Source: a virus
Lineage: Duplodnaviria; Heunggongvirae; Uroviricota; Caudoviricetes
Reading direction: 5' to 3' (one strand)
Virus record (IMG/VR): IMGVR_UViG_3300031417_000379
Length of the DNA stretch: 64,000 nucleotides
Both the position numbers and the translations under genes were made by a program. The notes beneath the pieces were generated by a model. That model saw only the letters and a list, made by a program, of their open reading frames with translations, was not told the origin of the DNA and made no database searches. Positions 1 through 64,000 of the stretch are shown piece after piece. How positions within the stretch are numbered: the stretch's first letter is position 1; the number at the start of each line of letters is the position of its first letter.

Positions 1-294
1 TTAGTCGCCAGCTTGCTGAAGTTCTTGCTGAACATCTGGTGAAAGCTGGCTCTCAGGATTCGTGAGTGAGGAGCTAATGCCTGATTCTACGCTCTTAACT
101 TCAGGAGCCGGGAACAGTAGCCCAAGCAGCAGCGAGAAGATCACTGTCTGGAAAACAGCTGTAATAGCCCATACCTTTAGCCACTTTACATACGCCAAGC
201 TAGTGTTCTCATTCGATCGAATGTAGAGTGCTCCGACTCCCCAAACTGCAAGAGCTAATACGAACGAGAGTACGTAGTTAGTGAAATCGTCCAT
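1..294 (-). CDS. small membrane protein (2 predicted TM helices)
   Basis: Complete 97-aa ORF (ATG at 292-294, TAA at 1-3) with two hydrophobic stretches; same strand and spacing as downstream operon. Confidence 0.55.
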   Translation of the reverse strand: MDDFTNYVLSFVLALAVWGVGALYIRSNENTSLAYVKWLKVWAITAVFQTVIFSLLLGLLFPAPEVKSVESGISSSLTNPESQLSPDVQQELQQAGD

Positions 295-352
295 GGGCCA
301 GTCCTTAAGGAAGCTTAACGCTTACGAGCGTTGGAAATATCAAGCTCTGGCG

Positions 353-1111
353 TTAGTTCGTTAAGAAATCTCGCACGATGTCACGCGATACGCGATCCAA
401 AATAGCTTTTTCAAGATCTCCGAGTTCAGCGTAGAAATCACCTTCGGGCCCTTTGATCTTTCGAGCGTAGGCTTCAGTATCGTCAAAGTCTTCAACGCCA
501 AACGGCTTACTGCCGTTCCCGTACTCTCTACGAATAGAAGCCAGATTGGTTACACCGGTGACATCGAGATACTCGTCTTCGCCAAGCTTGATAGCCACGT
601 GGCCTTGCCAGTATTTTGAGCTTGTATCGTGCGTAAACATCGTTACTGGGAGTCCAGTCTTTTCACGAAGAGCGTAGGCTAGATAGCCGCAAGCGCCGTG
701 CGTAAAGACGTTCATTGTCTCAGGCGAGTTGTAGTCGAAAGTGGCGTCCATGTTGTGGGTAAAACGAGTGTAGACCGGGGTGCTTGGGCCGATCGGCCCC
801 ATACGTTCGATCTCTTTATTCGTGTAGCCGTTCTTCAGCTGACGTTTGACCATAGCTGTTTCTTTGACAGTTAGAGGATACACGTCGTTCGGGATAGGCG
901 AGTAAACAGCCTGGATATCCTTCGGCATCTTCTTCGGCTTAGACATAACGGTCGGCACAACTTCAGCCGCCATTGCTGTTTCGTAAAGCTGCCGAGCTTC
1001 TTCCTTCGTGGCACCGTGCGGCGCTGTCTCGCCGTAGCGACAGTTTCCAGGCTGGGCTGTACATTTGTTGACACGGCCGGTTTCCGGATTGATGTGATAG
1101 CGCTCAGTCAC
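353..1111 (-). CDS. HCCH-module protein (N-terminal YHINPETG..C..GNC..H motif), C-terminal domain of unknown function
   Basis: 252-aa ORF; N-terminus MTERYHINPETGRVNKCTAQPGNCRYGETAPHG matches the H-C-C-H module shared with 5 other ORFs in this window. Confidence 0.8.
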   Translation of the reverse strand: MTERYHINPETGRVNKCTAQPGNCRYGETAPHGATKEEARQLYETAMAAEVVPTVMSKPKKMPKDIQAVYSPIPNDVYPLTVKETAMVKRQLKNGYTNKEIERMGPIGPSTPVYTRFTHNMDATFDYNSPETMNVFTHGACGYLAYALREKTGLPVTMFTHDTSSKYWQGHVAIKLGEDEYLDVTGVTNLASIRREYGNGSKPFGVEDFDDTEAYARKIKGPEGDFYAELGDLEKAILDRVSRDIVRDFLTN

Positions 1112-1301
1112 TTGGTCTCCTAAAGCTCATGAGGCTTTCTAAACGCTGTAGCTGGGGCGCTAACGGTGAGCGTAAGCGTTTCATACGACCTGACGAGCAT
1201 AAGCTATACCACTGTGAGAAAGCTGAGTAGCGTCTGGCTCAAGTTCTTACACCTCTGGGCCGCAAGAATTGCTCCTGCGGCCCAGAAAGATAGAGCTAGT
1301 G

Positions 1302-2387
1302 TTACTTCGTGGCAGGGATCACCACGGAGTTGTTGCCGCTCCAGCAGGAGAAGCCTGCAGGCAGCTTGTAGTTCGACGAGATAGCGTCAGCTACAGAGTC
1401 AAAGCACTTGGAAACAAGCACGTTCGGATCGTTGCTAACAGAGTCGGAGAGGGTCTTGTTCGCGTTGGCCTGAGCCTTGGCGGTCTCCTCCTTCTGCATG
1501 GCGATACGAGTTTCACCGATGGCAGCGATGTAGTTGTCCAGCTTCTTCTGTGTGTTCGGCGCGAGCTTCAGGTTGGAGAACGTTACGGACTCGATGTTCG
1601 CCAGCCCTCCGGTCGCCTTAAGTCGAGCCTGCATGTCCTCGGTCATGTCCTTGGAAACAGCGTCGTAGTCGGGCGAGAAGGAGACGGTCTGGCCAGTGTT
1701 AGTGCCCTCTACCTTCTTAAGCTCAGCAATCGGATTGTAATCCTTCAGCGCCTTCTGAACAGCCGCCTCAAGCTGAGTAGAGACAACAGCACTGCGGAAC
1801 GTCTGCGTCGGATCGTTCGAGCGGTAGTTCTCGTAGATCTTAGCACCCGATTCCGCGTTGATGCTCCAGCGGTTAGTGATGGTTGCGTGAGCCACGCTAC
1901 CATCACCGATACGGACCGGAATAGTGTACTGAGCGTTGTACTCGTCAGTCTGGATTGTTCCGTCGATCGAAACGATCTCGGCCCACGGTGCCTTAAAGTT
2001 CAAACCGGAGTGGCGAGTGTTCTGATCAACAGCACCGAAGGAGACCACAACGCCAACGTTCTTCGCAGAAACGGTGGTGAAACACATGCTCACAGCGATG
2101 ATGAAACCGATGGCTGAGAGCAAGATACCGCCGTAGAACATACCGAGGTTAGCACTCTTAGAGTACTTCGGGCGCTGAGCGTCCGGCGCTGGGGAGTTGT
2201 AGGAGTTCGAGTCGTCGTTTCCGAAGATAGCGCCACGGATGCCGCTCTTTCCGTGGTTACCTCCGGAGGCTGCAGTCGCGGCAGAAGTCGAACCTGCAAC
2301 CTTACTCTTACTCGGGCGCTTCCGAATAACGACGACACCTCCGACCAACATAGCCAGAGCGATGATGAAGCCGAGGATGTGTACCAT
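1302..2387 (-). CDS. SPFH/band-7 (HflK/HflC-like) membrane protein
   Basis: N-terminal TM helix after a basic/Gly-rich segment, then VGVVVSFGAV...GLNFKAPWAEIV resembling the start of SPFH domains (HflK: GLHFKIPFI). Confidence 0.6.
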   Translation of the reverse strand: MVHILGFIIALAMLVGGVVVIRKRPSKSKVAGSTSAATAASGGNHGKSGIRGAIFGNDDSNSYNSPAPDAQRPKYSKSANLGMFYGGILLSAIGFIIAVSMCFTTVSAKNVGVVVSFGAVDQNTRHSGLNFKAPWAEIVSIDGTIQTDEYNAQYTIPVRIGDGSVAHATITNRWSINAESGAKIYENYRSNDPTQTFRSAVVSTQLEAAVQKALKDYNPIAELKKVEGTNTGQTVSFSPDYDAVSKDMTEDMQARLKATGGLANIESVTFSNLKLAPNTQKKLDNYIAAIGETRIAMQKEETAKAQANANKTLSDSVSNDPNVLVSKCFDSVADAISSNYKLPAGFSCWSGNNSVVIPATK

Positions 2388-2444
2388 AACAACCTTTCAA
2401 GTTGAATTAGGCACATCTTACAAGGCTACGCGTTCATAGTCAAA

Positions 2445-2927
2445 CTAGACGCCTTGGACAACTTTAGCTTCCTCTAACGAAAGCCCGGGCCAGATATAAG
2501 GCAGCCCTGGCTTCGTGTCAGCAGCGAATGCCTGTCCGTAGATAGTTGGAGCTTTAGCTGAAAGTACGGAGCGGTGAGTTTCGTGAAGCTTCTCGTCGCC
2601 GATCCAGTTCGGAAACTCATACTCACCAGCTTTATAGGCGCGAAGCTCATCGGCTGTGAAGAGCGCTAACGACTTCTCCCAGCAGGTGTCTTTAAAGCCT
2701 CTTGAGAGCCACTCGTCGACAGTGACCTCCTGATAACGGAGTAGAGCGAGTTCGTACCCCCACCACATACGGGCCGCAGGATGACGTGACCAACCACCGT
2801 GAAGTCCGCCTTGCCCTTTGAAAGCCTTGAGAACCTGGTACGTCTCTACTCGCTGTTTACCGAGTCGCTTGCTGTCGAGGAGCCCTACAGAACGAGCGAA
2901 ATCGGGGTAAGGGAGGAACGTTTGCAT
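2445..2927 (-). CDS. hypothetical protein; weak resemblance to bacterial pyrimidine-dimer DNA glycosylase-like family (tentative)
   Basis: 160-aa ORF; N-terminus MQTFLPYPDF..LLDSKRLGKQRVE..HP has a pattern reminiscent of the MRLWSLHPKYLD..GLVALWRE family; product assignment is low confidence, the CDS itself is likely real. Confidence 0.55.
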   Translation of the reverse strand: MQTFLPYPDFARSVGLLDSKRLGKQRVETYQVLKAFKGQGGLHGGWSRHPAARMWWGYELALLRYQEVTVDEWLSRGFKDTCWEKSLALFTADELRAYKAGEYEFPNWIGDEKLHETHRSVLSAKAPTIYGQAFAADTKPGLPYIWPGLSLEEAKVVQGV

Positions 2928-3026
2928 GAGAGGCTTCTTCCTAAGCTTGAGGAATTGTGCGTGCGTAAGCTATAACGCTCTACAGCTCTACTTCATTCCG
3001 ATTCGTCTACGAATCTACAGCTAACA

Positions 3027-3068
3027 AGCTTCAAGGGACACCCGAATTAACGGGTATCCCTTGAAGCT
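3027..3068. terminator. imperfect 19-bp inverted repeat (1 mismatch) with 6-nt loop between two minus-strand genes
   Basis: aagcttcaagggacacccg-aattaa-cgggtatcccttgaagctt lies downstream of the 3119 stop and upstream of the 2927 start; no U-tract. Confidence 0.4.
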
Positions 3069-3118
3069 TTAGACTGCTAGGGGGTGGCGCTTTTTACAGC
3101 GTTCGCCTCTCATGCAGC

Positions 3119-3301
3119 CTACGGTTTAAGCCGATCACTCCGGTCGGAGCCGGAATGGTCAAACCCAGCCTTGTCATCAGCTCGTTCCGCTCGAGCCTCG
3201 TGAACCTCTGCCTCGGTATGCTCCTTAGCAGCCTCAGCCTTATTCTGTAGCCCTTCGGCCAAATCCGAAGCTTTTTCCTTGATGTCATCGAATCGGGACA
3301 T
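3119..3301 (-). CDS. small charged protein, CsbD-like (tentative)
   Basis: 60-aa ORF rich in K/E/A (KEKASDLAEGLQNKAEAAKE), resembling CsbD-type stress proteins; short, so low confidence. Confidence 0.4.
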   Translation of the reverse strand: MSRFDDIKEKASDLAEGLQNKAEAAKEHTEAEVHEARAERADDKAGFDHSGSDRSDRLKP

Positions 3302-3436
3302 GAATGCCTCCTTCTAACCTTGGATCGGGGCGGCCACCTTAGGCCGTCGTTGTTGGTAGCTAATATCAAGCGGAGTCGGTTGTTAGCCGCAGTTTCCATA
3401 AAGGAGCCTGAACTCTAGGTTTGAGTTTCCTGCTTC

Positions 3437-3769
3437 TTAGCAAGCCGGTCGTAGCTTGTCCACATCTTCTGGAGAGAGGTTTAGCAAGCGATACCAACGG
3501 TCACAGAAGGTCAGCTTCTCGAGCGCTTCGCGTTCTTTTCGGCGAGGCGCCTCCGGGAATCCGTTATATGAGCACCAAGCGTGCTCACCTGTGGCTCGAT
3601 CGCGGATATCAAGCCAAACGACTCCTCGATCCGAAGCTCGTGTTTTCTCTACTCGAAGCTGCACCACATCGATGCTTCTATTGAGCTTCCGGTTGACCTC
3701 GCCGATGAGGCCAACCGCGCTCTGTGCAAGTTGTTCTGGGGTTTTGTCCATGTCACCCTCCGTACTCAT
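3437..3769 (-). CDS. hypothetical protein
   Basis: 110-aa ORF on the operon strand; overlapping plus-strand ORFs judged spurious. Confidence 0.55.
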   Translation of the reverse strand: MSTEGDMDKTPEQLAQSAVGLIGEVNRKLNRSIDVVQLRVEKTRASDRGVVWLDIRDRATGEHAWCSYNGFPEAPRRKEREALEKLTFCDRWYRLLNLSPEDVDKLRPAC

Positions 3770-3808
3770 GCGGTATATCGCCTATGTGTAACACCGCCAG
3801 CAGTATTT

Positions 3809-4387
3809 CTAATCCTGCGAGTAAAGCATGGCTTCCACTTCGAGCTCCGTCAACGGCGCACGAAGACTAGCGGCGTCTTCTTTAGTAATGAGATCTTCAA
3901 CTAGCCAGGCGTCCACTGTTTTCTCAAGGGAGTCGATGAGCACCTGTAGATGCTTTAGAGGCTGTGTTGATGATTCTAAAAGCCCGTTGGCTATAGCCTC
4001 AGAGATAAGTCGGTGACTGTTTTCAAACGGCTGACGAAAACCTTTCTGCTTTCGGTCAAAGCTTCTCACTGCGGATTCGATGCGATACTTAAGCATACGA
4101 TTTCCGGAGAAACGAAGCTCAATAGTCTCGACTTGCTGCTCAAGCAGGCTAACGAAGAACGGCATTCGCTTTGAGGGGTCACCGATGGCCCAATCACGAG
4201 CTTCAGCTGCTGGAATGAGAGCTTGAAGATAGGCTTTAAAGCCTTCGATCTGTGACTCAGGCGAGTTAAGAGCGGGCCATTCCACTAGCTTCACCTCGCT
4301 TGGAAAGTCCTTGTAGCCGGTCATCGTGGTAGCCGTCTCGATAGAGCGATTGAGTCGCGCTAGCAGCTCTTCAGTAGTAACGATCAT
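3809..4387 (-). CDS. hypothetical protein
   Basis: 192-aa ORF, divergent from the plus-strand gene at 4457. Confidence 0.7.
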   Translation of the reverse strand: MIVTTEELLARLNRSIETATTMTGYKDFPSEVKLVEWPALNSPESQIEGFKAYLQALIPAAEARDWAIGDPSKRMPFFVSLLEQQVETIELRFSGNRMLKYRIESAVRSFDRKQKGFRQPFENSHRLISEAIANGLLESSTQPLKHLQVLIDSLEKTVDAWLVEDLITKEDAASLRAPLTELEVEAMLYSQD

Positions 4388-4411
4388 CGTAGGCCGCCTA
4401 ACTGTTAAAGC

Positions 4412-4432
4412 TCGATAGGATAGCTCTATCGA
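4412..4432. promoter_or_regulatory. inverted repeat tcgatag-N7-ctatcga (with a gatag direct repeat) in a 69-bp divergent promoter region
   Basis: Lies between divergently transcribed 3809..4387(-) and 4457..4960(+); aaaggag RBS 8 nt before the 4457 ATG; candidate operator for the adjacent wHTH-like protein. Confidence 0.35.
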
Positions 4433-4456
4433 CTTGAAGTCACAAAGGAGACTCCG

Positions 4457-4960
4457 ATGAAGACACCTCAGCTTGCATCCCAGAACGGTCGCCGAGCCTT
4501 TCGTGCCCGCCGTGGCGAAACCGCTCTAGCAGTACTTTCAGTGTTAGCGAGCGGGAAAGGTGCTCTTACTCCTGGAGGCATCGCAAAGCGCATCCGTGAT
4601 CTTTCTCGCGGTGAGTGGGCGGTCACCACATCGTCAGTGAACGCACAGCTTGACGATCTCCTTCGAAGCAAGCTGGTCTACAAGACCTATCGGGACGACC
4701 CGCTCACCGGTTCAGATTACTACTACAGCGTAGAGCAGTCCGGAGTCAACCGTCTTACGACTAGCAAAACAGCGCTCGACGCTCTCTGGTCTAACTTCAA
4801 GGAAAGCTCCTCGGACGGATCGCAGCTCGAGGTGGAGCTTGAGAAACTGCAGCAGGCGTTGACCGTTGTGGATAAGCTCCCTGACGATCGCCTCAACCGG
4901 ATCACAGCGGCGGTGGCTGACCTTCGCAAGACTATCTACACCGTCCTCGCCGAAGACTGA
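4457..4960 (+). CDS. putative winged-helix DNA-binding regulator
   Basis: 167-aa ORF with a good RBS; segment LASGKGALTPGGIAKRIRDLSRGEWAVTTSSVNAQLDDLLRSKLVY looks like a wHTH (MarR/PadR-like); one of only two plus-strand genes. Confidence 0.6.
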   Translation: MKTPQLASQNGRRAFRARRGETALAVLSVLASGKGALTPGGIAKRIRDLSRGEWAVTTSSVNAQLDDLLRSKLVYKTYRDDPLTGSDYYYSVEQSGVNRLTTSKTALDALWSNFKESSSDGSQLEVELEKLQQALTVVDKLPDDRLNRITAAVADLRKTIYTVLAED

Positions 4961-5011
4961 CTTACACTACTCCCCCTCGCTGCGCGAAACGGCGAGGGGG
5001 AGTAGTGTAAG
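4961..5011. terminator. bidirectional intrinsic terminator (perfect 20-bp stem, 11-nt loop)
   Basis: cttacactactccccctcgc-tgcgcgaaacg-gcgagggggagtagtgtaag exactly between convergent genes 4457..4960(+) and 5018..5641(-). Confidence 0.7.
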
Positions 5012-5017
5012 TACTAC

Positions 5018-5641
5018 TTAGTCAACACTAGTCACTAGTAAGGTAACCTCAAGGTTTACTAGCCCCTTGCGGAGAGCTGTAAGAGTAGCCTCTACCTCAC
5101 GCTCCTTGAGATTGTGATTCTCATAGTACTCGAAGGTGTCGATCAAGCGCTCACCATAGGCGATGTAGTTGTCTAGCCAGATCTCCGGTGGGTTTGGAGT
5201 AGTCAGAATCTTGAAAGCTTGAAATGAAAGCATCTCTTCCAGCAGTCGCCCGGAGCGGCAAGACTCCCCGTTAAAAGGGATTGGTTTTGTGACGCTTAAG
5301 AAACTTTCGACAGCCTTCATGACTGGAGTGTAGTGTTCCCAGCGTACCAACACACCTGGAAGTTCGGCGGCTAACTTTTCTTTCAGTGCTGCAGCATCGT
5401 GAATATCCAACGCGCTAATAGCGCAATCCTCTAGATCAGCAGCAAAGCTGGGAAGCGCTCTTAAGATCTCTATGATGCGATTCTCATCTTTGAACATCAC
5501 ATAAGGGTCTTGCTCCCAAAACTTCATGAGCTCTTGATTAGCTTCGGTGAGAGTATTGCGATGAGCAACAGTGGCCACCGGATGCTGCAGCGTGTAGTCG
5601 ATGAGATCCATCGTTTGGCGAGATCTGCTCTTGTACTTCAA
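5018..5641 (-). CDS. tandem-array protein A (~200-aa predicted all-helical, unknown function)
   Basis: Last of 12 consecutive similar-sized ORFs; its stop region overlaps the next gene's start (translational coupling). Confidence 0.8.
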   Translation of the reverse strand: MKYKSRSRQTMDLIDYTLQHPVATVAHRNTLTEANQELMKFWEQDPYVMFKDENRIIEILRALPSFAADLEDCAISALDIHDAAALKEKLAAELPGVLVRWEHYTPVMKAVESFLSVTKPIPFNGESCRSGRLLEEMLSFQAFKILTTPNPPEIWLDNYIAYGERLIDTFEYYENHNLKEREVEATLTALRKGLVNLEVTLLVTSVD

Positions 5642-6261
5642 ATTGAAAGCTCCACCCGCATGGCAATCTCGAACTTATCGAGGTAGCTAAGAGTTCTTGC
5701 AAGTTCTTCAGAATAGGCTTCAGGCCAATCTGCAGTTACGGCGGTCTTGAAAAGCTGGAACGACTCATCAAAGGCTTTCACTAACTTTTCACCGTCTTCG
5801 ATAGTTACGTTTTCCCCGTAGAGGAAGTCATAAATCTCATCGTAATGGCTCCAAAGTTGATCCGTTCCTTCTTCATCACCATCATCATCGAACAACGCTT
5901 GAAGCGCCATGGCTGCATCGAAAGCTAGGTCACGAAGAGCTGTGTGACTTCCGAAACGCTTGAGAACCTCGTCACGGCGTGTGCGTACGTAGGCTACATA
6001 CTTAGAGTACTCTTTAGCAAACTTCGGTTGCGCTTTAGCTCGTTCTTCATACTGGAGCATGAGGGGCTCGATAGTCTTTAGAGCCGGCTCGTACTTAGAC
6101 AACGGAGTATCAAAGAACACAACGCTATCCGCCGCCTGTTTGAGAGTTTGAAACTCGCTTAAGCTCTTGATGAAATCATCTGCGTTGTCCAATAGCTCGA
6201 AGAAGAGATACGATGCACTTTCTCCAGCTCTAAGTAGAGCTGCTGCGTACTGCATCTTCAT
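5638..6261 (-). CDS. tandem-array protein B (~200-aa helical, unknown function)
   Basis: 207 aa; 4-nt overlaps with both flanking array genes. Confidence 0.8.
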   Translation of the reverse strand: MKMQYAAALLRAGESASYLFFELLDNADDFIKSLSEFQTLKQAADSVVFFDTPLSKYEPALKTIEPLMLQYEERAKAQPKFAKEYSKYVAYVRTRRDEVLKRFGSHTALRDLAFDAAMALQALFDDDGDEEGTDQLWSHYDEIYDFLYGENVTIEDGEKLVKAFDESFQLFKTAVTADWPEAYSEELARTLSYLDKFEIAMRVELSI

Positions 6262-6860
6262 TACGATGTCACACCCTTAACTGTTTCGATTTCGGCTAGT
6301 ATGAGCAACGACTCAAGTCGATTGAGCATGTTGATCAGTTGATCGTAGTCCGAAGCCATTAGTGAGCGAGTCCGAGCTTCACTCTCTAGATAGCTCCGCG
6401 CGAGGTCTTCTCCACGCTCAACAAGAGCGTGTACCTTTGAGAGATCAAGTTCTCGTGATGAGAGCAAATCGCCGGCGAGCAAAAGCGTTTCGTTACGTCG
6501 ATTCTCCCCAGCCAGATAGCTCATCTGATAACGTCTACAAAAGGCTGTAAACTCATCGATCACATTACGAAGAGGATCAGGTCTTACTCTCAACATCACG
6601 ATAGAGAGTTGTGCTTCGAGTTCCTTCATCGCGCCGAGCGGGAAACGAGTGTTAAGTCTCTCGCGCACATCCTTCTGAAGAAGCTCGAGCAGACGGTCAC
6701 GCACCCGAGGTTCCATAAGCATGCTGTAGAACGCTCCAGGCGAAACAAAGCTTCTAACCTCTTCGCTAAGGTAATCGATCACAGCGTAGTAGCGGTCTTC
6801 GAGGATCTCTACTTCCTCGCCAAACGGCTTGTAGCTATTGACGATGCGATGACTCATCAA
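6261..6860 (-). CDS. tandem-array protein C
   Basis: 199 aa; coupled start/stop overlaps. Confidence 0.8.
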   Translation of the reverse strand: MMSHRIVNSYKPFGEEVEILEDRYYAVIDYLSEEVRSFVSPGAFYSMLMEPRVRDRLLELLQKDVRERLNTRFPLGAMKELEAQLSIVMLRVRPDPLRNVIDEFTAFCRRYQMSYLAGENRRNETLLLAGDLLSSRELDLSKVHALVERGEDLARSYLESEARTRSLMASDYDQLINMLNRLESLLILAEIETVKGVTS

Positions 6861-7486
6861 TTTACCTCTTCAAGTAAGTACAGCACACGAAGCCTGTCAA
6901 GCCGGCGTTCTGCAGAAGCTATACGCTCTGGAGATTTTGTAGCGTCACATTGCGTAAGGAAAGCTTCAATCAGCTGTGTAAGCTTATGCTCCTCATCCTC
7001 GTGAAGTCGAAGCTGACGCTGTACCCAAACAGAGTACTCTACGATGTCAGAAAAAGCGTTGGCAGCTCGAGCGCCGATAAACGCGCCATCCCCAGATGTC
7101 TGAAGAGGAAGAAGTTGGCGAAGCTCCGCCAGCGTTTCGGAAAGTTGTGTCTTGAACTGCACCATGTGCTCAAAGCGCGGAGTGAGCTCATTAATTTGAT
7201 CAGCGATGGATTTGTAGTGCTCTACAAGCTTTCTAGCCGCCAAGGGTACACCCTCACCGTAAAAGTCGATCCCCTGGCTCTCAATGAGCTGTCGTATAGT
7301 CGGTCTTACCTGGCCTAGAAGCTTGAGTACCGAGCTGTCTGTTACCTTAGTTCGAGCGTAGCTAAAGAGCTCGATGCTAAGTGACTCCGCCTTGCTAGCG
7401 TTCTGGCATTCCTGACTAAAGTTGTGGAGCTCTTGGCTTAGACTCTGCAGAGCGCTATAGCGAGAGTATGGATCCCTACGCATCAA
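6857..7486 (-). CDS. tandem-array protein D
   Basis: 209 aa; coupled. Confidence 0.8.
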   Translation of the reverse strand: MMRRDPYSRYSALQSLSQELHNFSQECQNASKAESLSIELFSYARTKVTDSSVLKLLGQVRPTIRQLIESQGIDFYGEGVPLAARKLVEHYKSIADQINELTPRFEHMVQFKTQLSETLAELRQLLPLQTSGDGAFIGARAANAFSDIVEYSVWVQRQLRLHEDEEHKLTQLIEAFLTQCDATKSPERIASAERRLDRLRVLYLLEEVN

Positions 7487-8096
7487 CTACCTCCAGTATC
7501 ATAAGTTGAGCTTCGATGTGATCGAAAGCTGAGTGGAAGGTTTCAAGCACCTGGCGATGTGATCCGTTGCCGTGGTTAGTCACGAGCTCATCCAGCTCGT
7601 TAATAGTCTCGAGAAGTCGTTCAAAGTGAATCTCGCTTGCCGTCCGGGCTCCCCAGATTGGAGTGAGTTCTCGTCGCATATCGCTGAAGATAACGTCAAG
7701 CCGATCACTAAAGACGTAGCTTGTAGGCGGAATCACGCCCGACCCGAGATTGGTCCAGAGCTGGTCCACCGCGTAGCCCAACGGGTCCTTAAGTAGAACG
7801 AGCGCTCCCCAGCGAGCCTCGATGAAATCAAACTCATCAAGAAGCTCGTGAACGCTCTCGACGAACTGAGCGTCCTCTTTGCGCTTGCGGCTTTGAGAAT
7901 AAAACTGAAGTGCTTCACGCAGCTGTTCAAAAGTCAGCAAGAAACTGTGAGCATCACCGATGTGGTTATACTTTCGGAGTGCCTCGAGCTCAACGCTGAG
8001 CTTTGGGACTGTGCTGCTCACAACAGCGTTCACCTCTACGAGGAACGTGTCCGTAGCCTTTTCACGGCTAAGTAAGCTCTTGCTATACCACTTCAC
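7476..8096 (-). CDS. tandem-array protein E
   Basis: 206 aa; 31-bp gap to the upstream member. Confidence 0.8.
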   Translation of the reverse strand: MKWYSKSLLSREKATDTFLVEVNAVVSSTVPKLSVELEALRKYNHIGDAHSFLLTFEQLREALQFYSQSRKRKEDAQFVESVHELLDEFDFIEARWGALVLLKDPLGYAVDQLWTNLGSGVIPPTSYVFSDRLDVIFSDMRRELTPIWGARTASEIHFERLLETINELDELVTNHGNGSHRQVLETFHSAFDHIEAQLMILEVVDA

Positions 8097-8127
8097 TTAT
8101 TCATAGTACGCCTGAGCTAGCCGTCTG

Positions 8128-8733
8128 TCAATAGAGCCCGACCATCATGGCCTCGACCTCGAGCTTCTGTATAGAGTCAAGATGTTCATCACGAAGACTT
8201 GTGTGGAGGGTCGGAGCTTGAACCTGATCGTGGATCGTGTAGTTCAAATTGATGAAGTCTCTTAAAAGTCCCTCGTCTATCTCGCGAGCTTTCAGAAGCT
8301 CAAGCGCGCAGTCCTCCAGATCTTCGTAAAGCGCACGTCTTTCCGGCGGAAGCGCCTCCGCAGTGCGGAGAAAATCAGCGCTTAGAGCTAGCATCGCCTG
8401 GCGTCCAGCTATTTCGATGTAAAGCTTAAGCTTCGGGTTGTAGTACCAGCGCGCTAATACGTCCTCGCACTGCTTTAGAATTGGGCGTGCTATCTTCGTG
8501 TACTCCTGCGCTCGCAGAGGTGAATCTTTTACCATGCGTCCGGAGTAAGAGGCTTCACGAGTGAACTGCTCGAACAGTTCTAGGAATTCACTGTGCTCGC
8601 TATCACTGTCGTTGAATAACTTGCCAGATTCAATGAGAAAGGTGTCAACTAGGGAGTATACTCTGGGCGGCATTGCTGTACGCTTAAGTTTCTGAGCCGC
8701 GGCCATAGCTGCGGTTGCTCGTGTTTGGATCAT
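8128..8733 (-). CDS. tandem-array protein F
   Basis: 201 aa; coupled. Confidence 0.8.
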   Translation of the reverse strand: MIQTRATAAMAAAQKLKRTAMPPRVYSLVDTFLIESGKLFNDSDSEHSEFLELFEQFTREASYSGRMVKDSPLRAQEYTKIARPILKQCEDVLARWYYNPKLKLYIEIAGRQAMLALSADFLRTAEALPPERRALYEDLEDCALELLKAREIDEGLLRDFINLNYTIHDQVQAPTLHTSLRDEHLDSIQKLEVEAMMVGLY

Positions 8734-9347
8734 GTTTGAGCTTCCTCTTGTTCAGCGTAGAGATCGGAAAGGACCGAAGCGACCTCAAAGTTTTCGAGCA
8801 GCTTATCAAGCTTTTTAGCTAAGTCCGACGGATAAATCGAGTCCTCAGCTTCATGCTTGATCGCGCGGAGAAGCACAAGCGTTCGCTCTGCTGAGACCCC
8901 AAGAGAGTCAGTTCGTAGACTCCAATAGGCGGTTGACTCGAAGTCTTGATGATAGACTGTGATAGCCTGTCTGCTCACTTGAAACTGTCTTAGCAGATCT
9001 TCGAGCGCCGTCACCACTGTTTCAACGGCCTGTCGGTACTCTGGGGGCTTACTCACTCGAGTGAGCAGCATTTCAAGCTGATCTCGGTATTCGTAAGCAG
9101 GGAAGTAGCTGTAGCTTTGGGCGTCCTCGAGCCACTCTCTATCGCTACTGAGAACAGCTATGAGATCGCGCATCATGGTGATGAGCTCAGCCTCTTTTTT
9201 GGGCAAGCTCGACTTATTCTCCCTGTAGCTTGAGAGTGCGCGCTTTGCTAAAAACTCGATATCGAGATGAGTAAAGGCCCGAGCGTCTCGAGAGATACTC
9301 GTCAACACGTTTGCCACTTCCTCGTCAAGACTCCTATAGTAGAGCAT
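8730..9347 (-). CDS. tandem-array protein G (start chosen at internal ATG 9345-9347 with gaggag RBS; longest ORF extends to 9440)
   Basis: The longest ORF would overlap upstream gene H by ~100 nt; the internal Met preceded by GAGGAG gives a 205-aa product and a 14-nt overlap. Confidence 0.7.
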   Translation of the reverse strand: MLYYRSLDEEVANVLTSISRDARAFTHLDIEFLAKRALSSYRENKSSLPKKEAELITMMRDLIAVLSSDREWLEDAQSYSYFPAYEYRDQLEMLLTRVSKPPEYRQAVETVVTALEDLLRQFQVSRQAITVYHQDFESTAYWSLRTDSLGVSAERTLVLLRAIKHEAEDSIYPSDLAKKLDKLLENFEVASVLSDLYAEQEEAQT

Positions 9348-9903
9348 CGATACTCTCCTCACGCTTACTAGCGTAAAACTCTGGATAGTAGCCAATTCTG
9401 GTGACGAGCTTTTGAGCTTCGATAATAGCTTTATAGACATTGAGGCTATTGATCTGAGAAAGACGATTCGAGTTAAATAGGTCCAATGTTAAGTAGTAAG
9501 TGGACGCGAACGCGCTCAGCAATTTTAGCTCATCCAGGTTAAGCGAAGAACTCCTCGTTTCAAGCTCCTCTACCACGGAATAAAGTAGGTTGAGCATCGC
9601 TTCAACTTCTTTGCGAACATCTTCTTGCTTTCCCCAGTAATTCCAGAGCTTGACAGCTTCATCAAAACGATCGCTAGCAATAGCCGAACCTTGTGGCTTG
9701 AGAGCTAGAGTCTTGAAGTGCTTCTTGAGCACCGCTAGATGCATCTGGATAAGCTCACTTTGAGCGATTGGATCGCTGCTGAGATAACCTTTCAGAACGG
9801 TTGCAGAGTAGTACGCATCGTTTGATAGCTCTTTGCTACCGTCGCCACAAATCACCTCATTTAAGAAGCGTAGAGTCAACGTCCTTCTATCGCGGTAGAT
9901 CAT
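9334..9903 (-). CDS. tandem-array protein H
   Basis: 189 aa; coupled to I. Confidence 0.75.
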   Translation of the reverse strand: MIYRDRRTLTLRFLNEVICGDGSKELSNDAYYSATVLKGYLSSDPIAQSELIQMHLAVLKKHFKTLALKPQGSAIASDRFDEAVKLWNYWGKQEDVRKEVEAMLNLLYSVVEELETRSSSLNLDELKLLSAFASTYYLTLDLFNSNRLSQINSLNVYKAIIEAQKLVTRIGYYPEFYASKREESIDALL

Positions 9904-10514
9904 AGGAGCGTCTCGAGAGTGATCGCTGTCTCAAAGTCCTCAATAGCCTCTTCAAGCGCATCCATTCGTGCGTTGGCTAACACGTCGTTGGGAAAGCTCT
10001 TGCACAATGCTACTACGTTCTCTTTGAATAGGCCTGCTAGCTCATAAGCAGCTTCTTCGTCAAGGCTCTCTGAAGCGTAGAATCGCTCGATGGCCGGTTG
10101 AAGAATGGCCTTACGCGGCTGAAACAGCTCGGCTGTTGCACTGCTTCTGTCGACTGTAGTTCTCGTGAGCTCCATAACTCTTTCAAGCTTGAGCTTGAGC
10201 TGCGGCCTGTGAACAAAACGAGCTACGGTTGCGTCAGTGTAAGGCACGATCCAGGATACGAAAAGCTCTAAGACTTGGCGCTTCATCGGTAAACGAACCG
10301 AACGAATTACCTGCTTAAGCGTCGGCTCAACATTCCTAAGTGTGGCTAAAAGAGGCGGATTACCCTTAGCTCTACCCTCGGTACTACTACAGTAGTAATG
10401 GAGCTCATTGCCGAGCTCAAGAAGCTTTGGGACTTTCTGATGACGCCCGATTGTCCGAAGCTGATCAGCAATCTCAATCGCAGAGTTATAGCGTGTCAGG
10501 TAAAACCTATCCAT
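9900..10514 (-). CDS. tandem-array protein I
   Basis: 204 aa; shares motif VPKLLELGNELHYY with J (LAKLSKLGGQLHGF) and K (LPKLLEVGSTLDAQY), supporting paralogy. Confidence 0.8.
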   Translation of the reverse strand: MDRFYLTRYNSAIEIADQLRTIGRHQKVPKLLELGNELHYYCSSTEGRAKGNPPLLATLRNVEPTLKQVIRSVRLPMKRQVLELFVSWIVPYTDATVARFVHRPQLKLKLERVMELTRTTVDRSSATAELFQPRKAILQPAIERFYASESLDEEAAYELAGLFKENVVALCKSFPNDVLANARMDALEEAIEDFETAITLETLL

Positions 10515-11103
10515 TGGTTACCTCGTGCATGAGCGTAAGTACCTCAAGTCGCTCAATACCAGCCTCAAGCTTCGGCTTGAGCTCGCGATTAGAGCCGGTG
10601 TCAGCGGCGAAAGCCTGCACCTCGCACGCAAGCTCCAGGAACTTGGAAAGAGCCTCGCCGGTGAGTGATTCTCCGCCAAGAATAGAGATAACGATGGCCT
10701 CTATAGCAACGTAGCTGTCTGATCGCTCCTGACTCCACTGGTAACCCAACTTGTAGAGACAATCCATGACCTCGCTCACAGCTGCCTTTGTCTGTGGCTC
10801 AACAGTGAGTCGATTGTAGAGCGATGTCACAGCAACTTCGGCTTCGTTGCGGTAAGCCTTGAGCCGTTCTCTCTTATCATCGTTACGCACGTGCCTAATG
10901 TGACCGTCGATCACCGGAAGAAGAGTTGGCAGTAGTTTGATGGCGCCCAACCGGTGCGGCTCACTAAGCTCACTCCGGTATGAAAATCCGTGGAGTTGGC
11001 CTCCGAGCTTTGAAAGCTTAGCAAGCCCAAGCCTTGAGCCGGTACGCTGAGCCGTGATTGCAAGATCCAACAGCTCTTTCACCGCCGGCATGTACTTGAT
11101 CAC
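10507..11103 (-). CDS. tandem-array protein J
   Basis: 198 aa; paralog motif as above. Confidence 0.8.
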   Translation of the reverse strand: MIKYMPAVKELLDLAITAQRTGSRLGLAKLSKLGGQLHGFSYRSELSEPHRLGAIKLLPTLLPVIDGHIRHVRNDDKRERLKAYRNEAEVAVTSLYNRLTVEPQTKAAVSEVMDCLYKLGYQWSQERSDSYVAIEAIVISILGGESLTGEALSKFLELACEVQAFAADTGSNRELKPKLEAGIERLEVLTLMHEVTNG

Positions 11104-11267
11104 TAAGGTCTCCTCTAAGCTTTTGCCGATCTTATCATGAGAAAGTTAGGTTGGCAATCGGTAACAAACGCTCTAGATGACAGTTTAAGCGTTTGTAAAG
11201 CTAGGATGACAGGTTGTACGGCTCTTCGCCAATCTACTGTTAGCGACTGATCTCGTCACTTAGAAGC
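11104..11267. promoter_or_regulatory. 164-bp intergenic region inside the array with a 9-bp inverted repeat and gatgacag direct repeats
   Basis: acaaacgct(11164-11172)/agcgtttgt(11188-11196) inverted repeat; gatgacag at 11176-11183 and 11205-11212; the only sizeable gap in the 12-gene array, so a candidate internal promoter/operator. Confidence 0.35.
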
Positions 11268-11915
11268 TTAATTATCTGTCACCGCGAAGTCGAGTTCAAT
11301 CTGAAGCTCTGCTTCTGCTAGAGCGACTTCCATTCGTGAGGCGGCTACAACGCTATCCTGCTCTATCTGAGCCACCATAAGCTCGCCTAGCTCAAAGAAA
11401 CGGCTGAGTGATTCGATTTTCAACTCTCTGCTATCTACCAAGGCAAAAGCTTCCTCGCGAAAAGCATTCTCCACTGCTACTCGAGCTGAACGTCGATGCT
11501 TTCGCCTGTCAACGTTCGCGTCGATGGCTCTGAGCGGCTTCAAAAGTATGGCTTTGCGCGTAAACTGCGAAGTAAAGCGTTCGTAGCTATCAGTAGCAAG
11601 CGGTTCGGCTAGTGCTCGAAGATTTAATAGCGTCTCTCTCGTTTCGTCCTTCTTGAGACGAGAGTACTGTGCGTCTAAAGTTGAACCTACTTCCAGAAGT
11701 TTAGGTAAGCTCTCAGGTTCAAGCTTTCCTTTCCAAAGCCGTTGGCTGTTTGGAAGACTGAAAGCCAATGACATGATACTGGAGAGCTTGTGTTTTACCC
11801 CGTAGTTGTAGAACAAAGCCCGGACTGTCTGCATTCTTACGTGAGCGTTCTCAAGCTCAATCTCCCGAGTGCTCCAAGGGAGTGCCTTGTAGAGCAACGA
11901 ACCCTCAATAGCCAC
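11268..11915 (-). CDS. tandem-array protein K
   Basis: 215 aa; paralog motif shared with I and J. Confidence 0.8.
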   Translation of the reverse strand: MAIEGSLLYKALPWSTREIELENAHVRMQTVRALFYNYGVKHKLSSIMSLAFSLPNSQRLWKGKLEPESLPKLLEVGSTLDAQYSRLKKDETRETLLNLRALAEPLATDSYERFTSQFTRKAILLKPLRAIDANVDRRKHRRSARVAVENAFREEAFALVDSRELKIESLSRFFELGELMVAQIEQDSVVAASRMEVALAEAELQIELDFAVTDN

Positions 11916-12572
11916 TTACAGAACCCCGGTCTGTCGCATAAGAAGAGCAACCTCAAGTTCGTCTTCAGCATCTTTCGGTAGAGCAACCTGCACGCCGAGT
12001 AACTGAAGCTTCGTAATGAGCGCTTCAGCAGCCTTGTGATACTTATCTAGAGTATTGAACGTCACAGTACGGGAGCTCATAACATTCGTAAGCTGGCCAA
12101 CAAGGTTGAACTCTTCAGTTTCAGTTTGCTTACGCTTTGAGAATGCTGCTCTAAGTTGCTCGTTGACACTGTGGTGCAGCTTTAACACCACTGTTTTGAT
12201 TTGTGTGTCACTACTAAGAATCTCAGTGAGGTCAGCAGCAAGTGGCAGCGCAACCGCCTCGAACTCCGCAAAGTCAGCCTTGCGTTCTTCTGAACGGAGT
12301 CGCTTTCTCTGAGCTTCAAGCTTCTGAGCTAGCTCTTTGAGTCCGAGGAATCGGTCACTGGTGTAGAAGTCTGAGCGAATCTTAAGCATGTTGGGAAGGC
12401 AGCGGCCTTGACGAAGCACTATAGATAACCCGCTTGCATGCCCGTAGTCTTGCAGTAGGTAAGTAAGTGTATCGAGCTTCTTATCGAAGGTCCAACCTGA
12501 AAAGTGCTTTGCAGATTTTAGGCGGCGGTAGTAGCTTTGATGTCTCAAAACTCGTCTCTGCGCGGCGTGCAT
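11916..12572 (-). CDS. tandem-array protein L (first member; ATGA overlap with the SNF2 helicase stop)
   Basis: 218 aa; start codon 12570-12572 overlaps the helicase TGA at 12572-12574. Confidence 0.8.
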   Translation of the reverse strand: MHAAQRRVLRHQSYYRRLKSAKHFSGWTFDKKLDTLTYLLQDYGHASGLSIVLRQGRCLPNMLKIRSDFYTSDRFLGLKELAQKLEAQRKRLRSEERKADFAEFEAVALPLAADLTEILSSDTQIKTVVLKLHHSVNEQLRAAFSKRKQTETEEFNLVGQLTNVMSSRTVTFNTLDKYHKAAEALITKLQLLGVQVALPKDAEDELEVALLMRQTGVL

Positions 12573-15409
12573 CAGACACCCCAGGCTCGTCGCTCAGCCT
12601 CGAAGAGAGAGCCCTGTTCGCCGGCAACAGCGTCGTCAAACGCGTGGAGGTCGCTCACGCCGGCGGTGGCGTCGAAGAGCTTCTGCTTCTCGTTCTGCAT
12701 CGCAACCCAGCGCTCATCGATGGTGTTCTTCCCTCGAAAACGCACAACGGTTACCGGCTTGGTCTGACCCATGCGATAAGCGCGGCGAATGGCCTGAGAC
12801 TCAAGTGAGGGCTTGGTCTGAGGCTCAAGGATAAGCACCAGTGAGGCCGCCTGGATGTTGAGCCCGGTGCCTCCCGCCTTGATCTGTGCGAGAAGAACGC
12901 CAGGCTTTTCAGCCTTAGTGAACGCATCCACCTGCTCCTGACGTTCGGATGAGCTCAGGTCGCCGGTGAGCGGGACGAACGGATCATCTTCCTTGAGCTC
13001 GTTCTGCAGGACGCTAATAGCCTCACGATAGAAGCTGAAGATCAGCACCTTGTTGTCGTTGGCCATTGCTTCGCTTACGAGCTCCTTGATACGCTGAACA
13101 GTACTCGACTTCGACCCCGCCAGAACCTTTGCTCGCCGAGCCATGTTCCAGTCACCGGCCTGAAGTGCGCGCTTATAGTATTCAGCGTCGGCTTCGGAAA
13201 GCTCGATGAACTCTTCGGTCTCAAGCAGCTCAGGAAGCTCCTGAAGTACATCTACCTGGTTGCGGCGCAGGTAGGCCGGGGCGATTGCCTTACGGAAAGC
13301 AGTGTAGATGGTCTTGTTCTTCGGCATCTTCAAGTGCGGCTGAACGTACGAAAGAAGCTGTTCGAACTCCTCAAGCTTGTTCTCGAGCGCCGTTCCGGTC
13401 ATGAGAAGTGCACGTTCGCCGGCCTTAACCCAAGGAATCACACCTCGAGTACGAAGAGTCTCCGGGTTCTTCAGATAATGCGCTTCGTCAACCACAGTGA
13501 GATCGGTACTGGTGATGGAGCTCACTAGATGATGAGCGTTTACCTTCTGGATACTCTCGAAGGTGGCTAGAGCAAGACCTCCGTTGGTAGCCCAGCTCTG
13601 GAGGTTATCCTCGAGCTCCTCACCGTAGAGCATGTGCGGTTCGAAGTCCGTGTGCTTGAGTACCTCACGACGCCAGTTCTCAAGCACGGCCAGCGGCACG
13701 ATGACAAGGAATCGGTTGTGATCAGTGTTCTGTAGGTGCTTGGCTAATCCAAGTGCGGTTACGGTCTTGCCGAGCCCCATCTCGTCACCGACAACAACTC
13801 GACGCTGGTGGAGTGCGTACTGAACAGCGAAGGTCTGGTACGAACGAAGCTGAGACTTCATACCTTCGGTCTCGAGTTCGATGTTTCGGATTGCTGCGGT
13901 GAGCTCAGGAGCCAGGAAGCCGGAGATCTGTTCGAGTGTAAGAGCGTTGAATCCGAGTGCGCTCAGCATGGTCTGGAACGTGGCAGGGTTCTCGCGGAAG
14001 TAGAGGCGAGCCTCGTCTACCGTAGGCTCAGCGTACTCCTCAGAAAGACGCTGCAGGCGGTCCGTGTCCGTGTAGGTGTCAAGCGAACCGATCAGGTGCT
14101 TCACCGCAGCCTCGTTACGAGCTACCAGGTGAAGCTGCTCAGGATCATCCTGAAGAAGCTTTGCGAGAGCTTCAAACTGAGTCTTCGAAGGGTGTGGGCG
14201 AAGCTGGTCGAGCTGCAGCTTGTAGCTCTTACGGAGGAATTCCTCAAAGTAAGAGTCCTTATCCGTGAGTCGCGGATAGCCTCGAAGAAGCTTCTGATCA
14301 CGAGCGTAGGTTCTCATGAGCTGCACACCGAAGTTCAACGACTGACCCTCGAAGAGCCGCTCAGCCTTATCGGCAAGACGAAGCACGGCACCGACCGTCG
14401 GAGTCTGATCGCTCGCATCCATGTGAGTTTTTGCGAGGTCGTTGAAGCGATTCTCGAGGAGTCGTCGCGGGAAGCCCTGTCCCTTAGTGTGCTTAGCAAA
14501 AGCCTCCAGCGAGAGTGAGTTCAGGTGGTCACGTAGACGGCGAGTAGTGAGCTTATCGAGCTCTTCACGAAGATCTTCGTTAAGCTGAGCCTGACGCTCA
14601 AAGCTCTTCTGGATCACTACGATTGCAGCCTGGACAGCCTGCATCTTCTCCACGTCGAGAGTCACCACCACCGAGCCGGTGGGGAAGTCCTTAAGTGACT
14701 CAAGCTTTGTGACAGCCTGAAGCCAGTCGCTCAGCTCCGGTAGACGACGCCCAGCCGAAAGGCTAGCGCGAGAATCCATGAGCCCGGCGATGACGTGGAG
14801 GTTACGGTCTCCGGGGTTCGTGGCGGAGAGAAGTAGCTGTGCGGAGCTTCGAAGGTTGACCTGACGCTCATCCTTAGCGACCGGCCACCAGCGCCAGCGC
14901 AGGTACTGCTCAGTGGGCGGAATGAGCTCTTTAAGGTTCTTTAGATCCTGAACGAAGGCTTCTGCGTTCGGCACTCCCCAGAGATCGTGAGCCAGGAGGA
15001 ACCCACCGATGGCTCGCTGAGTGATCTTATTCACCGGGATAGCCACGATGGAGATCTCGCCGTCACGCTGGAACACAGAAATTGCGTTGGAGAAGTCACC
15101 CTTAGTGGAGGAAAGCTCTTTACCAGCATCGTTGAGCAGTTCGTTGACGCTCTCTACGGCCTCGATGGCCACGCGGAGCTTCTTACGGTCTTCGCCGTCG
15201 AGCGCGAGTTTCTCATCCCCGGTGTAGTTCACACGCGGGAAGAACGAAGAATCCTGAGTAGGAGTCCAGTCGTTGAGGAAGCTAAAGTCAGGGCTGTCAG
15301 TCACCGTCTGGAGAAGATCGGTGATCGCGGTGACGCCTCGCGTGTTGATCGCCATGAGCCTACTTTCTTGAACGTTTGTGGAGCGACCCGCTCTTGGGAG
15401 TCGGCTCAA
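12572..15409 (-). CDS. SNF2/RAD54-family helicase with ~500-aa N-terminal extension of unknown function
   Basis: Motif I GDEMGLGKT, motif II DEAHYLKN, motif III LLMTGTALEN, helicase-C GGTGLN and QAIRRAYRMGQ all present in the C-terminal half. Confidence 0.9.
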   Translation of the reverse strand: MSRLPRAGRSTNVQESRLMAINTRGVTAITDLLQTVTDSPDFSFLNDWTPTQDSSFFPRVNYTGDEKLALDGEDRKKLRVAIEAVESVNELLNDAGKELSSTKGDFSNAISVFQRDGEISIVAIPVNKITQRAIGGFLLAHDLWGVPNAEAFVQDLKNLKELIPPTEQYLRWRWWPVAKDERQVNLRSSAQLLLSATNPGDRNLHVIAGLMDSRASLSAGRRLPELSDWLQAVTKLESLKDFPTGSVVVTLDVEKMQAVQAAIVVIQKSFERQAQLNEDLREELDKLTTRRLRDHLNSLSLEAFAKHTKGQGFPRRLLENRFNDLAKTHMDASDQTPTVGAVLRLADKAERLFEGQSLNFGVQLMRTYARDQKLLRGYPRLTDKDSYFEEFLRKSYKLQLDQLRPHPSKTQFEALAKLLQDDPEQLHLVARNEAAVKHLIGSLDTYTDTDRLQRLSEEYAEPTVDEARLYFRENPATFQTMLSALGFNALTLEQISGFLAPELTAAIRNIELETEGMKSQLRSYQTFAVQYALHQRRVVVGDEMGLGKTVTALGLAKHLQNTDHNRFLVIVPLAVLENWRREVLKHTDFEPHMLYGEELEDNLQSWATNGGLALATFESIQKVNAHHLVSSITSTDLTVVDEAHYLKNPETLRTRGVIPWVKAGERALLMTGTALENKLEEFEQLLSYVQPHLKMPKNKTIYTAFRKAIAPAYLRRNQVDVLQELPELLETEEFIELSEADAEYYKRALQAGDWNMARRAKVLAGSKSSTVQRIKELVSEAMANDNKVLIFSFYREAISVLQNELKEDDPFVPLTGDLSSSERQEQVDAFTKAEKPGVLLAQIKAGGTGLNIQAASLVLILEPQTKPSLESQAIRRAYRMGQTKPVTVVRFRGKNTIDERWVAMQNEKQKLFDATAGVSDLHAFDDAVAGEQGSLFEAERRAWGV

Positions 15410-15418
15410 TCTCTTACA

Positions 15419-15460
15419 CTAACGGGCCAGACTCGGTTTGTCAACCGGCTGGCCCGTTAG
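15419..15460. terminator. 12-bp perfect inverted repeat (ctaacgggccag/ctggcccgttag), 18-nt loop
   Basis: Between the BI-1 family gene stop (15471) and the SNF2 helicase start (15409). Confidence 0.45.
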
Positions 15461-15470
15461 CTTTCACTCA

Positions 15471-16139
15471 TCAGCGAAAGATACTGAGGATCCTTAGCAG
15501 ACTCATGAAGATGTTCCAGATGTCCAGGAAGATGTTCAAAGCGAAGACACCGGGGTGGATGTCAGTGCCGTACTTATCCGCGTTCTTCAGGCTCTGGATA
15601 TCCATCACACTGTAGATCGAGAAGATTACGAGCGAACCGATAGCGATGAGCACCTGCAGGGCTCCGAGGTGGAACACGAAGGCGTTGAGAAGCGAGATAA
15701 CGATGACGCCCAGGAGGATAAAGAACATCGGCTTATACCAGCCGGAGAGGTCCTTCTTAGTGGTCCAACCCCAGATCGCCATGCTGCCGAAGACCACCAC
15801 TGTGCCGGCAGCGGCCATCACGATGAGATCTCCCATCCCGGACTGAACGTAGTAGTTCAATGCCGGATATGAGACAGCGCCGACGATGGCTGGGATTGCG
15901 ATGGCCAGCGGACCGGCCAGATACTTAGCCGCCTTACGGACAAACGCGGAGAGCAAGAGCAATCCGAGAGCCACGAAGTAGAGCGGCATGATGAGCGTCG
16001 GAGGGATAAAAGGTCCAATGAGCAGGATGCCGAGAAGCGCCGCTGCGAAGCCACCGGCGAGCCAGGTCATCACCTGCCCAAAGAAGCGAGGTTCAGTACC
16101 TCGCGAGGTGCGAGACGGCTTCAGATCAGTAAAAGTCAC
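15471..16139 (-). CDS. Bax-inhibitor-1/YccA-family membrane protein
   Basis: ~7 predicted TM helices and C-terminal ALNIFLDIWNIFMSLLRILSIF matching the conserved C-terminus of the BI-1/YccA family (..LYLDF.N.FL.LLRIL..). Confidence 0.75.
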   Translation of the reverse strand: MTFTDLKPSRTSRGTEPRFFGQVMTWLAGGFAAALLGILLIGPFIPPTLIMPLYFVALGLLLLSAFVRKAAKYLAGPLAIAIPAIVGAVSYPALNYYVQSGMGDLIVMAAAGTVVVFGSMAIWGWTTKKDLSGWYKPMFFILLGVIVISLLNAFVFHLGALQVLIAIGSLVIFSIYSVMDIQSLKNADKYGTDIHPGVFALNIFLDIWNIFMSLLRILSIFR

Positions 16140-16171
16140 TGCTATTACTCCTTAGTTGAGTAGTAGGAATA

Positions 16172-16792
16172 TCACGCTAGCGGACGTGTCACCGGAAGCT
16201 CAGCAGTTTCGCCAAGCTCCATCATAGCATCGGTAGTCATAACGCTTCCCACGATGATCGGGATCTTCCGGTAAGGTCGAAGCCCAGTGAGCGCAAGTAG
16301 CTGACTAGCGAAGCTACGAGCATCATACATGCGGATCATCTCTGGTTCAATTTCGTCGTCATCAAGGACATCAAACGTGGTGGTCTGCTCAGCCACGTGG
16401 CCTAAGGACTCCGCAACACGAACTACCACATCGAGAATCTCAGGATGAGTAGCTGCTTGAAGAAGAGTCACCATGTCAGCCATGGAGGTTTCTACCAGCT
16501 CCTCCTTCTTAGAAGCCTCGTCAAGAAGCTTAAGAATCTGTGGAGTGATAACGCTCTCCAGAGCCTTACGCGACTCCTTCTTGCGAAGAGCGTGAAGCTC
16601 CCAATCGAGCTTTGTCTCGCAGTACCAGAGGTGGTTCCCCGAAGCCTTTACAATGGTGCCGTCGTCAAGCTCGATCTCCCACATGCTTTCGGGCGTGTGG
16701 ATGTCATGAACTCGAGTAACCTCTACCGGCTGACCATCCGAGCCAAGAACCCAATCGCCGGGCTCTACATCGCCAAAGTTCTTTACAGTCAT
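16172..16792 (-). CDS. hypothetical protein
   Basis: 206-aa ORF; N-terminal GDWVLGSDGQPVEVTRVHDI..IELDDGTIVKASGNHLWY has a faint Hint/beta-strand-rich look but no catalytic Cys/Ser. Confidence 0.65.
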   Translation of the reverse strand: MTVKNFGDVEPGDWVLGSDGQPVEVTRVHDIHTPESMWEIELDDGTIVKASGNHLWYCETKLDWELHALRKKESRKALESVITPQILKLLDEASKKEELVETSMADMVTLLQAATHPEILDVVVRVAESLGHVAEQTTTFDVLDDDEIEPEMIRMYDARSFASQLLALTGLRPYRKIPIIVGSVMTTDAMMELGETAELPVTRPLA

Positions 16793-17697
16793 GGTCGTTG
16801 CTCCTCTAACGCTTCGAGATAGGCATCCCAGTCAGCATCCTGTTTCTCAAGCGCCGCCTGTCGCTCTATCACCCATTGTTCCTTTTCAGCACGCACCGGT
16901 GCCATGCGACGAAGCGCATCTGGCTTGGTGATGTCCCAAACCACACCGATACGGATAGAACCAAAATCTCGATCGTGCACCGGCACCTTGTAGAACGCCT
17001 CAGCAAGCTTTTGATTAGCGTCCCCGACGAAGATAGCCGACTCTGCAGCTTTCACGACACCTACAGAAAGATCAGATGCTTCTTTCGTGGCTAGAATCGG
17101 ATATATCCGTTCCTTATGAGCGTTAGTGAAGAACTCTTCTAACTCATCTAATAAAGCTTGACTTGAGTGAAGCTCTTGCAGCGCATCGGCATCGAGCTTC
17201 AAAAACATGAGAAGGCCAGTGCGTCTTTTTGGGCCGTAAGGTGTATCGGAGTAAGCTGCTCGTACTTCGTCACGGAAAACGTTGAGGTCACGTAGTAGTC
17301 CGGTGAGCGAAGGTGGGACTCGATAGACAAAGTCTCTTGAGAGCTTTGTGAGCTCTACAGCAAGTTCCCGCTGTGTAGCACCGAAGTCGTAGAACACGAC
17401 CTGCCCGTGGTCTTTGAATCCGGTTTCTTCCATGCTTCGACGTTTTGGCCTTGCAGCTGCCTTACGAAGTTTCGGCTCCCTGTACTGCTGGGTCGAGAGT
17501 TTCACTGCCCGCTTGAGCCGATTGAGAAGCTGATCTTCTTGGTCGCCGTAAGCGTATAGCCCGTTGGTGAAGTACGAAGCAGCCCAGTAAACAACGGCCG
17601 GGCTTCTTCCCCACCAGAAGTAGATAGTCTCGGGGCTAGAGTAACGCTGGAGCAGAGTAACGTCAAAGCCTAATGCTTTCTCGGTAACTCTATCCAT
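16789..17697 (-). CDS. hypothetical protein
   Basis: 302-aa ORF, 4-nt overlap with downstream gene. Confidence 0.75.
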   Translation of the reverse strand: MDRVTEKALGFDVTLLQRYSSPETIYFWWGRSPAVVYWAASYFTNGLYAYGDQEDQLLNRLKRAVKLSTQQYREPKLRKAAARPKRRSMEETGFKDHGQVVFYDFGATQRELAVELTKLSRDFVYRVPPSLTGLLRDLNVFRDEVRAAYSDTPYGPKRRTGLLMFLKLDADALQELHSSQALLDELEEFFTNAHKERIYPILATKEASDLSVGVVKAAESAIFVGDANQKLAEAFYKVPVHDRDFGSIRIGVVWDITKPDALRRMAPVRAEKEQWVIERQAALEKQDADWDAYLEALEEQRP

Positions 17698-17885
17698 CGT
17701 GATCCTTTCCTGCGAGAGCCAGCTAACAGCTTAGCCTCGCTGAGATTGTTCGGTTACGCAGGATATCACGTAACCGGGGTTAGTGCTGAAAAAGCCTTCT
17801 TAAGCTGCGCTAAACCGCCCAGTTTCCCCTACTGGCTATTGGGGTCACTAGACGGTCGAGCGTAGCGCTGTTTTGAGCTTCTAAC

Positions 17886-18548
17886 TTACTTCGAAGAATC
17901 CGTGCTACCGCTGGACTTCTGCTGTTGTAAGCCAAGCGACAATCGGAGCTGATCGAGGACGCTGTATGGGGCAAACTTCCACTTCCCATCAACGTAGACG
18001 AATTCCAGGCTGAAGGTATTTGCAGCACCCTGCTGGTTCACAAAAATGTTCATCGGAACCTGTGCTGTGCCAGTCTCCTGGTCGACGTAGATAGTCATAG
18101 GCCCGTCTGCGTAAAGAGACGCGATCTTGCCATCACTACTCGAAGCTTTTGAGAGGGAAGCAAAGGTAACGAGAGCCTGGTAGGTGGTGATCTTAAGCTC
18201 ATCCTTATCGAGCGTGTCAACGAACCGCGCCTTGTCGAGGAATCCGGCTGGTATATCTGTGATCTTAGCCTTGTCCAAAGAGCTCAGTAGCTTCTGGTAA
18301 TCTTCCTGTTTAGCCGGAGCGTTGGTCGACTCTAGAAGCTCAGTAGCCGCTTTGTAGACGTCAGCTCTGTCTTCATCGATCGGCTTTCCTGTGACGCTGC
18401 GCTGCACCTGCTTCGTTGATGAGGTCTGCTGTTGAGTCGGAGCACTACTATCACTGTTCTGCGATGCGACGTAGACGAGACCCCAGATGAGTCCGAGGAT
18501 AATAACCACCGCGCCGGCGATAGCTGTCATCACTAGTTTCTTGTTCAT
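17886..18548 (-). CDS. membrane-anchored (N-terminal TM) secreted-domain protein
   Basis: 220 aa; N-terminal hydrophobic helix then a polar domain; coupled to the upstream gene. Confidence 0.7.
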   Translation of the reverse strand: MNKKLVMTAIAGAVVIILGLIWGLVYVASQNSDSSAPTQQQTSSTKQVQRSVTGKPIDEDRADVYKAATELLESTNAPAKQEDYQKLLSSLDKAKITDIPAGFLDKARFVDTLDKDELKITTYQALVTFASLSKASSSDGKIASLYADGPMTIYVDQETGTAQVPMNIFVNQQGAANTFSLEFVYVDGKWKFAPYSVLDQLRLSLGLQQQKSSGSTDSSK

Positions 18549-19000
18549 TTGATGCCTCGTCTTGCAATGTCGATGATGAATGTGAGAGCTGAAAGCACTA
18601 AGAAGAGCGTCATAATGGCGCCGGCGATCACCCAGCGCAAACCATAGAACTTATAGAAGTCCGAGTACCAACTGAGGCCCGAAGAGGCCATGAGCTCCTT
18701 ATACTCTTTTGAGCCGGCGAGCTGTTGGGTAAGGCCATTGAAATAGTCAACGCTGCCGATCTGATCCGCGGTGGACTGCATAAAGATGATAAAGAGCGTA
18801 GTGACCACGGCTCCGATTACGAGAAGACCGATGGCTAGCGGCCGAAGACTTCTTTTCTCATCCTTCGGCCGCTTAGCCTTCTTAAAACGCTCCCAGGAGA
18901 GAAGAGGGACAGCCGCCGGTTTGGCGGTAGCCATAGCCGTGCGATTATCCGCTCTCACTCGAGCAATAAGCTCGGCTTCCTCTTCTGAAAGATCTTTCAC
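18545..19000 (-). CDS. membrane protein (2-3 TM)
   Basis: 151 aa with hydrophobic helices. Confidence 0.7.
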   Translation of the reverse strand: MKDLSEEEAELIARVRADNRTAMATAKPAAVPLLSWERFKKAKRPKDEKRSLRPLAIGLLVIGAVVTTLFIIFMQSTADQIGSVDYFNGLTQQLAGSKEYKELMASSGLSWYSDFYKFYGLRWVIAGAIMTLFLVLSALTFIIDIARRGIK

Positions 19001-19002
19001 TA

Positions 19003-20265
19003 TTACCCGCTAATGTTCTTTGCAAGCGCCGCAACGAACGGAGCTGAAAGGGTTCGGATGTTGCCAAGATCAAGCTCGGCAGTATCAATCTGACTGATGA
19101 GGAAGTAAGAGCTTGCAAAGTCTTGAGTCTCAAGAGCAGCCTGAATTACAGCAATAGAGATACGGTTCGCGAGCTCCACATCAGTGTCACCGGCTCCAGC
19201 TGTTAGGTCACCAGAGAGGTTAGACTCCACTGATTTCTCATCAGCATTTTCGTCCCATGAAAGAGTCGTAGCTGTCTGTGAACGAACCCAAGCTCGGTGC
19301 TTTTCCTCAAGCTCTAAGAAGTCGTAAAGCTGGAGGCCAAGGGTCTCAGCAATCTTCTCGTTCGGTATCGTCTTCCCGCCGGCTTCTTCAGCAAGAGCTT
19401 TGAGGGCACGTGAACGCTCACGCTGGAACGCACTAAGTTCCTTGCCGAGGTACATGGCCGGAAGGTCATATGGCCAGCGACGAAGAACCGAGTTCAGGTA
19501 GCCACTAAACGGAACTGATGACGACTCGTCGAACTTTTCAATGGCGGTGAGCACCCAAATCACGATCTGTGATTCCTGATCTTCGGGATCCGGGATGAAG
19601 ATTCGGATGGTGTCCATCATCGGCTTGACAAGAGTGTGACCGAACTGACGATAGAACAGTACTAGCCTATTGGCGAAGGCTGGGGTGAAGTCTACGAGCT
19701 CACGCCGCGAGGCTTCAGAGCGAGTGTAGGTCTTGATGATCTGACCGAGTTCTTTCGCAACCTCGTTAATACCGGCGTTGATGTGACTCGGCTCAAGACC
19801 GTAAGCTTTGTACTTGCCAGGAGAAACTTCCCGAACGCGAGCGACGCCTCGAAGCCCTTCCTGTACAGCTGAAGCGGTCTTAGTATCAGCTGTGAATGAA
19901 ACGATGCTTACCGTGCGGAGTGGGGCTGCTAAGAAGCCGTCGTTCTCGGTCTGGTTATCCCAGATTCGCGGTGGGAACAGGAAGTCAATGAGCTGGTCAT
20001 TCTCGAGTGAGTAACCGTGCTCGTGATACCACTTACGAATAGCAGGAAGCAAGAAGCGGTAAGACTTTGCTCCTGTCGCGGACTGCTCAAGATCACCGCT
20101 GGCTGTGTAACGAGCGATCCATTCCTGAAGCTCATCCTCTTCGCAGCGTGCCAGCTTTCTCCACTTCGGAAGAGAGTACCACATACCGTCGGAAACGATG
20201 GCGCCGATGCGGAAGTCAGTCGGCTGTGAGTAGAAGGTCTTCCGCGTGTATAGAGCTTTTGACAT
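19003..20265 (-). CDS. hypothetical protein (possible HTH near C-terminus)
   Basis: 420-aa ORF immediately downstream of a small ORF and the sigma factor gene. Confidence 0.75.
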   Translation of the reverse strand: MSKALYTRKTFYSQPTDFRIGAIVSDGMWYSLPKWRKLARCEEDELQEWIARYTASGDLEQSATGAKSYRFLLPAIRKWYHEHGYSLENDQLIDFLFPPRIWDNQTENDGFLAAPLRTVSIVSFTADTKTASAVQEGLRGVARVREVSPGKYKAYGLEPSHINAGINEVAKELGQIIKTYTRSEASRRELVDFTPAFANRLVLFYRQFGHTLVKPMMDTIRIFIPDPEDQESQIVIWVLTAIEKFDESSSVPFSGYLNSVLRRWPYDLPAMYLGKELSAFQRERSRALKALAEEAGGKTIPNEKIAETLGLQLYDFLELEEKHRAWVRSQTATTLSWDENADEKSVESNLSGDLTAGAGDTDVELANRISIAVIQAALETQDFASSYFLISQIDTAELDLGNIRTLSAPFVAALAKNISG

Positions 20266-20273
20266 CGGGATCC

Positions 20274-20570
20274 TTAGTGGCTGACCTGGGTGAAGTGTGG
20301 GGAGTGCGATGCAGTGATGGTGAAAAGCTGCCAGATCTTCTGGAAGAACTCGCGCTCGTCGGCCAGCGAGTCCATCACCGGTCGCTGAAGCTTCACTACG
20401 ATTTCACGAGAATCCATAGTGGTAAGCTCATGCGCCTTGCCAGACTTGTCACCGAACACATCACCGATTGCGCTGAGAATGCGAGCTGATTCTCCTGAAG
20501 CCTTTACGTCCTCGTTAATGTGAAACGCAACGAAAACGGCTAGGCTTGGGTTCTGAGTGCTTTGCTTCAT
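20274..20570 (-). CDS. hypothetical small protein
   Basis: 98-aa ORF between the sigma gene and the 420-aa ORF. Confidence 0.5.
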   Translation of the reverse strand: MKQSTQNPSLAVFVAFHINEDVKASGESARILSAIGDVFGDKSGKAHELTTMDSREIVVKLQRPVMDSLADEREFFQKIWQLFTITASHSPHFTQVSH

Positions 20571-20626
20571 GCACTTATACTACCAAGCCTAGCCGTTAAG
20601 GTACGCCGTCTCGCGGTTAAGGCCTA

Positions 20627-21547
20627 TCAGTCGAGGAAGTCAGCGAACGTGATGTCTAGACCTTCCAACTCGTGCTTGAGCTTCTCTAGGCCGGTGTTCA
20701 GATGACGCTTGAACTTCTGCGGCGTGAGATTGTGCTTCTCGCGAATCTCCTTCACCGAGAGTCGCTTTGTAGCGGTGTCCTCGATGAGGAACGAGGCGAC
20801 CACAGCTTCCTTCTCGATCTCGGTTAGAGTAGCGAGCTTCTCGAAGAGGAGGTTGCGAAGGCTCTCGCGCATAGCAAGCGCCTCAGAAGAATCCTCAACC
20901 TCGGTGTCAGCGATGTAGTCAATGAGCTCCTTTGCGCCGGAGTCGTCAGAACCAACGCGACGGGAAAGGGAGGTGGGAGTGGATGCGGCCTGGAGAATGT
21001 TGGAGAAATCAGAAGGAGAGAGCTTGAGCTCATCCATCGCGATCTCATCGATCTCCTTCGGAGTTAAGTCAGTGTCCTCGTAGAGACTACGGATCTTCAT
21101 GATTCCGAAGAAGTCCTGCTCACGATTCTCAGGCAGGCGAATTAGGCGGCCGGTCTTGCTCACGGAGCGAGCGATTGCCTGGTCAATCCAGTAGAACGCG
21201 ACGGTGGAGAACTTGTTTCCGCGTGACGGATCGTACTTGTCAGCAGCGCGAAGAAGGCCAAGGTAACCCTCCTGAACGAGATCGTCCAGGTCTCCAGACG
21301 CGGGGTGCTTGGCCTTAAACTTGCGAGCGCGCGACCAGACCAGAGCAGTGTTATGTTCGAGCAGTTCTTCGACAGCCTTCTTTCCCGAACGGATAACCGA
21401 GGGGATGTCTTTAGCCGCAACGGCCACCCCGTCGATTTCGAAGCTTTCAGCGTTTGCAGAAGCCTCACGCGCTTCCTTTACCTTAGAAGCCTTCTGAATG
21501 AGGGCGCCCAGTTCAAGTTCGCGTTCCTTCGAAAGATATACGGCCAT
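20627..21547 (-). CDS. RNA polymerase sigma factor, sigma-70 family
   Basis: Region 2 DLVQEGYLGLLRAADKYDPSRGNKFSTVAFYWIDQAI and a C-terminal region-4-like HTH (LSVKEIREKHNLTPQKFKRHLNTGLEKL). Confidence 0.85.
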   Translation of the reverse strand: MAVYLSKERELELGALIQKASKVKEAREASANAESFEIDGVAVAAKDIPSVIRSGKKAVEELLEHNTALVWSRARKFKAKHPASGDLDDLVQEGYLGLLRAADKYDPSRGNKFSTVAFYWIDQAIARSVSKTGRLIRLPENREQDFFGIMKIRSLYEDTDLTPKEIDEIAMDELKLSPSDFSNILQAASTPTSLSRRVGSDDSGAKELIDYIADTEVEDSSEALAMRESLRNLLFEKLATLTEIEKEAVVASFLIEDTATKRLSVKEIREKHNLTPQKFKRHLNTGLEKLKHELEGLDITFADFLD

Positions 21548-21657
21548 ATGCTTACTCCCTTTTCCGTACTTACATGCGTTCGTGATTTGCTCACGGTGTC
21601 ATTTGGCAAAGCTAATATCGCTACTAGACAGTTCGTTCTAACAGCGTCACAGGTTAT

Positions 21658-21682
21658 CCTCAGGCTCTTAGAGCCGCTGAGG
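21658..21682. promoter_or_regulatory. nested palindrome cctcaGGCTCTtAGAGCCgctgagg in the 318-bp region upstream of the sigma factor gene
   Basis: Perfect palindrome ggctcttagagcc flanked by cctcag/ctgagg; could act as a terminator for upstream genes or an operator. Confidence 0.35.
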
Positions 21683-21865
21683 CGTAGATGACTCGATGAT
21701 GCTAACGCATAGATCTCCCGGTCTATTCCCAGACTATAGCACCTCACCAGACATGCTGGTAGTAAGGTAAGGGAGCGAAGAGCTTCTGTCCGGCGGACCA
21801 CTCATCGTTTCCTCGAGATTCACTTTACTTCATAAAGCGCGCTATGTCAACAAGACTAATAACGG

Positions 21866-22360
21866 CTACTTATCGTAGACGCGACCTTTAATCACACTTC
21901 CATCCGGAAGTCGAAGTGAAAGAGAATTATCGTCGTCATTTTTGTTTACGTCTATATGATCGAAGTCTTTTAATGTCTTATAGACATCAAAAGCGGCGTC
22001 TTCGTAATCATCAATCCCGTCAAGTAGGAGATTCTCTCCACCTGAACCGGAGCTAATCTCTTCGTCAAGCTCAGAATCGTAGGTAGGAAGACCCTGGGTG
22101 GTGCGCGTACCTTGCTCGCCGGCTTCGCGGAAGACGCGGTCGCCGTCAGCATCGATCGGGCGGAATGTTGGTAGCTCCTGTCGATCGAGTACCCCAGAAG
22201 CCGTAAGCTCATCCTTGAGAAGCTCGACCATAGCACGGTCATCCCGCGACATCTGCTTCACACCGGTGAGGTTCATGGCCTGAAGTTTCTCAGGATCAAC
22301 CTTCGGAAGTTCGAGTTCACGACCGACCTTCTCAACCTTGACGCGCTTCCACCACGGCAT
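21866..22360 (-). CDS. hypothetical acidic protein
   Basis: 164-aa ORF. Confidence 0.65.
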   Translation of the reverse strand: MPWWKRVKVEKVGRELELPKVDPEKLQAMNLTGVKQMSRDDRAMVELLKDELTASGVLDRQELPTFRPIDADGDRVFREAGEQGTRTTQGLPTYDSELDEEISSGSGGENLLLDGIDDYEDAAFDVYKTLKDFDHIDVNKNDDDNSLSLRLPDGSVIKGRVYDK

Positions 22361-22362
22361 TC

Positions 22363-22698
22363 CTAATCTCCTAGCTCGCTATTCACCAGGTTGACGACGA
22401 GCTCACAAACAAGATCGAGCTGGTTCGTCTTGGCCAGGAAAATCATGAGCTGAGCAAGAACAAGCTCATCGAGCTCGTCAGTCGGCTTTTGGTAGTCCTG
22501 GAGATACACAAAGGCAATTGAAAAGCCTGTGTCAGTAACCTCTACGGTCTTGCGGTAAAAGCTTGACTCGACCACGCTTGCAAAACCTGGCACCTCGCGA
22601 ATCAGGTGCTGCTGCATAGCAGCTAGCATGGCTCCACCCTGAGCCTGCGACTTGCCCGTAACGTGGAATCGCTTCTTCTGCATCGTAACTGCTTTCAC
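22363..22698 (-). CDS. hypothetical protein
   Basis: 111-aa ORF. Confidence 0.65.
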   Translation of the reverse strand: MKAVTMQKKRFHVTGKSQAQGGAMLAAMQQHLIREVPGFASVVESSFYRKTVEVTDTGFSIAFVYLQDYQKPTDELDELVLAQLMIFLAKTNQLDLVCELVVNLVNSELGD

Positions 22699-22934
22699 CC
22701 TATGAAGATCCTAATTGCGGTGACGGTTACAGCCACCACTGCTGCAACGATGATAAGCCCCACCGCTACGTTCACAAGCAGCTTGGTGCGCTTGTATGTG
22801 TCAAGAGATACGGAACTACTGCCCTTGCGCTGCTTCGCCGACTTCGGCTGAGCGCGGACAATTTTTTCTGCCTGGCGCTCTTCCGGATCATCGAGGCGCT
22901 TAGCGTGCTGGTTGAGTTCTTCGAAAACTGCCAT
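22695..22934 (-). CDS. small membrane protein (C-terminal TM)
   Basis: 79 aa with a C-terminal hydrophobic helix. Confidence 0.55.
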   Translation of the reverse strand: MAVFEELNQHAKRLDDPEERQAEKIVRAQPKSAKQRKGSSSVSLDTYKRTKLLVNVAVGLIIVAAVVAVTVTAIRIFIG

Positions 22935-22939
22935 GAGCT

Positions 22940-23557
22940 TTACTTCCTATCGGTTAGTGGGACACCGAGTAGGTTAGCACTCGGGATCACGTATGCGTTT
23001 CCAGGGGCGCAGGCGCCACGGACACACTCTACAAGATATTCACTATCAAGCTTCTTATCGCCGGGATCCTTCATCAATACACTCGGGACGATCTTTCCAT
23101 CCACGGTGATAATCCCGGGATTAGTCCAGCCGAAAGTTCCCCAAGGACCTTTCAGCACCTTTACCACCGAAACGTCGTCCTGAGGGAGGGTAGCCTGAGC
23201 CAGATAGTCCTGGATCTCCTGCCCCTGAGGCCTCGTCATGCTCACCGCTACTACAGCGTCCTGAGGTACGAGTCCACCCTGGTAGGTGATGTTCTTGACC
23301 GGGAGCAAGCCGGCTGATGTAGTTGGGATTACACGGATAATTGTAGCCGCGAGACCAAGATAAACCACAAGAAGCACCAGCACCGCGAGGCCGAAGCCTT
23401 TTAGAATGCGAGTGCTTAGCATGTTTGCGTAGGTACTTCGGGCGATACGCACCGAAGGAGCCTTCTTAGGAGTTTTCGGCTCGTTACTTAGCCCTTGAGC
23501 GCCGGCGAGAAGAGAAGAACCGAATCGGTTCTTCAGGTTCTCATTGTCGTTAGCCAT
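22940..23557 (-). CDS. membrane-anchored protein
   Basis: 205 aa with an internal TM helix (LAVLVLLVVYLGLAATII). Confidence 0.7.
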   Translation of the reverse strand: MANDNENLKNRFGSSLLAGAQGLSNEPKTPKKAPSVRIARSTYANMLSTRILKGFGLAVLVLLVVYLGLAATIIRVIPTTSAGLLPVKNITYQGGLVPQDAVVAVSMTRPQGQEIQDYLAQATLPQDDVSVVKVLKGPWGTFGWTNPGIITVDGKIVPSVLMKDPGDKKLDSEYLVECVRGACAPGNAYVIPSANLLGVPLTDRK

Positions 23558-23597
23558 CGCGCGAGCTCCCTTCTAAGCTTCACTGTCGAAGGTTATA

Positions 23598-24167
23598 TCA
23601 GCGCGCCACTAGCCCAACGATCACCACGATCGATAGCAGGACGATGCTGGCCACCCCGATTGGACGAGCACCAACAGCGTCGATTATAGCCTGCTTAGCT
23701 GAAGCAACTGTGAAATGCTTTTTAGGCTTCTTCTCAAGGCCGTAGTAACCGTAGTGCACACGGTTGAGAATCTCACTCATACTGCGCGAGAAGTCTTTCG
23801 TGAGGATGAACTCAGCTTTAGATTCGTTGGAGCCCTCGATGGTAAGCACCGGCGGATTTGCGTTAAGCTCTCGTTTACTATACTGTTTGCCTTCAGCGTC
23901 GAAGAGGTTCTCGATCTTCCATGAAACTACACCATCGTCTTGCTTGAAGATGGCGTAGGCTTCTTCGTCTTCTAGTACAGCATCCTTACTTCGGATAAGC
24001 TGCTCGTCATCATCGTATGGAATATCCTCGTAACGCTGAATCGGTTCTCGAGTTGCCGACTCAAGATCTTCTTCAAGCGACTCGTCAAGCTCCTTGTGAG
24101 CTTCGAGTTCCGCATCGGGCTCCGGCGGAGTGTTCGTCGAGTCAAGATTAGCCATTAGAGTTCCCAT
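23598..24167 (-). CDS. acidic protein with C-terminal TM anchor
   Basis: 189 aa; D/E-rich N-terminus, C-terminal hydrophobic helix. Confidence 0.7.
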   Translation of the reverse strand: MGTLMANLDSTNTPPEPDAELEAHKELDESLEEDLESATREPIQRYEDIPYDDDEQLIRSKDAVLEDEEAYAIFKQDDGVVSWKIENLFDAEGKQYSKRELNANPPVLTIEGSNESKAEFILTKDFSRSMSEILNRVHYGYYGLEKKPKKHFTVASAKQAIIDAVGARPIGVASIVLLSIVVIVGLVAR

Positions 24168-25005
24168 CTTCGAGCCCGCCTTGATTTTCTACAGCTTCCT
24201 TATAGTGCTGTAGATTATCGGTCGGCTTCGAGAGTTTGCCGTCGTCGCCGACGGTCTGTACAGTGTAGGTTGTTGGATCAGCGTTAGTGCTCTGGAACTG
24301 TCCGTTAGAGAACGTAAAAGTCTTATCAGTGGCCCAAACGTGAGTGCCCTGATTGAAGTCACGGAGAACCCAACCATCACCCTTCTTAGCTACTGTCACT
24401 GACAAGTCACTCTTAAACGTAAGAGTCTCGTAACGCAGTCCACCCTTGATCAGCTTACCGTCGTTATCGCGGTAGTTGTAATCCTGTCCGATGAACGAAA
24501 GAGTAGTGGTTACGGGAGTGACGAGTTCGATCGTGGGATAACCGTTGAGCTTAGCAACCATGTCAGGATACTGGTACGGCCCGGTGAACTTGGATGTTAC
24601 GCTAAACGGAGTGTCGTAGATCATAGTGTTAGCAGCACGACCGTACTGAGTCGACTTGCTAAGCTCGTTCAGATTTCCGTTGATGGCAGCCGGATCCGTA
24701 TGCGTCAGGTTCTCGTAGATTACTGATGAGTCAACAGCATCTTTGGCCAGATTTAGGTTCGTCTGGTTAGTGAGAATTTCAGGCTTCCAGCCGTAGTTGC
24801 CGGCGGATTCTAGGTACGAATTAGCGATGAGCTCAATGTCTTGCTTGTCGTCCGAAGTGAGCTTGTAGTTCGTACGAGCGATCGGAGGCGCATCCTGCGG
24901 CTTTGGCTCATCCGGCTTGGACGTTACCACCGCGAAGACCACCACCACAACGGTGACGACGAGCAACGCGATGATGCCCACGATGTACTTAGTACGAGTC
25001 TTCAT
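24148..25005 (-). CDS. N-terminally anchored secreted protein
   Basis: 285 aa; N-terminal TM/signal anchor then a T/S/N-rich domain. Confidence 0.7.
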   Translation of the reverse strand: MKTRTKYIVGIIALLVVTVVVVVFAVVTSKPDEPKPQDAPPIARTNYKLTSDDKQDIELIANSYLESAGNYGWKPEILTNQTNLNLAKDAVDSSVIYENLTHTDPAAINGNLNELSKSTQYGRAANTMIYDTPFSVTSKFTGPYQYPDMVAKLNGYPTIELVTPVTTTLSFIGQDYNYRDNDGKLIKGGLRYETLTFKSDLSVTVAKKGDGWVLRDFNQGTHVWATDKTFTFSNGQFQSTNADPTTYTVQTVGDDGKLSKPTDNLQHYKEAVENQGGLEDGNSNG

Positions 25006-25054
25006 ACGATCCCTGTCTATTGCTTCGGACTATTCTACCGAGTTACGTGAACTC

Positions 25055-26428
25055 TTAGTACCAGTTATGAGACTCAGAGTGTGCCCAGGCTCCGCAGGGA
25101 TTTGTATACCTGCCTTGGATATACTTCAAGCCCCACTTGATTTGTGTTTCGGGGTTAGTTTTCCAGTCAGCGCCTTCGGAAGCCATCTTCTCGCCGGGGA
25201 GAGCTTGCGGGATACCGTAGGCCGGTCCAGCAGGGTTGAACGCATCCACTCGCCAGTTTGACTCGCGATTCCAGAGCTTCACAAGACAGGTAAAGTCTGC
25301 TTCGCTCCAGCCGTTAGACTTAACGATCTTGTGAGCAATTTCCTGTGGATTTCCGGACGGAGCGGTCGATGGGCCGCTATTGCCACCACTCGAGCTGTCT
25401 CCTTGAGCCCACTCCGGCGGTGGTGGAAGCATCGGGTCATCGTCTAGGAACGTGCCTTGGTAGCCCTCTGCCGGTGGGAGGAACCAGCCACGGATTCCGG
25501 ATCGGCTACGGTCATCGAGGATACGGTAGCCAGGACCGGTAGCAGGGCCACCGGCGTGGATGTTCCAGGTGTTGTCGATCACCTTTCCGTCGTCTGTAAG
25601 CACAACGTAAGTGTGACCAGCAGGGCCGGTTCCGGTAGACTGTACGATGGCACCGGCAGGAGGTTCAGTCTGTTTAGCTCCTGGAGAAGCGGTGTTTGGG
25701 AACCACCATGACTGCGCTTGCATACCAGCAGCAAGAAGACGCTGGTAGTTCTGGTAAGCATTAACGATGCCGTTGTTACCGATGTAGTGCTCAGGCATAC
25801 CGTAGATGATGTTCACGATGTCTGGGCAAGCAGCACGCCACGGGTTACCGTTAGTTCGTCCGGGGTTACCGCCGTGAGCAGATACGAAGGAGTCAGAGAT
25901 CGGATACTTGTAGGCGTTCTGGCTGAGAAGTACGGCTCTCTGGGCAAGTTTTGCAAAGTTACCGTTAGCGACACCGGCGCCAGTTTCCTGGCCATCTACA
26001 GCGATAGATCCTACAGTCTGGTAGGTGGTCGTGGTAGCGTTGGCTACGATGAAGATAACGAACACTACGGCGATGGCGATCCATGTGATCGGATTCCCGA
26101 GCGCTGCAACAGCACCCTTAGTTGCCCAAGCAGCACGGGAGAGGTTCGCTCGAGTCTTAGCTACAGTTTGCTCTACCTGAGCAGCAAACTTGCCAGCCTC
26201 TTCTGGAGATGTAGGGATACCTCCGAAATCGTTTTCCTTGTTCTGGACTGCCTGGTCGTTGTCAGCTCGATCTTCATTCGTGACGTTAGAACCATTTTCT
26301 AGTTCTTCAGGATCCTGAGGCTCCGCGTAGTACTGTTCGTTCTCGCGGTCCATTTCGAGGTTACATTCTCTGCAGAACTCGCTACCGTTTTCCCGGTCAC
26401 GCTCACCGCAATTGTTGCACTTTTCCAT
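25055..26428 (-). CDS. membrane-anchored cell-wall hydrolase: zinc-ribbon + TM + CHAP-like + C-terminal lytic-transglycosylase-like domain
   Basis: N-terminal CNNCG..CREC zinc ribbon; TM helix; central CHAP-like segment (..GHTYVVLTDDGKVIDNTWN); C-terminal GWSEADFTCLVKLWNRESNWRVDAFNPAGPAYGIPQALP..QIKWGLKYIQGRY transglycosylase-like motif. Confidence 0.75.
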   Translation of the reverse strand: MEKCNNCGERDRENGSEFCRECNLEMDRENEQYYAEPQDPEELENGSNVTNEDRADNDQAVQNKENDFGGIPTSPEEAGKFAAQVEQTVAKTRANLSRAAWATKGAVAALGNPITWIAIAVVFVIFIVANATTTTYQTVGSIAVDGQETGAGVANGNFAKLAQRAVLLSQNAYKYPISDSFVSAHGGNPGRTNGNPWRAACPDIVNIIYGMPEHYIGNNGIVNAYQNYQRLLAAGMQAQSWWFPNTASPGAKQTEPPAGAIVQSTGTGPAGHTYVVLTDDGKVIDNTWNIHAGGPATGPGYRILDDRSRSGIRGWFLPPAEGYQGTFLDDDPMLPPPPEWAQGDSSSGGNSGPSTAPSGNPQEIAHKIVKSNGWSEADFTCLVKLWNRESNWRVDAFNPAGPAYGIPQALPGEKMASEGADWKTNPETQIKWGLKYIQGRYTNPCGAWAHSESHNWY

Positions 26429-26434
26429 CTAGTA

Positions 26435-29400
26435 TCACTCCCCGTTAGATGGGTTATCAGCCTGCGGTCCCGGCAGGCCTCCGCCTGGACGGGTAGGAAT
26501 ACCCCCGCCAGGTCTCGGGGCCGGCGGTGTTGACGGCGGTGTGTCATTGAAAGTCGGAGTTGTCGGAGCAGCCGGCGCCTCAGGCGCAAGCCTTACTAGA
26601 TTCCTGATCTGTTCTTCGATCTTTCGCGCAATAGCGTTAGTACCAGCACCGCTGTTTCGAGCGTTCTTAGCTGTCGACTTAATTAGCTCCTGGTACTTTG
26701 CGATCTCCTTAGCCTGTTCAGTAGTCTGCGGAGCCGCCTTTGCGAGTTCGTTAGCCATATCGACTAGCTTATCGAGACTCTGGTTAATAGCAAAGTCCTC
26801 AGACGTCTTCGGCTTCTTTACCATCGGAGCATCGTCTGCTGTCAAGACGCTTTGGCTGCGAGCGATTCCGGCTTGAACACGCTCGTTATCCTTGATAGCC
26901 TTCTCGTGGTCTTTAGCAGCAGATTGAGCGTCACGAGTTGCATCCTTGACATCACGACGAGCCTCGCGCGACTCACGACGAGCCTCGTCAGCCTCCACTC
27001 GCATCTTGTCAAGCGCCTCCTGAGCTCGAGTCTCGGCTTCCTTAGCTGCCGCATCGCGGGCTATGGCGCCGAGGCTCGAAGAGAGCTTAGTCTCTAGACG
27101 CTGTCGAGCGTTCTCATACATTTCCGGAGTGATTTCCTTGCCTGGCTCAGGAGCGTTCATGCGCTTTTCAAGCTGCTCGAGCTGGCCTCTGGTTTCACGA
27201 ACCACATCGTCCTGACCTCGAGCGTATTCAGCTCTCATTGCCGAGTCGCTCTGTGCAAGTCGAAGCTGTTCTACTGCGGCTCTAACAGCTCGATCAGTGA
27301 GCTCGATGTTGTTATTAGCCTCACCTCTAGCCGTCTTAGCACTGTCCTGAGCCTGTGTAGCAGCTGCGTTACGGGCTTCGGCAGCCTGACGAGTAGCGTT
27401 TGTCTCCGGGAGACGCTCATCGAGAGTCATGCCGGTACGCGATACCGAAGCTGTTTCACGCATTGCGGCAGCGGCACGCTCACGCAGCGTCGGAGCCGAA
27501 GCTTCTGTAGCTTCAAGTCCGTCTGCCTGCTTGAACGCGGTGGAGACGCCCTTACCGATTTCCTGCGCCTCATCCATAGCCTTACGGTTGTCTCTACCCG
27601 TCGGAAGCTTTCCAGGGCCGAGGTCCTGCATCTGCTGGAACATCTTGTCAGCGGTCGCGCGGTTACCGGCAGCCGCAGCCTCAGCAGTACGAGCACGGGT
27701 TCGTGCAGCCTCAGCCTCAGAATCGAGCGAGGACGCCTTCTCCTGTACAACCTGAGTGTTAATTCGCATCTCACCTGCAGCCTCGGTAGCGCGAGTAACA
27801 CCGTTCTCAGCCATAGTGATTCGGATGTCTGCGTTATCCAGATCACGACCGGCGTTCATAGCCTGCTTGTTCGCGTCGAGAACAGCGTTCTCGTTGAACT
27901 TCTGGATAGTGCCGTCATCGTTTACGAACTGCGGGTCGAGACGCTTCTCATTGTTAAGCTTAGCGTTGTAAGCGCTCTCTTCACGCTTCCAGTCCTTGAG
28001 CTTTTCAGGAGTGTTCGTGGCGCCGTTGTAGATCTGACCAGCCTGAACCTTAGCATCGTCACGCTGTTTCTCAAGGCGAACGAGGTTAACCGTATCTCCT
28101 CGAGCTCCAGCAAGCTTCGCCTGAAGACCAAGAGCCTGTACATCGGCCATAAGCTTCTTGAAATCGCTCATGTCCTTACCGAAGGTTCCGTCGGCCAAGC
28201 CGCTTTCGGCTACGGCTTTCTCAAGCTCTGTATGAACAGCTGCTTTAGTGGATTCCGTGTCAAGCTTTAGATCAGCGTCAGCGGCTACATTCTCAAGGCG
28301 CTGTTTGTCTAGGTTAGCATCACGAAGTTCACTTTGAGCTTCTCCGATACCGTTAACCGCTTTATCTTGATCAGCGCGTGCAGTCGCTAGATCGTTATCA
28401 GAGAAAGCCTGAGCCGCCTTGGCGCTGTTGTCTGCATCACGATCAAGTGCAGTTGCTGTGCTTTCTGAGCGCTTTGCAGTGTCTCCAGCACGAGTAGCCT
28501 CGCGGTTAAAGTCAGTCATGTTGTCGCGCTTCTGTCGTTCAGTAGCCTGAGCAGTACGCCCGACGAGACCAGGAGCGGAGCGGAGTTCGTTCTGTGCAGC
28601 GATAGCAGCACCCTGACCCATCTTGCTAATTCCACCTGCAGCGAAACCACCAAGCGCACCGCCAACAATGGAGCTAGGCATCTTAGCAGCCTTGTCGCCC
28701 AGTTGTCGAGCACTTGCACCCATCATGGGGATCTTCTGGTCAAGCACGTTAGCCATACGCTCTCCACCGAGGTTCACACGACTGAAGGTCTCAACGATTT
28801 CCTTACGGTACATCCAGAGGACCATCGAGAGGATACCGACAAAGAGCAGAGCAGACATAGGATCAGCCGCACCGAGAACGGCGCTATAAAGAGCAAGCGA
28901 GACGAGCAAGAAGATGGCTGAAGCCAGGTACTTCAAGATCGAAGCTAGAATTGTCTCAAGCCAGCCGAGCATGATCTTCTTTCCCCGGGTCGGGTGCATA
29001 CCCACCAGGATGAAGAGCGGGGCGAAGATCATAAGAATCACTGCAGTGAGGTAGTACATGAGAGCAGTGATGGCTACAACCGAGATGAGGATTCCACCAA
29101 GGATGGTTGAGACAACAGCAACGATACCCTGAGCGAACTGCTGGCCACCGTTACTCCAGATCGGCCACATCTTGTCGCTAGAAGCGACTGTGGTGATCAG
29201 GTTGTACCAAGCTGGGTCAAACTGCGTTGGAGTGTTGCTCGTTGTCTGTCCCGCCGGAGTGACCTTCATTTGCATGAGCATGTTGTAGACAGCAAGGTTA
29301 CAAACCTTGGAGCCTCCGGACTTAGACTCAAGCCACTTACCATCGTAGCCGTTCGCGCTACCGGTGGTCTGTAGGGAGTAGCAGAACTTATTCGGGTCAA

Positions 29401-30670
29401 CGCCGGATTTTGCTACGGCCTTCCCGGCGACAGTGTCAGCGTTCTTTACCTCAAGCTGGTCAAGATTAGTGCCGAAAGCGCCCTTAGCGTAGTTCTGTAG
29501 GATAAAGGTCTTCCAAATGGTGCAACCCATGCTATTGACTGCTAGCCCGGTGAGCTGATCCGCTGTTGCACCACTAGCATCTGATACGCAGACACCCTTG
29601 TCAGCGGTTAGGGCCACGCCATCAGATGTCTTGGTTCCGAAGCCCGCTCCGCTAAAGCAGTTAGCTCCGTTAAACGCTCCGATCACACAGCCACTTACTG
29701 TGTTCGAGGCCACCATCGGTGCTTTCGCGAGCATGCTTGGGTTAAGGAGTACGGCTAAGCCGATGATGAACGATACCGCGAGCCAAACGGCCTGACCAAG
29801 CGCATCACGGAAGCGTCGCTTAACAACACCGGTGTAGAGCACGCCGAGCGCAGTCACCATGACAACAATGAGCACGAGTGGCTTATAGATGCTGTTGGTA
29901 AGCGAACCGATGAGGCCGGTGTCGCTAGTGTTCGGAGTACCACCGATGATACGAACTAGATCAATACAGCCGTCTGCTGCCGGAGTATTCGGATCACAGA
30001 TGAATGAAGAGTTAAAAGCGTTGGTGGCTAGCCAGGTAACAGTTGTCTGGATAGCGTTAGCAGCTCCGAGCCCAATCCCGTTAGCCACGTTAGTGACGAA
30101 AGTCTGCTCCCAGAAGCAAGTACCGGTGTTGCGCTCGCCGGTGAGCTTATCCTTGATGTCTCCCCAGTTAGTTTTGTAGGTCTGAGGAAGAATGCCGGCG
30201 GTACTGTCGGACGATCCCTTACCGGTGCCGTCGTCAAGAGCCTTACCAGCGAGCCCATTCTGATTGAGCACATCAGCGTACGGCTTCACGAAGAAGTCTG
30301 ACTCAGGGCCTGGCCCAATGCCGGTGTAGTTTGTCCACGCAGGAGCACCGACTACTTCGTTGATGGTGAACGTGCGGCCCTTAAGCTCCGGATAAAGCTT
30401 TCCGCCCCAGGTGCCGGCACCCCAGGGGCCACGTTCGTCCATGTTTCCGCCGATAACGGTGGTACAGCTCATGCCGAGGCCCGCGCTAGCGGTGGTTACG
30501 TGCTTCGTACTGCTAGCATCGATAGCCAGCGCACCGGCGCCGATACCGATGAGTACCGTCGCTACGGCCGCTAACGCTGCTATAGACGAAGTGAGCCTTG
30601 TCTTGAGGCTTCTGACGCGCGTCCTGTCGGTTGCACCGATGTAGTTGGCGCCTTTGGTTCGAAGCTTCAA
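26435..30670 (-). CDS. 1411-aa polytopic membrane protein (VirB6/TrbL-like, tentative) with ~750-aa coiled-coil and Pro-rich C-terminal tail
   Basis: Signal-like N-terminus, many TM helices in the first ~640 aa, then long A/R/D/E-rich coiled-coil; immediately upstream of the CHAP/transglycosylase gene (Tn916 orf15-orf14-like pairing); a tape-measure role cannot be excluded. Confidence 0.8.
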   Translation of the reverse strand: MKLRTKGANYIGATDRTRVRSLKTRLTSSIAALAAVATVLIGIGAGALAIDASSTKHVTTASAGLGMSCTTVIGGNMDERGPWGAGTWGGKLYPELKGRTFTINEVVGAPAWTNYTGIGPGPESDFFVKPYADVLNQNGLAGKALDDGTGKGSSDSTAGILPQTYKTNWGDIKDKLTGERNTGTCFWEQTFVTNVANGIGLGAANAIQTTVTWLATNAFNSSFICDPNTPAADGCIDLVRIIGGTPNTSDTGLIGSLTNSIYKPLVLIVVMVTALGVLYTGVVKRRFRDALGQAVWLAVSFIIGLAVLLNPSMLAKAPMVASNTVSGCVIGAFNGANCFSGAGFGTKTSDGVALTADKGVCVSDASGATADQLTGLAVNSMGCTIWKTFILQNYAKGAFGTNLDQLEVKNADTVAGKAVAKSGVDPNKFCYSLQTTGSANGYDGKWLESKSGGSKVCNLAVYNMLMQMKVTPAGQTTSNTPTQFDPAWYNLITTVASSDKMWPIWSNGGQQFAQGIVAVVSTILGGILISVVAITALMYYLTAVILMIFAPLFILVGMHPTRGKKIMLGWLETILASILKYLASAIFLLVSLALYSAVLGAADPMSALLFVGILSMVLWMYRKEIVETFSRVNLGGERMANVLDQKIPMMGASARQLGDKAAKMPSSIVGGALGGFAAGGISKMGQGAAIAAQNELRSAPGLVGRTAQATERQKRDNMTDFNREATRAGDTAKRSESTATALDRDADNSAKAAQAFSDNDLATARADQDKAVNGIGEAQSELRDANLDKQRLENVAADADLKLDTESTKAAVHTELEKAVAESGLADGTFGKDMSDFKKLMADVQALGLQAKLAGARGDTVNLVRLEKQRDDAKVQAGQIYNGATNTPEKLKDWKREESAYNAKLNNEKRLDPQFVNDDGTIQKFNENAVLDANKQAMNAGRDLDNADIRITMAENGVTRATEAAGEMRINTQVVQEKASSLDSEAEAARTRARTAEAAAAGNRATADKMFQQMQDLGPGKLPTGRDNRKAMDEAQEIGKGVSTAFKQADGLEATEASAPTLRERAAAAMRETASVSRTGMTLDERLPETNATRQAAEARNAAATQAQDSAKTARGEANNNIELTDRAVRAAVEQLRLAQSDSAMRAEYARGQDDVVRETRGQLEQLEKRMNAPEPGKEITPEMYENARQRLETKLSSSLGAIARDAAAKEAETRAQEALDKMRVEADEARRESREARRDVKDATRDAQSAAKDHEKAIKDNERVQAGIARSQSVLTADDAPMVKKPKTSEDFAINQSLDKLVDMANELAKAAPQTTEQAKEIAKYQELIKSTAKNARNSGAGTNAIARKIEEQIRNLVRLAPEAPAAPTTPTFNDTPPSTPPAPRPGGGIPTRPGGGLPGPQADNPSNGE

Positions 30671-30807
30671 GACTCAGGCCTCACTTAGTTGAAATCAGCG
30701 GTAGTCCGCTGCAGAGTAGCTGATTTGAATATCGACTCAGGGTAAGTCTACAGCGATACGTAGTTCTCTAACTTTGCACGGTCGATTTGCCGTGACGAAC
30801 GTTGAAA

Positions 30808-30856
30808 CTAAGCACCGCGGCCACGCAGTTTTGAAGTGCGTGGCCGCGGTGCTTAG
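30808..30856. terminator. 19-bp perfect-stem hairpin downstream of phoH-like gene
   Basis: ctaagcaccgcggccacgc-agttttgaagt-gcgtggccgcggtgcttag; just past the 30872 stop on the minus strand. Confidence 0.6.
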
Positions 30857-30871
30857 GGGTTACTAGCGAAA

Positions 30872-32299
30872 TCAGTCGTGCTCTAGAATGCCAGCAGCAA
30901 TCTCAGCAACACGCGAACGCTCGGTCTTCGTTAAGGTGATGTGAGCGAAGATGTCCGTATCCTTTAGCGAGTCGATGACTGACCAAATGTCAGCATCCTT
31001 ACCGGACTTTAGGAAACGGTTGTCAACCTGAGCAGAGTCGGCGGTGAGAACGATCTTCGTCCCCTGGCCGGCTCGCGAAAGGATGTTCAGAATCTCGGAT
31101 CGGCTGAAGTTCTGAGCCTCTTCAAGAATCATAAAGGTACGAGCAAGCGAGCGACCACGGAGATAAGTGATCGGAGCGATCTCTACCATCTCTCGCATCT
31201 TCTTCGACTCTTCCTTCTGCTTTTCACGAGCAGCCTGAGTTGCGTTCTTCGGGAGTGGCTTCTCAAGGCGCCCGAGGGTGTCGATAGCGTCAAATACAGC
31301 GCCAGCCCAGGGGCCCATCTTCTCATCGACGCTTCCCGGGAGGAATCCCATCTCCTGACCCTGACCAAGCTCGTGGAGGGAACGGAAGATCATGATCTTC
31401 TCATACGTCCCGGCCTTTAGCTCGCTAAGAGCAGCTGCGATAGTAAGAAGCGTCTTTCCGGTACCGGCGCCACCACCAACCGAAACAACGGGGAGCTCCT
31501 CCGGAGATGCGGTAAGCAGTTCGAGGAGTACGTTCTGCTCGATCGTCTTACCGGTAACCTTCATGGCCTTCTTCTTGTGACCAACCTTAGTGATCTTTTT
31601 GTTGGAGACAAGAACGGCGGCCTTGGCTGGCTCACCCTGGATGGTGAACTCGACAAAGCTGGTGCTCGGTGCATCTTCAGGAAGATTGGCAAGCACGTAA
31701 GCCTCTAGCTCGGCATCAACGCCGTCGCTGTAAAGACCGAAAGCGTCAACATCTTCGTTCTTCACGTCGATTACGAAGCGCCCCTGGAACGGCTTCTTGA
31801 GATTACGAGTAGAGGAGTACTCAAAAGCCTCAAGATCGAGCTCAAGCGAAGCGTGTAGACGCATCGGCATGTCGTTGGAAAGGAGTACAACATTCTCACC
31901 CTCCTCGCGCAGGTTGACAGCAACGGCTAGAATTGTGCTGTCGTTGGTTCCGTTCTGCAGGTGCTCAGGGAGTGAGGTCTGGCGTGAGTGGTTCGGCTCG
32001 ATCTGAATGCGAACGCCGGGGTGATCCTCAAGCTCGATTCCCGCCTTGAGCTTGGAAGCATCGGTGATGCGGTAGTTCTCGATGAGTCGCAGCCATTCAC
32101 GTGCCAGGAAGCCCAGAGTGGCGTGAGTCCGCTTTTCCTCAAGCTCTCGAACGACTACGGCTGGAATAACAACCTTACAATCGCTTAGATTCTCGAGGAG
32201 GAACGTCCCTGCAATAAGCAGTGAGGACGTGTCGCTAACTACAACCTTCCCTTTCAAAACTTCGGTTAATGAGCTGGTCTGGATCTTCGAAGATGGCAT
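30872..32299 (-). CDS. phoH: PhoH2-like ATPase (N-terminal PIN domain + PhoH-like P-loop ATPase)
   Basis: Walker A GGGAGTGKT, PhoH-like C-terminal region, and an N-terminal PIN-like acidic-residue segment (VVSDTSSLL..). Confidence 0.85.
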   Translation of the reverse strand: MPSSKIQTSSLTEVLKGKVVVSDTSSLLIAGTFLLENLSDCKVVIPAVVVRELEEKRTHATLGFLAREWLRLIENYRITDASKLKAGIELEDHPGVRIQIEPNHSRQTSLPEHLQNGTNDSTILAVAVNLREEGENVVLLSNDMPMRLHASLELDLEAFEYSSTRNLKKPFQGRFVIDVKNEDVDAFGLYSDGVDAELEAYVLANLPEDAPSTSFVEFTIQGEPAKAAVLVSNKKITKVGHKKKAMKVTGKTIEQNVLLELLTASPEELPVVSVGGGAGTGKTLLTIAAALSELKAGTYEKIMIFRSLHELGQGQEMGFLPGSVDEKMGPWAGAVFDAIDTLGRLEKPLPKNATQAAREKQKEESKKMREMVEIAPITYLRGRSLARTFMILEEAQNFSRSEILNILSRAGQGTKIVLTADSAQVDNRFLKSGKDADIWSVIDSLKDTDIFAHITLTKTERSRVAEIAAGILEHD

Positions 32300-32349
32300 G
32301 CTCTACCTTATTCTATTGGTTGTGGAGTACTGCTAAGCGATGTTAAGTT

Positions 32350-32416
32350 GTATGGTTCTTTCTAACAAGAAAGCTACCCTTCTAACAAGCTTGAGGGAGG
32401 AAGCGTTGTGCCTCCT
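32350..32416. promoter_or_regulatory. two ttctaacaag direct repeats (20-bp spacing) followed by a 13-bp perfect-stem hairpin, upstream of phoH
   Basis: Repeats at 32350-32359 and 32370-32379; hairpin agcttgagggagg...cctccctcaagct at 32378-32416; lies between the TadE-like gene stop and the phoH start. Confidence 0.4.
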
Positions 32417-32464
32417 CCCTCAAGCTATATCAGTAGTAATGAGCGCCAGCTCACAACTCAGGCT

Positions 32465-33115
32465 TCACTTGGAGATGTCTTCGTTAGATCCGAAGGTGAT
32501 GCCGGAGACCACGCTCTTACTAGTGTAACAGCCGGCTTTCTTCCCAAGTACTGCGAAGCCATCGCCGAGAAGGGAGTGTGAAGCTTCGTAAACCGTTGCT
32601 GACAAGACACGGTAATTAGGCTTTGTGTTCGGAGAATGTACAGCCTGTGCCGGTGCGCCACCGTTCGAGATATAGAGCGGGGCGTCAACCGAGCTTACTC
32701 CTCGACCTCGTGAAGGGTCAAGACTAATCTCCATGTACGGAGATGCGTGTACGACTCCGTTTACCTCCACTGTGCTACATGTGGAGCCGGAGCCTTCTGC
32801 CGTCTGGTAAGCAGCACTGTCTTTACCGGCCACTAAGTTTGGGTTAGCGGTACGGTTCGTTAGCTGCATATACTCGCTCACGAACGTATCGACCGAACCC
32901 TTATCGAGGAAACCGGCGTTGTTAATGGCTCCAGCGGCTTTCTGAGCTGACGCTTGAGCGGAATCAGAGAATGAGGCCTTGAACCAGCTGTTCTGAGCGA
33001 GACCTACAGCAAACATGAACGCGGCCATGAACAGAGGAATACAGATGAGCACGGTCACAAGAACCGCGTCACCTCGATCCCTTTGCTTTTTAAGAATAGA
33101 GTCATAGCTAAGCAT
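32465..33115 (-). CDS. TadE/TadG-like pseudopilin-type protein
   Basis: N-terminus ...QRDRGDAVLVTVLICIPLFMAAFMF resembles the TadE-like N-terminal helix. Confidence 0.55.
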   Translation of the reverse strand: MLSYDSILKKQRDRGDAVLVTVLICIPLFMAAFMFAVGLAQNSWFKASFSDSAQASAQKAAGAINNAGFLDKGSVDTFVSEYMQLTNRTANPNLVAGKDSAAYQTAEGSGSTCSTVEVNGVVHASPYMEISLDPSRGRGVSSVDAPLYISNGGAPAQAVHSPNTKPNYRVLSATVYEASHSLLGDGFAVLGKKAGCYTSKSVVSGITFGSNEDISK

Positions 33116-33117
33116 GC

Positions 33118-33723
33118 TTAGTTCCTGTTGACGAGAGCGGAGTCGTTAAGGTTAACCTCGGTTGTGGTAGTGACACGCGTGGTCATTACGCCGTCGAGGC
33201 CCCCGCCGGCCTTAACATTAGCGTTACCGGCAGCACGTAGGAGTGTGAGACCGGAGCCAGGAACACCGGCGTACTTCCACTGAACATCACAGAACGCCTG
33301 CTGTCCGATGAAGTTTGACTTGCTCGGGCCACAAGTGACCTTAGTAATAGTCACATTAGTAAGCCCAGCAGAAGTGCTAAGGTTAGCCATAAGCTGGCAC
33401 TCGATGGCGGTGTTCTTCGTCATCGGGTTACCACTAATCTGAACGTTCGGGTTATTCACTAGCCCCGAACATGGATTAACAGCTGAACCGTAAGCCTTCT
33501 CAAGTTTAGTCTCTTGAGTGTTCGTACCGTTACCACCGAAGATAGAAACGGTACGAACAGCATCACGAGTTGAGCTTAAGATTACGTTGCGGTTCATAAA
33601 GAAGATCGAAGTATCGACAATCGTAATGAGAATTGCAACAATGAGCGGGATGACAATGATGGTAGACACCAGGGTAGAGTCACCCCGGTCACGCATTCTG
33701 CGCTTGAGTTTGGAAAACAGCAT
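33118..33723 (-). CDS. TadE-like protein (paralog of the preceding gene)
   Basis: N-terminus MRDRGDSTLVSTIIVIPLIVAILITIV matches the same pattern. Confidence 0.55.
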   Translation of the reverse strand: MLFSKLKRRMRDRGDSTLVSTIIVIPLIVAILITIVDTSIFFMNRNVILSSTRDAVRTVSIFGGNGTNTQETKLEKAYGSAVNPCSGLVNNPNVQISGNPMTKNTAIECQLMANLSTSAGLTNVTITKVTCGPSKSNFIGQQAFCDVQWKYAGVPGSGLTLLRAAGNANVKAGGGLDGVMTTRVTTTTEVNLNDSALVNRN

Positions 33724-33795
33724 CTGCCTACTCCTGATTGGTCATCTAGCTATTGCGAATATCACTTAGGCTACTTTCTGACCTTTCTAAACGAG

Positions 33796-34665
33796 TCAGC
33801 CGGCAAACGCCTGAAGCTGCTTTACCTGCTCCTGGAGTCGACTAATCTCGTCAGCGTAAGACTCGCACTGAGAGCAATTAAAGACTCCCGGAGGGTTACC
33901 CCAGTTATTGTCGGCCACGTCAATGATGGAAACGTAGAAACGACGGCGTGCGTCTAGATTAAGGTGCTGATCAGCAGCGCTGTTGGGAGTCTGATCAAAG
34001 ATTAGCATACGAAGATAGTCAGTGGTGGACAGGCATAGACGCTGTGCACGGAACTTAACCTTCTCAGCTTCAGCGTAAGTCATACGGCCCTGAAGTCGCA
34101 CCCCACGCTTATCACCGGTCTTTGAAACTAGCTTGTCGAGCTTTTTCATGAGATCAACGAGCTCGCGCTCCATGATCGCCACCTGCTCCGCATCATCGTG
34201 ATCTTCGCCCTCTTCGAGAGCAACCTCGATCATCTTCTTACGGTTCTTCAGGTCCTTCTGGCCTTTCGAGAGGCCGTCTAGCTCATCAAGAGCTTTCTCA
34301 GCAATCTCACGCCAGTCAGCCATGTTCGGAGTACCCATTGCTCGTGAGCGGATGAGCGCGCCAAGAGTAGTGGATTGACCAGTAGCCTTAATCGCGCGAA
34401 CCTCACCGTCGAGGATAGCTCGCTCGCCTGCTGAAAGAGCGATCGATACACGCTGATCCAGCGGGGCACCCTTGCGACGCCGCGCTGCGGTGCGAGGCTT
34501 CCAATCTTTGAAGATCTCGATGAGGTCAGTCTGTCCTCGGCGTTCTAGGATCTTTAGCTTCTGATCTACAGACAACGCTTCTCCAGCGGTGTTATAGCTC
34601 TTCGAAGCGTGATCGTGACGCTGATCGTTGAACTTCCTCGTCAGGTTCTCGGTGGTGTGAGCCAT
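33796..34665 (-). CDS. MobC-like relaxosome accessory protein (two RHH-like repeats)
   Basis: Two copies of the MobC-type motif: RVSIALSAGERAILDGEVRAIKATGQSTTLGALIRSRAM and RMTYAEAEKVKFRAQRLCLSTTDYLRMLIFD. Confidence 0.5.
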   Translation of the reverse strand: MAHTTENLTRKFNDQRHDHASKSYNTAGEALSVDQKLKILERRGQTDLIEIFKDWKPRTAARRRKGAPLDQRVSIALSAGERAILDGEVRAIKATGQSTTLGALIRSRAMGTPNMADWREIAEKALDELDGLSKGQKDLKNRKKMIEVALEEGEDHDDAEQVAIMERELVDLMKKLDKLVSKTGDKRGVRLQGRMTYAEAEKVKFRAQRLCLSTTDYLRMLIFDQTPNSAADQHLNLDARRRFYVSIIDVADNNWGNPPGVFNCSQCESYADEISRLQEQVKQLQAFAG

Positions 34666-34770
34666 CGTTACTCCATACCCTCTAATTAGCTGTAGCTGAC
34701 AGCTTGAGCGATTTGTTTGCTGTTGTGCAGTGGTTGTATGTGGTGCAGGACTAAGCTCTTAGAATTGCTT

Positions 34771-35598
34771 CTAGCACTTCGTCTTAATGACGTTCTCGAC
34801 AGCTTTCTTATCGGCCTCGGTGATGGTGAGCCCGTATTTGTCGATGACCGTTACGAAAGAGTTCACGTACTGGCACTGGAAAGCGCCGTTCGGAGGAAGA
34901 TACTCAGACGGCCCCTTGTCACCTTTGCTTCGGTTCTCTTTAGCAATAGAGATGTAGAGGTTCTGAGGATCGTTAGCGAGCTGCTCTTTCTTCGCCGCGC
35001 TAAGCTTGTCTCCGCCGCTCTTCGCCGCTAAGCTTAGAGCCACCACGTGATCGATGTCCAGCTTGGACGAGTCAGTCACCTTGGTCTTTGCGTAAGGCTC
35101 AACCCATGCACCGCCGGTGATCTTGCAGGTGGATGGATCGTGCGTTACGTTAGTGCCACTCTTAATGAGTACGTCTTCTCTGGTGTCGCAGCCGTTGCCG
35201 TCGAGATCACTCCAGTGCTTCCACTGCGAGCGAGAGTAATCGGTGCTCTGCTCAGGCTTCACTACAAGCGAGTTAAGCTGTTTCGTGAGTTGCGAAGCAG
35301 TAACCGGCTTCTCACCTGTCTTATCTCCGCTAGCGGAGGGGATCTTTGCGCCCTTACCCTCTTCGTAGCCGGGGATCGGCGTCTCGCAGGTCCAGTGTAG
35401 GTCGCTTACGCCACAGTTCTCGATCTGACTGCTCGCGGTACGGAAGTAGTCTAGTGCATCGCTGATGCTGCGGATGTTATTGCTGTTACCCCAGGCTATA
35501 ACGAAAGCTACAATGAGTAGAATGCTGAAGCCGCTAAAGAGGCCGGCTTTAAGACCGCCACCGCCTCCTCCACCGCCTCTACCGGTACGTCGCGCCAT
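34771..35598 (-). CDS. membrane-anchored secreted DUF1524/HNH-like (His-Me finger) nuclease
   Basis: Gly-rich basic N-terminus + TM helix; domain with WKHWSDLDGNGCDTREDVLIKSG and DIDHVVALSLA resembling DUF1524 secreted nucleases. Confidence 0.55.
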   Translation of the reverse strand: MARRTGRGGGGGGGGLKAGLFSGFSILLIVAFVIAWGNSNNIRSISDALDYFRTASSQIENCGVSDLHWTCETPIPGYEEGKGAKIPSASGDKTGEKPVTASQLTKQLNSLVVKPEQSTDYSRSQWKHWSDLDGNGCDTREDVLIKSGTNVTHDPSTCKITGGAWVEPYAKTKVTDSSKLDIDHVVALSLAAKSGGDKLSAAKKEQLANDPQNLYISIAKENRSKGDKGPSEYLPPNGAFQCQYVNSFVTVIDKYGLTITEADKKAVENVIKTKC

Positions 35599-35601
35599 GG
35601 A

Positions 35602-37005
35602 TCAAGCCTCCCCTGAGCCGAAGATGAAGTCCCCGACATCATTGGAGTTTCTAAAGCCGGATGTAGCAAGGAACGAGAGGTTCGTAGTCTGCTTGAACGA
35701 CTTGATTCGAGTCGAGTCACCGGGCATCTGCTCGAGGAAGAGTTCGGCCTGGTCACCTGCAGTCCATGTGACGTTGATGTCGAGGTCAGCGTAGCGCTGC
35801 TTCACGATGGAGCAGTACTTACGAAGGATTTCCTCGGTAGGCGTTTCTACAACAATGCGGTAAGAGCCCTCAACCCATGGGGCCTTATCGCTGCCGAGGA
35901 CATCAGTCATAATCTGCACATCTTCGAGCGCTCGGGCCACATCGTCAGGAAGACCGCCGTTGATGACGCTTCCGGTGGCTGTAGCTCCAGCATAAGCGTT
36001 CTCGATCTCGTCTTTCTGTTCTTTCTTCTTCTTCTCGATTTCTTTCTTCATGATTTCTGACGGCTTAAGCGTCAGTCGAGCGTAGAGAGTGAACGGAAGG
36101 CTAAGTTTGTTCGGGAAGTACATGAACGGGAACGTGCCAGGGTAGTTGCTAAAGCGCGGGAATTTAGTAAAGCTTAGGCAAGCACGGTAACCCTCCAGCT
36201 CTTGACCATCTACAATCTGGTTGATCTTGAGCCAACGGTACTTGTTCTCAATAGCCGAGGCGGTCTCAAGCTCCATGTCTCCAGGGCCGAGGCGTGATTC
36301 GTGGTCAACGTCAAGGTACGGAGTCGGCATGGAGGGGTACATCTGTCGCTTGATCAGAAGTAGAATATCCTCGGAGGTAAGGCGCTTTGCCTGGAGATTC
36401 CCGTTCGCAAGAGTACGGAAGATCTCCGCCTCTTTACGCCGAGCACTATCTTCCTCGTCTGCTGAAATCTCTTCACCGGGAATGGCTAGAGCGCGATCCC
36501 ACCACTTGAGAAGCTGCTCTTTCGTGCCCTTGATACCCATTTCGAGGAAGTTTACGTCTTCGAACTCGAGAGCACCACGTTTACCGATGTTTACGCCGAG
36601 AGTAACTACCTTCTTGAGGTACTCCTCCTGCTTGAGATAGCGAATCTGATCATCGAGGTATTTGTCGAACCCGGGAGACCGTCGCCAATCCTGAGTGATC
36701 TCTTGGATCTGAACGCTCCAGGCGTCAATGTCAATCGGGACGGAAGATTCGATGATGTGGATATCCATCGATTCTTTACGGTCACCCATAAGGTTCGTAA
36801 AAGCGTTAGCAATTTGGAACGCGCCGGCGATCTTTCCATCTGATGAAAGGAAGTCGAAGACATCCGTCGTAAGACGGTAGTAAGCCCATGTTTCGGTCTT
36901 TGAGAACACCAGATTATCTACCACTGCGACCGCTGCTGGCTTTAAGTCTTTCTTGGCTGCCTTTGCCTTCTTCGCCTTAGCGTCCTTCGATTCTTTCTCA
37001 GCCAT
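35602..37005 (-). CDS. hypothetical protein (possible ATPase-less VirB4 N-terminal-domain homologue)
   Basis: 467 aa; N-terminal lysine-rich tail, then VVDNLVFSKTETWAYYRL... pattern reminiscent of VirB4/TcpF N-terminal domains; no Walker A found. Confidence 0.75.
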   Translation of the reverse strand: MAEKESKDAKAKKAKAAKKDLKPAAVAVVDNLVFSKTETWAYYRLTTDVFDFLSSDGKIAGAFQIANAFTNLMGDRKESMDIHIIESSVPIDIDAWSVQIQEITQDWRRSPGFDKYLDDQIRYLKQEEYLKKVVTLGVNIGKRGALEFEDVNFLEMGIKGTKEQLLKWWDRALAIPGEEISADEEDSARRKEAEIFRTLANGNLQAKRLTSEDILLLIKRQMYPSMPTPYLDVDHESRLGPGDMELETASAIENKYRWLKINQIVDGQELEGYRACLSFTKFPRFSNYPGTFPFMYFPNKLSLPFTLYARLTLKPSEIMKKEIEKKKKEQKDEIENAYAGATATGSVINGGLPDDVARALEDVQIMTDVLGSDKAPWVEGSYRIVVETPTEEILRKYCSIVKQRYADLDINVTWTAGDQAELFLEQMPGDSTRIKSFKQTTNLSFLATSGFRNSNDVGDFIFGSGEA

Positions 37006-37059
37006 AGCAACCGTCCGTTCTGAGTTGGTGTGTCACGTTCTATATCGTTTTGGTGCTTA

Positions 37060-37105
37060 AACTTCTAGCCACTGACAAGTGTTAACTCGTCAGTGGCTAG
37101 AAGTT
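37060..37105. terminator. 17-bp perfect-stem hairpin (aacttctagccactgac/gtcagtggctagaagtt)
   Basis: Between the 37117 stop and the 37005 start on the minus strand. Confidence 0.5.
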
Positions 37106-37116
37106 ATGAGCTGATC

Positions 37117-37419
37117 TTAATTGATCTGTTTAGCTGCCTTCTCAGCGGTGCCGGTTAGTGCACCACCATCACCGAACAGTGCCGGACCGGCGAAGATGAG
37201 CACACCGACGATGGCAGCAATACCGATGAAGCCGATGAGCTTTGTCCAGGAGCGGTCTTTAATGAACATGATAGCGAAAATAGCTACAGCCGCAATGAAG
37301 ATTGGAGTAACCCACCCTGAACGGAGAGAGTTCCAAAGCTCATTCAGACCAGCAGCTGGGATTACAGTTGCTAGATAGGTGAATGTGTTTAACATGGTTG
37401 ACCCCAGTTGTGTTTGCAA
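37117..37419 (-). CDS. small hydrophobic protein (VirB2/pilin-like, tentative)
   Basis: 100 aa with 2-3 TM helices, located next to a TraG-like ATPase. Confidence 0.65.
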   Translation of the reverse strand: MQTQLGSTMLNTFTYLATVIPAAGLNELWNSLRSGWVTPIFIAAVAIFAIMFIKDRSWTKLIGFIGIAAIVGVLIFAGPALFGDGGALTGTAEKAAKQIN

Positions 37420-37465
37420 ACATTACCGGTTGGAGGCCGGCGATTCGAATATCGGTATCTCTAAC

Positions 37466-39082
37466 TTATTTCGCCGGCGCGGGTACGTAGTAGTATGGAG
37501 CGAACTTTGTAACCGTATATCCGTTGGAGGCCGGCTCGAGAGTCATAACGTATTGCGACGTATAAATGGTGTTAGAAGTGGCAGTAAACTTGTATTCCCA
37601 GTTAACCTTGATTAGGACTTTGATTTCCTTTGTTGACGTAGAGTAAGCGGTGTAAGTCACAGCGCTGTCAACTCCATCAGCAAAATCGTAGATACCGCCT
37701 AGGCCGTCTGTGAGCTCAGGCCCCGGCTTTGCTGGGAGATACTGGTCAAGGCGGATGTGATCCTCAGGGGTGGATGTGCGGTAGCCCTCCATGAAGCCCT
37801 GAACTACAGCCTTCACATCGTTCTGATCCTCGATCTCCTCGCCTGAACCGAGAGCGTCACCGTCCGGAACCTTAGTCGAAGCCATGTTAGTAGGAGTCGG
37901 GATAAGTGACGGGCTGTCGGGAGTAACTGAATACTGCTGCTTCTTGGCGTCGTAGAAAACGTTGACGCTGAAGAACTGCCACTTCGCCGTGCTCTTGTCA
38001 ATAGGAGCGGTGTTTTCAGTGGTGGAGTCACCATCGGCAGTCTCGGTGTCGCCGGAGTCAGCTTTTCCTCCTGAGGTGTCCTCAGGCTGCACAAGAGCAC
38101 CGACGGTAAAGTTAGCCGACTCATCCGAAAGGTACTGCTTACCGTAGATCGTGGGGCCGTAGAGGATCTTTTGCCCATACCCGTTACCGTTCTGGCGGTT
38201 CGGGTAGTTCTGCTCACCCTCGACCATACGGCCGGAGTAATAGTAGTTTAGAACGCTTTCAGCTGTAGGGTCTGTGCCGAGCGTGAGATAAGCCTGGACG
38301 AAGTCCTTAGCGAAGCCTTCCCCACCGTCGATGGGGAAGTCCGTCATAGCAACTGTCTCTTGTACAGTGTTACGCACATCCGCTGTGGTGAGAGTAGGCT
38401 TTGGGACGATGGCGTTGTAAGCACCGAGGCCGACGATCACAACGAGGAATGCGATCACAACCGCCATGAAGCCCTTAGCTTGAGAGCGTAGGTTCTTGCG
38501 CTTGTCAAGATCCGCAACTTTGAGAGATTTCTTCCCACCGAAGGGGCGAAGCTTCTTCTTACTCTCGCTGATGTGGACGTTCTGCCCCTTCTTATCAACC
38601 TTGCCCGCTTGCGGAGTTAGCTTCTCGGGCTTCGGCTGCTTAGTCTTACGAGCCTTACGAGCTTCTTCTTGAGCTCGCTCGAGCTCGTCATCGTAAGCCT
38701 CTTCGTCTTCTTCAGTAGTACGCTGAGGTTCAGGTGTCGCGATCGGGCGGCGCACTTGCTCTTCATCCTCTTCTACCGCTTCACTCGGCGGAAGAGTGCT
38801 AAAGGGATCGTCTTCCTCGGGTGAGCTGTAGTCACGAGAAAAGTCGGAGTCGACATTTGATGGACGTGAGCCATCGAAGTCGTAGTCTCCAAGCCGGTCG
38901 TTTGTGAGCATATCTGGAAGCGCTGGCGCCTCTGAGCGCGGTGAAGGAGTCGCTCTCGGCGAGAGATCAGGCAGCCCGTTCCCGCTTCCGGTAGCTGCCG
39001 GTCGCTGCGGCAAACCCGGTCGCTGCGGAAGTCCATTTCCCTGTTTAGGGTTGGAAGGTAAGGCCATTTTTTGTCCTCTCAA
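37466..39082 (-). CDS. bitopic membrane protein with Pro-rich N-terminal region and ~300-aa extracytoplasmic domain (VirB8/TcpC-like position)
   Basis: 538 aa; PQRPG repeats, one TM helix (FMAVVIAFLVVIVGLGAYNAIV), then a globular domain. Confidence 0.75.
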   Translation of the reverse strand: MRGQKMALPSNPKQGNGLPQRPGLPQRPAATGSGNGLPDLSPRATPSPRSEAPALPDMLTNDRLGDYDFDGSRPSNVDSDFSRDYSSPEEDDPFSTLPPSEAVEEDEEQVRRPIATPEPQRTTEEDEEAYDDELERAQEEARKARKTKQPKPEKLTPQAGKVDKKGQNVHISESKKKLRPFGGKKSLKVADLDKRKNLRSQAKGFMAVVIAFLVVIVGLGAYNAIVPKPTLTTADVRNTVQETVAMTDFPIDGGEGFAKDFVQAYLTLGTDPTAESVLNYYYSGRMVEGEQNYPNRQNGNGYGQKILYGPTIYGKQYLSDESANFTVGALVQPEDTSGGKADSGDTETADGDSTTENTAPIDKSTAKWQFFSVNVFYDAKKQQYSVTPDSPSLIPTPTNMASTKVPDGDALGSGEEIEDQNDVKAVVQGFMEGYRTSTPEDHIRLDQYLPAKPGPELTDGLGGIYDFADGVDSAVTYTAYSTSTKEIKVLIKVNWEYKFTATSNTIYTSQYVMTLEPASNGYTVTKFAPYYYVPAPAK

Positions 39083-39102
39083 GTACTGATGTAAATATCA
39101 CT

Positions 39103-41679
39103 TCAAAGCTCAGGTAGACTCATGTCTCCAATATTCGGAAGTGATGCATCTGCAGGCTTTTTCTGTTGCGGCGCAGTTGGAATACCCGTAGGGCGAGTGG
39201 GAAGACCGACTCGCTTTGGAGCGCCTGACTGTGAGCTTTGAGCAGGGCTAGGAGGCTGCACCAGCGGCTTAGACGGCGCGGGAGCCGCCGCAGGTGTCGT
39301 CCCAAATAGTGAGTCGAGACCGTCGCTATCTGTCAGCTCTGGCTTTTTCTGCGGGCTCTTTGGACCTACAGGCTTACGAAGCGGAGGAGTCGGCGCCGGT
39401 GCCGCACCGCTAAAGATAGAGCTTAAGGTCTCCGGCTTGTGCTCCTCATCTTCTGACTCGAGTAATTCAGCCGGCGCCTCAGTCATGATCCATTCGTCGT
39501 CTTCCTCGTGATAAGTCGAGAAATCATCCTCTTCGGCGTTACGAGCCGGGAAGTTGAACATCTGGCGCTCTTCTTCGGGATCGAACTCATCAAAGTTCAC
39601 GTCTGCTACTGCCTGCTGACGAGTGTAATCGTGCTCAAGGGCTGTAGACGAATCTTTAGCCTTCTCAACTGCCGGCTTAGGGCGGCGCGCGAGTTCTTTC
39701 TGAGCGCCACTGTAATAGTCAGCGAGCACCGCCACCGGAGGAACCATCCAAACAGAGCGTGCAAGTGCTCCGCCCCCGCGCTTAGAGTACTTCGGATCTG
39801 CCGTTGTCTTCGTAACCCAAACAGCTGATGACTTGAAGCCGTTCACCGGGTCTGGCGAGGAAAGCTTCATGAACTCTGACGGTGGGTAAACCCAACGCTC
39901 TTCCTCACGCGCGGCCACCCGGCTGTCCATGCTTCGTGAACGATTGTAGCTCAGGAATGAGCTGTCGTTCTCATTAGTTCTTGAGTAAACCGTGACAAAG
40001 TGTTTTCCAAGAAGCTTTGAGAGGCGTGTAGCTGAGTCCTCTGTTGAGCCGGCGTGAGCGATGAAGTTACCACAGGTGTCAAGGATAGAGTTAAGGTATG
40101 ACTCCCCAGCTTTCTCAGCTGAGGCTACCACCTGATCGAAAGACTGCTGAGCAATGGTCATGGCCATCTTTGACTCACGTGACTTCTCGAGAAGCGCTGT
40201 AACTGCATCCGGCGGGACCGCCTGGAATTCGTCAACGTAGATGCTTACTTCGTTGTCTGCCTGAGCGTTACGACGAAGAGCTGAGATGTTCGTGAGATCC
40301 GAGAAGATCATTGATCCCACGTACTGAGCGAACTCCGGCTCCGAGTCAGAGTTGAGAGAGAACATAATGACGTTTCCCGGCTGCTTGGTGAGCTCGAAGA
40401 GATCAATCTCTCGATCTCCAGGAGCGTTGCCGGTTCTCATCCAACGGCCGTACTCCGAAGCTGTGATGGTTCGCATCTGGCCTTGGAGCTCAGTGTAGGC
40501 TTGAGTAAGAGCGCCTTTAGACTTAAGCGCCTCACCAATCTCGATAGCGTTCTTTGCGACCGGTGAGTTGACCGGCACTGATTTCCGGACATCGTTGATT
40601 CCACCTTCGCCTACCGGAGTGTAGGTGTACTTGAAAGTTTCGGGGAAGCGCTTGTCATCCGAGTTAGCGTCAACAAGTTCGTTCATGCCGTTGCCGGAAA
40701 CAGCTGAAGCTAACTGAGCTATGCCACCGTGATCCCAGTCGATGCTTCGAGCAATTTCACGGTTTCCGTACTTGAACATGGCAAAAGTTACCTGGAGTAA
40801 CTGCTGCATGGCTGTCTTGTAGACTGCAGCAGCGCTGTCATACTCGCGCATACCGAGAACCATGTCAGCTTTAGACGTAGGAGTACCCGAGCGTAGGGGA
40901 TCGTAGTAGCACTGCCCCTTCGAGCGGGGGATGTCGTAGTCCTCTGGATCGCCGTTGACAAAGTGGTAGAACTCTCTGCCGTTCTCTTCGGCGAACGCAG
41001 CAGCCATAGCTGCGAACTTCGGCGAACGCTTAAAGTCGATGACCACTACGGTCTTGCCCATTTCAATGTCAGAGTGCATGAGACTCTGCATGGTGATACT
41101 CTTACCGGAACCGGTCTGGCCGGTAATGAACGTATGCTTAGCCGCCTCTGTAGAGTAGCGCGAAACCACCTCATCAGTTTTCTCGTCAATTCCCATAGGA
41201 GAGCGCTTCACAGTGGTAAGAAGGCCGTTTTTGAGCTTCTGAATGTTCTTTTTGCGCTCGAGAATCTGTAGAGGCGTACGGCGGTAAGAGAACCTATAGC
41301 GCCATGAGCCTTCTAGCTGAGTTAGGTACGGGTTACGCTTTAGTCGACGAGCTTCTAACCAAACAAAGCCGTACCCGGTCGGTGCACCTAGTACGACACT
41401 AAGTCCAATCCATGCTGGAATTAGCGACGGTAGATACTTGGTGAAGTTTGATAGATCACCGAAGAGCTGTGAAAGTCCGCTTACTCCAATACCAAGAGTT
41501 ATGAGCCCAATAATCCCCACCGCGGCGGCGACCGCGCTGACCACCGTCGGACGATTCCGGTGGTAGCGGAATAGATACCAGAGTGAGTACGCGACGATGG
41601 CACCGGGGAGGAAAACCAGCCCCAGAACGATTAGAATCGGCCACGGAGAACTCTGCTTGGCGTCTTCATCATCGGCCAT
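39103..41679 (-). CDS. FtsK/TraG/VirD4-like coupling-type ATPase with 3 N-terminal TM helices and a Pro-rich C-terminal tail
   Basis: Walker A FITGQTGSGKS (~aa 190) after N-terminal TM helices; Walker B-like IYVDEFQAV; 858 aa. Confidence 0.75.
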   Translation of the reverse strand: MADDEDAKQSSPWPILIVLGLVFLPGAIVAYSLWYLFRYHRNRPTVVSAVAAAVGIIGLITLGIGVSGLSQLFGDLSNFTKYLPSLIPAWIGLSVVLGAPTGYGFVWLEARRLKRNPYLTQLEGSWRYRFSYRRTPLQILERKKNIQKLKNGLLTTVKRSPMGIDEKTDEVVSRYSTEAAKHTFITGQTGSGKSITMQSLMHSDIEMGKTVVVIDFKRSPKFAAMAAAFAEENGREFYHFVNGDPEDYDIPRSKGQCYYDPLRSGTPTSKADMVLGMREYDSAAAVYKTAMQQLLQVTFAMFKYGNREIARSIDWDHGGIAQLASAVSGNGMNELVDANSDDKRFPETFKYTYTPVGEGGINDVRKSVPVNSPVAKNAIEIGEALKSKGALTQAYTELQGQMRTITASEYGRWMRTGNAPGDREIDLFELTKQPGNVIMFSLNSDSEPEFAQYVGSMIFSDLTNISALRRNAQADNEVSIYVDEFQAVPPDAVTALLEKSRESKMAMTIAQQSFDQVVASAEKAGESYLNSILDTCGNFIAHAGSTEDSATRLSKLLGKHFVTVYSRTNENDSSFLSYNRSRSMDSRVAAREEERWVYPPSEFMKLSSPDPVNGFKSSAVWVTKTTADPKYSKRGGGALARSVWMVPPVAVLADYYSGAQKELARRPKPAVEKAKDSSTALEHDYTRQQAVADVNFDEFDPEEERQMFNFPARNAEEDDFSTYHEEDDEWIMTEAPAELLESEDEEHKPETLSSIFSGAAPAPTPPLRKPVGPKSPQKKPELTDSDGLDSLFGTTPAAAPAPSKPLVQPPSPAQSSQSGAPKRVGLPTRPTGIPTAPQQKKPADASLPNIGDMSLPEL

Positions 41680-41730
41680 TGAATCTCACCGGTCTTCCTT
41701 GTTAGCGTAACCTGAAAGGCTACGCCTCGC

Positions 41731-43344
41731 TCACCTCACAATGCTCTGAGGATCAATGGCGAGGCGATTAGCCACAGAAAGGAATATCGGAGGAATGGTG
41801 TCACCGTCGGCCAGGCGAGGCTGAGGCCCGCGAACAGCTTTTTCCAGAGCCGAAAGCTTGTTCTCATCCTCGTCAATTTCGAAAGCGTGAAGATTCGAGT
41901 CAATTAGAACAGGCTCATCATCTTCCTGGAATTCAGAAAGAGCTTCTAGGAACTTCTCAGCGTCCTGAGCTTCGGCTTCAATATCTTCGCCTTCAGCAAG
42001 ATCTCGAATGAACGGGTCGCCGTTTGCGTCCGTGCCGATTACAGCATCCTTAGCATTGAACTCAAGTTCTTGCTCGTCAAGTTCAAAGTCGTGATTACCG
42101 GTAGTTACATCGCTAAAGTCAAAGTGGATACCAGCTTGAGCGATACCGGTGAGTTTCGCAGCTATGAGCGGAGATACTTCGTTCTCTTCTACTACAACGT
42201 TCTCACGAAGACGCTCCAGAATAGCTTCACGCTTTGCGTTGTGAGCCTCACGCTCCTTTAGTAAGAGTCGTATGCTAGCCTGGACATCACCGGGAAGTTC
42301 AGAAAAAGCTACAAACTCTTCATCCGCTAGTTCCTTGATGAGCTGATCCTCAATAGCGTTGACCCTGTCCTCAAGCTTCTCGTTGTCGTTCGTGAGTGCT
42401 AAGGCGCTTTCACGCCAGTCGGAATTAGCGAAGAGTTTCTCTACCAACGGAAGAAGTGAGTCACCGATGACGGTAGGAGTGAACACACGCTCGTACGGCT
42501 TTACCGGCACGCTTAGAAGCTCAGGAAGTTTTAAAGCATCCTCGACGGTGTAAGAAAGCTCCACCTCACCAGCATCTACTAGACGACGAAGTGACCGAAG
42601 AAGCTCAAGCTTGCTAAATCCGTCGCCTAGCTCAAGAGCTTCGTCTAGATTGCTGCCGGCGTTAGCGGCTGCGAGGATGAACTTATCCTCAGACGATTCC
42701 GGGGAGCCGGCCTTTGCACCAAGCTCAAGTAGAACTTCATAACGCTCGTACTCCGCAACACCAAGCACCTGTAGAGCGTCGTGCTCGAGCTTTCGAACTG
42801 CGGTTAAGTTCTCGTCTAGAGCAGCAAGTGCGATACCGTACGGAGCGAGTTCATTCACAACGGCCTTCGTCTTAAAGATCGAAGTGTCTACAGATCTGTA
42901 ATCAGCGATGAGTTTAGAAGCTTCGAGTAAAGCTTCAGTGCCGGAGACAGTGACGTGAGAACGAAGTAACTCGTTTAGCGAAGGAGCTGCCTGAACGCTC
43001 GGAAGCTCAAGAGCAAGAGGAAGTGTTGTCGGGCTGAGCTCACGAACCTTGGTAATGAGATCGGATTTAACTGTTGCAGGCGCGTCTATCCAGTAAAGGA
43101 ATTCGCGAAGACTAATGATGTGAGCAGAGTCTACAGCGCCGATGACCTTGTCGTCCGCGACCCAAACTTTAATCGTGCGTTCATCGTCAAAATGGATCGT
43201 GACAATCTTGGCATCGTCTGAGTTCAGGCTCACCTCGCCGATGAGGAGCTCCTGAACTGAGGTGTACCGGACATCAGCGAGCTTAGCTCCGAGCAGACGC
43301 TCTTTGTCCTTGCTCTTCGATGATTTTCTGTCGAATAGCCCCAT
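41731..43344 (-). CDS. hypothetical acidic protein
   Basis: 537-aa ORF. Confidence 0.75.
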   Translation of the reverse strand: MGLFDRKSSKSKDKERLLGAKLADVRYTSVQELLIGEVSLNSDDAKIVTIHFDDERTIKVWVADDKVIGAVDSAHIISLREFLYWIDAPATVKSDLITKVRELSPTTLPLALELPSVQAAPSLNELLRSHVTVSGTEALLEASKLIADYRSVDTSIFKTKAVVNELAPYGIALAALDENLTAVRKLEHDALQVLGVAEYERYEVLLELGAKAGSPESSEDKFILAAANAGSNLDEALELGDGFSKLELLRSLRRLVDAGEVELSYTVEDALKLPELLSVPVKPYERVFTPTVIGDSLLPLVEKLFANSDWRESALALTNDNEKLEDRVNAIEDQLIKELADEEFVAFSELPGDVQASIRLLLKEREAHNAKREAILERLRENVVVEENEVSPLIAAKLTGIAQAGIHFDFSDVTTGNHDFELDEQELEFNAKDAVIGTDANGDPFIRDLAEGEDIEAEAQDAEKFLEALSEFQEDDEPVLIDSNLHAFEIDEDENKLSALEKAVRGPQPRLADGDTIPPIFLSVANRLAIDPQSIVR

Positions 43345-43372
43345 CAGCTTCCAGCTTTCTTGGTTGAGTTCG

Positions 43373-43945
43373 TTACCGCTCAGTGAATATCGTTACAGCA
43401 TCTTCAAGCGAACCGGCCGGTGGCTGTTCAAGATACAGTCGAGCAAATGTCTCCTCGAGTGACATGTAGAGCTCTCCGAGCACCTCTACAGTTTCAAAGC
43501 GACCAAGAAGCTCCTTATGCTGGACAGTTTCCTTGCCGGGACATTCGACTTGAATGACCGAGTAGTTACGCTCAGTGTTTGACTCAAGAGAGTAGCGCAT
43601 TCCGTCAAGCGTGAAAACCATTCTGGCTTTCGGTTCTACAGCCTTGGGTGTAGGGCCGAAAAGAAGAGAGTAGTACTCATCTGATGAGATACTCTCTCGG
43701 CGACCAATTTTCTCCAGACGCCAAGCCTTGCTTTTTACAGCAAACTCAGCACGAGCAAAGAGTTGTTGTGCCGACTTGTTCTGCAGCTCAAAGACTGAGA
43801 GAAGCTGTGTGAGCTTCTGGTGCTCATCGCTCACGATGAACGACTCGACTACTTGATAGAGCCCGTGAACCTCAGCCCTGCTCCTCTGGATCTCTTTCAT
43901 CAATTGCTTCAGGTTCGTCTCGATGAGGAACAGGCGTCGGGACAA
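43373..43945 (-). CDS. hypothetical protein (start uncertain; overlaps dnaG-like gene by 28-74 nt)
   Basis: 190-aa ORF. Confidence 0.6.
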   Translation of the reverse strand: MSRRLFLIETNLKQLMKEIQRSRAEVHGLYQVVESFIVSDEHQKLTQLLSVFELQNKSAQQLFARAEFAVKSKAWRLEKIGRRESISSDEYYSLLFGPTPKAVEPKARMVFTLDGMRYSLESNTERNYSVIQVECPGKETVQHKELLGRFETVEVLGELYMSLEETFARLYLEQPPAGSLEDAVTIFTER

Positions 43946-45761
43946 GAGGGCTCTCTCTCATGAAAGACTCTTCAGAGCGCAAGGCCTCTTCGAGGAGATC
44001 AAGCTGGTTATTCTCTGTAGAGGAAAGAACGGCGTGAATACGCGCGTGAACTTCCTGCTCATGAGCAGCTTTGACCGTCTCCATATAGCGCTTGAAGACG
44101 TAGGCGAACTGGTGTTTCGTATCGAATGATGGGGATGAAGCGTGGGGGAAGAGATTTGCACTTGTTAAGTACTCGACAAAGTCGGACTCATCAAAAGCCT
44201 CTGGGATAATCGGCTTACTTGGGTCAAGCTGTGCAAGGGTATCGATGAAATTACCGAACTCCTTCGGTAATTTCTTCTTGTTCTTCGGGAGATGCGGCAC
44301 AAGCTCACGATCAATCACCGCAAGACCTAGGAAGCGTGCAGCGAGAGCGTAAGCCTCGTTGGTGTCGATGAGCTCCATCAGCGGCTGCGAGACAGTGTCT
44401 TCAAGCTCTTCAGGAACCGTGTATGTGGTCTCGACGGTCCCAAGCTCCTTATCAAGCTCAAGGGGCTTGCTCTTCTTTGTGAGTTCACGTACAGTTTCCA
44501 CATCCGTGAACGAATCTAAAGCCACCTTACGAGTGAAGGTGTTGCGAAGTGAGTTAGACGCGATGGTAGCCAATACTCGGGCCGCATGGTCCAGGTACTG
44601 CGCACGGCCAAGCTCAGTGCGAAGATCAAAGTCGTTCTTGGCAGCCTCGAGTACGAAGCCGACAAGTGGGATCGGATTACTTACGAGTTCTTTAAGCTTT
44701 TCGTTCCCGTGCTCAAGTCGGTAGTCGCAAGGATCCTGGCCTTCGGGGAATTGAACAACCCAGGCACTCGAGTGGATGTTAGGTACCTTCACGAAGACTT
44801 TGAGTGCCGCGCTGATCCCGGCAGCGTCACCGTCGAAAGCGAAGACCACCCGACCAGACTCCCCTACAAGTCGTTGCAGGATAGCACCCTGCTGTTGGGT
44901 GAAGGCAGTCCCGGATGATGCAACAGTGTTCGGCACGTCAGCTTCAATGAAGGCCGCCACATCGAACTGACCTTCGGCCACATAGACAGCCTTCTCTTTA
45001 GAAGCAGGATCCTTAGCGTTCTGTACGTTGAAGAGCGCCGAAGACTTGTCGAAGACAGGACCGGCGGTTGAGTTGACGAACTTACCACGCTTGTCGCGAT
45101 CAGTAAAGAGAATGCGTCCTGAGAACCCAATCGGCTTGCCGGTAATGTCCGTGATAACGAACATGAGTCGACCGTTCCAGAAGTCTGAGAACTTTCCGGT
45201 GTCCTCCCACTTGGTAGCCACACCGGCCTGGAGGATGATCTCGTCAGCGAAGCTCTTGCTCTTGAGGTGATCGTAAAGTGCGGTGCGCTTTTCAGGGGCA
45301 TAGCCGTAGACCATGCCTTTCTCGGAAAGGCCTCGATCAGTCACCTGCTTGCGAGCCGGGTGCTCTGGCGGGAGCTTGTGATACTCGCGAGCGTAGAAAT
45401 TAGCCGCCTCACGGAGGCACTCTTTGATTGCACGGTAGTCTACCGCGTTTTCGTTTTTCTCGAGCTCAAGCTGAATACCTTTGTCCTCAGCGAGCTTCTT
45501 AAGCGCTTCCATGAACTCAAGATGCTCGATCTGAGTGACCCACTTGAAGATATCTCCAGTTGCCCCACAAGACCAGCACTTGTAGTTCTGGTAGTCGTCC
45601 GAGACGGTGAAGGACGGCTTACTATCGTTGTGGAAGCTGCAGAGGCCTTTCCACTTACCGGCACCCGCCGGCTTTAACTGTACGCCGGAAGCCTTGATGT
45701 AGTCCGACAGCACGTATGCGGATTTAATCTGCGCAACGACGCTCTTTAGATCTGTAGCCAT
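43872..45761 (-). CDS. dnaG: DnaG-type DNA primase (CHC2 zinc finger + TOPRIM)
   Basis: CHC2 zinc finger CSFH..CWSCGATGDIFKW; TOPRIM EGQFDV and DGDAAG motifs. Confidence 0.85.
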   Translation of the reverse strand: MATDLKSVVAQIKSAYVLSDYIKASGVQLKPAGAGKWKGLCSFHNDSKPSFTVSDDYQNYKCWSCGATGDIFKWVTQIEHLEFMEALKKLAEDKGIQLELEKNENAVDYRAIKECLREAANFYAREYHKLPPEHPARKQVTDRGLSEKGMVYGYAPEKRTALYDHLKSKSFADEIILQAGVATKWEDTGKFSDFWNGRLMFVITDITGKPIGFSGRILFTDRDKRGKFVNSTAGPVFDKSSALFNVQNAKDPASKEKAVYVAEGQFDVAAFIEADVPNTVASSGTAFTQQQGAILQRLVGESGRVVFAFDGDAAGISAALKVFVKVPNIHSSAWVVQFPEGQDPCDYRLEHGNEKLKELVSNPIPLVGFVLEAAKNDFDLRTELGRAQYLDHAARVLATIASNSLRNTFTRKVALDSFTDVETVRELTKKSKPLELDKELGTVETTYTVPEELEDTVSQPLMELIDTNEAYALAARFLGLAVIDRELVPHLPKNKKKLPKEFGNFIDTLAQLDPSKPIIPEAFDESDFVEYLTSANLFPHASSPSFDTKHQFAYVFKRYMETVKAAHEQEVHARIHAVLSSTENNQLDLLEEALRSEESFMRESPLVPTPVPHRDEPEAIDERDPEEQG

Positions 45762-45793
45762 ATGGCTATCCTACCAACTCACGCTCTCATACT

Positions 45794-45821
45794 GAAAGCG
45801 CGGTGATTCCACCGCGCTTTC
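45794..45821. terminator. 12-bp perfect-stem hairpin with 4-nt loop after nrdH-like gene
   Basis: gaaagcgcggtg-attc-caccgcgctttc located past the nrdH-like stop (45835) on the minus strand. Confidence 0.55.
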
Positions 45822-45834
45822 ATTGTACAGCCTA

Positions 45835-46062
45835 TCAGGCTCCGAAAACTTCCTGAATCTTCTCCGGCTTGTAACCAGCCCAGGCACCCTTCGGGGTGAC
45901 CATAACGGGAGCGCCTCGGAATCCGAGAGCACGAAGCTGATCGATGTACTCAGGGTTCTCACTGATGTTCACCACAGAGTACTCAACCTCGAGCTTATCG
46001 AGGTCAGCCTTGGTGGCGTCGCAGTTCACACAATCGTTCTTAGAGAACAGTGTCGGTTTCAT
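45835..46062 (-). CDS. nrdH: NrdH-like glutaredoxin
   Basis: 75 aa; CVNC (CxxC) redox motif, thioredoxin-fold size and pattern (SKNDCVNCDATK...). Confidence 0.75.
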   Translation of the reverse strand: MKPTLFSKNDCVNCDATKADLDKLEVEYSVVNISENPEYIDQLRALGFRGAPVMVTPKGAWAGYKPEKIQEVFGA

Positions 46063-46227
46063 CTTGCTCCTTACTAATCGTTCACATTCTACCGAGTATA
46101 AACCGGTAGCTTTAAAAAGCTAGACGAAAGCCAAAGCTTGGGCCAGCGTAAGTTGGGGTAAAAACAGCGCCGAGCTTCGACAAGCGAAGTGCGGCGCGGT
46201 GTATTTCTTTCTAACCGTTACTGCGTT

Positions 46228-46767
46228 TTACTCTCCAGCTAGAAAGCGCAGGTAGTGCCGGTACTCTTCAATAGAGTCCTCTACATCCAGCAATGCTCGG
46301 TGATCCTGACGCTTGTTATAGCGTGGTGCTCCACGAGTCTCCTGGAGAACTGTAGCCAATCCAGTAGCATCCACAGTCATGTGAGTAAGGAGCGAACTGA
46401 ACAGAGGCAGGTGCATCTTAGCAAAGCTTCTATCTGTACCCACTGAGTTTCCGCCGAGGAATAACAGTGTCCTCGGCGGAAGCTCAGTAAGCATGGTGTA
46501 GAGCTCCTGATCGATAAGCTCAGCAGGCTTTGATTCTTTCTCCCAAAGATCCTGCCAGAGATTCGATGTAGTATGCATCCTCTGAACAAGAGGATTTGCA
46601 GAGCTAATCACGGCTTTAAGGTCAGGCACAGTGACCAGCGAACTGTAAGCATCGGAAATCGGTTCGCCGTGGAAGTCGGTGACAATAGCGCCGATCTCGA
46701 GAAGTGTGTCCACTTCAGGAGTTAGGCCGTTGGCCTCCACGTCAAGCCATACGATGGCTTTTCCCAT
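46228..46767 (-). CDS. oligoribonuclease-like DEDD 3'-5' exonuclease
   Basis: N-terminus IVWLDVEANGLTPEVDTLLEIGAIVTD matches the Exo I motif of Orn-type exonucleases. Confidence 0.7.
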   Translation of the reverse strand: MGKAIVWLDVEANGLTPEVDTLLEIGAIVTDFHGEPISDAYSSLVTVPDLKAVISSANPLVQRMHTTSNLWQDLWEKESKPAELIDQELYTMLTELPPRTLLFLGGNSVGTDRSFAKMHLPLFSSLLTHMTVDATGLATVLQETRGAPRYNKRQDHRALLDVEDSIEEYRHYLRFLAGE

Positions 46768-46846
46768 TGCTTTCCGCTTTCAGTTCGCCGGTTTGTGCTT
46801 CTGGGGAGATACGTGGTAGAGGTTCTCCTTATTCAGCAATATCGCT

Positions 46847-47116
46847 TCAGTTCTCTCGCTTGAGGGCTCGTACGAAGTCCCCAATCTCCTGGTGAGAGTA
46901 TCCCGCATCGGACGCCTCAAGCAGTAGATTTACCACCGAAAGCTCCTGGAACTCATCCGAATCAGCTCCACGCTTAATGTCTTCAAGCGCTTTAGTGATG
47001 GCCTGGATAAACAGTGTATCTAGTCCAGTACGAGTATCCAGTGGATCCAGAACCTCAGCAGCTCGCCTCTGGATTTCGAGAAGGAGCTGGCTTAGGGTGG
47101 AGAGCTGTGAAGCCAT
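46847..47116 (-). CDS. hypothetical small protein
   Basis: 89-aa ORF. Confidence 0.5.
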   Translation of the reverse strand: MASQLSTLSQLLLEIQRRAAEVLDPLDTRTGLDTLFIQAITKALEDIKRGADSDEFQELSVVNLLLEASDAGYSHQEIGDFVRALKREN

Positions 47117-47128
47117 AGAGAGTAACTC

Positions 47129-48355
47129 CTACTTAGTAACGCCGGCGAGCATCGGGCGGAACTGCACCCAATCCTCAGAGAAGTTCGACTTAAGCTGGTC
47201 CGAAGCGGTGACAATTCCTTCTGCGGTCGGCGCCACATCGTGATAGAACACATCAGACGCGATAGCCTGGTGCTCGAACGGCGAATAGTGCTTTAGCTTG
47301 AGAAGGCGTTCTCCTAGCTCCGAAGTTCCGGTAGAGCGAACAGACTTCGACTTGTCGTTATAGGAGACCTGAGCCGCCTCCGCAGAAGACTGTAGCAGAA
47401 TCGGACGAAGATCCTCAAAGTTGTGTGACTCCGGAATCGTCTTTCGGTCAACGAACGGAGCGTGGATCCAGCTATCAGTAGGAGCCGATACCTTGAGACC
47501 TTCGCGGATTAGTACTGCGATGGCCTTGATCTCAGGCTGAGCCTCTTCAGCGTCACGAAGCTCAAGCATGTTCCCCCAGTATGAAGAGGTGATGACTTCT
47601 TCGAACTCGGTGTGAGCCTCAATAAGCCGGTTGAAGTTCTGCTTGTGAGCGGAAAGGTAACCCTCCTTAGGATTACCCTCGCTGTCGTAGCCGTTCGCGT
47701 AGTAGTCGTCTAGAAGCTCCTGGTAAGAAGCAGCTACCTCGGTGTCGGTCTTCCCTTCCCGAATGCGCGGGTGGATAAGCATCGACAGAACCGAAGTCAC
47801 ATCCTTGTCGCGCGCTAGGAGCCATTCCTTAGTGAGCGCCTCACGAGTCTCAGGGTCAGCGAACTTCCCGCCCATACCCTTCTGGTTGACGGTGAAGAGC
47901 GGGATCACCGGCGTCTCCATCACATCGCGCAGTGTCGCCTTTACAGAGCGGGCACGTGACGATGCAGCGTTACGCGAGATCACACGGTGACGGAGGAACT
48001 CAGCGTGTACGTAGCGTGGATAACGAGCTACAAAAGTGGTGAGGCGACGGCCACCGCGTACGAATGCTGAGTCAGCAAAGTTACCCTCATGCTCCGTAAG
48101 AGTCGGGGCGCCGTGGTGAGTGTCAGCGATCACAAGAAGCGAATAGTTCTTCAGCATCGGATCGTTGTAGCTGAGCTTGAGAACCTTCTCTTCCTGGAAC
48201 GGAAGGCTGACTTCCTCGATGACCACCGAGGTGAAGTCTGGTTCGTACATGCGTTTCTCTCTTCCTGAAGTCTTCATCGTTGCTGGGGCGGGTTCTAGGG
48301 AGAAAGAGCTCTCACCCTCGCTGCGCGGGGAGTCAGCGAGGGTGAGAGAGACCAT
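47129..48355 (-). CDS. ThyX-like (flavin-dependent thymidylate synthase family) protein, divergent and unusually long (tentative)
   Basis: RHRVISRNAAS fits the ThyX RHR-x7-S signature; 408 aa vs ~250 typical. Confidence 0.4.
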   Translation of the reverse strand: MVSLTLADSPRSEGESSFSLEPAPATMKTSGREKRMYEPDFTSVVIEEVSLPFQEEKVLKLSYNDPMLKNYSLLVIADTHHGAPTLTEHEGNFADSAFVRGGRRLTTFVARYPRYVHAEFLRHRVISRNAASSRARSVKATLRDVMETPVIPLFTVNQKGMGGKFADPETREALTKEWLLARDKDVTSVLSMLIHPRIREGKTDTEVAASYQELLDDYYANGYDSEGNPKEGYLSAHKQNFNRLIEAHTEFEEVITSSYWGNMLELRDAEEAQPEIKAIAVLIREGLKVSAPTDSWIHAPFVDRKTIPESHNFEDLRPILLQSSAEAAQVSYNDKSKSVRSTGTSELGERLLKLKHYSPFEHQAIASDVFYHDVAPTAEGIVTASDQLKSNFSEDWVQFRPMLAGVTK

Positions 48356-48437
48356 TTACGATCTTGCCTTTCGAAGCCTAAAGCCCATGGTAATCTACCA
48401 ATAAGCTAAAGGGACTATCGACTTAGGCTCCTAAGAG

Positions 48438-50909
48438 CTACGCCGCTTTGGCGTTTCTCTTCGTCTTGATCTCTTTGGCGAGCCGGCGGAGCGCGGACTT
48501 GGCCATAGATGACTTAGAAAGATCGTAGCTTGCGCTAGTCGTAAGCAGAGTACGCAGGACGCTCCGATCGAAATCCTTGGCATTCTCACGACTGAGCTCG
48601 CGTGTGAGGTGCTCTAGATCCATAAGAGCCTTTAGTGCTCCTTCACCGTAGCGTGCAACAAAGACCGGCCGTGTCTCTTCGGCCGCCGCGCTTGTGTAGG
48701 GCGAGCCATCGTAGGTGATGTAGGCGTCGAAAATCGTGAGTAGATCACTGTCGTCCTGATCGAGATATGGCTTTACCTCGGCTAGTACGGTCTTGTTCAC
48801 GCCACGATAGCTGAAGGCAAGCTGGCTTCTAATCAGCTGCTCAAGCGTGAGGCTTTCGAGAGTTGTCTTAAGAGCAGAAGCGCTGTAACAGCGATCCTTG
48901 GCCAACTCCTTGAGCGAAGTAGCAGTAAGCGGGTAGCTCGTGTTGAAGTAGAACCGCTCACGATACTCAAGAAGCTGACTAGCCTCTGCACCGGTGAGCT
49001 TGTACTTATAGATTACAACGCTACGACCCGAAACGTCCACACCGGCGTTCTTCATACCGTAGTAAGTATTCTTCCAACCGTCACCCACAAGGATAATAGC
49101 ATCAGTGTCCAGCACGTCCTGGAAGCACATAAGCTCGGACGACCTATTCATTTCATGGCTGCCGAGTTCTTCGATCTTGTTTGGGTCCGCCAGCTTTTCA
49201 GTCTTTAGAGTCCAGAACTCACGACGCCCGGTGAGAATCTCCTGGTCACGGTGCTTGCGCTGAGTCGAGCGCTTCGCCTTCTCGAGATCGATGTCAGGCT
49301 TCACAAGCTCGAAAAGTTCCTTAGCTGTGTAGTGAAGGATACTTTCCTCGCCGAGGAAGATGTTTGCATACCGCAGATCTTCCTGGTTGACACGGTTCTT
49401 TGCTTGCTTAGTGAAGGTGAAGATCCAGGAGGAACGCGCGCCGGCGAAGATAGCGTCGCGCTGTCGAAGAACCTTCCTCATGTCAGCGTCCGAGCAAGAA
49501 TAGACCATCACGACGGTCTTGTCCTTACCCATAAGCTCTTTACCCAGGTGGCCGACCGAGAGGTCCGGAGCGTCCTCATCATAACGCTTGCTAATCACAC
49601 TCATAGTAGAGGTGACGCTGATGTCTAGATCACCCTTGCGGTAGCTTTCGTGCCAGTAAGCAAAGCCGCCTCGAGTGTAGTGATCCTGATTCTTACTAAG
49701 AGCAAGACGAACACTCTTTAAGCTTTCGAAGTCCTTTACGGCGCTTACGACGAGCGGATTAAACCCGAACTTTGAGTCGAGGAGCGAAATGGGATACTCG
49801 TGATTTGCAAAGAGCACCTTATCGCCGGCCACTACGTCGAAGACACGATCAGCCTTGGCCATAAGCTCGCTGAGCTGCTGCCGACTAAAGTTTCGTACCT
49901 GTGCAAACGTCGCCTTAGCGATCTCAGGCTGAGCGAGAGCTGTCACAACTCGTGAAGTAAGCATGTGATGCTTCTGATCATGGGTGATGGAGTCCCGCGA
50001 TGAGTCAAAGTTAACGAGTGCCGGAACAATCTCCACCACGACGTTAGGAGCTAAGTCGATGGCGGTGCTTCCATCACCACGATAAAGCCAACCGGAAAGC
50101 GAGAAGCTCAGGTCACCGTCACCAACAGAGCTGGAGTAGTACCGATCCTTGCCGACACGGCTAAAGTATGAGCTAACCCAGGACTTACGGATGAACACTC
50201 GCCCGGTGATCTCTCCATCCTCGTCAGCGTAGATCACCGCATCGCCAGCAAAGTAATAGTCCAAGTTCGTGCCAGAGATCTCGCCGTCCACCATCACCGG
50301 AAGGAGTCGACTGTGAAGCTGATAGACGCTCACCGCCTCCTTGAAGCGGTAGATGTCCTGAGCCTGAACCGGGATACGAACTGTGGTGCCTGCTTCAGCG
50401 CCGGTGCGCCCAGACGAACGAATCGTGGTGCGAGTTTCACCTCCGGATCGAGCCATTACGAACTCCGTGGTGACGCCGGCGTGCGTGGTAGTGACCTCGA
50501 AAGAATCAGTGTAGGCTAGCGGCGACTTACCTCCGAGACCGTATGAGCCGATGGCCTTCAAGTCGTTGGTCTTCGTCGTCGCACCGTAGTCAGCAAAGAC
50601 ACTCCGTACGGTCTGAAGACTCATGCCGATGCCGTAGTCCTTCACCGTGAAGTACGCCTCAAGCTCAGTCGGAAGAGTGAGCTCAACCGGCTTCCTCTGA
50701 TCCTCAGGAAGAGCGACGGTAGCATCCGTAGCATTGCTGACGGTTTCTCGAACTGTGGCCTTCACGGGGTCAACATAAAGCTTTGTAAGACGATCGATCA
50801 CGTGAGACATGTTCGCCTTGTTGATGCTCGCCTTGATCTCTTCAGATCCCACCGCAGGAAGCAGAGTGGTTACGCTGGGGGCAGTGGTGTCAGTCTTCGT
50901 CAACGCCAT
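48438..50909 (-). CDS. HSP90-like GHKL-ATPase domain protein (823 aa)
   Basis: ETVSNATDA (cf. HSP90 ELISNASDA) and YGIGMS..GATTKT (cf. DTGIGMT..GTIAKSGT) ATP-lid motifs near the N-terminus. Confidence 0.5.
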   Translation of the reverse strand: MALTKTDTTAPSVTTLLPAVGSEEIKASINKANMSHVIDRLTKLYVDPVKATVRETVSNATDATVALPEDQRKPVELTLPTELEAYFTVKDYGIGMSLQTVRSVFADYGATTKTNDLKAIGSYGLGGKSPLAYTDSFEVTTTHAGVTTEFVMARSGGETRTTIRSSGRTGAEAGTTVRIPVQAQDIYRFKEAVSVYQLHSRLLPVMVDGEISGTNLDYYFAGDAVIYADEDGEITGRVFIRKSWVSSYFSRVGKDRYYSSSVGDGDLSFSLSGWLYRGDGSTAIDLAPNVVVEIVPALVNFDSSRDSITHDQKHHMLTSRVVTALAQPEIAKATFAQVRNFSRQQLSELMAKADRVFDVVAGDKVLFANHEYPISLLDSKFGFNPLVVSAVKDFESLKSVRLALSKNQDHYTRGGFAYWHESYRKGDLDISVTSTMSVISKRYDEDAPDLSVGHLGKELMGKDKTVVMVYSCSDADMRKVLRQRDAIFAGARSSWIFTFTKQAKNRVNQEDLRYANIFLGEESILHYTAKELFELVKPDIDLEKAKRSTQRKHRDQEILTGRREFWTLKTEKLADPNKIEELGSHEMNRSSELMCFQDVLDTDAIILVGDGWKNTYYGMKNAGVDVSGRSVVIYKYKLTGAEASQLLEYRERFYFNTSYPLTATSLKELAKDRCYSASALKTTLESLTLEQLIRSQLAFSYRGVNKTVLAEVKPYLDQDDSDLLTIFDAYITYDGSPYTSAAAEETRPVFVARYGEGALKALMDLEHLTRELSRENAKDFDRSVLRTLLTTSASYDLSKSSMAKSALRRLAKEIKTKRNAKAA

Positions 50910-50947
50910 GGGCTAGTCCTTTCGACTCTCCCAAACTACCAGGCTTT

Positions 50948-52597
50948 CTAGGCTACGTCAACCGCTTCGAACTGCTTGTGCAGATAGCGACGAACGAAAA
51001 TCTCAAGCTCTTGAGCAGGCGGAGTGGCGAGCTCTTTGTGCTTAGGAAGCTCCATTTCAGAATCAGGAGTGTAGACCTCGCCGGTGTGAAGATTCGAGAT
51101 AAGCTTTGTAAAGCGATCGTAGACAAGTACAGTGCTCTTACCAGTTTCAGCTTTGTTGAGATTCCACTGATGCTTAAGAGCCCCAGTGAGTGGGCGGTGA
51201 ATATAGCCAGAGGTTACCGTGTACGTCGGCGCCATACCGGTGCGCTGGCGGTCAACGAGCGAGATAATACGCTTCTCTCGGAGAAGTCGAGTGGCGGCTG
51301 AAACGCGGCTTGGCGTAAGTTCGAGAGCTTCAGCCACCGGTTTAATAGCCAACACGACTCGAGAAGCACCAACGTTAAGAAGCGGCTGGAAAACAGCATC
51401 CAGAATGAGAACAGCATCGCGCATAACCTGAGGGATCTTCTTACGCTTGTGTGCGTCAAGACGAAGAAGAACACGCTCAATATGTACTACTCGAGGATCG
51501 CGGCGATGCCAGCTCATAGCGAGAGTACGCTCACGGATCTTGCGGCGATTCTCCTCAATCACAGATTCGAGTGATCGTGGTGACTGTTCAGCCACCTCAC
51601 GACGACCTACTGGACAGTAAACAGTGTGCTCCGTGTTCGGATGATTCTCTCGGAAACGACGTACGTCCTCGATGATCTGCCAAAGTGAGATTCTCTTGCT
51701 CGTGTAGGAGTCTCGATCGATCTCAAGCTCAAGACACGCTATAGCAATGGTGTAATCACTGTAACAGCACTGAAGAGCGGCCGTTACGAAAGCTCGACGA
51801 CGGTAGTACTCGATGTCAGGGCTACGCTTTAGCTTCTTTCGCAGTCCGGCTCGGAGCAAGATCACTACGCCGGCATCCGGCTTCGTCTCCACAAGGTGGA
51901 CCGGTATCTGTTTAGGAGCTTTCGGTTCACGTGAAAGCTTTCGCTCTTTTTGAGAAACTCTTAGCTCACCTAAGATACGTGCAGCGTTTGGCGAGATCTC
52001 TTCAAGCTGACTAAAGTCCCCAGAACGCAAGATTTCACGCGAGCGCCCTTGAAGGATGTAGGAACCAGGAGTCGGATAGGCGGCACCGTCCTTCATCTGT
52101 GAGACGTAAGAACCTGGCCCGACTACGTATCCTGCAGCGTCCGAGGAGCGAATGTCAGCGTCGATCAGCGGGGCTACCTCGTCACCGATGAGTTCTGCAA
52201 GCTTTTTAGCGTAAGGGCGTAATGATCCGTTAAAGATGGTGCCTCCGCCGGGAATACGGAGATAGTAGTGACGCCCACCAGAAGGCGACTTCACTGAAAG
52301 TGTCTCTGACAGAGTGACACCGAGGAAGCGCTCAAAGAACTCTTCCGAAGCTTTTAACGGTGCTTTGTGGATGTCAATGTCAAGTACGAAGAAGTCTGAG
52401 CTTGGAATGACGCCGTAGTTACCTGACTTCGGGACTTCGGTTACTCGAGCTCTAGCCTTACGGCCCTCTTTGAGCCGGTAAGTGCCGGTTGGCTCTTTGG
52501 TCCCTTCCTTAAGCGTGACGTAGTTTGCACGCTCGCCGAGAATCCGAGTCAGTTGTTCTCGTGTTGCTGCGGAAAGATCCGGTGTAGCCAAAAGCAC
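50948..52597 (-). CDS. Prim-Pol-like replication protein with C-terminal HTH
   Basis: NYGVIPSSDFFVLDIDIHK resembles the bifunctional primase-polymerase (RepB'-like) catalytic motif; C-terminal wHTH-like segment. Confidence 0.55.
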   Translation of the reverse strand: MLLATPDLSAATREQLTRILGERANYVTLKEGTKEPTGTYRLKEGRKARARVTEVPKSGNYGVIPSSDFFVLDIDIHKAPLKASEEFFERFLGVTLSETLSVKSPSGGRHYYLRIPGGGTIFNGSLRPYAKKLAELIGDEVAPLIDADIRSSDAAGYVVGPGSYVSQMKDGAAYPTPGSYILQGRSREILRSGDFSQLEEISPNAARILGELRVSQKERKLSREPKAPKQIPVHLVETKPDAGVVILLRAGLRKKLKRSPDIEYYRRRAFVTAALQCCYSDYTIAIACLELEIDRDSYTSKRISLWQIIEDVRRFRENHPNTEHTVYCPVGRREVAEQSPRSLESVIEENRRKIRERTLAMSWHRRDPRVVHIERVLLRLDAHKRKKIPQVMRDAVLILDAVFQPLLNVGASRVVLAIKPVAEALELTPSRVSAATRLLREKRIISLVDRQRTGMAPTYTVTSGYIHRPLTGALKHQWNLNKAETGKSTVLVYDRFTKLISNLHTGEVYTPDSEMELPKHKELATPPAQELEIFVRRYLHKQFEAVDVA

Positions 52598-52748
52598 CTC
52601 CTATGCCAGGTATCTTCTAACAGGTTTAGCGACGATAGTGAAGACGCTGTAGCTGCGATTCTAAGCCGAGTAGTAAGTGGCTTGATGCGTTTGTCGAGCG
52701 AACGACGAAGGCCTCTTAGTCTGACAGCTACGGCTGCTTAGTAAAAGG

Positions 52749-53561
52749 TTAGCGCTTTACCTGGATACTCTCGATGTAAACCTGTCGATCCTTAGGAAGC
52801 GAGGTAAGCCGTTCGTCACCGAGACCGAGCTCAAGGGAGGTGATAATCTGCCCCTTGACCTCTACCTTTGAGCCGTACTGATAGTATCGAAGTTTCTCAG
52901 CCGACTTATACACTGAGTCACTGGCCACGAGCGCGCGACCCTCAGGATTATTCAAGCTTCCACCACCGGTGAGCTGATCGAACGGAAGACCTTCGGGGGC
53001 AGTGATCCAGGAAGGGTAAAGCTCTCTAGCAGGATGTGCCCAGATCGGGTTCGCCGAGTAGTTCGGGCCGGAGCCTAGAGCGTATGAGGGGCCCTGGAAA
53101 AGAGTTCTCGCGTAGCGCTCGTTGAGTAAAGCGGCGGTTTCGTCCGCTGTTTCTGGACGACCGAGCTCGAGCCATTCGCCGTAAGTGAGCCCTCCGTGAG
53201 TGAGTAACCTTCCACGTACAGCTACAGCGGTGAGGGCAGGGTCTTCTCCCATCCAAAGATCGCGAAGAAGAGCTTTCGAGTTAGAGTTTGTCCAGGTGTC
53301 TGGACTTGTGAGCGCTACGAGCTCATTCGGTCCGATGAGCTGATGCCACTTGGAAAGCTTTCGACGGCGTTCGATGCTTTTAAGAAGGATCATGTTTCCG
53401 CCGGACTGAAAGTTATCCGCCGCGTAATCCGAGAGCCCCACGATGTTCCCGAACTGGTAAACCTCATCAGCTACTGCTGACTCCTTATCCAGAAGATGGC
53501 GCCAAACCGTCACCTGCCCTTGGACGGAGGGGAGGTAAAGCGCTCTAATAATCTTCGGCAA
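52749..53561 (-). CDS. hypothetical protein (possible degenerate metallophosphoesterase-like)
   Basis: 270 aa; LLTHGGL could be an HGG-type motif but other phosphoesterase motifs are not clear. Confidence 0.7.
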   Translation of the reverse strand: MPKIIRALYLPSVQGQVTVWRHLLDKESAVADEVYQFGNIVGLSDYAADNFQSGGNMILLKSIERRRKLSKWHQLIGPNELVALTSPDTWTNSNSKALLRDLWMGEDPALTAVAVRGRLLTHGGLTYGEWLELGRPETADETAALLNERYARTLFQGPSYALGSGPNYSANPIWAHPARELYPSWITAPEGLPFDQLTGGGSLNNPEGRALVASDSVYKSAEKLRYYQYGSKVEVKGQIITSLELGLGDERLTSLPKDRQVYIESIQVKR

Positions 53562-53594
53562 GTCTTCGTCTTTCGTTTGTGCGGGCTACGATGA

Positions 53595-53918
53595 CTATCG
53601 CTCTATCGGGAGCCAGGTAAGCACCTCGATACGCTCGTCGAGATCTCCGAACGGAAGCTCCTCCACCGCTAATTTGAAGACCGGAGCGTGCTTCTTCCAA
53701 ATCTCGTGCCAGGTGACGTAGTACTCTACCGGCTCCCATTCCCCACTCTCTTTTAACTGGCGGTGGAACCAAACGCCATCACGCTCTTGCAGGAGAATCG
53801 TGTGTGGTGTCCTGTAGCGCTGTACAGACATGAGAAGCTCTCCCCCGATGGGAGCTTCGGACGGACCGATCTCCTCAGAGTTTTCAAGCATGAGCTTTTC
53901 GATAACAGCGCTATCCAT
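53595..53918 (-). CDS. hypothetical protein
   Basis: 107-aa ORF; its start codon at 53918 overlaps the stop of the upstream nucleotidyltransferase gene by 1 nt. Confidence 0.6.
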   Translation of the reverse strand: MDSAVIEKLMLENSEEIGPSEAPIGGELLMSVQRYRTPHTILLQERDGVWFHRQLKESGEWEPVEYYVTWHEIWKKHAPVFKLAVEELPFGDLDERIEVLTWLPIER

Positions 53919-54733
53919 CAGTCAACCTCTTTAGCAAGCTCCGTCACAAAGTCGTAGACGTTGTTGACATCCTTATAGCGCCGGTTAAGCACCGGCAGTT
54001 GACGGTAGAAAGCTTCACGCTCCTCATCAGTAAACTCAGGTCGAACACGCTCTTCACGCTGGAAACGATTAGCCAGGATCTCATTACGCAGCGCAGTCTT
54101 CAAGAACTTCATAGCCCGAGGTGAATCATCGCCTCGCTTTTCTGCGCCGTCAGCGAACTTTGAGCTAAGAGAGTGGAGTCTAGTGAGATACTCATACTCG
54201 TTGAAACGAAGATCCGCTAGATACGGCGCCCATTCCTCTTCGTCGCCGGAGAGGTTAAATCCTCGAGAATGATAGGTGTCCACGTTGAAGTGGATTCCTT
54301 TCATGTACTCCTCAGCAAAGACGTAGACTGAAGAGACCCGAACATCTCTGACCTCACCGACCTGAGCAAAGTCCTTGCTAGCCTTACGATCAGTGATGAG
54401 AAAGAGATCGTTGTCACTATCTGGATGATCCAGATTGTAGCTTACGGAGCCGAACTGTGCATGACCAACAAGCTCGCCCTTCAGGATACGCTTGTGAGGA
54501 TTCTCAGTTCGAAGATTCGAGAGAACCTCTAGCACTTCATCGGTAGTAGCAGGGACAATACCAGACTTAGCCGGAGCGAACGAACGCTTAAGAGCTTTCT
54601 GTTCAAAACGTTCAGCATAGGCAGCCTCTGCTTCGCCGAGCGTCTTGTGGTGTTCACCAGCTGCATAAGGGCAGTTACGGATTGACGCTGTACAAGGCTT
54701 TGGACCGTCGTCTGTAAGATGGTACATCAGCAA
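53918..54733 (-). CDS. HCCH module fused to Pol-beta-superfamily nucleotidyltransferase domain
   Basis: N-terminal YHLTDDGPKPCTASIRNCPYAAGEHH module; NTase signature GSVSYNLDHPDSDNDLFLI (GS-x9-D-x-D). Confidence 0.7.
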   Translation of the reverse strand: MLMYHLTDDGPKPCTASIRNCPYAAGEHHKTLGEAEAAYAERFEQKALKRSFAPAKSGIVPATTDEVLEVLSNLRTENPHKRILKGELVGHAQFGSVSYNLDHPDSDNDLFLITDRKASKDFAQVGEVRDVRVSSVYVFAEEYMKGIHFNVDTYHSRGFNLSGDEEEWAPYLADLRFNEYEYLTRLHSLSSKFADGAEKRGDDSPRAMKFLKTALRNEILANRFQREERVRPEFTDEEREAFYRQLPVLNRRYKDVNNVYDFVTELAKEVD

Positions 54734-54736
54734 TCC

Positions 54737-55681
54737 TTAATGCGAAGCTTTAGTCTTCTTCTCGAAGAGACCGATGAGCGGGTGGATGCTGTAGAAGAGA
54801 ACCACACCGAGAACAGCGCCGAAGAGTGTCGATGCAGCGGTGTCACCAAGCCAGCCCAGTACAGGGTGAAAGTGGTGGAAGAACTCTTCGACATGATGAA
54901 GACTATCGGAGAAGATGCCTACTCCGATGTCACCAAGCGACTTCCAAACCAGGTGACCGCCGACCCAGAGCATAGCGAGAGTACCGACCACGGTGAGGAA
55001 AGTGAATACACCGGGCATGGTCTTTACGATGCTGAGACCGAAGAGGCGAAGGCTTCGACGCTCTGTACCACGAACAAGAGCGAGGCCGATGTCATCGAGC
55101 TTCACGAGAAGGGCGACAGCGCCGTAGACTGCGATGGTCATCACGAAACCGATGAGTAGGAGCATGAGAAGCTTCTTGATCCAGTTGTCCTCATCCACCG
55201 ATGAGAGCGCAATGAGCATGATCTCGGTGGAGAGAATTAGGTCTGTACGCACAGCCGAAGAGATCATGCTCTTTTCAAGATTCGTCCCTGCAGTAAGGTG
55301 ACCATCCTCGACGTGTTCCTTCACCAGCTTCAGCCACTCGAGAACCTTCTCAGCGCCTTCGAAGACCAGGTAAGAGCCACCGACCACGAGCAAGAATGGA
55401 AGTACCTGCGGCGCGAGCCAGGAGAGAATCATGGCGAGCGGGATGATGAAGAGGAACTTGTTACGAAAGCTTCCGAGAGCGATCTTGATGACCACGGTGA
55501 GCTCGCGCTTTGGGGAGATGCCCTGGACATATTGAGGAGCCACGGCGGTGTCGTCTACTATGACCCCTACGGTCTTTACGGAAGCCTTGCCGGCACCGAG
55601 AGCCACGTCATCGATACCGACAGCGGCTGACTTGGCGAGCAAGGCGATGTCGCGGAGGAGCAATGAGAAGCCAGAGGCCAT
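54737..55681 (-). CDS. DUF808/YedI-family inner-membrane protein
   Basis: N-terminus MASGFSLLLRDIALLAKSAAVGIDDV..KASVKTVGVIVDD and central FEGAEKVLEWL closely match the E. coli YedI pattern. Confidence 0.8.
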   Translation of the reverse strand: MASGFSLLLRDIALLAKSAAVGIDDVALGAGKASVKTVGVIVDDTAVAPQYVQGISPKRELTVVIKIALGSFRNKFLFIIPLAMILSWLAPQVLPFLLVVGGSYLVFEGAEKVLEWLKLVKEHVEDGHLTAGTNLEKSMISSAVRTDLILSTEIMLIALSSVDEDNWIKKLLMLLLIGFVMTIAVYGAVALLVKLDDIGLALVRGTERRSLRLFGLSIVKTMPGVFTFLTVVGTLAMLWVGGHLVWKSLGDIGVGIFSDSLHHVEEFFHHFHPVLGWLGDTAASTLFGAVLGVVLFYSIHPLIGLFEKKTKASH

Positions 55682-55732
55682 AAGAGTTTTAATCCTTAAG
55701 AGTTAACGAGGTTCGATCATATCACGCTTACA

Positions 55733-55768
55733 CTTCTGGGGCGACGCCCGAAAGCGTCGCCCCAGAAG
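55733..55768. terminator. 15-bp perfect-stem GC-rich hairpin (cttctggggcgacgc-ccgaaa-gcgtcgccccagaag)
   Basis: Immediately downstream of the 55786 stop on the minus strand. Confidence 0.6.
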
Positions 55769-55785
55769 GTCGTGGTAGCTCTAAC

Positions 55786-56748
55786 TCACTTAAAGGTGTA
55801 GATTGGCATACTGCGATCCGGAATCTCACCGAACGCCTCGCCGTCCACCTCGGTCTTAAGGCCGCCGACCATAGTCCAGCTGGAGCCTAATCTCGTTAGT
55901 GACTGGTCGTGCTGGAAAGCTGTAGTGGAGCCGATTGTATGCACATCGTCACCGCCGGTAGCCACAAGCTTGTATGCGTCGCGTCCAGTGTCAGTCTTAC
56001 CTTTCCAGACTTCTAAAGTAGCGACGTGTTCGTTGCCCTGGCGATCTTTGTAGTTCCACATTGTAAGGCCGTTAGACGAGTTCGCCATGTCCTTATGCGG
56101 GTTACCTCGTTTAGCGATCGGCAGGATCGAGTACGGACTATAGTAGTCAAAGGAAGTGGTGTGCGTCTGAGAAAGCTGACCGGTCTTTGAAGCATCAAGC
56201 TGACTGTTCGCGGGGAAGCCGGCTTTGCGGTTAGCAGCTTCTCGAACAGCCTTAGTGTCAACAGCTGGAGCAGCGGCAACCGGCGCAGCTACGATGTTCT
56301 CTGGGTTGTTGTAAGCCGTGTTGTAGTCCTCCACACTCATAAGCTCTTCACCAGAGTCTTTTACACGCTTCCAGGCGCCGCGGCCGTTGCGGAGGTCTGA
56401 TGGAGTGCCGCTTGTTTTAGCAGCCTTCCCGTTCTTAAAGACCTCCATTCCGCGAAGATCGTGGATGATAGCGATCTTGCCCTGCGTGTGAACGAAGACC
56501 TCATCATACTTCTCGATGCGACTACGGTAAAGCTCGATGTCAGGCCATGCGCCGCGAGCAGCTCGACCGTCCCCCTTTTGCTTTGAAACAGGAGCGTGAG
56601 CCTTAGTCGCCATGCTGTTTTCGTAGCTACTACGAGCAGCCTCGGCTGAAGTGAAGTGGTCGTCAGTGGAGCCGAACGGGCACTTACCTTTCTGGGCGCT
56701 ACAAGCCCCAGCTTCACCGGTGGCCGGGTTAACGTGGAACAAAGCCAT
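55786..56748 (-). CDS. HCCH-module protein (N-terminal), C-terminal domain unknown
   Basis: MALFHVNPATGEAGACSAQKGKCPFGSTDDHFTSAEAARSSYE module. Confidence 0.8.
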   Translation of the reverse strand: MALFHVNPATGEAGACSAQKGKCPFGSTDDHFTSAEAARSSYENSMATKAHAPVSKQKGDGRAARGAWPDIELYRSRIEKYDEVFVHTQGKIAIIHDLRGMEVFKNGKAAKTSGTPSDLRNGRGAWKRVKDSGEELMSVEDYNTAYNNPENIVAAPVAAAPAVDTKAVREAANRKAGFPANSQLDASKTGQLSQTHTTSFDYYSPYSILPIAKRGNPHKDMANSSNGLTMWNYKDRQGNEHVATLEVWKGKTDTGRDAYKLVATGGDDVHTIGSTTAFQHDQSLTRLGSSWTMVGGLKTEVDGEAFGEIPDRSMPIYTFK

Positions 56749-56785
56749 GAGTCCTCCTAGTCCTGACTATATCTAACGGCTCGGT

Positions 56786-57997
56786 TTAGTCACTCGAATC
56801 TGTCTGACCTGTAAGCTCGCCGGTGACCGGGTTGAACGATGCACCTGCGTTGTACTGATTAGCTTTGCCGAGGAAGAAGATGTCGTCGTTCGTTAGTCCA
56901 TACTTGCGAACACGCTCCATGTCGAAAACCTGCGTTCTCTCACTGTATGCTCTTCCAAGCTGAGCAGATTTACCGGCCTTTACGATCTCGCCGAACTCAG
57001 ACGGACCAAGCTTCTCCTTTAGCTTTGCCATACGGATGGCCGGTGACTTCGGTAGCTTATCCTCGATACGTTTACGAAGGATGCTAGAGGAGCTGGGATT
57101 CGCGTAAACGCGCTCAAGCTGTAGATCTTGATCAACGAGAGCAGTGAGTGTCGCCTCTCGAGTGCGAGTATCACTAGCGATCCAGTACTGGAGACGCTCG
57201 TGGTTACGCTTGAGAGCAACGATTCCGAGTTTTGTAATGTCGCCGCTGGTGAGCCTGTGCGGAAGTCCGGTGGTGGCGAAGTAGCTGAGGTACTTCTCCG
57301 GAGCGTTCGCGAGCATGGCTTCAGTAAGCTTCCCACTCGTAAGCGCTGTCTCAGGCTTGAGAGGATGAGTAGCCCAGTTGTTATCCTCGAGCCAGGTCTG
57401 TAAACGCTGCGAGGTGATGTGGTTGTCTTGGCTTAAGACACGAGCGAAATCACTCTTTGCATAACGATCAAGTCGTTTACTGCTGTTGACTTGATCAAAG
57501 TGAGCGTCGGTTAGATGCGGGCTGTTGACCACGCGCCCTATCGGAGTGCTTGAGTCTTTAAGCTTTGACCAGCTTAGGAAGTTATTCGGTACCGAAAGAA
57601 GAACCTCTTCAAGATCCTCAGGAGTCATCGATTGATTAGGTTCGCCGCCGGCGACGAGAATAGCGGCTCGCACCTTCGGCGATGTGGCCCGTGCTAACGC
57701 CTTAGCTGCCTGAGCAGGAGTCAGATTCGGGTTCTTAGCCACGTTCCCGAGAGTTCTTTCTGACCCCTGTTCGATGGCAGCGTTGATGATCCCTGGATCA
57801 TCGGTAGTCTTGGACTGAGCGTTGAGCTCTTTGAGAGGGAGCTTCGCGAAGACCTGTGAGCCCTGCTTTTCCTCAAAAGCCGCACGAGCAGCTTCCGACG
57901 AAGTGTAGTGTTCGTTCTCACCACCGAACGGGCAGTTGCCCTTGGTAGCTGAACACTTGCCGGCGTCACCGGTCTCAGGATTAACGTGATAGCGCAT
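56786..57997 (-). CDS. HCCH-module protein (N-terminal), C-terminal domain unknown
   Basis: MRYHVNPETGDAGKCSATKGNCPFGGENEHYTSSEAARAAFE module. Confidence 0.8.
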   Translation of the reverse strand: MRYHVNPETGDAGKCSATKGNCPFGGENEHYTSSEAARAAFEEKQGSQVFAKLPLKELNAQSKTTDDPGIINAAIEQGSERTLGNVAKNPNLTPAQAAKALARATSPKVRAAILVAGGEPNQSMTPEDLEEVLLSVPNNFLSWSKLKDSSTPIGRVVNSPHLTDAHFDQVNSSKRLDRYAKSDFARVLSQDNHITSQRLQTWLEDNNWATHPLKPETALTSGKLTEAMLANAPEKYLSYFATTGLPHRLTSGDITKLGIVALKRNHERLQYWIASDTRTREATLTALVDQDLQLERVYANPSSSSILRKRIEDKLPKSPAIRMAKLKEKLGPSEFGEIVKAGKSAQLGRAYSERTQVFDMERVRKYGLTNDDIFFLGKANQYNAGASFNPVTGELTGQTDSSD

Positions 57998-58021
57998 AGG
58001 AACCTCCGATGAGCTATCTAA

Positions 58022-58702
58022 TCAGCTAAGGCCGATCTTGGTGTGAAGCTCGCAAAGCTCTTCAGCTGTGGGCTTCCACTCGAGCAAGTTCATGGCCATG
58101 TGACCCTGACCCACGGCGTCGTCGAGAGCATGGTGTGTGTGAGGTACATCGGTCTTGAGCAAGTGCTTCGGCATCCAACGCTTGGTTGCCCTGGAATACG
58201 GAACATCAGCCTTGGTTGCGTAGGTTTCTTTGAGATCCTTCACCCCGCTGAAGCCGAAGGGGCTAGTGACGCCGAAGTGATCCAGATACCAGCTCACGAA
58301 CTTCCAATCGAAAGCAGCCGGATAAGCAGTGAAGAGAGGACGTGCTCCTTCGATGCGCTTCTGCGCGAGGTTCACCCAGCGAGCAAATTGCTGGATAGCA
58401 TCGGCAGCCTCAACGCCGTGGTCCTTCATCCACTGAAGGCGAAGCTCTCCAGTAGGGTCGTCGGCTTCGAAACCTTCCAGCAAGCCCACCTTAATTGCGT
58501 CGGGGATGAAGTTGTCGTTGAGAGGCTTGAACTCAATGTAGAACGTGTTCTGAGCGTCATGCCGGTCGAAGCGAACGTAGTCGCCGGACTTCAGACGCGC
58601 TCCAGCAATGAACGCGCCGAGTGAAGACATGGAGTAATCTCCAGGGTTCGGACCGGTGGCCTCGATGTCAACAGAGATGTAGAACTCAGAATAGTTACCC
58701 AT
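58022..58702 (-). CDS. DnaQ-like DEDDh 3'-5' exonuclease
   Basis: Exo I ISVDIEATG near the N-terminus and Exo III HHALDDA near the C-terminus. Confidence 0.8.
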   Translation of the reverse strand: MGNYSEFYISVDIEATGPNPGDYSMSSLGAFIAGARLKSGDYVRFDRHDAQNTFYIEFKPLNDNFIPDAIKVGLLEGFEADDPTGELRLQWMKDHGVEAADAIQQFARWVNLAQKRIEGARPLFTAYPAAFDWKFVSWYLDHFGVTSPFGFSGVKDLKETYATKADVPYSRATKRWMPKHLLKTDVPHTHHALDDAVGQGHMAMNLLEWKPTAEELCELHTKIGLS

Positions 58703-58738
58703 AGGCTCATGCTATCACCTTAAGACAGTTACTTCAAT

Positions 58739-59302
58739 TCAGAGCTCGTAGCCTTGCTCCCAAAGAGCGTACGCGAGTGACGACGGCTGGTTAATGCTGA
58801 GCGCAACAGAAACCGGAGCTCTGTTCTCTTCTGTCATCCAGCCCCAGATATGACGCCGAGCCTGCCAGCTCTCGACTGTTTCATCCTCAGGCGCATCAGA
58901 GTTGTCCCAGTAACCAAAGTCTCGAAAGAGGCCAGAGTTAATAAGAGCTTCTCTGTAACTCTTGTCTTCGGAGTAAATGAGTGCGAGTACAGAGTCATCA
59001 CTGTAGGAGGGCAGCAGCATGAGTTCGTAACCGATGTCAGCTCTACTAAACGTGTGAGTGGCGGCTCTCTTGAGATGCTCAACGGCCGCGAAAACAGCAT
59101 GTTCCGCATCGTAGGTCTTACCCAGTGGTTCGCGAAGATCAAAGACATCTTCCGGCGTGTCGCCGCCGCGAGACTCGAGGATCTCAATGAGATTCTTAGC
59201 CTTACTGAAGAACAGTGGTTCGAGAACGGCCCTCGCTTGGCGAGCCACATCAAACGCTGAACCGGCTGCGCTGTGCATGCCGTCGTAGATAGTGATACTC
59301 AT
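58739..59302 (-). CDS. hypothetical protein
   Basis: 187-aa ORF. Confidence 0.65.
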   Translation of the reverse strand: MSITIYDGMHSAAGSAFDVARQARAVLEPLFFSKAKNLIEILESRGGDTPEDVFDLREPLGKTYDAEHAVFAAVEHLKRAATHTFSRADIGYELMLLPSYSDDSVLALIYSEDKSYREALINSGLFRDFGYWDNSDAPEDETVESWQARRHIWGWMTEENRAPVSVALSINQPSSLAYALWEQGYEL

Positions 59303-59316
59303 GGCGCTATCTTACA

Positions 59317-60126
59317 TTACTTACGGTCTAGATGGCGAACGTAAGCTCCGGTCGTGATGAAGCCCGGGCGTCCGATGAGCTCTTCAGCTTTCTTCTGAAT
59401 CGGCTTGGGTGTCTTGCGCACAAACTCAGGAAGCTCTCTACGGCGAGCCTTATCTTTGAAAAGCTCCGCGAACTCCTTAGCAAAGAGCTTTGCTCGGCCT
59501 TCGACAGTGTCTACCTGAACATCCGAGTTTCGGCCTTTGCCCTTCAGCGAAGCTTCGTAGTCAAAGTTAAGATAGTGCCCGTCTTCAATGAGCAGCTTCT
59601 GCACATCGTAGAGGTTCCAATGGTTGATCTTCCGAGTCTGGTTCTTCCCAGGGCCGGCGCTCATCTCAACGATGGTGGCTAAACCACGCTCCATAGCTTC
59701 GTTAGTAGCCATCTTCTCTTCATCGCGCAGCTCGAGTTTGTCGAGCCACTTGCCAACCTCGTTAGCCGAAACTGAGAAGTAAGATGCGATGGTGCCAAGA
59801 TTCACCCACTGCGGCTCCGCGGAAGCCGGCTCCTTGAGCTCCTGGTTAACAGCCGCTCGCTCAAAGTTGTTTCCGAGAGTTGAAAGCTGCCCTTCTACTA
59901 CAGCTAGATTCCAAAGAACCTTACCCTCGTGCGCATCGACAAGACCGTCAGAAGCGGCCTTCTTTGTGGGCTTACCAGCGTCGGTAACCCACCCCTGCTT
60001 AAAGAGAATGAAGCGTAGAGCATTCGCGTCAAGCCCCTTGAAGTTCGACGCAAGTTTAGCAGTGGCCGAATGTGAGGGGAAAGCACCGGAAGTGTACTTG
60101 ATGAGAGGGCCGTTGAGCTTTTCCAT
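59317..60126 (-). CDS. hypothetical protein
   Basis: 269-aa ORF. Confidence 0.7.
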   Translation of the reverse strand: MEKLNGPLIKYTSGAFPSHSATAKLASNFKGLDANALRFILFKQGWVTDAGKPTKKAASDGLVDAHEGKVLWNLAVVEGQLSTLGNNFERAAVNQELKEPASAEPQWVNLGTIASYFSVSANEVGKWLDKLELRDEEKMATNEAMERGLATIVEMSAGPGKNQTRKINHWNLYDVQKLLIEDGHYLNFDYEASLKGKGRNSDVQVDTVEGRAKLFAKEFAELFKDKARRRELPEFVRKTPKPIQKKAEELIGRPGFITTGAYVRHLDRK

Positions 60127-60149
60127 AGCATCCGTTTCTTTAGTGAGTT

Positions 60150-60584
60150 CTAGTCTGCAAAGACAAAGTCGAGATGAAGCCCCTTATCGCCGATGGCGTA
60201 AGGCTTCTCAATGATGATTGCGCCTTGATCCTCGTAGACACGACGAGAGCTTTCCTTGCTAGCGCCGTAGAGAGGGTAGACGTTACGGTCCTTAGCAAAG
60301 TTCACAATGGCTTTAAGGAACTCATCACTTTTACCGCTTCCACGGTGGATCGGATCAATAGCCATCGCCCTTAGTCTCCAGTTGATGTTGTCAGCTCCAA
60401 CTTTCTTCATGTCAGGGACGATGCTCGCGATACCAGCAACTCGGTCATCGTGGACCCAGATAATGTGCTTGGCAGCGTCGGATGTGTCGCCGGTGTAGAG
60501 AGGAGCGTCGTCTGAAAAGCCGAGCCAACGACGACGGTACAGTTGTACCTCGCTGAGTTCGACGGAGAACAGGGCCATAGTCAT
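60150..60584 (-). CDS. GNAT-family N-acetyltransferase
   Basis: Motif A-like RLRAMAIDPIHRGSGKSDEFLKAIVNFA. Confidence 0.7.
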   Translation of the reverse strand: MTMALFSVELSEVQLYRRRWLGFSDDAPLYTGDTSDAAKHIIWVHDDRVAGIASIVPDMKKVGADNINWRLRAMAIDPIHRGSGKSDEFLKAIVNFAKDRNVYPLYGASKESSRRVYEDQGAIIIEKPYAIGDKGLHLDFVFAD

Positions 60585-60627
60585 GGGTCCTATATCAACT
60601 AGCTTTCAGGTATGTTACCATGGCGTT

Positions 60628-60999
60628 ATGACTCACTACCCAGTCGTTCTCATCGATGACCTTCGCTCATTCGTGCAGAAGCGAGACGATGCTCTTGTCC
60701 TGCGTACGCTTGCTGAGGCTCTCTCCTGGTTCACCGATGTGAAGTCCGAGGACACCGTTGGCCAGCTTTGGCTCGACCACGACCTCGGCAAGAACGACAA
60801 GGGCGAAATCATCGAGATCATCCCCTTCGTGGCGGAGCTCGAAGAGCGCGCCTACTTCGGTACTGCGCCGGAGATCGAGCAGGTCATCGTGCACTCGTCG
60901 AACAACCAGCGTGGTCCGAAGATGGTGGTTCCGCTTTCTCGTTACTTCGCGGTGCAGACCATTGCGCAGTCTGAGCTGGACAACTACCTGGTTCAGTAG
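60628..60999 (+). CDS. CPR-like (cyclic-phosphate processing receiver) domain protein (tentative)
   Basis: VVLIDDLRSF...QLWLDHDLGKNDKGE matches the hhLDDxR ... LDHDLG signature of CPR domains; start taken at ATG 60628 because the longer ORF overlaps the divergent GNAT start. Confidence 0.5.
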   Translation: MTHYPVVLIDDLRSFVQKRDDALVLRTLAEALSWFTDVKSEDTVGQLWLDHDLGKNDKGEIIEIIPFVAELEERAYFGTAPEIEQVIVHSSNNQRGPKMVVPLSRYFAVQTIAQSELDNYLVQ

Positions 61000-61010
61000 T
61001 CACAACACGT

Positions 61011-61057
61011 ATACTTCTATCCCCGGATGCAGTAATAGCATCCGGGGATAGAAGTAT
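61011..61057. terminator. bidirectional terminator, perfect 20-bp stem (atacttctatccccggatgc / gcatccggggatagaagtat)
   Basis: Exactly between convergent 60628..60999(+) and 61061..61795(-). Confidence 0.7.
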
Positions 61058-61060
61058 GTT

Positions 61061-61795
61061 TTACGCAGTCTTACGAGCATCCAGTCGTCGCTCAAGCTCC
61101 GCCATAAAAGTGTGATAGCGATCTGCGTTCTCGAGCTTCTCTCGGATGTATTCTAGCCGACGCCCTACGCTAGAAGCGATGGTCTCTAGCATCTCATCGA
61201 TCGACGTAATCTCTCCGATGTTAGCCTGGTCGTACCTCGAAAGTGTCTGATCATTCTCATAATAGCTCTTTGGGAACACTTCGAAGCGTTGAAGCGTCTC
61301 AAGCTGCGCTTCAGCATCCTCCGGGGTAAAAGCTTGCTGTACGAAATTCGGAAGCTCGTCATACTTTGCGTTGTATTCGTTCACCTGATCGATCCTGTCA
61401 AGCATGGCTCGATAGGCCTTAAGGGCGTCCACCACATCCTTGACAATGAGCCCGCGATTGGACTTGGAAAGCCGTTCATCGTGCTCGAAGACAGCCTTAG
61501 CCACCAGACGAAGCTCAGACGGCGTCCAGCTTCTAGGCTCCTTAGTGAGCACCGGAAGAAGTTCCTCAGCTGATTCAGCCTCATCCTGAAGCTCAAGCTC
61601 TTTAGCAAAATCGATGTTGTAGAACCCGTGCATCGGTCCGGCTTCGAACATCTCATCGATAAACACGTCTACATCGTCACGCGGTGCCCGAGGAACACCG
61701 AAGCGCTCAAGCTTTCGAGCAAGGCTATCGTAAGCACTTCGGGCGTAAACAGCCTCTTCAGTAGCCTCGTAGCGCTTCGAGTAAAGCTCGTTCAT
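61061..61795 (-). CDS. hypothetical protein
   Basis: 244-aa ORF. Confidence 0.7.
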   Translation of the reverse strand: MNELYSKRYEATEEAVYARSAYDSLARKLERFGVPRAPRDDVDVFIDEMFEAGPMHGFYNIDFAKELELQDEAESAEELLPVLTKEPRSWTPSELRLVAKAVFEHDERLSKSNRGLIVKDVVDALKAYRAMLDRIDQVNEYNAKYDELPNFVQQAFTPEDAEAQLETLQRFEVFPKSYYENDQTLSRYDQANIGEITSIDEMLETIASSVGRRLEYIREKLENADRYHTFMAELERRLDARKTA

Positions 61796-62121
61796 AAAGC
61801 TGTTGATGTACTCGAGCGACTTCTGCTTCTCCAGCCCGGTATAGCTTCGGTACTCAAGACTCCGTACGAAGAAAGCGATCTGCTGCTCAAGCGCTTCGTT
61901 CTTCGAGATGTAGCTGAAACCGTACGAGCCGAAATCAAGCTTCTTCGCCAGGTTCTTCGTGAGGGTAAACCCCGGAGCGCCATACTTATCGAAGAACGAA
62001 CTTCGCGCCGTCTCGAGTGATTCATAGTGTATTCGCTATCTCCAAAGAGACAGCTGTCCGGCACTTCGCAAGAGTCGATTTTGCCGGTGAGACTGTTGAC
62101 ATGAAAACTAGCCATGTACAC
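61792..62121 (-). CDS. short HCCH-module protein (degenerate module)
   Basis: SFHVNSLTGKIDSCEVPDSCLFGDSEY...H keeps the H-C-C spacing; 109 aa. Confidence 0.55.
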   Translation of the reverse strand: MYMASFHVNSLTGKIDSCEVPDSCLFGDSEYTMNHSRRREVRSSISMALRGLPSRRTWRRSLISARTVSATSRRTKRLSSRSLSSYGVLSTEAIPGWRSRSRSSTSTAL

Positions 62122-62151
62122 AACTGTACATGGCTAGTCCTCAAACGTCAA

Positions 62152-62877
62152 TCAGCTGTTAAGCGAAGCCTGCGCCGCTTCCTTCGAGGTGAAGTGCGCA
62201 TCCTCGTGAGCTACCTTGCAGCTATCAGCACCGTTAGCACAGCGTCTAACAGCGTTAGCATCCGTAGTCACGTGGTACTGACCGGTACGCTTAAGCTGCT
62301 GTCTACGGGCTCTACGTGCTGCTACCGCCTCCTGGTACTTCACGAACGAGGCGTCAGCCTGCTCTTCGACTTTGCGAGCATCATCAACCTGAGCACGAGC
62401 TGCCTCAACAGCCTTCTCTGCGGCTTTGACTGCATCCTGCTTTACACGAAGCTCCTGAACGCTAGCCTGAAGCTCCTTATTGCGAACTTCAAGCTGGCCC
62501 TTCTTCTTTGCCATCTTGTGCTTCGCTACCTCGTGACGGATAAGCTTCGCGAAGTCTCGATCGGAGAAAGAGAGGATACGTCGATCAAGTGTGAAGTTAG
62601 AGAACTGGATACTGTTCTCACCGAGCTTCTCCACCTTCGGCGACCAGGACTGGAGGAACTTACCGAGATCGCCGAGGAACTCGTAGTGCTCAGCACGGAG
62701 GTAGTGAGTACCGAACTTCTTCTTAAGGACACTGTTGCCGACGTAGTTCAGGTGCTGAAGCCGGCGCGTGATGATGCGATCGGTAGCCTCATTCAGCTTC
62801 TCCTGCTCAAGCTTCATGCGTGCCTCAAACTCCTCACGAGCAGCGGCCAGGTTGTTGTAGTTAAGCTTTGCGTTCAT
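62152..62877 (-). CDS. coiled-coil protein with C-terminal HCCH module
   Basis: C-terminus YHVTTDANAVRRCANGADSCKVAHEDAHFTSKEAAQASL carries the same module found at N-termini elsewhere. Confidence 0.75.
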   Translation of the reverse strand: MNAKLNYNNLAAAREEFEARMKLEQEKLNEATDRIITRRLQHLNYVGNSVLKKKFGTHYLRAEHYEFLGDLGKFLQSWSPKVEKLGENSIQFSNFTLDRRILSFSDRDFAKLIRHEVAKHKMAKKKGQLEVRNKELQASVQELRVKQDAVKAAEKAVEAARAQVDDARKVEEQADASFVKYQEAVAARRARRQQLKRTGQYHVTTDANAVRRCANGADSCKVAHEDAHFTSKEAAQASLNS

Positions 62878-62902
62878 TATGGGATTCTCCTTCGCCCTCT
62901 GT

Positions 62903-63223
62903 TTAGTTCTTCTCGATGTGGTGCTTGCCGGCTAGCGGAAGCTTTCGCAGATACTTCTTAACGGCCTCGTTCGGTACGAACGCGACCGCTGTTAGTTCGT
63001 CCTCCAGGTCGGGCTCACGAAAAACAACGGTGTCGAACCCGTTGTGGTGAGCGTCCTGAAGGAGCGCCTCAAGCGACTCCGTGCAGGGAGTCTGGAGAGA
63101 AACGATAAACTGAGAGGTGCTGTGCCAGTTGGCAAAGCTTTCCCCTCGATGAAGTGCGAAATCAGCAACAGCGTGAGCGATCTGGGCAGTCTGCTGGCCC
63201 GATGAAAGCTTTGCGTGCGTCAC
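62903..63223 (-). CDS. PTH2-like (peptidyl-tRNA hydrolase 2 family) protein (tentative)
   Basis: 106 aa; GQQTAQIAHAVADFAL resembles the PTH2 GK.AAQ..HA motif. Confidence 0.45.
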   Translation of the reverse strand: MTHAKLSSGQQTAQIAHAVADFALHRGESFANWHSTSQFIVSLQTPCTESLEALLQDAHHNGFDTVVFREPDLEDELTAVAFVPNEAVKKYLRKLPLAGKHHIEKN

Positions 63224-63305
63224 TAAGTAGAGGGGATATCCTCGATCAGTCTAGAACATTTCCGTAGTACTCCAATTTCTTGATGGTGAATGATGCGTCA
63301 TATGA

Positions 63306-63378
63306 GGTGCCCCCAGTCAGGATCGAACTGACTCAGTTGGGTTTAGAATCCACCGCTCTACCATTGAGCTATAGGGGC
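63306..63378 (-). tRNA. tRNA gene; anticodon CUA (amber-reading) if the canonical 7-nt loop is used; anticodon stem has two mismatches
   Basis: Reverse complement folds with a perfect 7-bp acceptor stem (one G-U), 4-bp D stem with GG loop, 5-bp T stem with TTCGATC loop, U33 and A37; anticodon stem only 3 WC pairs flanked by G-A and A-C; 3' CC encoded. Confidence 0.55.
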
Positions 63379-63558
63379 GTATGAGAAAACTATATCATAC
63401 TGGCTTCGAGTATGCACCTCGAGCGTAAGATTTTTCTCAGATTTTCTAATTACGACTGTTAAGAGCAAGCCTCAAGACTCCACAGGCTGAGAGTACGAGA
63501 GCTATCAACACAATTACTCGCTATATCCTATCAAAGCTAGTAGCTAGCGCTCTTACTC

Positions 63559-63594
63559 TTCGCCGGTGACCATCCGAAGACAGCCACCGGCGAA
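63559..63594. terminator. 10-bp perfect inverted repeat ttcgccggtg/caccggcgaa with 16-nt loop
   Basis: Just downstream of the 63602 stop on the minus strand. Confidence 0.4.
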
Positions 63595-63601
63595 AAGTCG
63601 T

Positions 63602-64000
63602 TTACTTAGCGATGAAGCGGATATCCGTACGGAGACCAGCAGCGGTAGTGCCCTTCTTCGGAGCAACGAGAACAACCAGAGCGTAAGCCGACTTGCCCGG
63701 CTTCAGAACGGTCTTCGCCATGCGAGCGTTGACGATGCCACGAGCAGCGGTGGTGCCGGTACCCGGGAGGACCTGGATGCCGAGCCCGTTCGGAGCGACG
63801 GTGATGTTCTTCTTGCTCTTGTTGGTGAGGGTGATGACGATGGACTTGCTCGAGCCACCCTTCATCTTCGCCCAGGTGTTGTTCGCTGGAGTGACGTAGA
63901 GGTTCGGTCCGGAAACACGAGCGATGTTCTTAGCGCTTCCCGGTGCAGTAGCAACAACCGTGGTACTCGGCTTGGTTACTGCCTGAGCCTGAGCCGCCGG
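63602..64000 (-). CDS. partial CDS (5' end beyond window): Thr/Ala/Pro-rich linker + DUF4352-like beta-rich domain (tentative)
   Basis: Reading frame stays open to the window edge upstream of the annotated Met; C-terminal domain IVITLTNKSKKNITVAPNG...YALVVLVAPKKG resembles Ig-like DUF4352 lipoprotein domains. Confidence 0.55.
   Translation of the reverse strand, partial: PAAQAQAVTKPSTTVVATAPGSAKNIARVSGPNLYVTPANNTWAKMKGGSSKSIVITLTNKSKKNITVAPNGLGIQVLPGTGTTAARGIVNARMAKTVLKPGKSAYALVVLVAPKKGTTAAGLRTDIRFIAK

Follow-up and report, generated by a model that had tools for sequence, protein, structure and literature searches.

The locus raises two linked questions: why genes resembling a T4SS should lie among phage-like genes, and what kind of element carries them. 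The stretch of DNA analyzed here (the window; 64 kb, GC 53%) is a piece of a 740,336-bp metagenome contig, and its proteins were assigned to families with Pfam, NCBIfam, and PHROGs profiles. A first-pass annotation had proposed a one-strand gene block resembling Gram-positive MPF-FATA/Tn916-type systems. Every gene that it listed lies where it was placed, on the minus strand between 25055 and 41679, and both HMM matches and structure bear out the resemblance. The block and its upstream neighbors contain the following features.

25055..26428 (-), membrane-anchored cell-wall hydrolase, CHAP-like with a C-terminal transglycosylase-like domain, at the TcpG/Orf14 position
26435..30670 (-), VirB6/TrbL/TcpH-like polytopic channel protein, 1411 aa (Pfam, NCBIfam, TM prediction)
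30808..30856, hairpin between the PhoH and VirB6-like genes, 23-bp arms, 96% complementary
30872..32299 (-), PIN-PhoH (PhoH2-type) ATPase/RNase (Pfam PhoH 5.3e-40, PIN_4 3.6e-16)
32465..33115 (-), second TadE-like paralog (N-terminal similarity, TM helix, position)
33118..33723 (-), TadE-like pseudopilin-type protein with an N-terminal TM helix (Pfam TadE 6.7e-05, above cut-off)
33796..34665 (-), NikA-like RHH protein, 289 aa, relaxosome-accessory type (Pfam NikA-like 4.4e-07, above cut-off)
34771..35598 (-), membrane-anchored GmrSD_C/DUF1524 (His-Me finger) nuclease (Pfam GmrSD_C 4.2e-10)
35602..37005 (-), VirB4/TcpF N-terminal half, 467 aa, without the P-loop ATPase domain (NCBIfam, PHROGs, HMMER)
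37060..37105, hairpin between the TcpD-like and VirB4-like genes, 21-bp arms, 95% complementary, without a U-tract
37117..37419 (-), small TcpD-like membrane protein at the pilin position (two TM helices, weak TcpD_dom match)
37466..39082 (-), TcpC/VirB8-like bitopic protein (AlphaFold2 model with Foldseek, weak Pfam match, TM prediction)
39103..41679 (-), T4CP of VirD4/TraD/TraG type, 858 aa (Pfam, NCBIfam, motifs, TM prediction)
41731..43344 (-), 537-aa acidic helical protein directly upstream of the T4CP, a fast-evolving positional ortholog
43872..45761 (-), DnaG primase (context), in relatives always one to two genes upstream of the T4CP

Six T4SS component families follow one another in canonical order within the block, which is the order of pCW3 (tcpA-C-D-F-G-H) and Tn916 (orf21-16-15-14-13). 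The T4CP, initially described as an FtsK/TraG-like coupling ATPase, carries VirD4/TraD-type domains (Pfam TrwB_AAD_bind, 1.3e-11, and TraG-D_C, 2e-10; NCBIfam SXT_TraD, 1.1e-27), a Walker A motif (GQTGSGKS, aa 187), a Walker B motif, and two TM helices at its N terminus; across 24 homologs, neither GSGK of Walker A nor the DEFQ motif varies. These VirD4/TraD-specific domains and N-terminal helices do not support its assignment as a packaging enzyme. The 537-aa protein upstream has no Pfam, PHROG, or PDB match and has positional orthologs in all relatives, with the same place documented in 11 of them. At the VirB8 position, a protein expected to be bitopic indeed has a single TM helix (aa 208 to 226), which follows a disordered N terminus and precedes two NTF2-like domains. 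Its Pfam TcpC match is weak (0.0024). Both NTF2-like domains appear in an AlphaFold2 model of aa 215 to 538 (pLDDT 76, pTM 0.72), for which Foldseek returned TcpC (3UB1, E 4e-10) as the best PDB match, followed by OrfG of ICESt3 (7PKW, 1.6e-07) and then PrgL (7AED). The gene proposed to encode a small pilin-like protein keeps its position across relatives, and its product has two TM helices and an NCBIfam TcpD_dom match of 0.0011, under the family cut-off. The hairpin downstream of it could be a terminator, an attenuator, or a protein-binding site.

The remaining components are similarly recognizable. The 1411-aa protein, described as polytopic with coiled coils, has 6 to 7 TM helices, a long C-terminal tail of coiled-coil and low-complexity sequence, a TrbL domain (Pfam, aa 460 to 616, 2e-07, 31.5 bits against a cut-off of 25.9), and an NCBIfam CD3337_EF1877 match (7.7e-15), and its orthologs in relatives span 1474 to 1586 aa; the TrbL domain and the helices do not support a tape measure. 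The neighboring hydrolase, predicted to combine CHAP and lytic transglycosylase activities, matches CHAP weakly (0.0025) and Phage_lysozyme2 (0.0015) in Pfam, while its C-terminal domain matches NCBIfam AggPromo_Cterm (1.7e-34) and the transglycosylase family phrog_12661 (4.3e-34) strongly. Both proposed TadE-like proteins were recovered, one above the Pfam cut-off and its paralog by N terminus and position; some relatives have a larger Flg_new/SH3 surface protein in place of the second. In relatives, the PIN-PhoH gene always has the TadE-like genes on one side and the VirB6-like gene on the other. A proposed MobC-like protein is of relaxosome-accessory type as claimed, but its family is NikA-like RHH rather than literally MobC; its NCBIfam MbpA/MobA matches are weak, and its relatives are 42 to 96% identical. 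The nuclease, with a TM helix at aa 18 to 36, was overlooked at first pass and occurs inside the module in every relative.

The VirB4-like protein departs most clearly from a complete apparatus. It matches NCBIfam ATPase_TcpF (1.3e-16) over model positions 7 to 428 of 813 and phrog_24614 over positions 9 to 429 of 815, and it has no Walker A motif, as the first-pass annotation had stated. In an HMMER scan of 1.84 billion representatives, all complete close relatives (~40 representatives, at least 30% identity) are 444 to 492 aa long, shorter entries being fragments, and full-length forms (780 to 850 aa) are confined to sequences no more than 33% identical. By these sequence comparisons, the truncated form is a conserved clade, in which the N-terminal domain has been kept and the motor domain lost across the family. 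The VirB4 ATPase domain is a universal T4SS signature. Searches of the window and of ~712 kb of family sequence turned up none, so a canonical T4SS mechanism is not guaranteed. We conclude that the block is a real but incomplete Gram-positive-type DNA-transfer (T4SS) apparatus.

A newly inserted ICE or conjugative transposon in a phage or chromosome, or its decaying remnant, might explain a truncated VirB4 gene in a window with no relaxase or integrase, as decay could produce. However, the block is syntenic on more than 15 contigs (0.1 to 0.83 Mb, GC 34 to 60%) at protein identities of 40 to 90%. The conserved order ThyX ... DnaG-x-T4CP-TcpC-TcpD-VirB4N-nuclease-NikA-TadE-TadE-PhoH-VirB6 was traced on contigs from 149 to 828 kb with GC of 0.36 to 0.57, where protein identities run from 26 to 99%, mostly 30 to 60% outside the closest relative. 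Relatives across this GC range keep the truncated VirB4 and the gene order, interleaved with DnaG, ThyX, and PhoH, at 40 to 60% identity, and the T4CP catalytic motifs are invariant. Direct repeats marking integration had been suggested as a check; no direct or att-like repeats flank the block, and no GC anomaly or shift was found there. An inserted or decaying ICE is already largely refuted, and we assign it next to no probability. Of the description "embedded in a phage-like gene set," the gene surroundings stand but the implied insertion does not: the block is a syntenic module in the core of a whole lineage, and we are highly confident that this module is real, derives from a T4SS, and belongs to the core of these giant elements.

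The phage-hallmark accessory genes reported for the window (PIN-PhoH, a ThyX-like protein, an NrdH-like CxxC protein, a sigma-70 factor, DnaG, and one tRNA) are present. Two further features bear on the nature of the element.

48438..50909 (-), rIIA homolog with an N-terminal GHKL ATPase domain, a phage hallmark (phrog_612 RIIA, 2.5e-45)
63306..63378 (-), tRNA with anticodon CTA (amber suppressor type), conserved in relatives

The rIIA homolog also matches six further RIIA/RIIB PHROGs. Relatives add rIIB, ThyA, DHFR, and YqaJ and, among the matches listed, topoisomerase II, NAD ligase, clamp loader, RNR, endonuclease VII, HNH endonucleases, and a Mom-like protein; DenV and a PNK-like protein are further T4-type genes of the family, and two tRNA arrays hold 30 and 12 genes. 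Monoderm signals recur in the family (TcpC, CHAP, G5, SH3, ChW, Flg_new, M23+SH3b, DUF4232, and DUF6458). We interpret the family as giant extrachromosomal elements (~0.3 to 0.83 Mb) of monoderm bacteria, phage-like and uncultivated, with the block in their vertically inherited core.

Contigs of 0.67 to 0.83 Mb, conserved synteny, and housekeeping-like genes (DnaG, sigma-70 factor, TopA, CdsA, PlsC, and PTH2) would also suit the chromosome of an ultra-small bacterium such as Saccharibacteria/CPR, which have ~0.7- to 1-Mb genomes and a chromosomal T4SS. Yet the T4CP family is absent from GTDB (one genome for each of 185,579 species), no rRNA was found in ~345 kb scanned, and no ribosomal protein or aminoacyl-tRNA synthetase was matched in annotated sequence. 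The tRNAs, moreover, stand in arrays rather than dispersed, most annotated proteins have no Pfam family, and rIIA and rIIB are present. We consider this chromosomal origin very improbable, and a cellular genome of any kind scarcely less so.

The elements could instead be true virion-forming huge phages in which the module works in the infection cycle and not in conjugative genome transmission, possibly by pulling in the rest of a very long genome once first-step entry has occurred, moving DNA or proteins into or out of the cell, remodeling the envelope, or excluding superinfection. The T4-type set (rIIA, rIIB, DenV, endonuclease VII, topoisomerase II, RNR, PNK-like protein, and ligase), the tRNA arrays with a suppressor tRNA, and the inclusion of the family in IMG/VR favor such phages. 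So does the clustering of contigs at 670 to 830 kb despite very different GC, as a capsid-limited genome would show; loss of the VirB4 motor suggests noncanonical use, and the membrane nuclease within the module recalls DNA-uptake systems. Adjacent structural phage genes, together with reassignment of the 1411-aa protein and the ATPase, had been named as refuting a conjugative reading. However, no capsid, portal, terminase, or tail genes were seen in the ~0.7 Mb sampled, a sample biased to the neighborhoods of one paralog family and annotated by the best 25 of 44 and best 25 of 76 matched PHROGs families; T4 structural proteins used as phmmer queries gave no match. The T4CP is unmatched in 50,697 GenBank phage records, and we know of no phage with such a T4SS-like module. 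IMG/VR membership is weak evidence, in that Hodor megaplasmids are also called viral by geNomad and VirSorter2, and the family is only partly represented there, with 310 kb retained of a 682-kb contig. We lean slightly toward the elements being virion-forming huge phages and hold a giant element that lacks virions and relies on replication genes of phage type to be a serious contender, somewhat below even; an infection-cycle role for the module within such phages seems rather unlikely.

Conversely, the absence of virion genes, the T4CP with a NikA-like accessory protein, which suggests a relaxosome, and the cell-like cargo (CdsA, PlsC, an MFS transporter, and ClpB-like and RseP-like proteins) would fit conjugative megaplasmid-like replicons without virions, misfiled as viruses, whose VirB4 ATPase half, relaxase, and oriT lie elsewhere on the 740-kb replicon and whose T4SS is canonical. 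Hodor (211 to 389 kb) and Inocle (~245 to 370 kb) are precedents with Gram-positive hosts, VirB4, and VirD4, and Hodors turned up within huge-phage collections. Against this, the ~712 kb lacks any VirB4 ATPase domain, none of 72,556 PLSDB plasmids is related above 26% identity, and plasmids do not usually carry rIIA, rIIB, endonuclease VII, or large tRNA arrays. The first-pass annotation had reported no relaxase, integrase, terminase, or capsid gene, and indeed no such family matched any window protein; relaxase, oriT, Rep/Par genes (Rep_3 and ParA/ParB included), and integrase are likewise missing from the annotated relatives within the same sampling and PHROG matches. We judge misfiled megaplasmids unlikely. 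Leaving the replicon's identity open among phage-plasmid, conjugative element, and large phage, as was done at first pass, was appropriate.

Our preferred reading, to which we give an even chance, is that the block is a selectively maintained derivative of a Tcp/Tn916/ICESt3 (MPF-FATA-like) T4SS, belonging to the core of a giant-element lineage and likely transferring element DNA. The sole recognizable motor would be the membrane-anchored, hexameric VirD4-type ATPase; PIN-PhoH may be another NTPase. The NikA-like RHH protein would mark a nucleoprotein substrate, which the VirD4-type ATPase would pass into a channel of the polytopic VirB6-like protein, the wall-spanning TcpC/VirB8-like protein, the small TcpD-like protein, and a VirB4 N-terminal scaffold. 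The CHAP/transglycosylase enzyme may open peptidoglycan, and TadE-like proteins, with other element-encoded pilin-like adhesins, may provide cell contact. The most likely purpose would be contact-dependent passage of the element's own DNA into neighboring cells. Judging function from homology alone, we put conjugation-like transfer as the module's job at slightly under even. If true, these elements would have a conjugation-like transmission route alongside, or in place of, virions.

Among known systems, Tcp of Clostridium perfringens pCW3, Tn916, and ICESt3 share with this block, gene order included, a coupling ATPase, a VirB8-like protein with two NTF2-like domains (TcpC/Orf13/OrfG), a small TcpD-like membrane protein, TcpF/Orf16 (VirB4), TcpH/Orf15 (VirB6-like), and the TcpG/Orf14 hydrolase. 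Here, however, the VirB4 homolog lacks its entire ATPase half, no counterpart of their relaxases (TcpM, Orf20, or MOBT) was found, and the membrane nuclease, PIN-PhoH, the TadE-like pair, and the 537-aa acidic protein are conserved additions. The coupling protein is VirD4/TraD-type, whereas pCW3 TcpA is FtsK-like, and the module resides in a 0.7-Mb element rather than a 20- to 75-kb plasmid or ICE. Phage-plasmids likewise combine functions of phage and plasmid type on a single extrachromosomal replicon, but they are typically under 150 kb, with clear virion modules and typically without conjugation machinery, the reverse of what is seen in the sequence sampled here.

Huge phages above 600 kb are of the same size class, likewise have tRNA arrays, a suppressor tRNA, and phage-type genes for replication and nucleotide metabolism, encode mostly unknown proteins, and are known from metagenomes only; in BF3 (841 kb), GC is 55.4%, near that of the window's clade (bioRxiv 10.1101/2025.01.14.633092). 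They differ from the family here, in whose sampled sequence virion genes were not found, and the literature searched on them makes no mention of a T4SS-like module. For Al-Shayeb et al. in 2020, the presence of conjugative-transfer genes was a criterion for plasmid assignment (PMC7162821). Hodor and Inocle resemble the family in being giant, extrachromosomal, known only from metagenomes, and associated with Gram-positive hosts, with VirD4 and VirB6/VirB4-type genes. Hodor, filed as a virus by geNomad-type tools, comes from the human gut and has ~350 kb, GC of 45 to 47%, an intact VirB4, Rep_3 with ParA/ParB, and a MOBH-like relaxase (bioRxiv 10.64898/2026.02.21.707213), and Inocle has GC of 24 to 32% and a Streptococcus host (PMC12340149). 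Set apart from both by their descriptions, the family here reaches 828 kb at GC 34 to 60%, with a truncated VirB4 and no Rep/Par seen, and is rich in T4-type genes for replication and nucleotide metabolism, with rIIA/rIIB and tRNA arrays.

Nearly all long ORFs of the 64-kb window lie on the minus strand, and the interval 25055-41679 is filled by 11 consecutive minus-strand genes. The first-pass annotation had described this interval as a gene block resembling a type IV secretion system (T4SS), and profile searches together with a structural model of its TcpC-like protein confirmed that description. Listed from the coupling ATPase onward, with profile matches in parentheses, the genes are as follows.

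39103-41679, minus strand: VirD4/TraD-type coupling ATPase, or T4CP (TrwB_AAD_bind, 1.3e-11; TraG-D_C, 2e-10; SXT_TraD, 1.1e-27)
37466-39082, minus strand: bitopic TcpC/VirB8-like protein (weak TcpC match, 0.0024)
37117-37419, minus strand: 100-aa protein with two transmembrane (TM) segments (weak TcpD-domain match)
35602-37005, minus strand: VirB4/TcpF N-terminal protein, 467 aa (TcpF model positions 7-428 of 813, 1.3e-16)
34771-35598, minus strand: membrane-anchored GmrSD_C/DUF1524 nuclease (4.2e-10)
33796-34665, minus strand: NikA-like RHH protein (exceeds the Pfam cut-off)
33118-33723, minus strand: TadE protein (exceeds the cut-off)
32465-33115, minus strand: paralog of the TadE protein
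30872-32299, minus strand: PIN-PhoH protein
26435-30670, minus strand: 1411-aa TrbL/VirB6 protein (TrbL, 31.5 bits against a cut-off of 25.9; CD3337_EF1877 domain)
25055-26428, minus strand: membrane-anchored hydrolase (CHAP weak, 0.0025; C-terminal transglycosylase-like, 1.7e-34 and 4.3e-34)

The genes named in the first-pass annotation were all recovered; the nuclease gene at 34771-35598 was missing from its list. The T4CP, which has two N-terminal TM helices and the Walker A sequence GQTGSGKS, and whose Walker A and DEFQ (Walker B) motifs are invariant across a 24-sequence alignment, provides the coupling protein of a Gram-positive T4SS (MPF-FATA/Tcp/Tn916). Since sequence comparison supported the TcpC-like assignment only weakly and PDB sequences gave no match in a profile search, we modeled residues 215-538 of this protein with AlphaFold2 from a 14-sequence alignment (pLDDT 76, pTM 0.72). 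The model comprises two NTF2-like domains, each a helix plus a curved sheet, and a Foldseek search of the PDB placed TcpC of the conjugative plasmid pCW3 first (3UB1; E 4e-10, probability 1.0), followed by the VirB8-like protein OrfG of ICESt3 and PrgL of pCF10. The VirB8-like NTF2 component (TcpC/Orf13/OrfG) is thus recognized through the model and Foldseek, its match by sequence alone being weak. The 1411-aa protein, with its TrbL and CD3337_EF1877 matches and 6-7 TM helices, corresponds to the polytopic VirB6-like component (TcpH/Orf15), and the product of 25055-26428 corresponds to the peptidoglycan hydrolase (TcpG/Orf14, with CHAP and/or lytic transglycosylase domains). Reassignment of the 1411-aa protein as a tape measure and of the ATPase as a packaging enzyme, an alternative raised earlier, found no support. 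Tcp/Tn916 loci run in the order T4CP, TcpC, TcpD, TcpF, ..., TcpH-like protein, hydrolase, and the block has the same order. We therefore regard the module as derived from a conjugation-type T4SS of Gram-positive bacteria.

Under a strict definition it falls outside the T4SSs for want of a VirB4 ATPase, its coupling, VirB8-like, VirB6-like, and hydrolase components all being in place. The 467-aa protein, which also aligns with the first half of an 815-position PHROG, has no P-loop or Walker A motif and represents only the N-terminal half of the VirB4 motor of Gram-positive systems. With it as the query, HMMER was run exhaustively against 1.84 billion representatives. Its complete close relatives (~40 representatives, at least 30% identity) are all 444-492 aa long, shorter entries being fragments, while VirB4/TcpF proteins of full length, at 780-850 aa and with Walker A around residue 480, appeared only at ≤33% identity and aligned with the query over their first 430 residues. 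Throughout the family of giant uncultivated phage-like contigs that carry the same module, the truncated form is conserved. Searches for the C-terminal ATPase half, with single queries and an HMM of 48 C-terminal halves, gave only generic P-loop similarity to T4CPs, and no true match, across the window and ~712 kb from 18 family contigs; within the module, PIN-PhoH is the sole other NTPase. Either the VirB4 motor domain is encoded far off on the replicon, or the machine is powered by the coupling ATPase alone. To our knowledge, VirB4 is the one ubiquitous T4SS protein and is considered the single indispensable T4SS motor. Family-wide loss of its ATPase with retention of the N-terminal domain represents a natural experiment on the minimal needs of a T4SS.

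Two further features were noted. Several family T4CPs (P0042, P0043, P0060, and many forms of 1130-1430 aa) contain LAGLIDADG domains (PF14528) or insertions of ~300 aa, which are probably inteins within the ATPase. Hairpins with arms of 20-23 bp (95-100% complementary, no U-tract) occupy intergenic gaps at 4960-5012, 30808-30856, 37060-37105, and 61011-61057, and sigma-70-like promoters in the block are rarer than expected (4 versus 8.5 in shuffles); this would be consistent with an element that uses its own transcription signals.

The block has none of the marks of a recent insertion. The GC content of the window is even (0.49-0.56), with no shift at the block; the direct-repeat check called for earlier returned nothing att-like (≥20 nt) flanking it beyond short, imperfect, chance-like matches. 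No integrase, Rep, or Par protein was matched in the window, and none was seen among the best-listed PHROG families of the sampled relatives, so that neither an integrative element (integrase plus att repeats) nor a plasmid (Rep/Par) could be recognized on these grounds. In every readable relative the gene order is the same: an NrdH-like protein, DnaG, one or two unknown genes, T4CP, the TcpC-like protein, a small membrane protein, and VirB4-N (450-490 aa), continuing with the GmrSD_C nuclease, a NikA-like protein, a TadE-like protein, a second TadE-like or surface protein, PIN-PhoH, and the VirB6-like protein (1470-1590 aa). This set comprised contigs of 149 and 22 kb (92% identity), five of 828 kb (Ga0540622_0000002, 828,236 bp), 670 kb, 475 kb, 300 kb, and 43 kb, and a further 16 from IMG/VR with lengths of 109-437 kb. 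Other JGI contigs of the family are Ga0308157_10000021, Ga0308157_10000025, Ga0308157_10000029, and Ga0456060_0000005. Protein identity to the window ranged from 26 to 99%, the closest relative showing 85-99% for most module genes and the others mostly 30-60%, and the GC content of the syntenic relatives from 0.36 to 0.57. Directly upstream of the T4CP, a 537-aa acidic protein has a fast-evolving positional ortholog in all relatives; a profile search of this protein family against the PDB was uninformative, with no match. An inserted ICE was rejected, given the lack of att-like repeats and integrase and the family-wide synteny. Taken with the invariant T4CP motifs, these data indicate that the module is an ancient, selectively maintained core feature of the lineage, interleaved with replication genes.

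One relative, IMGVR_UViG_3300012642_000011 (437,576 bp; loci L018 and L020), contains two identical 21.8-kb loci in inverted orientation, ~10.7 kb from either end. This contig is either a fold-back assembly artifact (2 × 219 kb) or a genome with very long terminal inverted repeats that contain the module.

The parent replicon was identified through a protein encoded at the window's left end that is 100% identical to one on ena:ERZ27247408:k141_1142885 (740,336 bp). The two sequences share an 11,111-bp overlap that is identical in DNA, which places the window at ~206,812-270,811 of the 740,336-bp contig. The adjoining 10 kb of that contig encodes unknown ORFs, CdsA, a PlsC-type acyltransferase, and a split topoisomerase I. 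Other routes were less productive: the T4CP and an 87-aa ORF had no record with exactly identical sequence, exact 50-mers of the window's own contig had no match in IMG/VR or JGI, and a look-up of the sequence at 62152-62877 returned only a 1.9-kb contig.

Further regions of the relatives were sampled with a Cys motif, YH[VIM]NPETG..C..C.FG..H..(S/T).EEA. In the window it opens the products of the following five ORFs, each time joined to a C-terminal domain that varies.

353-1111: Cys-motif ORF
53918-54733: Cys-motif ORF
55786-56748: Cys-motif ORF
56786-57997: Cys-motif ORF
61792-62121: Cys-motif ORF

The domain is present in 103 of the 636 ORFs of sampled relatives, and since every confirmed match in IMG/VR lies on contigs of the family, it is a lineage marker. 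Used as a dispersed probe, YH[VIM]NPETG..C..C.FG yielded ~25 further 20-kb pieces of giant contigs; the sampling is biased to the neighborhoods of one paralog family and covers ~10-20% of each genome. No repeated intergenic motif of at least 14 nt was available as a probe for a relative's whole genome. Among the contigs reached in this way, five related giant ones come from a single metagenome, sample 3300031088 (673,773, 681,631, 697,643, 727,571, and 475,499 bp; GC 0.33-0.61). Outside metagenomes, PLSDB yielded no relative above 26% identity and GenBank phages yielded none, and megablast of the block against both gave no match.

Many of the ~160 T4CP homologs in a 5.8-billion-protein collection sit on contigs of 0.4-0.83 Mb, and none comes from a named organism. 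Because of these contig sizes, we considered a Saccharibacteria/CPR chromosome. The family was absent from 185,579 GTDB species, one genome each, in two scans; no rRNA was found in ~345 kb scanned, where Rfam yielded nothing but tRNA; and no ribosomal proteins were seen in the window or the sampled relatives. The chromosome of an ultra-small bacterium was rejected on this evidence.

We weighed two other identities for the replicon, a huge phage that forms virions and a non-viral giant element comparable to the Hodor conjugative megaplasmids. The gene content bears on the first. The window contains the following recognizable features, of which the DenV-type and SPFH/Band 7 genes were placed through the gene table of the identical contig.

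48438-50909: rIIA homolog, an 823-aa "GHKL ATPase" (phrog_612, 2.5e-45, N-terminal domain)
2445-2927 and 1302-2387: pyrimidine-dimer glycosylase of the T4 DenV type and SPFH/Band 7 protein (Pyr_excise, 8.3e-18; phrog_200, 2.6e-36)
63306-63378, minus strand: tRNA with anticodon CTA, amber-suppressor type (ARAGORN label Pyl; Rfam tRNA, 58 bits)

The window also encodes an SNF2 helicase along with a sigma factor. No rIIB homolog was found in the window; in relatives, rIIB (PF26926) adjoins ThyX or ThyA-DHFR. The relatives add a T4-type topoisomerase II, NAD ligase, clamp loader, RNR, endonuclease VII, and HNH endonucleases, along with Mom-like and PNK-like proteins, NAPRT, TnpB, MoxR-vWA, M23+SH3b hydrolases, pilin-like adhesins, and MFS transporters. 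Phage accessory genes (rIIA/rIIB, T4-type topoisomerase II, endonuclease VII, DenV, and tRNA arrays) are thus represented in the family. Searching a concatenated polyprotein against the PDB gave no matches other than an MFS transporter, a TPM domain, and LRR surface proteins.

tRNA arrays reach 30 genes in 9 kb (L074 565-9284, on the 475,499-bp contig Ga0308157_10000058) and 12 in 5 kb (L021 181-4816), and Ga0308157_10000058 also bears the complete T4SS-like module (L038). Two relatives (L047 and L107) share the conserved CTA-anticodon tRNA, yet TAG is the stop codon of 13 of the 67 window genes; the role of this tRNA might be, for example, late-gene recoding elsewhere in the genome. Cell-like cargo was observed at L039 16378-17993, L055 13568-15700, L048 2089-3873, and L073 12864-14195, comprising CdsA and an acyltransferase of the PlsC type by Pfam, an MFS transporter of the EmrB/EfpA type by PDB matches, and two proteins assigned solely by visual inspection (a ClpB-like AAA+ chaperone and an RseP-like site-2 protease). 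In two distant relatives (L039 18048-20730 and L038 1078-3825), the topoisomerase I gene is broken into ORFs of 453 and 369 aa, with another of 68-112 aa between them. On the minus strand at 5018-12572 lie 12 tandem paralogs of ~190-236 aa, helical by eye, that matched no Pfam or PHROG family; a relative (L096) has a similar run of 9 (1359-5905 and beyond).

Searches for virion and transfer genes bear on the second identity. As the first-pass annotation had reported, relaxase, integrase, terminase, and capsid genes are absent from the window: profile searches of its proteins gave no large terminase, portal, or HK97-fold capsid, and no relaxase family in Pfam, NCBIfam, or PHROGs, only a NikA-like accessory protein being present; this covers about a tenth of the 740-kb replicon. 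Weak PHROG matches of unknown window proteins to a terminase large subunit (5.2e-4) and a minor head protein (8.2e-4) are nonsignificant after multiple testing. T4 gp17, gp18, gp20, gp23, and others had no phmmer match among all family loci. Among 140 relatives' proteins, from ~10-20% of each genome, the best-listed PHROG families included no capsid, portal, terminase, or tail protein (for one scan, of 85 proteins, these were the best 25 of 76 matched families), and neither relaxase nor Rep/Par was seen in the sampled relatives.

Inclusion in IMG/VR is weak evidence for a virus, because geNomad and VirSorter2 likewise call the Hodor megaplasmids viral (bioRxiv 10.64898/2026.02.21.707213) and because IMG/VR kept only a subregion of one family contig: IMGVR_UViG_3300031088_000782 (309,534 bp) is 304,588-614,121 of JGI Ga0308157_10000026 (681,631 bp), with L041 the same as L067 and L046 the same as L105. 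Where sampled, the flanks outside the IMG/VR entry carry the same kind of genes. On balance we lean slightly toward a virion-forming huge phage, to which the T4-type gene set, the tRNA arrays, and contig sizes tightly clustered at 670-830 kb despite very different GC contents point. A non-viral giant element of the Hodor kind, for which the conserved T4SS-like module and the lack of any visible virion gene argue, has a somewhat less than even chance of being correct.

In the mechanism we favor, the module would form a VirD4-driven, contact-dependent channel that translocates a nucleoprotein substrate. The NikA-like protein may tag the substrate, TadE-like and other pilin-like proteins may aid cell contact, and the hydrolase would open the cell wall; the most likely substrate would be the element's own DNA. 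Hfr transfer proceeds at ~45 kb per minute, and at such a rate 740 kb would pass in roughly a quarter of an hour. It is possible, if on present evidence rather doubtful, that a ~0.7-Mb lineage with a T4-like phage replication and nucleotide core uses a core VirD4-driven T4SS of the Gram-positive type, without a VirB4 motor, to move its own genome from cell to cell. If so, the lineage would consist of conjugative phages, or of phages that abandon or supplement virions due to their genome size.

Conjugative-transfer genes are routinely used to sort giant metagenomic replicons into plasmids and phages. The family breaks this rule, since its members have rIIA/rIIB-type phage genes and large tRNA arrays alongside a conserved apparatus of the conjugation type. 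Should virions be formed, we know of no earlier T4SS-like machine belonging to the core of a phage lineage, and its presence would point to either an additional transmission route that depends on contact or a novel way for very long genomes to enter cells. Without virions, the recently recognized giant Gram-positive extrachromosomal class (Hodor, Inocle) would extend to ~0.8 Mb, and a non-viral replicon could carry a large phage replication core.

A T4SS-like module is undescribed in the literature on the huge phage genome collection, the 841-kb huge phage BF3 (bioRxiv 10.1101/2025.01.14.633092), the Jug phages, and the huge-phage clades of Al-Shayeb et al. (PMC7162821), for whom carriage of conjugative-transfer genes was a criterion in classing sequences as plasmids. 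Jug phages were rejected as an identity on their GC content of 27-30%. The closest published concept is that of the giant conjugative elements Hodor and Inocle, the latter from Streptococcus (PMC12340149). Identity with either was rejected on GC content (45-47% in Hodor and 24-32% in Inocle, compared with 34-60% in the family and 53% in the window) and on the features described in the papers: by those published descriptions, the class has an intact VirB4 and conserved Rep_3/ParAB, whereas the family has a truncated VirB4 and no Rep_3/ParAB seen. The family differs from them further in its size and in its phage-type core.

Follow-up and report, generated by a model that had tools for sequence, protein, structure and literature searches.

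A divergent RlaP-related nucleotidyltransferase with a predicted zinc-binding front end on a metagenomic mobile element

RlaP enzymes, of which T4 NrdC.11 and the Pseudomonas proteins PfRlaP and PaRlaP are named examples, add one or two NMPs to the 3'-OH of RNA and prefer damaged tRNA mimics; they combine a nucleotidyltransferase (NTase) domain with a helical domain, and a basic cleft lies between the two (PMC12776372). Members of the Pol-beta superfamily in general are recognized by an hG[GS] motif that is followed by [DE]h[DE]h and by a third carboxylate on a later strand. MNT-HEPN pairs are recognized by a minimal NTase of about 100-150 aa together with an adjacent HEPN partner carrying Rx4-6H. 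The hallmark of Hailong is the tyrosine-primed synthesis of oligo-dA by HalB. Hailong is made up of two genes, which encode a TM protein and an NTase (PMC13434031).

The enzyme described here is encoded within a 64-kb stretch of DNA (the window). Its most fitting description is that of a two-domain Pol-beta NTase, divergent and related to RlaP, with a new front end, a small putative zinc module (HCCH) that apparently has not been described before.

The element and the coding sequence

All genes of the window lie on the minus strand. Pfam analysis identified a VirD4/TrwB-type coupling protein (39103-41679), a TrbL/VirB6 domain (within 26435-30670), a transglycosylase (25055-26428) and a NikA-like relaxosome protein (33796-34665), together with a sigma-70 factor, ThyX and SPFH; genes for PrimPol, a HATPase protein and DnaG adjoin the NTase locus. 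The T4SS coupling, TrbL/VirB6 and NikA-like genes constitute the signature of a conjugative element and not that of a phage. A phage identity was therefore rejected on the basis of these T4SS and relaxosome genes, the PHROG matches being generic, and the element looks like an actinobacterial, conjugative-plasmid-like one.

A sequence-only reading of this DNA had proposed a 271-aa protein in which an HCCH module is fused to a minimal Pol-beta-type NTase. The corresponding minus-strand open reading frame (53918-54733) is present, and its length is 271 aa when counted from the first possible start, TTG 54733. An AAGGA sequence is situated 6 nt 5' of a second candidate start, ATG 54727 (minus-strand letters ...CAT TAA GGATTGCTG ATG TAC CAT...), where this ribosome-binding site overlaps the stop codon of the DUF808 gene, and the close homologues all start with MYHL, as does the product of ATG 54727. 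Because of these two features, the true start is probably ATG 54727, which would give a coding sequence of 53918..54727 and a product of 269 aa; the proposed frame holds and the proposed length probably does not. Residue numbering throughout follows the 271-aa frame (TTG 54733 start). At the 3' end of the NTase gene, the stop codon is shared in part (TGATG) with the ATG that begins a 107-aa open reading frame (53595..53918, minus strand), which is conserved in the clade of the window.

Domains, catalytic residues and family relationships

The protein is divided into four segments. The HCCH module occupies residues 3-47 (54593..54727, minus strand) and is followed by a linker or N-terminal extension of residues 48-85 (54479..54592, minus strand), which contains a helix at 64-77 and a conserved [FY]-A-P-x-K motif with an invariant P54. 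The Pol-beta NTase core comprises residues 86-160 (54254..54478, minus strand); its G95-S96 and S106-D107-x-D109 motifs are encoded at 54407-54451, the location of the motif quoted in the sequence-only reading (GSVSYNLDHPDSDND), while the third carboxylate, D130, has its codon at 54344-54346 and D152 falls in a VDxxHS motif. The remaining residues, 161-271 (53921..54253, minus strand), form a C-terminal helical domain of about 110 aa with a conserved basic patch (R176, K209, K212, R216, R223, R231 and R239). An alignment of 80 NTases, both fused to HCCH and standalone, shows no variation at G95, S96, S106, D107, D109 or D130, and the same six residues plus D152 are invariant in 11 homologues of 37-92% identity. 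Y99 and Y182 are conserved among the HCCH-NTase fusion proteins.

An AF2 model based on the 80-sequence alignment reached a pLDDT of 94.7 and a pTM of 0.83. The model consists of an HCCH hairpin-loop-helix, a linker helix, an alpha/beta NTase domain with strands at 88-94, 109-114, 122-124 and 131-135, and a helical domain of four helices (179-270). The predicted fold is that of an alpha/beta NTase, and the superfamily signature (G95-S96, D107-x-D109 and D130) is found on model strands placed as expected for Pol-beta enzymes. It is highly probable, from these features, that the protein is an active Pol-beta NTase. The proposed fusion of HCCH to a Pol-beta-type NTase was borne out by the invariant catalytic Asp residues, by a fold that matches NTases and by relatives that pass Pfam thresholds; absence of the catalytic Asp residues, which the same reading had named as evidence against its proposal, does not apply to D107, D109 and D130. 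The description of the NTase as minimal has to be dropped in view of the additional helical domain.

Profile searching of 1.84 billion representatives returned 353 hits at E <= 1e-3, which fall into three classes, namely complete proteins that join HCCH to the NTase, NTases of about 200 aa that stand alone, and HCCH modules on other domains. A search with the 80-sequence profile yielded no further named relatives. The target had no nucleotide or protein match among PLSDB plasmids and GenBank phages, the standalone relative P0061 had no match among phages, and scanning IMG/VR and GTDB genomes for patterns taken from the family alignment produced zero relatives. The family was found only on metagenomic giant elements, with contigs ranging from 89 kb to about 700 kb. 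In Pfam, the target falls below every threshold, scoring 16.4 bits against a cut-off of 21 for NTP_transf_2 (E 0.012) and more weakly for Polbeta and MTPAP-like; across 12 members, these three families were the only ones at E <= 1. The relatives P0017 and P0058 pass the NTP_transf_2 threshold. The target also matched phrog_388, a 'nucleotidyltransferase', at E 3.5e-4, and the best matches of a BFVD fold search were phage and giant-virus 'nucleotidyltransferases' (E 3e-8 to 1e-6). A strong hit to a housekeeping NTase family, the other finding that the sequence-only reading had listed as contrary to its proposal, was absent from the Pfam and NCBIfam searches.

An RlaP (PF10127) alignment was built from T4 NrdC.11 and five phage homologues. 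Comparison of the target family profile with this alignment by hhalign gave a probability of 97.5% and an E of 8.5e-12 over 101 columns (query residues 80-183), and by this measure RlaP is the closest sequence family, for the core only, as the C-terminal helical domains of the two families are left unaligned. D107, D109 and D130 coincide with the invariant Asp residues of RlaP, which in T4 NrdC.11 are D22, D24 and D62, and the two families share a GS...Y-G/N-L...SDxD signature, the third Asp and a subsequent helix with a VDxxH motif. The predicted architecture of the target, an NTase domain followed by a C-terminal helical domain with a cleft, is also that of RlaP, and both are carried on mobile elements, where both may be associated with genes of RNA-repair type. 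Homology to the RlaP core is, on this comparison, very likely. The target itself gives no PF10127 hit in Pfam, where it does not reach the gathering threshold; P0052, a distant relative, is alone in scoring above the RlaP gathering cut-off (25.8 versus 23 bits), and it does so over profile positions 7-62 only. Unlike RlaP, the target carries the N-terminal HCCH module and the [FY]APxK linker, and no RNA ligase was found beside it; RNA ligase, PNK and 2H genes were all absent from the approximately 38 window ORFs scanned with Pfam. Outside the window, Thg1 is encoded two genes upstream of a homologue (locus L005), and fusions of HCCH to an RNA ligase and to a CCA enzyme are present.

Foldseek comparison of the model with the PDB placed HalB first (E 1.5e-5, target-normalised TM-score 0.50-0.53). 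The PDB set searched contains no RlaP structure, so the choice of best solved match is biased towards HalB and says nothing against RlaP. The HalB structures (9dbh, 9dbi and 9dbj) are 12-16% identical to the target, their sequence similarity is marginal (E 0.087) next to that of RlaP, and HalB lacks a zinc module.

The matches after HalB were KNTase/ANT(4'), AAD(9) and LinB (E 4e-5 to 5e-3), all of which are two-domain Pol-beta NTases like the target. This common architecture would be expected if the gene encoded an antibiotic NTase of the ANT/KNTase/Lnu type and conferred resistance, an explanation that we regard as extremely improbable. The TM-scores are only 0.25-0.4, family-level sequence hits are lacking (11.9 bits against a cut-off of 340 for ANT(9) in NCBIfam, below the aminoglycoside/lincosamide family level), and context and partners are different. 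Moreover, the family is known only from metagenomic giant elements, and a zinc module common to an RNA ligase, a PARP and a helicase is hard to square with drug binding.

The weak MNT-type matches of a PDB profile search (E 0.02-0.14), the overlap of the stop codon with the ATG of the conserved 107-aa ORF that follows and the location of the gene on a mobile element are all consistent with a toxin or abortive-infection NTase of the AbiEii or MNT type, which would nucleotidylate tRNA or a partner protein and arrest growth, with the 107-aa ORF as partner or antitoxin. Several results make this explanation very doubtful. AbiEii, other toxin families and CD-NTase were absent from Pfam at E <= 1 over the 12 members, and PADLOC returned nothing significant for the target (best match PDC-M05A, E 0.013). 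At 269 aa and with its helical domain, the protein is far larger than MNT. The 107-aa ORF had no family hit in Pfam, NCBIfam or PHROG and is missing from the divergent fusion loci. The orthologue of locus L012 does not preserve the R-x4-H string of this ORF; assignment of the ORF as HEPN was rejected for this reason, and the pair does not correspond to MNT-HEPN. Membership of the AbiEii, CD-NTase, ANT/Lnu and MNT families, which the sequence-only reading had raised, thus finds no support in Pfam, PADLOC or NCBIfam.

The HCCH module and its fusion partners

The HCCH module of the NTase fusion (module HMM E 2.6e-19) is modelled as a beta-hairpin, a loop and a helix at a pLDDT of 86-94. Its candidate zinc ligands H5, C14, C21 and H28 are invariant in the 12 closest homologues and in the 11 homologues of 37-92% identity, and together with G10 they are invariant across 57 HCCH modules. 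It is likely that the module binds zinc. The module had zero matches to Pfam, NCBIfam or PHROG models in the HCCH proteins of the window, its consensus had no match among phages, and a literature search found nothing on such a module in mobile elements. A word-indexed search with the HCCH profile recovered only 14 short, unnamed proteins.

Five copies were detected in the 64-kb window with the module HMM, four at E 1.6e-15 to 2.6e-19 and one at E 3.1e-5. In addition to the NTase fusion, these are a 320-aa paralogue (55786..56748, minus strand; E 1.6e-15) and a 403-aa paralogue (56786..57997, minus strand; E 4.2e-17), a 252-aa paralogue (353..1111, minus strand; E 4.3e-16), and a 241-aa protein (62152..62877, minus strand; E 3.1e-5) in which an HCCH-like module is C-terminal (residues about 200-240).

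One and the same module is found on many different enzymes. The Pfam domains located downstream of it in 54 HCCH proteins were PARP with WGR and PARP_reg, 2H-SAK, PolyA_pol, Zeta_toxin, AAA_33, RNA_lig_T4_1, YqaJ, ResIII/Helicase_C, Fic and ArdA. Examples are P0142 (HCCH-WGR-PARP_reg-PARP), P0148 (HCCH-RNA ligase, RNA_lig_T4_1), P0128 (HCCH-CCA/poly(A) polymerase), P0150 (HCCH-YqaJ) and P0147 (HCCH-ResIII-helicase). Since most of the partners that could be identified work at the ends or breaks of nucleic acids, with ArdA and Fic among the exceptions, we infer that the module may recognize such ends or breaks. These partners also fit the suggestion of the sequence-only reading that a shared module targets the paralogues to a common substrate.

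PARP1 has DNA-break-sensing zinc fingers ahead of its WGR-HD-ART domains. P0142 resembles it in carrying a small HCCH module N-terminal to WGR-PARP_reg-PARP, and the HCCH module, too, sits on enzymes that work at nucleic-acid ends. The two differ in that the HCCH ligands are arranged as H-C-C-H over 24 residues; the module has no sequence match to Pfam zinc fingers, and its nucleic-acid binding is only putative.

The module could instead be a protein-docking or delivery tag, for T4SS co-transfer or for a common hub, that does not bind nucleic acid. Its shortness and N-terminal location, its occurrence on very different effectors (ArdA, Fic and Zeta-type kinases included), the five copies within one window and the T4SS coupling, TrbL/VirB6 and NikA-like proteins encoded there would all suit a tag of this kind. 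Such a role is nevertheless rather unlikely, given that most identifiable partners act on nucleic-acid ends, that the module of P0142 takes the place of the PARP1 break-sensing fingers before WGR-HD-ART, and that one copy in the window is C-terminal. A docking tag concerns the HCCH module alone and is compatible with any NTase chemistry.

Membrane-protein neighbours and proposed function

The gene directly upstream of the NTase encodes a DUF808/YedI membrane protein (54737..55681, minus strand), as the sequence-only reading had stated; it matches PF05661 at 330 bits (E 1.5e-98) and is separated from the NTase by a 3 nt gap. The DUF808 protein of the element is 44-55% identical to chromosomal DUF808 proteins. 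The best 80 of these loci all belong to Actinomycetota, which makes an actinobacterial host probable. No NTase and no HCCH module is encoded within 4 kb at any of these 80 chromosomal loci.

In the clade of the window, the gene order is 403 aa (HCCH), 320 aa (HCCH), DUF808, NTase, 107 aa, about 270 aa, PrimPol and HATPase, and it is kept in loci L001 (92% identity, 149-kb contig ERZ27247428 k141_339670), L002 (58%), L012 and L013. The divergent fusions (32-38% identity, GC 31-66%, including the Ga0308157 contigs of 681 and 697 kb) lack DUF808. In five of these loci (L003, L004, L005, L008 and L016) the NTase is directly followed by a homologous 140-180-aa 4-TM protein (at 6976-7515 in L004), a homologue of which was not found within the window, and in L006/L007 it is directly followed by two 2-TM proteins. 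Conservation of the gene pair, proposed as a check in the sequence-only reading, is consequently seen in the clade of the window and fails in divergent homologues; these and the 80 chromosomal loci led us to reject DUF808 plus NTase as a general conserved pair. A membrane-protein gene is directly adjacent in every fusion locus examined, whereas standalone NTases of the family have no consistent TM neighbour. With about 17% of the genes in the examined loci encoding proteins with at least 2 TM segments, the chance of a membrane neighbour in three lineages is roughly 0.03 if the lineages are independent, which they may not be. Adjacency beyond chance is thus suggestive only. The RlaP-like reading leaves the always-adjacent membrane-protein gene unexplained.

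This adjacency, together with the tight coupling of the DUF808 and NTase genes, is what would be expected of a Hailong-like pair, in which the NTase, possibly by protein priming as in HalB, would synthesize a nucleotide polymer or signal that gates or restrains the adjacent membrane protein, and the pair would serve the element in exclusion, abortive-type defence or addiction. We consider this explanation quite unlikely. Beyond the marginal HalB similarity and the biased PDB set, the DUF808 and 4-TM partners differ from those of Hailong in matching no PDB chain at E <= 10; no HalA-type TM effector was found beside the NTase in this sequence-level PDB comparison, which assumes that HalA is among the chains searched. 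The ordinary chromosomal relatives of DUF808 occur without an NTase, the adjacency exceeds chance weakly, the standalone NTases lack the neighbour, and there was no PADLOC hit. A fuller version, in which HCCH-NTase and its membrane neighbour form a Hailong-like module of giant mobile elements and HCCH senses broken or incoming DNA or RNA, is improbable.

We favour instead an RlaP-like enzyme that would extend nucleic-acid 3' ends and be delivered to them by the zinc module, a reading that, taken as a whole, stands about evenly between right and wrong. The protein would comprise three parts: a zinc-binding HCCH module of about 45 aa, a conserved linker, and a two-domain Pol-beta NTase with an RlaP-homologous core. 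D107, D109 and D130, with two Mg2+, would catalyse template-free nucleotide addition to a nucleic-acid 3' end, and the substrate would be held in a basic cleft that the NTase domain and the helical domain enclose. That the enzyme acts on a nucleic-acid 3' end at all is plausible, with the case equally balanced, and assignment of RNA specifically as the substrate is tentative; broken RNA or tRNA would be the most probable acceptor. HCCH would serve as a shared recognition or delivery module, present also on other nucleic-acid-end enzymes of the element and its relatives, and the protein would be one tool in the repair or anti-defence kit of the element.

These results settle no long-standing question, and the chemistry of the NTase is one that we infer. 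The consistent membrane-protein neighbour is a lead towards a Hailong-like mechanism; a module of that kind, if real, would add plasmids to the carriers of DNA- or oligonucleotide-gated membrane effectors and would give DUF808/YedI a function. If the RlaP-like reading is correct, the RlaP-type enzymes that extend RNA ends would include a strongly diverged branch, one seen exclusively on giant mobile elements that are uncultivated. The HCCH module in HCCH-WGR-PARP proteins could then be a bacterial counterpart to the zinc fingers with which PARP1 senses breaks. One small zinc module would be the common front end for an RNA ligase, a CCA-adding enzyme, a PARP, an exonuclease, a helicase, kinases and an NTase, and it would provide a handle by which mobile elements could be searched for whole groups of enzymes that repair nucleic-acid ends or serve in anti-defence.

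Genes flanking the HCCH-NTase

Directly upstream of the HCCH-NTase gene, the window DUF808 gene (54737-55681, minus strand) shares 44-55% identity with its chromosomal relatives. All of the best 80 DUF808 loci belong to Actinomycetota, with Actinomyces/Schaalia, Microbacterium, Rhodococcus, Rothia and Corynebacterium among the genera represented. The GC content of the window (approximately 53%) is far below the median of these 80 chromosomal loci (68%). On the other side of the nucleotidyltransferase, an 823-aa protein with an HATPase_c_3 domain of the HSP90/MORC/TopoVI-B type adjoins a 549-aa PrimPol-domain protein (48438-52597, minus strand), and this pair is retained 3' of the NTase in four other loci (L001, L002, L012 and L014).

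Divergent HCCH-NTase loci

Divergent HCCH-NTase genes were located on two contigs of approximately 690 kb with a GC content of 36-37%, namely Ga0308157_10000026 (681,631 bp; loci L004/L015) and Ga0308157_10000025 (697,643 bp; locus L016). These contigs may represent megaplasmids, huge phages or small genomes. A single metagenome is the source of both contigs and of the window-like element L012. The surroundings of the HCCH-NTase on these contigs encode, among others, PnuC-like and NadR-like proteins, YqaJ-RNase_T and GSP_synth. At five loci the gene directly 3' of the divergent HCCH-NTase always encodes a member of a small 4-TM family with a common LLPxTxLR motif (L003, 6819-7304; L004, 6976-7515; L005, 5185-5604; L008, 2932-3357; L016, 7073-7546), and these loci span a GC range of 31-66%. 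For this family a PDB sequence match was not found, and no homologue was detected within the window.

Additional HCCH proteins

The 351-aa HCCH protein of the 92%-identical relative L001 (2611-3666) corresponds to two window ORFs within 61061-62121 on the minus strand, encoding 109 aa (61792-62121) and 244 aa (61061-61795). The final HCCH histidine is displaced in the window version, and the split may stem from a frameshift or a sequencing error, or may mark a pseudogene. The neighboring 241-aa protein (62152-62877, minus strand) carries its HCCH-like module at the C-terminus (QYHVTTDANAVRRCANGADSCKVAHEDAHFTSKEAAQASL*) rather than the N-terminus, a placement kept in L001 (1849-2574). A profile search also recovered P0142, a 531-aa protein with the order HCCH, WGR, PARP_reg and PARP catalytic domain. 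PARP1 has break-sensing zinc fingers ahead of its WGR-HD-ART part; the C-terminal arrangement of P0142 is PARP1-like, and its HCCH module occupies the position of those fingers.

Nature of the element

Twelve tightly packed consecutive ORFs of approximately 190-236 aa each lie on the minus strand at 5018-12572. The three array ORFs scanned against Pfam gave no match, and iterated HMM searches detected mutual relatedness only among 10507-11103, 11268-11915 and 11916-12572. ARAGORN called a tRNA with a CTA anticodon, labelled tRNA-Pyl, at 63306-63378 (minus strand). This tRNA is of the amber-suppressor type, which is unusual on a plasmid-like element; despite its presence, the window ORFs read normally in genetic code 11. 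A conjugation-type gene set was also observed on the minus strand (25055-41679). Its products are a transglycosylase (25055-26428), a TrbL/VirB6-domain protein of 1411 aa (26435-30670), a NikA-like relaxosome protein (33796-34665), a GmrSD_C/HNH-type nuclease (34771-35598) and a VirD4/TrwB-like coupling protein (39103-41679). In its gene content the window resembles a conjugative element, not a phage.

Follow-up and report, generated by a model that had tools for sequence, protein, structure and literature searches.

The gene for a predicted amber-suppressor tRNA (anticodon CUA) and the gene for a divergent protein of the PTH2 fold form a pair that recurs in very diverse large phages with a standard genetic code. 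In the region studied here it is the sole pair conserved outside its own lineage, and we show that the linkage is two-way and lineage-independent. The copy described below lies near the right end of the window, by which we mean the whole 64,000-nucleotide stretch of viral DNA that was analysed. The features of the region are as follows (positions are those of the window):

60150..60584, minus strand: GNAT acetyltransferase gene (144 aa; Pfam Acetyltransf_1), divergent from the cREC gene
60628..60999, plus strand: cREC (cyclic-phosphate-processing receiver) gene, encoding a standalone domain protein (PF20274); the region's sole plus-strand gene
61011..61057, no strand: perfect inverted repeat of 20 bp with a 7-nt loop, between the convergent cREC gene and the gene on the next line
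61061..62121, minus strand: gene homologous to that of a conserved 351-aa protein; a frameshift divides it into the 244-aa ORF 61061-61795 and an N-terminal piece in a different frame
62152..62877, minus strand: p241, directly downstream of the PTH2-like gene; within the lineage, conservation covers the N-terminal ~120 aa
62903..63223, minus strand: PTH2-like gene, encoding a divergent PTH2-fold protein of 106 aa (Pfam PTH2, PF01981)
63306..63378, minus strand: predicted amber-suppressor tRNA, anticodon CUA (ARAGORN; Rfam tRNA), followed on the same strand, after 82 nt, by the PTH2-like gene
63602..64000, minus strand: 3′ part of a DUF4232-like gene, cut off by the window end (162 aa in relatives; 74% identity to p162 of locus L001 by tblastn)

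The GNAT, cREC, PTH2-like, and tRNA genes named in the original prediction are thus all present, each above curated thresholds, and the long non-overlapping ORFs in the right half of the window all lie on the minus strand, with the exception of the cREC gene, which it had described as the only plus-strand gene there (ORF map). It had also listed the tRNA, while overlooking both the CUA anticodon and the specific partnership with the PTH2-like gene, which together are the most informative feature of the region.

The tRNA matches the Rfam tRNA model over its full length (58.2 bits, cut-off 29) and is the only tRNA in the 64-kb window. It has a cloverleaf with an anticodon loop of 7 nt (UUCUAAA), including U33, A37-A38 and hence a purine at position 37, and the pairs 27:43 and 31:39 in its anticodon stem are non-canonical. 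Based on the CUA anticodon, it is a predicted amber suppressor, which would be charged and would decode UAG. The anticodon is unchanged in the related loci L001-L006 and L009, and L001-L003 and L005 carry compensatory changes in the acceptor stem.

When the PTH2-like protein was used as the starting point, a suppressor tRNA (CUA, UUA or UCA) was found within 1.5 kb in 32 of 66 non-redundant viral loci. Suppressors made up 33 of the 86 tRNAs within this distance, compared to 5 of 228 beyond it (Fisher p=2e-16), and half of the loci had no suppressor within 10 kb. As many as 36 of 38 suppressors were on the strand of the PTH2-like gene, often at a spacing of <150 nt. Starting from the tRNA instead, a PTH2-like protein was present in 23 of 74 loci with a CUA tRNA versus only 1 of 110 control loci with a CAU tRNA (p=1.2e-9). 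The loci range from 24 to 67% G+C and contain 44 distinct suppressor sequences. The finding was replicated in the GenBank phages Myrna, Nappy (Bxz1-like), LR756500, and LR756501. By a crude count, G1-C72 occurs in 37 of 49 CUA tRNAs beside a PTH2-like gene and, equally crudely, U1-A72 is commonest (7/20) in those with no such gene nearby. Co-oriented as they are, the tRNA and PTH2-like genes are probably co-transcribed. No further protein consistently accompanies the pair, and most of the pair loci lack recognisable repair genes. The pair is therefore independent of the repair island described below, and is a separate two-gene unit that is far more widely spread. Our literature search found no published remark tying PTH2 to a suppressor tRNA.

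The assignment of the protein to PTH2 in the original prediction is borne out by Pfam (PF01981, 29.7 bits against a cut-off of 23) and by an AF2 model of moderate confidence (pLDDT 69.6), for which the best 13 Foldseek matches in the PDB are all Pth2 (TM 0.54-0.63 and probability 0.99-1.00 for the top 12). However, it falls short as an orthologue of cellular Pth2, with 19.3 bits against the NCBIfam Pth2 equivalog NF003314, whose cut-off is 126. The family comprises 742 representatives at E<=1e-10 and has the signature Q14, H17, W33, E70-P71-D72, and T78. The near-invariance of Q14, H17, E70, D72, and T78 argues for catalysis, and the protein is likely to be an active enzyme. Fromant et al. reportedly identified K18 and D86 in 2005 as the catalytic residues of the Sulfolobus solfataricus enzyme. 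At the K18 position, the catalytic lysine of archaeal Pth2, the window protein has Q and most close homologues have Y, and the DAG motif of Pth2 is replaced throughout the clade by an invariant E-P-D, beside a 4-residue deletion. Among the top 150 family members, about 30 are longer than 200 aa, and most of these have at the C-terminus an H..HDCGKP..H..D domain that weakly matches the HD region of a tRNA nucleotidyltransferase (E=0.0026); such fusions point to tRNA 3′-end chemistry. No relative was confirmed when 185,579 species genomes were scanned for the motif, and the clade, all occurrences of which are viral or metagenomic, seems to be restricted to viral sequences.

The genes downstream of the pair are conserved less widely. 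In L001, L002, and L003/L005 the p241 gene comes next after the PTH2-like gene, and in L009 it comes after the CUA tRNA (tblastn, alignment). The p241 protein is unrelated to the HD-like domain found fused to other PTH2-like proteins (hhalign probability 0.4%). The frameshift in the homologue of the 351-aa protein was deduced from a three-frame translation against the L001 protein; the 244-aa ORF is also called on the source contig, the gene is intact in L103 and L104, and it has no Pfam match. The inverted repeat at 61011..61057 is probably a bidirectional terminator; as it lacks a T-run, it was missed by a simple terminator scan.

The cREC protein matches Pfam cREC_REC (PF20274) with 43.2 bits (gathering score 27, E=6.5e-11) and phrog_1479 at 1.9e-12, and a PF20274 match is precomputed for all 11 of its homologues. 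It had been named a CPR domain; the domain stands, and the name gives way to the published cRec/cREC (PMC7824862). The gene encodes 123 aa if started at 60628, or 138 aa if started from an upstream ATG at 60583, and 60628 is the likelier start codon, given that the homologues begin at MTHYP. The predicted signature is present as VVLIDDLR and LWLDHDLG, both of which are invariant in the 11 homologues, as are D25, D26, D65, H66, D67, H104, and N107, so that the receiver-type acidic residues are retained. The gene stands by itself, with no kinase in its vicinity, in keeping with the cRec family as described, which never occurs in histidine-kinase two-component systems and has RNA-end or NAD-processing genes as companions; hydrolysis of 2′,3′-cyclic phosphate or cADPr by cRec is no more than predicted in the defining paper (PMC7824862). 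The adjoining GNAT protein scores 29.4 bits against Acetyltransf_1 (PF00583, gathering score 20.7), has no match in NCBIfam or among PDB sequences, and could be placed in no subfamily.

The window corresponds to bases 206,812-270,811 of a 740-kb metagenomic contig, a giant phage-like element. T4SS-like genes are present in the window and capsid or terminase genes are absent from it, so the element may perhaps not be a phage. On the same contig, 2-7 kb beyond the right end of the window, are genes for RNase T, an R2K ATP-grasp protein, a 2H phosphoesterase (2H-SAK), PNKP, and Thg1, and a YpsA/YAcAr SLOG gene is located further along. The same five genes neighbour cREC in relatives at 48-88% identity, some of them at just 48-53%. 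Of the partners proposed in the original prediction, the kinase was found as the PNKP gene, 5.1-6.3 kb past the window end with no copy inside the 64 kb; an RNA ligase was not, as no ORF tested in the 84 kb examined out of the contig's 740 kb had a Pfam or PDB-sequence match to a ligase (Rnl1, Rnl2 or RtcB). These 84 kb include several unassigned ORFs of 350-400 aa. The presence of the five genes just past the window leads us to regard the region, somewhat more readily than not, as the left margin of an ~11-kb island for repairing tRNA ends and sustaining translation, with the tRNA(CUA)-PTH2-like unit inside it. This is a type of island that has already been predicted for jumbo phages (PMC7824862), and the RNA-end and tRNA-repair theme of the original prediction fits both the neighbours and the published cRec and PTH2 proposals.

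In such an island, the trigger would be host defence enzymes that damage or block tRNA termini. The PTH2-like enzyme would clear tRNA 3′ ends of acyl or peptidyl groups, 2′,3′-cyclic phosphates would be opened by cREC and the 2H enzyme, and PNKP would remove 3′ phosphates and phosphorylate 5′ ends. The RNase T-like exonuclease would then trim 3′ ends and the Thg1-like enzyme refill 5′ ends, leaving a tRNA that the host CCA-adding enzyme and synthetases could use again.

What did not hold up is the idea that the four named genes form one module. The GNAT gene adjoins cREC only in close relatives (L001, L002, and L102-L104), and an Rce1-like gene takes its place in L003-L006; furthermore, the more distant cREC loci L010-L012 have neither the PTH2-like gene nor the CUA tRNA. 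These observations lend weight to a different reading, which we think rather doubtful, namely that the only functional link is that between tRNA(CUA) and the PTH2-like gene, and that GNAT and cREC are chance neighbours, the former acetylating a host protein and the latter acting on cADPr-type signals of NAD-based defence. The cRec authors suggest cADPr as another candidate substrate and report that the domain is mostly accompanied by NAD/ADPr enzymes (PMC7824862), and the SLOG gene would be compatible with this. However, no ART, SIR2, TIR or Macro gene was seen near cREC, and, rearrangements notwithstanding, PNKP, 2H-SAK, Thg1, and RNase_T are still no more than 10 kb from cREC at 48% identity.

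As to the pair itself, phages that recode usually carry a CUA suppressor tRNA (PMC13037316, PMC7886860), and one alternative is that late genes use TAG as a sense codon, in the manner of code-15 phages. We consider this highly improbable, and it is largely refuted for the 84 kb seen, in which TAG behaves as an ordinary stop. Of the 70 genes in the window, 13 terminate at TAG, and the standard code gives a dense gene map; if the 13 were read through, only 3 would continue in the frame of the following gene, which is no more than chance, and the single case checked in relatives is unconserved. When TAG was treated as sense in ~60 related loci, ORF coverage rose no further than it did on removal of any other stop. 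UAG is the one stop codon that is read by RF1 alone. The most likely reading, in which our confidence is low, is that the tRNA and the PTH2-like protein both act on ribosomes stalled at UAG: the suppressor would occupy the empty A site and take the ribosome to the next stop, and the hydrolase would recycle the tRNAs of abortive products. Against this, these elements show no avoidance of TAG stops (11.7% against 14.1%) and no back-up stops after TAG, both of which efficient read-through might be expected to select for. We tentatively suggest, as a possibility that falls short of even, that the pair is a dedicated two-component device of large standard-code phages for hijacking or protecting UAG termination. 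In one version, termination would be freed from RF1; in the other, the empty A site at UAG would be guarded from RelE-type mRNA-cleaving toxins and abortive peptidyl-tRNAs would be recycled. The enzyme could instead be a brake that deacylates aminoacyl-tRNA(CUA) or hydrolyses peptidyl-tRNA(CUA), making the pair an effector and its regulator and keeping read-through of the element's own TAG codons low or timed. The tight, same-strand, closely spaced linkage and the altered active site, which could mean an altered substrate, would suit such a role, as would normal TAG use without back-up stops, because unchecked suppression would then lengthen many of the element's own proteins. Nevertheless, a brake is unlikely in our judgement: it leaves the retention of the tRNA itself unexplained, the acceptor stems and discriminator bases of the suppressors are heterogeneous with no shared recognition element visible, and the HD-like fusions suggest a more general 3′-end clean-up.

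Suppressor tRNAs are recurrent in standard-code phages, and their read-through targets have not been found; the authors of the Xanthomonas phage XacN1 genome, for example, identified none (PMC5852040). The two-component device, if true, would explain the suppressors of such non-recoding phages. A conserved protein partner, in hosts from 24% to 67% G+C, provides an experimental handle on this question, and the pair is present in genetically tractable phages, Bxz1-like and Myrna, that grow on Mycobacterium smegmatis. The analysis also sets apart a distinct PTH2-fold clade, apparently virus-restricted and marked by HD-domain fusions and a changed active site, from its namesake in GenBank, the cellular enzyme. 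The island, for its part, adds a ligase-less set for repair of tRNA termini (Thg1, PNKP, 2H, cREC, RNase T, and PTH2-like) to predicted phage counter-defence.

Phage T4 Pnkp-Rnl1 repairs tRNA-Lys cut by the PrrC anticodon nuclease. The island resembles it in having a bifunctional kinase-phosphatase that would heal tRNA ends as counter-defence, and differs in that no sealing ligase was recognised in the 84 kb examined; the extra Thg1-like, RNase T-like, and PTH2-like enzymes suggest that what is repaired is the 5′ and 3′ termini and not a cut anticodon loop. A closer match is provided by the jumbo-phage RNA-repair and cRec systems of Iyer, Anantharaman, Krishnan, Burroughs and Aravind (2021, PMC7824862), with which it shares cRec, 2H, PNKP with a HAD phosphatase, Thg1, PTH2, R2K ATP-grasp, and GNAT, as well as a very large phage-like element and a standalone cRec linked to RNA-end enzymes. 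That study ties cRec to RNA ligases, in contrast to the island here, and it sees in PTH2 a general factor for ribosome rescue and in phage tRNAs substitutes for cleaved host tRNAs; the word "suppressor" is never mentioned and no tie between PTH2 and a tRNA is noted. With archaeal and eukaryotic Pth2 (1XTY, 1Q7S, 3ERJ, 1WN2, and 2ZV3), the PTH2-like protein has in common the fold, the AQxxHA motif and the conserved Trp, yet the viral clade has Q or Y for Lys, EPD for DAG and a deleted loop, is often HD-like-fused and falls far under the equivalog cut-off. Recoded phages (crAss-like, Lak, and jumbo; PMC7886860, PMC13037316) likewise encode a CUA tRNA with a loop seemingly suited to efficient decoding, but the genomes here keep the standard code. 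XacN1 (PMC5852040) has two CUA suppressors, Thg1, PNKP, and a PTH2-like domain in ORF364, which is distinct from ORF295, the peptidyl-tRNA hydrolase named by its authors; its suppressors are in the terminal repeats, far from ORF364, and so co-occur in the genome without adjacency. In Cluster C mycobacteriophages (Bxz1, Nappy, and Myrna), by contrast, proteins of the same clade (32-40% identity to members) do have a same-strand CUA tRNA nearby, annotated in GenBank as "peptidyl-tRNA hydrolase" and "tRNA-Other(cta)": gp159 is followed by gp160 after 306 nt in Nappy, and gp84 by the CUA tRNA after 130 nt in Myrna. There the pair sits within large tRNA arrays, whereas here its tRNA stands alone in 64 kb.

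The observation is real: all four features of the cluster that the original prediction placed at 60150-63378 are present, and each scored above its curated threshold:

60150-60584, minus strand: GNAT acetyltransferase gene (Acetyltransf_1, 29.4 bits against a cut-off of 20.7)
60583/60628-60999, plus strand: cREC gene (cREC_REC, PF20274, 43.2 bits against 27)
62903-63223, minus strand: PTH2-like gene (PTH2, 29.7 bits against 23)
63306-63378, minus strand: tRNA gene (ARAGORN; Rfam tRNA, 58.2 bits)

They lie in a window that the ORF map shows to be densely coding, with nearly all genes on the minus strand. The cREC protein, initially described as CPR-like, carries both motifs quoted in that description (VVLIDDLR and LWLDHDLG), which are invariant across 11 homologues. 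Because these homologues begin at MTHYP, 60628 is the likelier start of the gene. When compared with PHROGs, the cREC protein matched a phage family of unknown function, as did the PTH2-like protein in its best match.

The tRNA is predicted to be an amber suppressor: its anticodon is CUA, and the surrounding loop of 7 nt (UUCUAAA) is normal. CUA is kept in all close relatives, with compensatory changes in the acceptor stem. We also observed that the 27:43 and 31:39 pairs of its anticodon stem (window 63306-63378) are non-canonical, and that A31·C39 is retained in three relatives, leaving three to four standard pairs. In other tRNAs, a link between short anticodon stems and the reading of stop codons has been described (PMC13092985). 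The genome itself is not recoded. TAG is the stop codon of 13 of the 70 genes in the window, and treating it as a sense codon brought no gain in ORF coverage either there or in ~60 related loci, where no gain was specific to this reading. Likewise, programmed read-through fusions were rejected, as 3 of the 13 TAG read-throughs continue in the frame of the following gene, a proportion equal to that expected by chance, and the only case checked (53595/52749) is not conserved in the related locus L002. Suppressor-bearing loci have no excess of back-up stops after TAG that would indicate adaptation to suppression, and gave no clear sign of TAG avoidance.

In the window, the tRNA is located 82 nt upstream of the PTH2-like gene on the same strand, and the same arrangement occurs in six related loci (L001-L006), including L002, in which the PTH2-like ORF was uncalled. 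We scanned IMG/VR with the motifs of the PTH2-like protein, which returned 80 loci, 66 of them non-redundant. A tRNA with the anticodon CUA, UUA or UCA lay within 1.5 kb of the gene in 32 of these 66, and suppressors accounted for 33 of the 86 tRNAs within that distance versus 5 of the 228 farther off (Fisher p=2e-16). CUA was the commonest anticodon in these loci (33 CUA suppressors versus 3 UCA and 2 UUA), and 36 of the 38 suppressors were on the same strand as the gene. The nearest tRNA was a suppressor in 29 of the 49 loci with any tRNA and in 10 of the 18 with five or more; in 13 non-redundant loci, a suppressor was the sole tRNA in up to 20 kb. We also searched from the tRNA side, where tRNAs were picked solely by their anticodon-loop and T-loop pattern. 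A PTH2-like ORF was found in 23 of 74 distinct CUA-tRNA loci (stored stretch, mean 8.7 kb), 17 of which had it <1 kb from the tRNA, compared to just 1 of 110 CAU-tRNA control loci (p=1.2e-9). The loci range from 24 to 67% G+C and contain 44 distinct suppressor sequences. Since the tRNA is upstream of the gene in some loci and downstream in others, one inherited syntenic block does not explain the association. Linkage, arrangement on the same strand and a broad distribution are shown for the pair, and it is tRNA(CUA) together with the PTH2-like gene that is conserved as a unit.

Clustering of the neighbours within 6 kb revealed no third conserved protein partner, the next family being found in 11 of 69 loci. 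The protein encoded directly downstream of the PTH2-like gene (p241; 62152-62877, minus strand) follows it within the window's lineage. The suppressors are heterogeneous in their acceptor stems, and a common acceptor-stem identity was rejected. In a crude count, those beside the gene are mostly G1-C72, and those without it most often have a glutamine-like U1-A72, a hint that the amber suppressors of phages may fall into two classes. When the tRNA beside the gene is no plain suppressor, it is often otherwise odd, with an anticodon unusual for bacteria (AAU for Ile, ACC for Gly), or an 8-nt anticodon loop containing CUA (ucua, ccua) or reading uucg (L041 9813-9974; L060 9903-9978; L055 9834-9911; L053 10280-10355; L059 8256-8331).

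For the predicted fold of the PTH2-like protein, every structure at the head of the PDB match list is a Pth2. Its score with the NCBIfam Pth2 equivalog model is 19.3 versus a cut-off of 126, and the protein does not count as an orthologue of cellular Pth2. The lysine position, which we take to be catalytic in Pth2, is Q or Y in the PTH2-like clade (742 cluster representatives at E<=1e-10), and the D-A-G of Pth2 is replaced by an invariant E-P-D. Near-invariance of Q14, H17, W33, E70, D72 and T78 argues that the protein is probably an enzyme. When 185,579 species genomes were scanned with its motifs, no relative was confirmed. Among the top 150 family members, about 30 are longer than 200 aa, most of them ending in a domain of ~190 aa that shows the pattern H..HDCGKP..H..D (representatives P0021-P0161; loci L015, L016, L035 and L071). 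Pfam gave no match for this domain, whose sole lead is a weak profile hit (E=0.0026) on the HD region of a tRNA nucleotidyltransferase (Aquifex A-adding enzyme). Some of the HD-like fusions also adjoin suppressor tRNAs, and the fusions point to a possible chemistry on tRNA 3′ ends. We considered p241 as a free-standing version of the fused domain, and rejected it at an hhalign probability of 0.4%.

An exact-sequence match places the window at bases 206,812-270,811 of a 740,336-bp metagenomic contig (ERZ27247408:k141_1142885). The cluster forms the left margin of an island of predicted tRNA-end repair genes. Just past the right end of the window, the gene order is DUF4232-like, 258 aa, 354 aa (opposite strand), RNase_T, 117 aa, R2K ATP-grasp, 132 aa, 2H-SAK phosphoesterase, PNKP (kinase plus HAD phosphatase), Thg1, 394 aa, 246 aa and a YqaJ+RNase_T protein. 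The same neighbours accompany cREC homologues of 88%, 53% and 48% identity, whose contigs measure 149 kb, 89 kb and up to 765 kb. The polynucleotide kinase sought as a partner was thus found outside the window on the same contig. No RNA ligase was recognized among the ORFs tested in the 84 kb seen, and the unassigned neighbours of 350-400 aa, considered as candidates, lacked a Pfam or PDB match. The enzyme set would appear better suited to repair of tRNA termini than to resealing of broken anticodon loops, with the putative roles of the island genes being those of their families. The cRec domain with its proposed part in removing cyclic phosphates, and a rescue function for PTH2 in jumbo phages, have both been put forward in print as predictions, for which no experiments are cited there (PMC7824862). 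The repair reading of the original prediction is reasonable and agrees with those in print. The four named genes do not make up a single conserved module: GNAT adjoins cREC in close relatives only, an Rce1-like gene takes its place in L003-L006, and both the PTH2-like gene and a suppressor tRNA are missing from cREC loci that are more distant.

Several other details of the region were recorded. Between the cREC gene and the convergent gene lies a perfect 20-bp hairpin (61011-61057). At 61061-62121, the homologue of a conserved 351-aa protein is frameshifted near 62030; the 740-kb contig has the same 244-aa call and the gene is intact in two other assemblies (L103, L104). The copy represents either a genuine pseudogene or an assembly error that is shared. 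The window has just two exact copies of ACTAGCTTT, one directly upstream of the cREC gene (60598-60606, plus strand) and one ~155 nt upstream of the suppressor tRNA (63533-63541, minus strand), a count that by itself is not significant, and we rejected it as a motif common to both upstream regions given that its one-mismatch count is within shuffle expectation. Candidate RNA-directed proteins encoded elsewhere include a PIN-PhoH protein (30872-32299), an RNase_T paralogue of the island's exonuclease (46228-46767, 30% identity) and a weak Rv2179c-like 3′-5′ exoribonuclease candidate (58022-58702; 24.4 bits versus a cut-off of 27).

Two identities are conceivable for the element, a huge phage or a giant plasmid-like one. 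Genes for capsid, portal or terminase were not found in the 84 kb, which do encode T4SS-like proteins, namely a TrbL/VirB6 domain in a 1411-aa protein (26435-30670), a NikA-like protein (33796-34665) and a TraG/TrwB-type coupling protein (39103-41679), along with the PIN-PhoH protein, a SNF2 helicase, a sigma-70 factor, DnaG, PrimPol and a GHKL ATPase whose resemblance to rIIA is confined to the N-terminal domain. The contigs that carry relatives measure 149-765 kb; in IMG/VR, two cREC relatives of greater divergence are found on contigs of 345 and 437 kb. There was no nucleotide match to the window in INPHARED, no tblastn match to cREC in phages, and no match to the coupling protein in plasmid or phage collections. 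By far the strongest Pfam match of the window (330 bits) is a DUF808 membrane protein (54737-55681), which has the look of a cellular gene acquired not long ago and might be a clue to the host. Approximately twelve consecutive genes of near-equal length (189-236 aa) at 5018-12572 lack Pfam matches; a paralogue array was rejected, with BLAST similarity limited to one pair (11268-11915 and 11916-12572, 23% identity).

As to how the pair might work, RF1 is the only release factor that reads UAG, and UAG is also the preferred target of RelE-type toxins, which cut codons in the A site. Based on this general knowledge, we tentatively suggest that both genes may serve ribosomes held at UAG, which would explain the excess of amber suppressors (33 CUA versus 3 UCA and 2 UUA). 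Alternatively, the PTH2-like enzyme might act as a brake, by deacylating the suppressor. Full-text searches, with most subscription journals outside their coverage, found no paper tying PTH2 to suppressor tRNAs. The new and testable result is that a suppressor tRNA and a PTH2-like gene are conserved as a pair, the repair reading having already been predicted in print.

The pair can also be recognized in named phages. In Myrna, a CUA tRNA is located 130 nt downstream of gp84 (L007 6448-6519; record 33522-33593), and is annotated as tRNA-Ser in GenBank, with ARAGORN reading the anticodon as CUA. The PTH2-like gene is present in >200 Bxz1-like cluster C1 mycobacteriophages, such as Nappy, where gp159 (“peptidyl-tRNA hydrolase”) is followed 306 nt on by gp160 (“tRNA-Other(cta)”). 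Two huge uncultured phages have the pair as well. In XacN1, the suppressor and the PTH2-like gene are in one genome, far apart; there, the PTH2-like domain forms the C-terminus of the 280-aa ORF364 (L344, ORF360-ORF364), and a gene with the annotation glutamyl-tRNA amidotransferase is four genes away.
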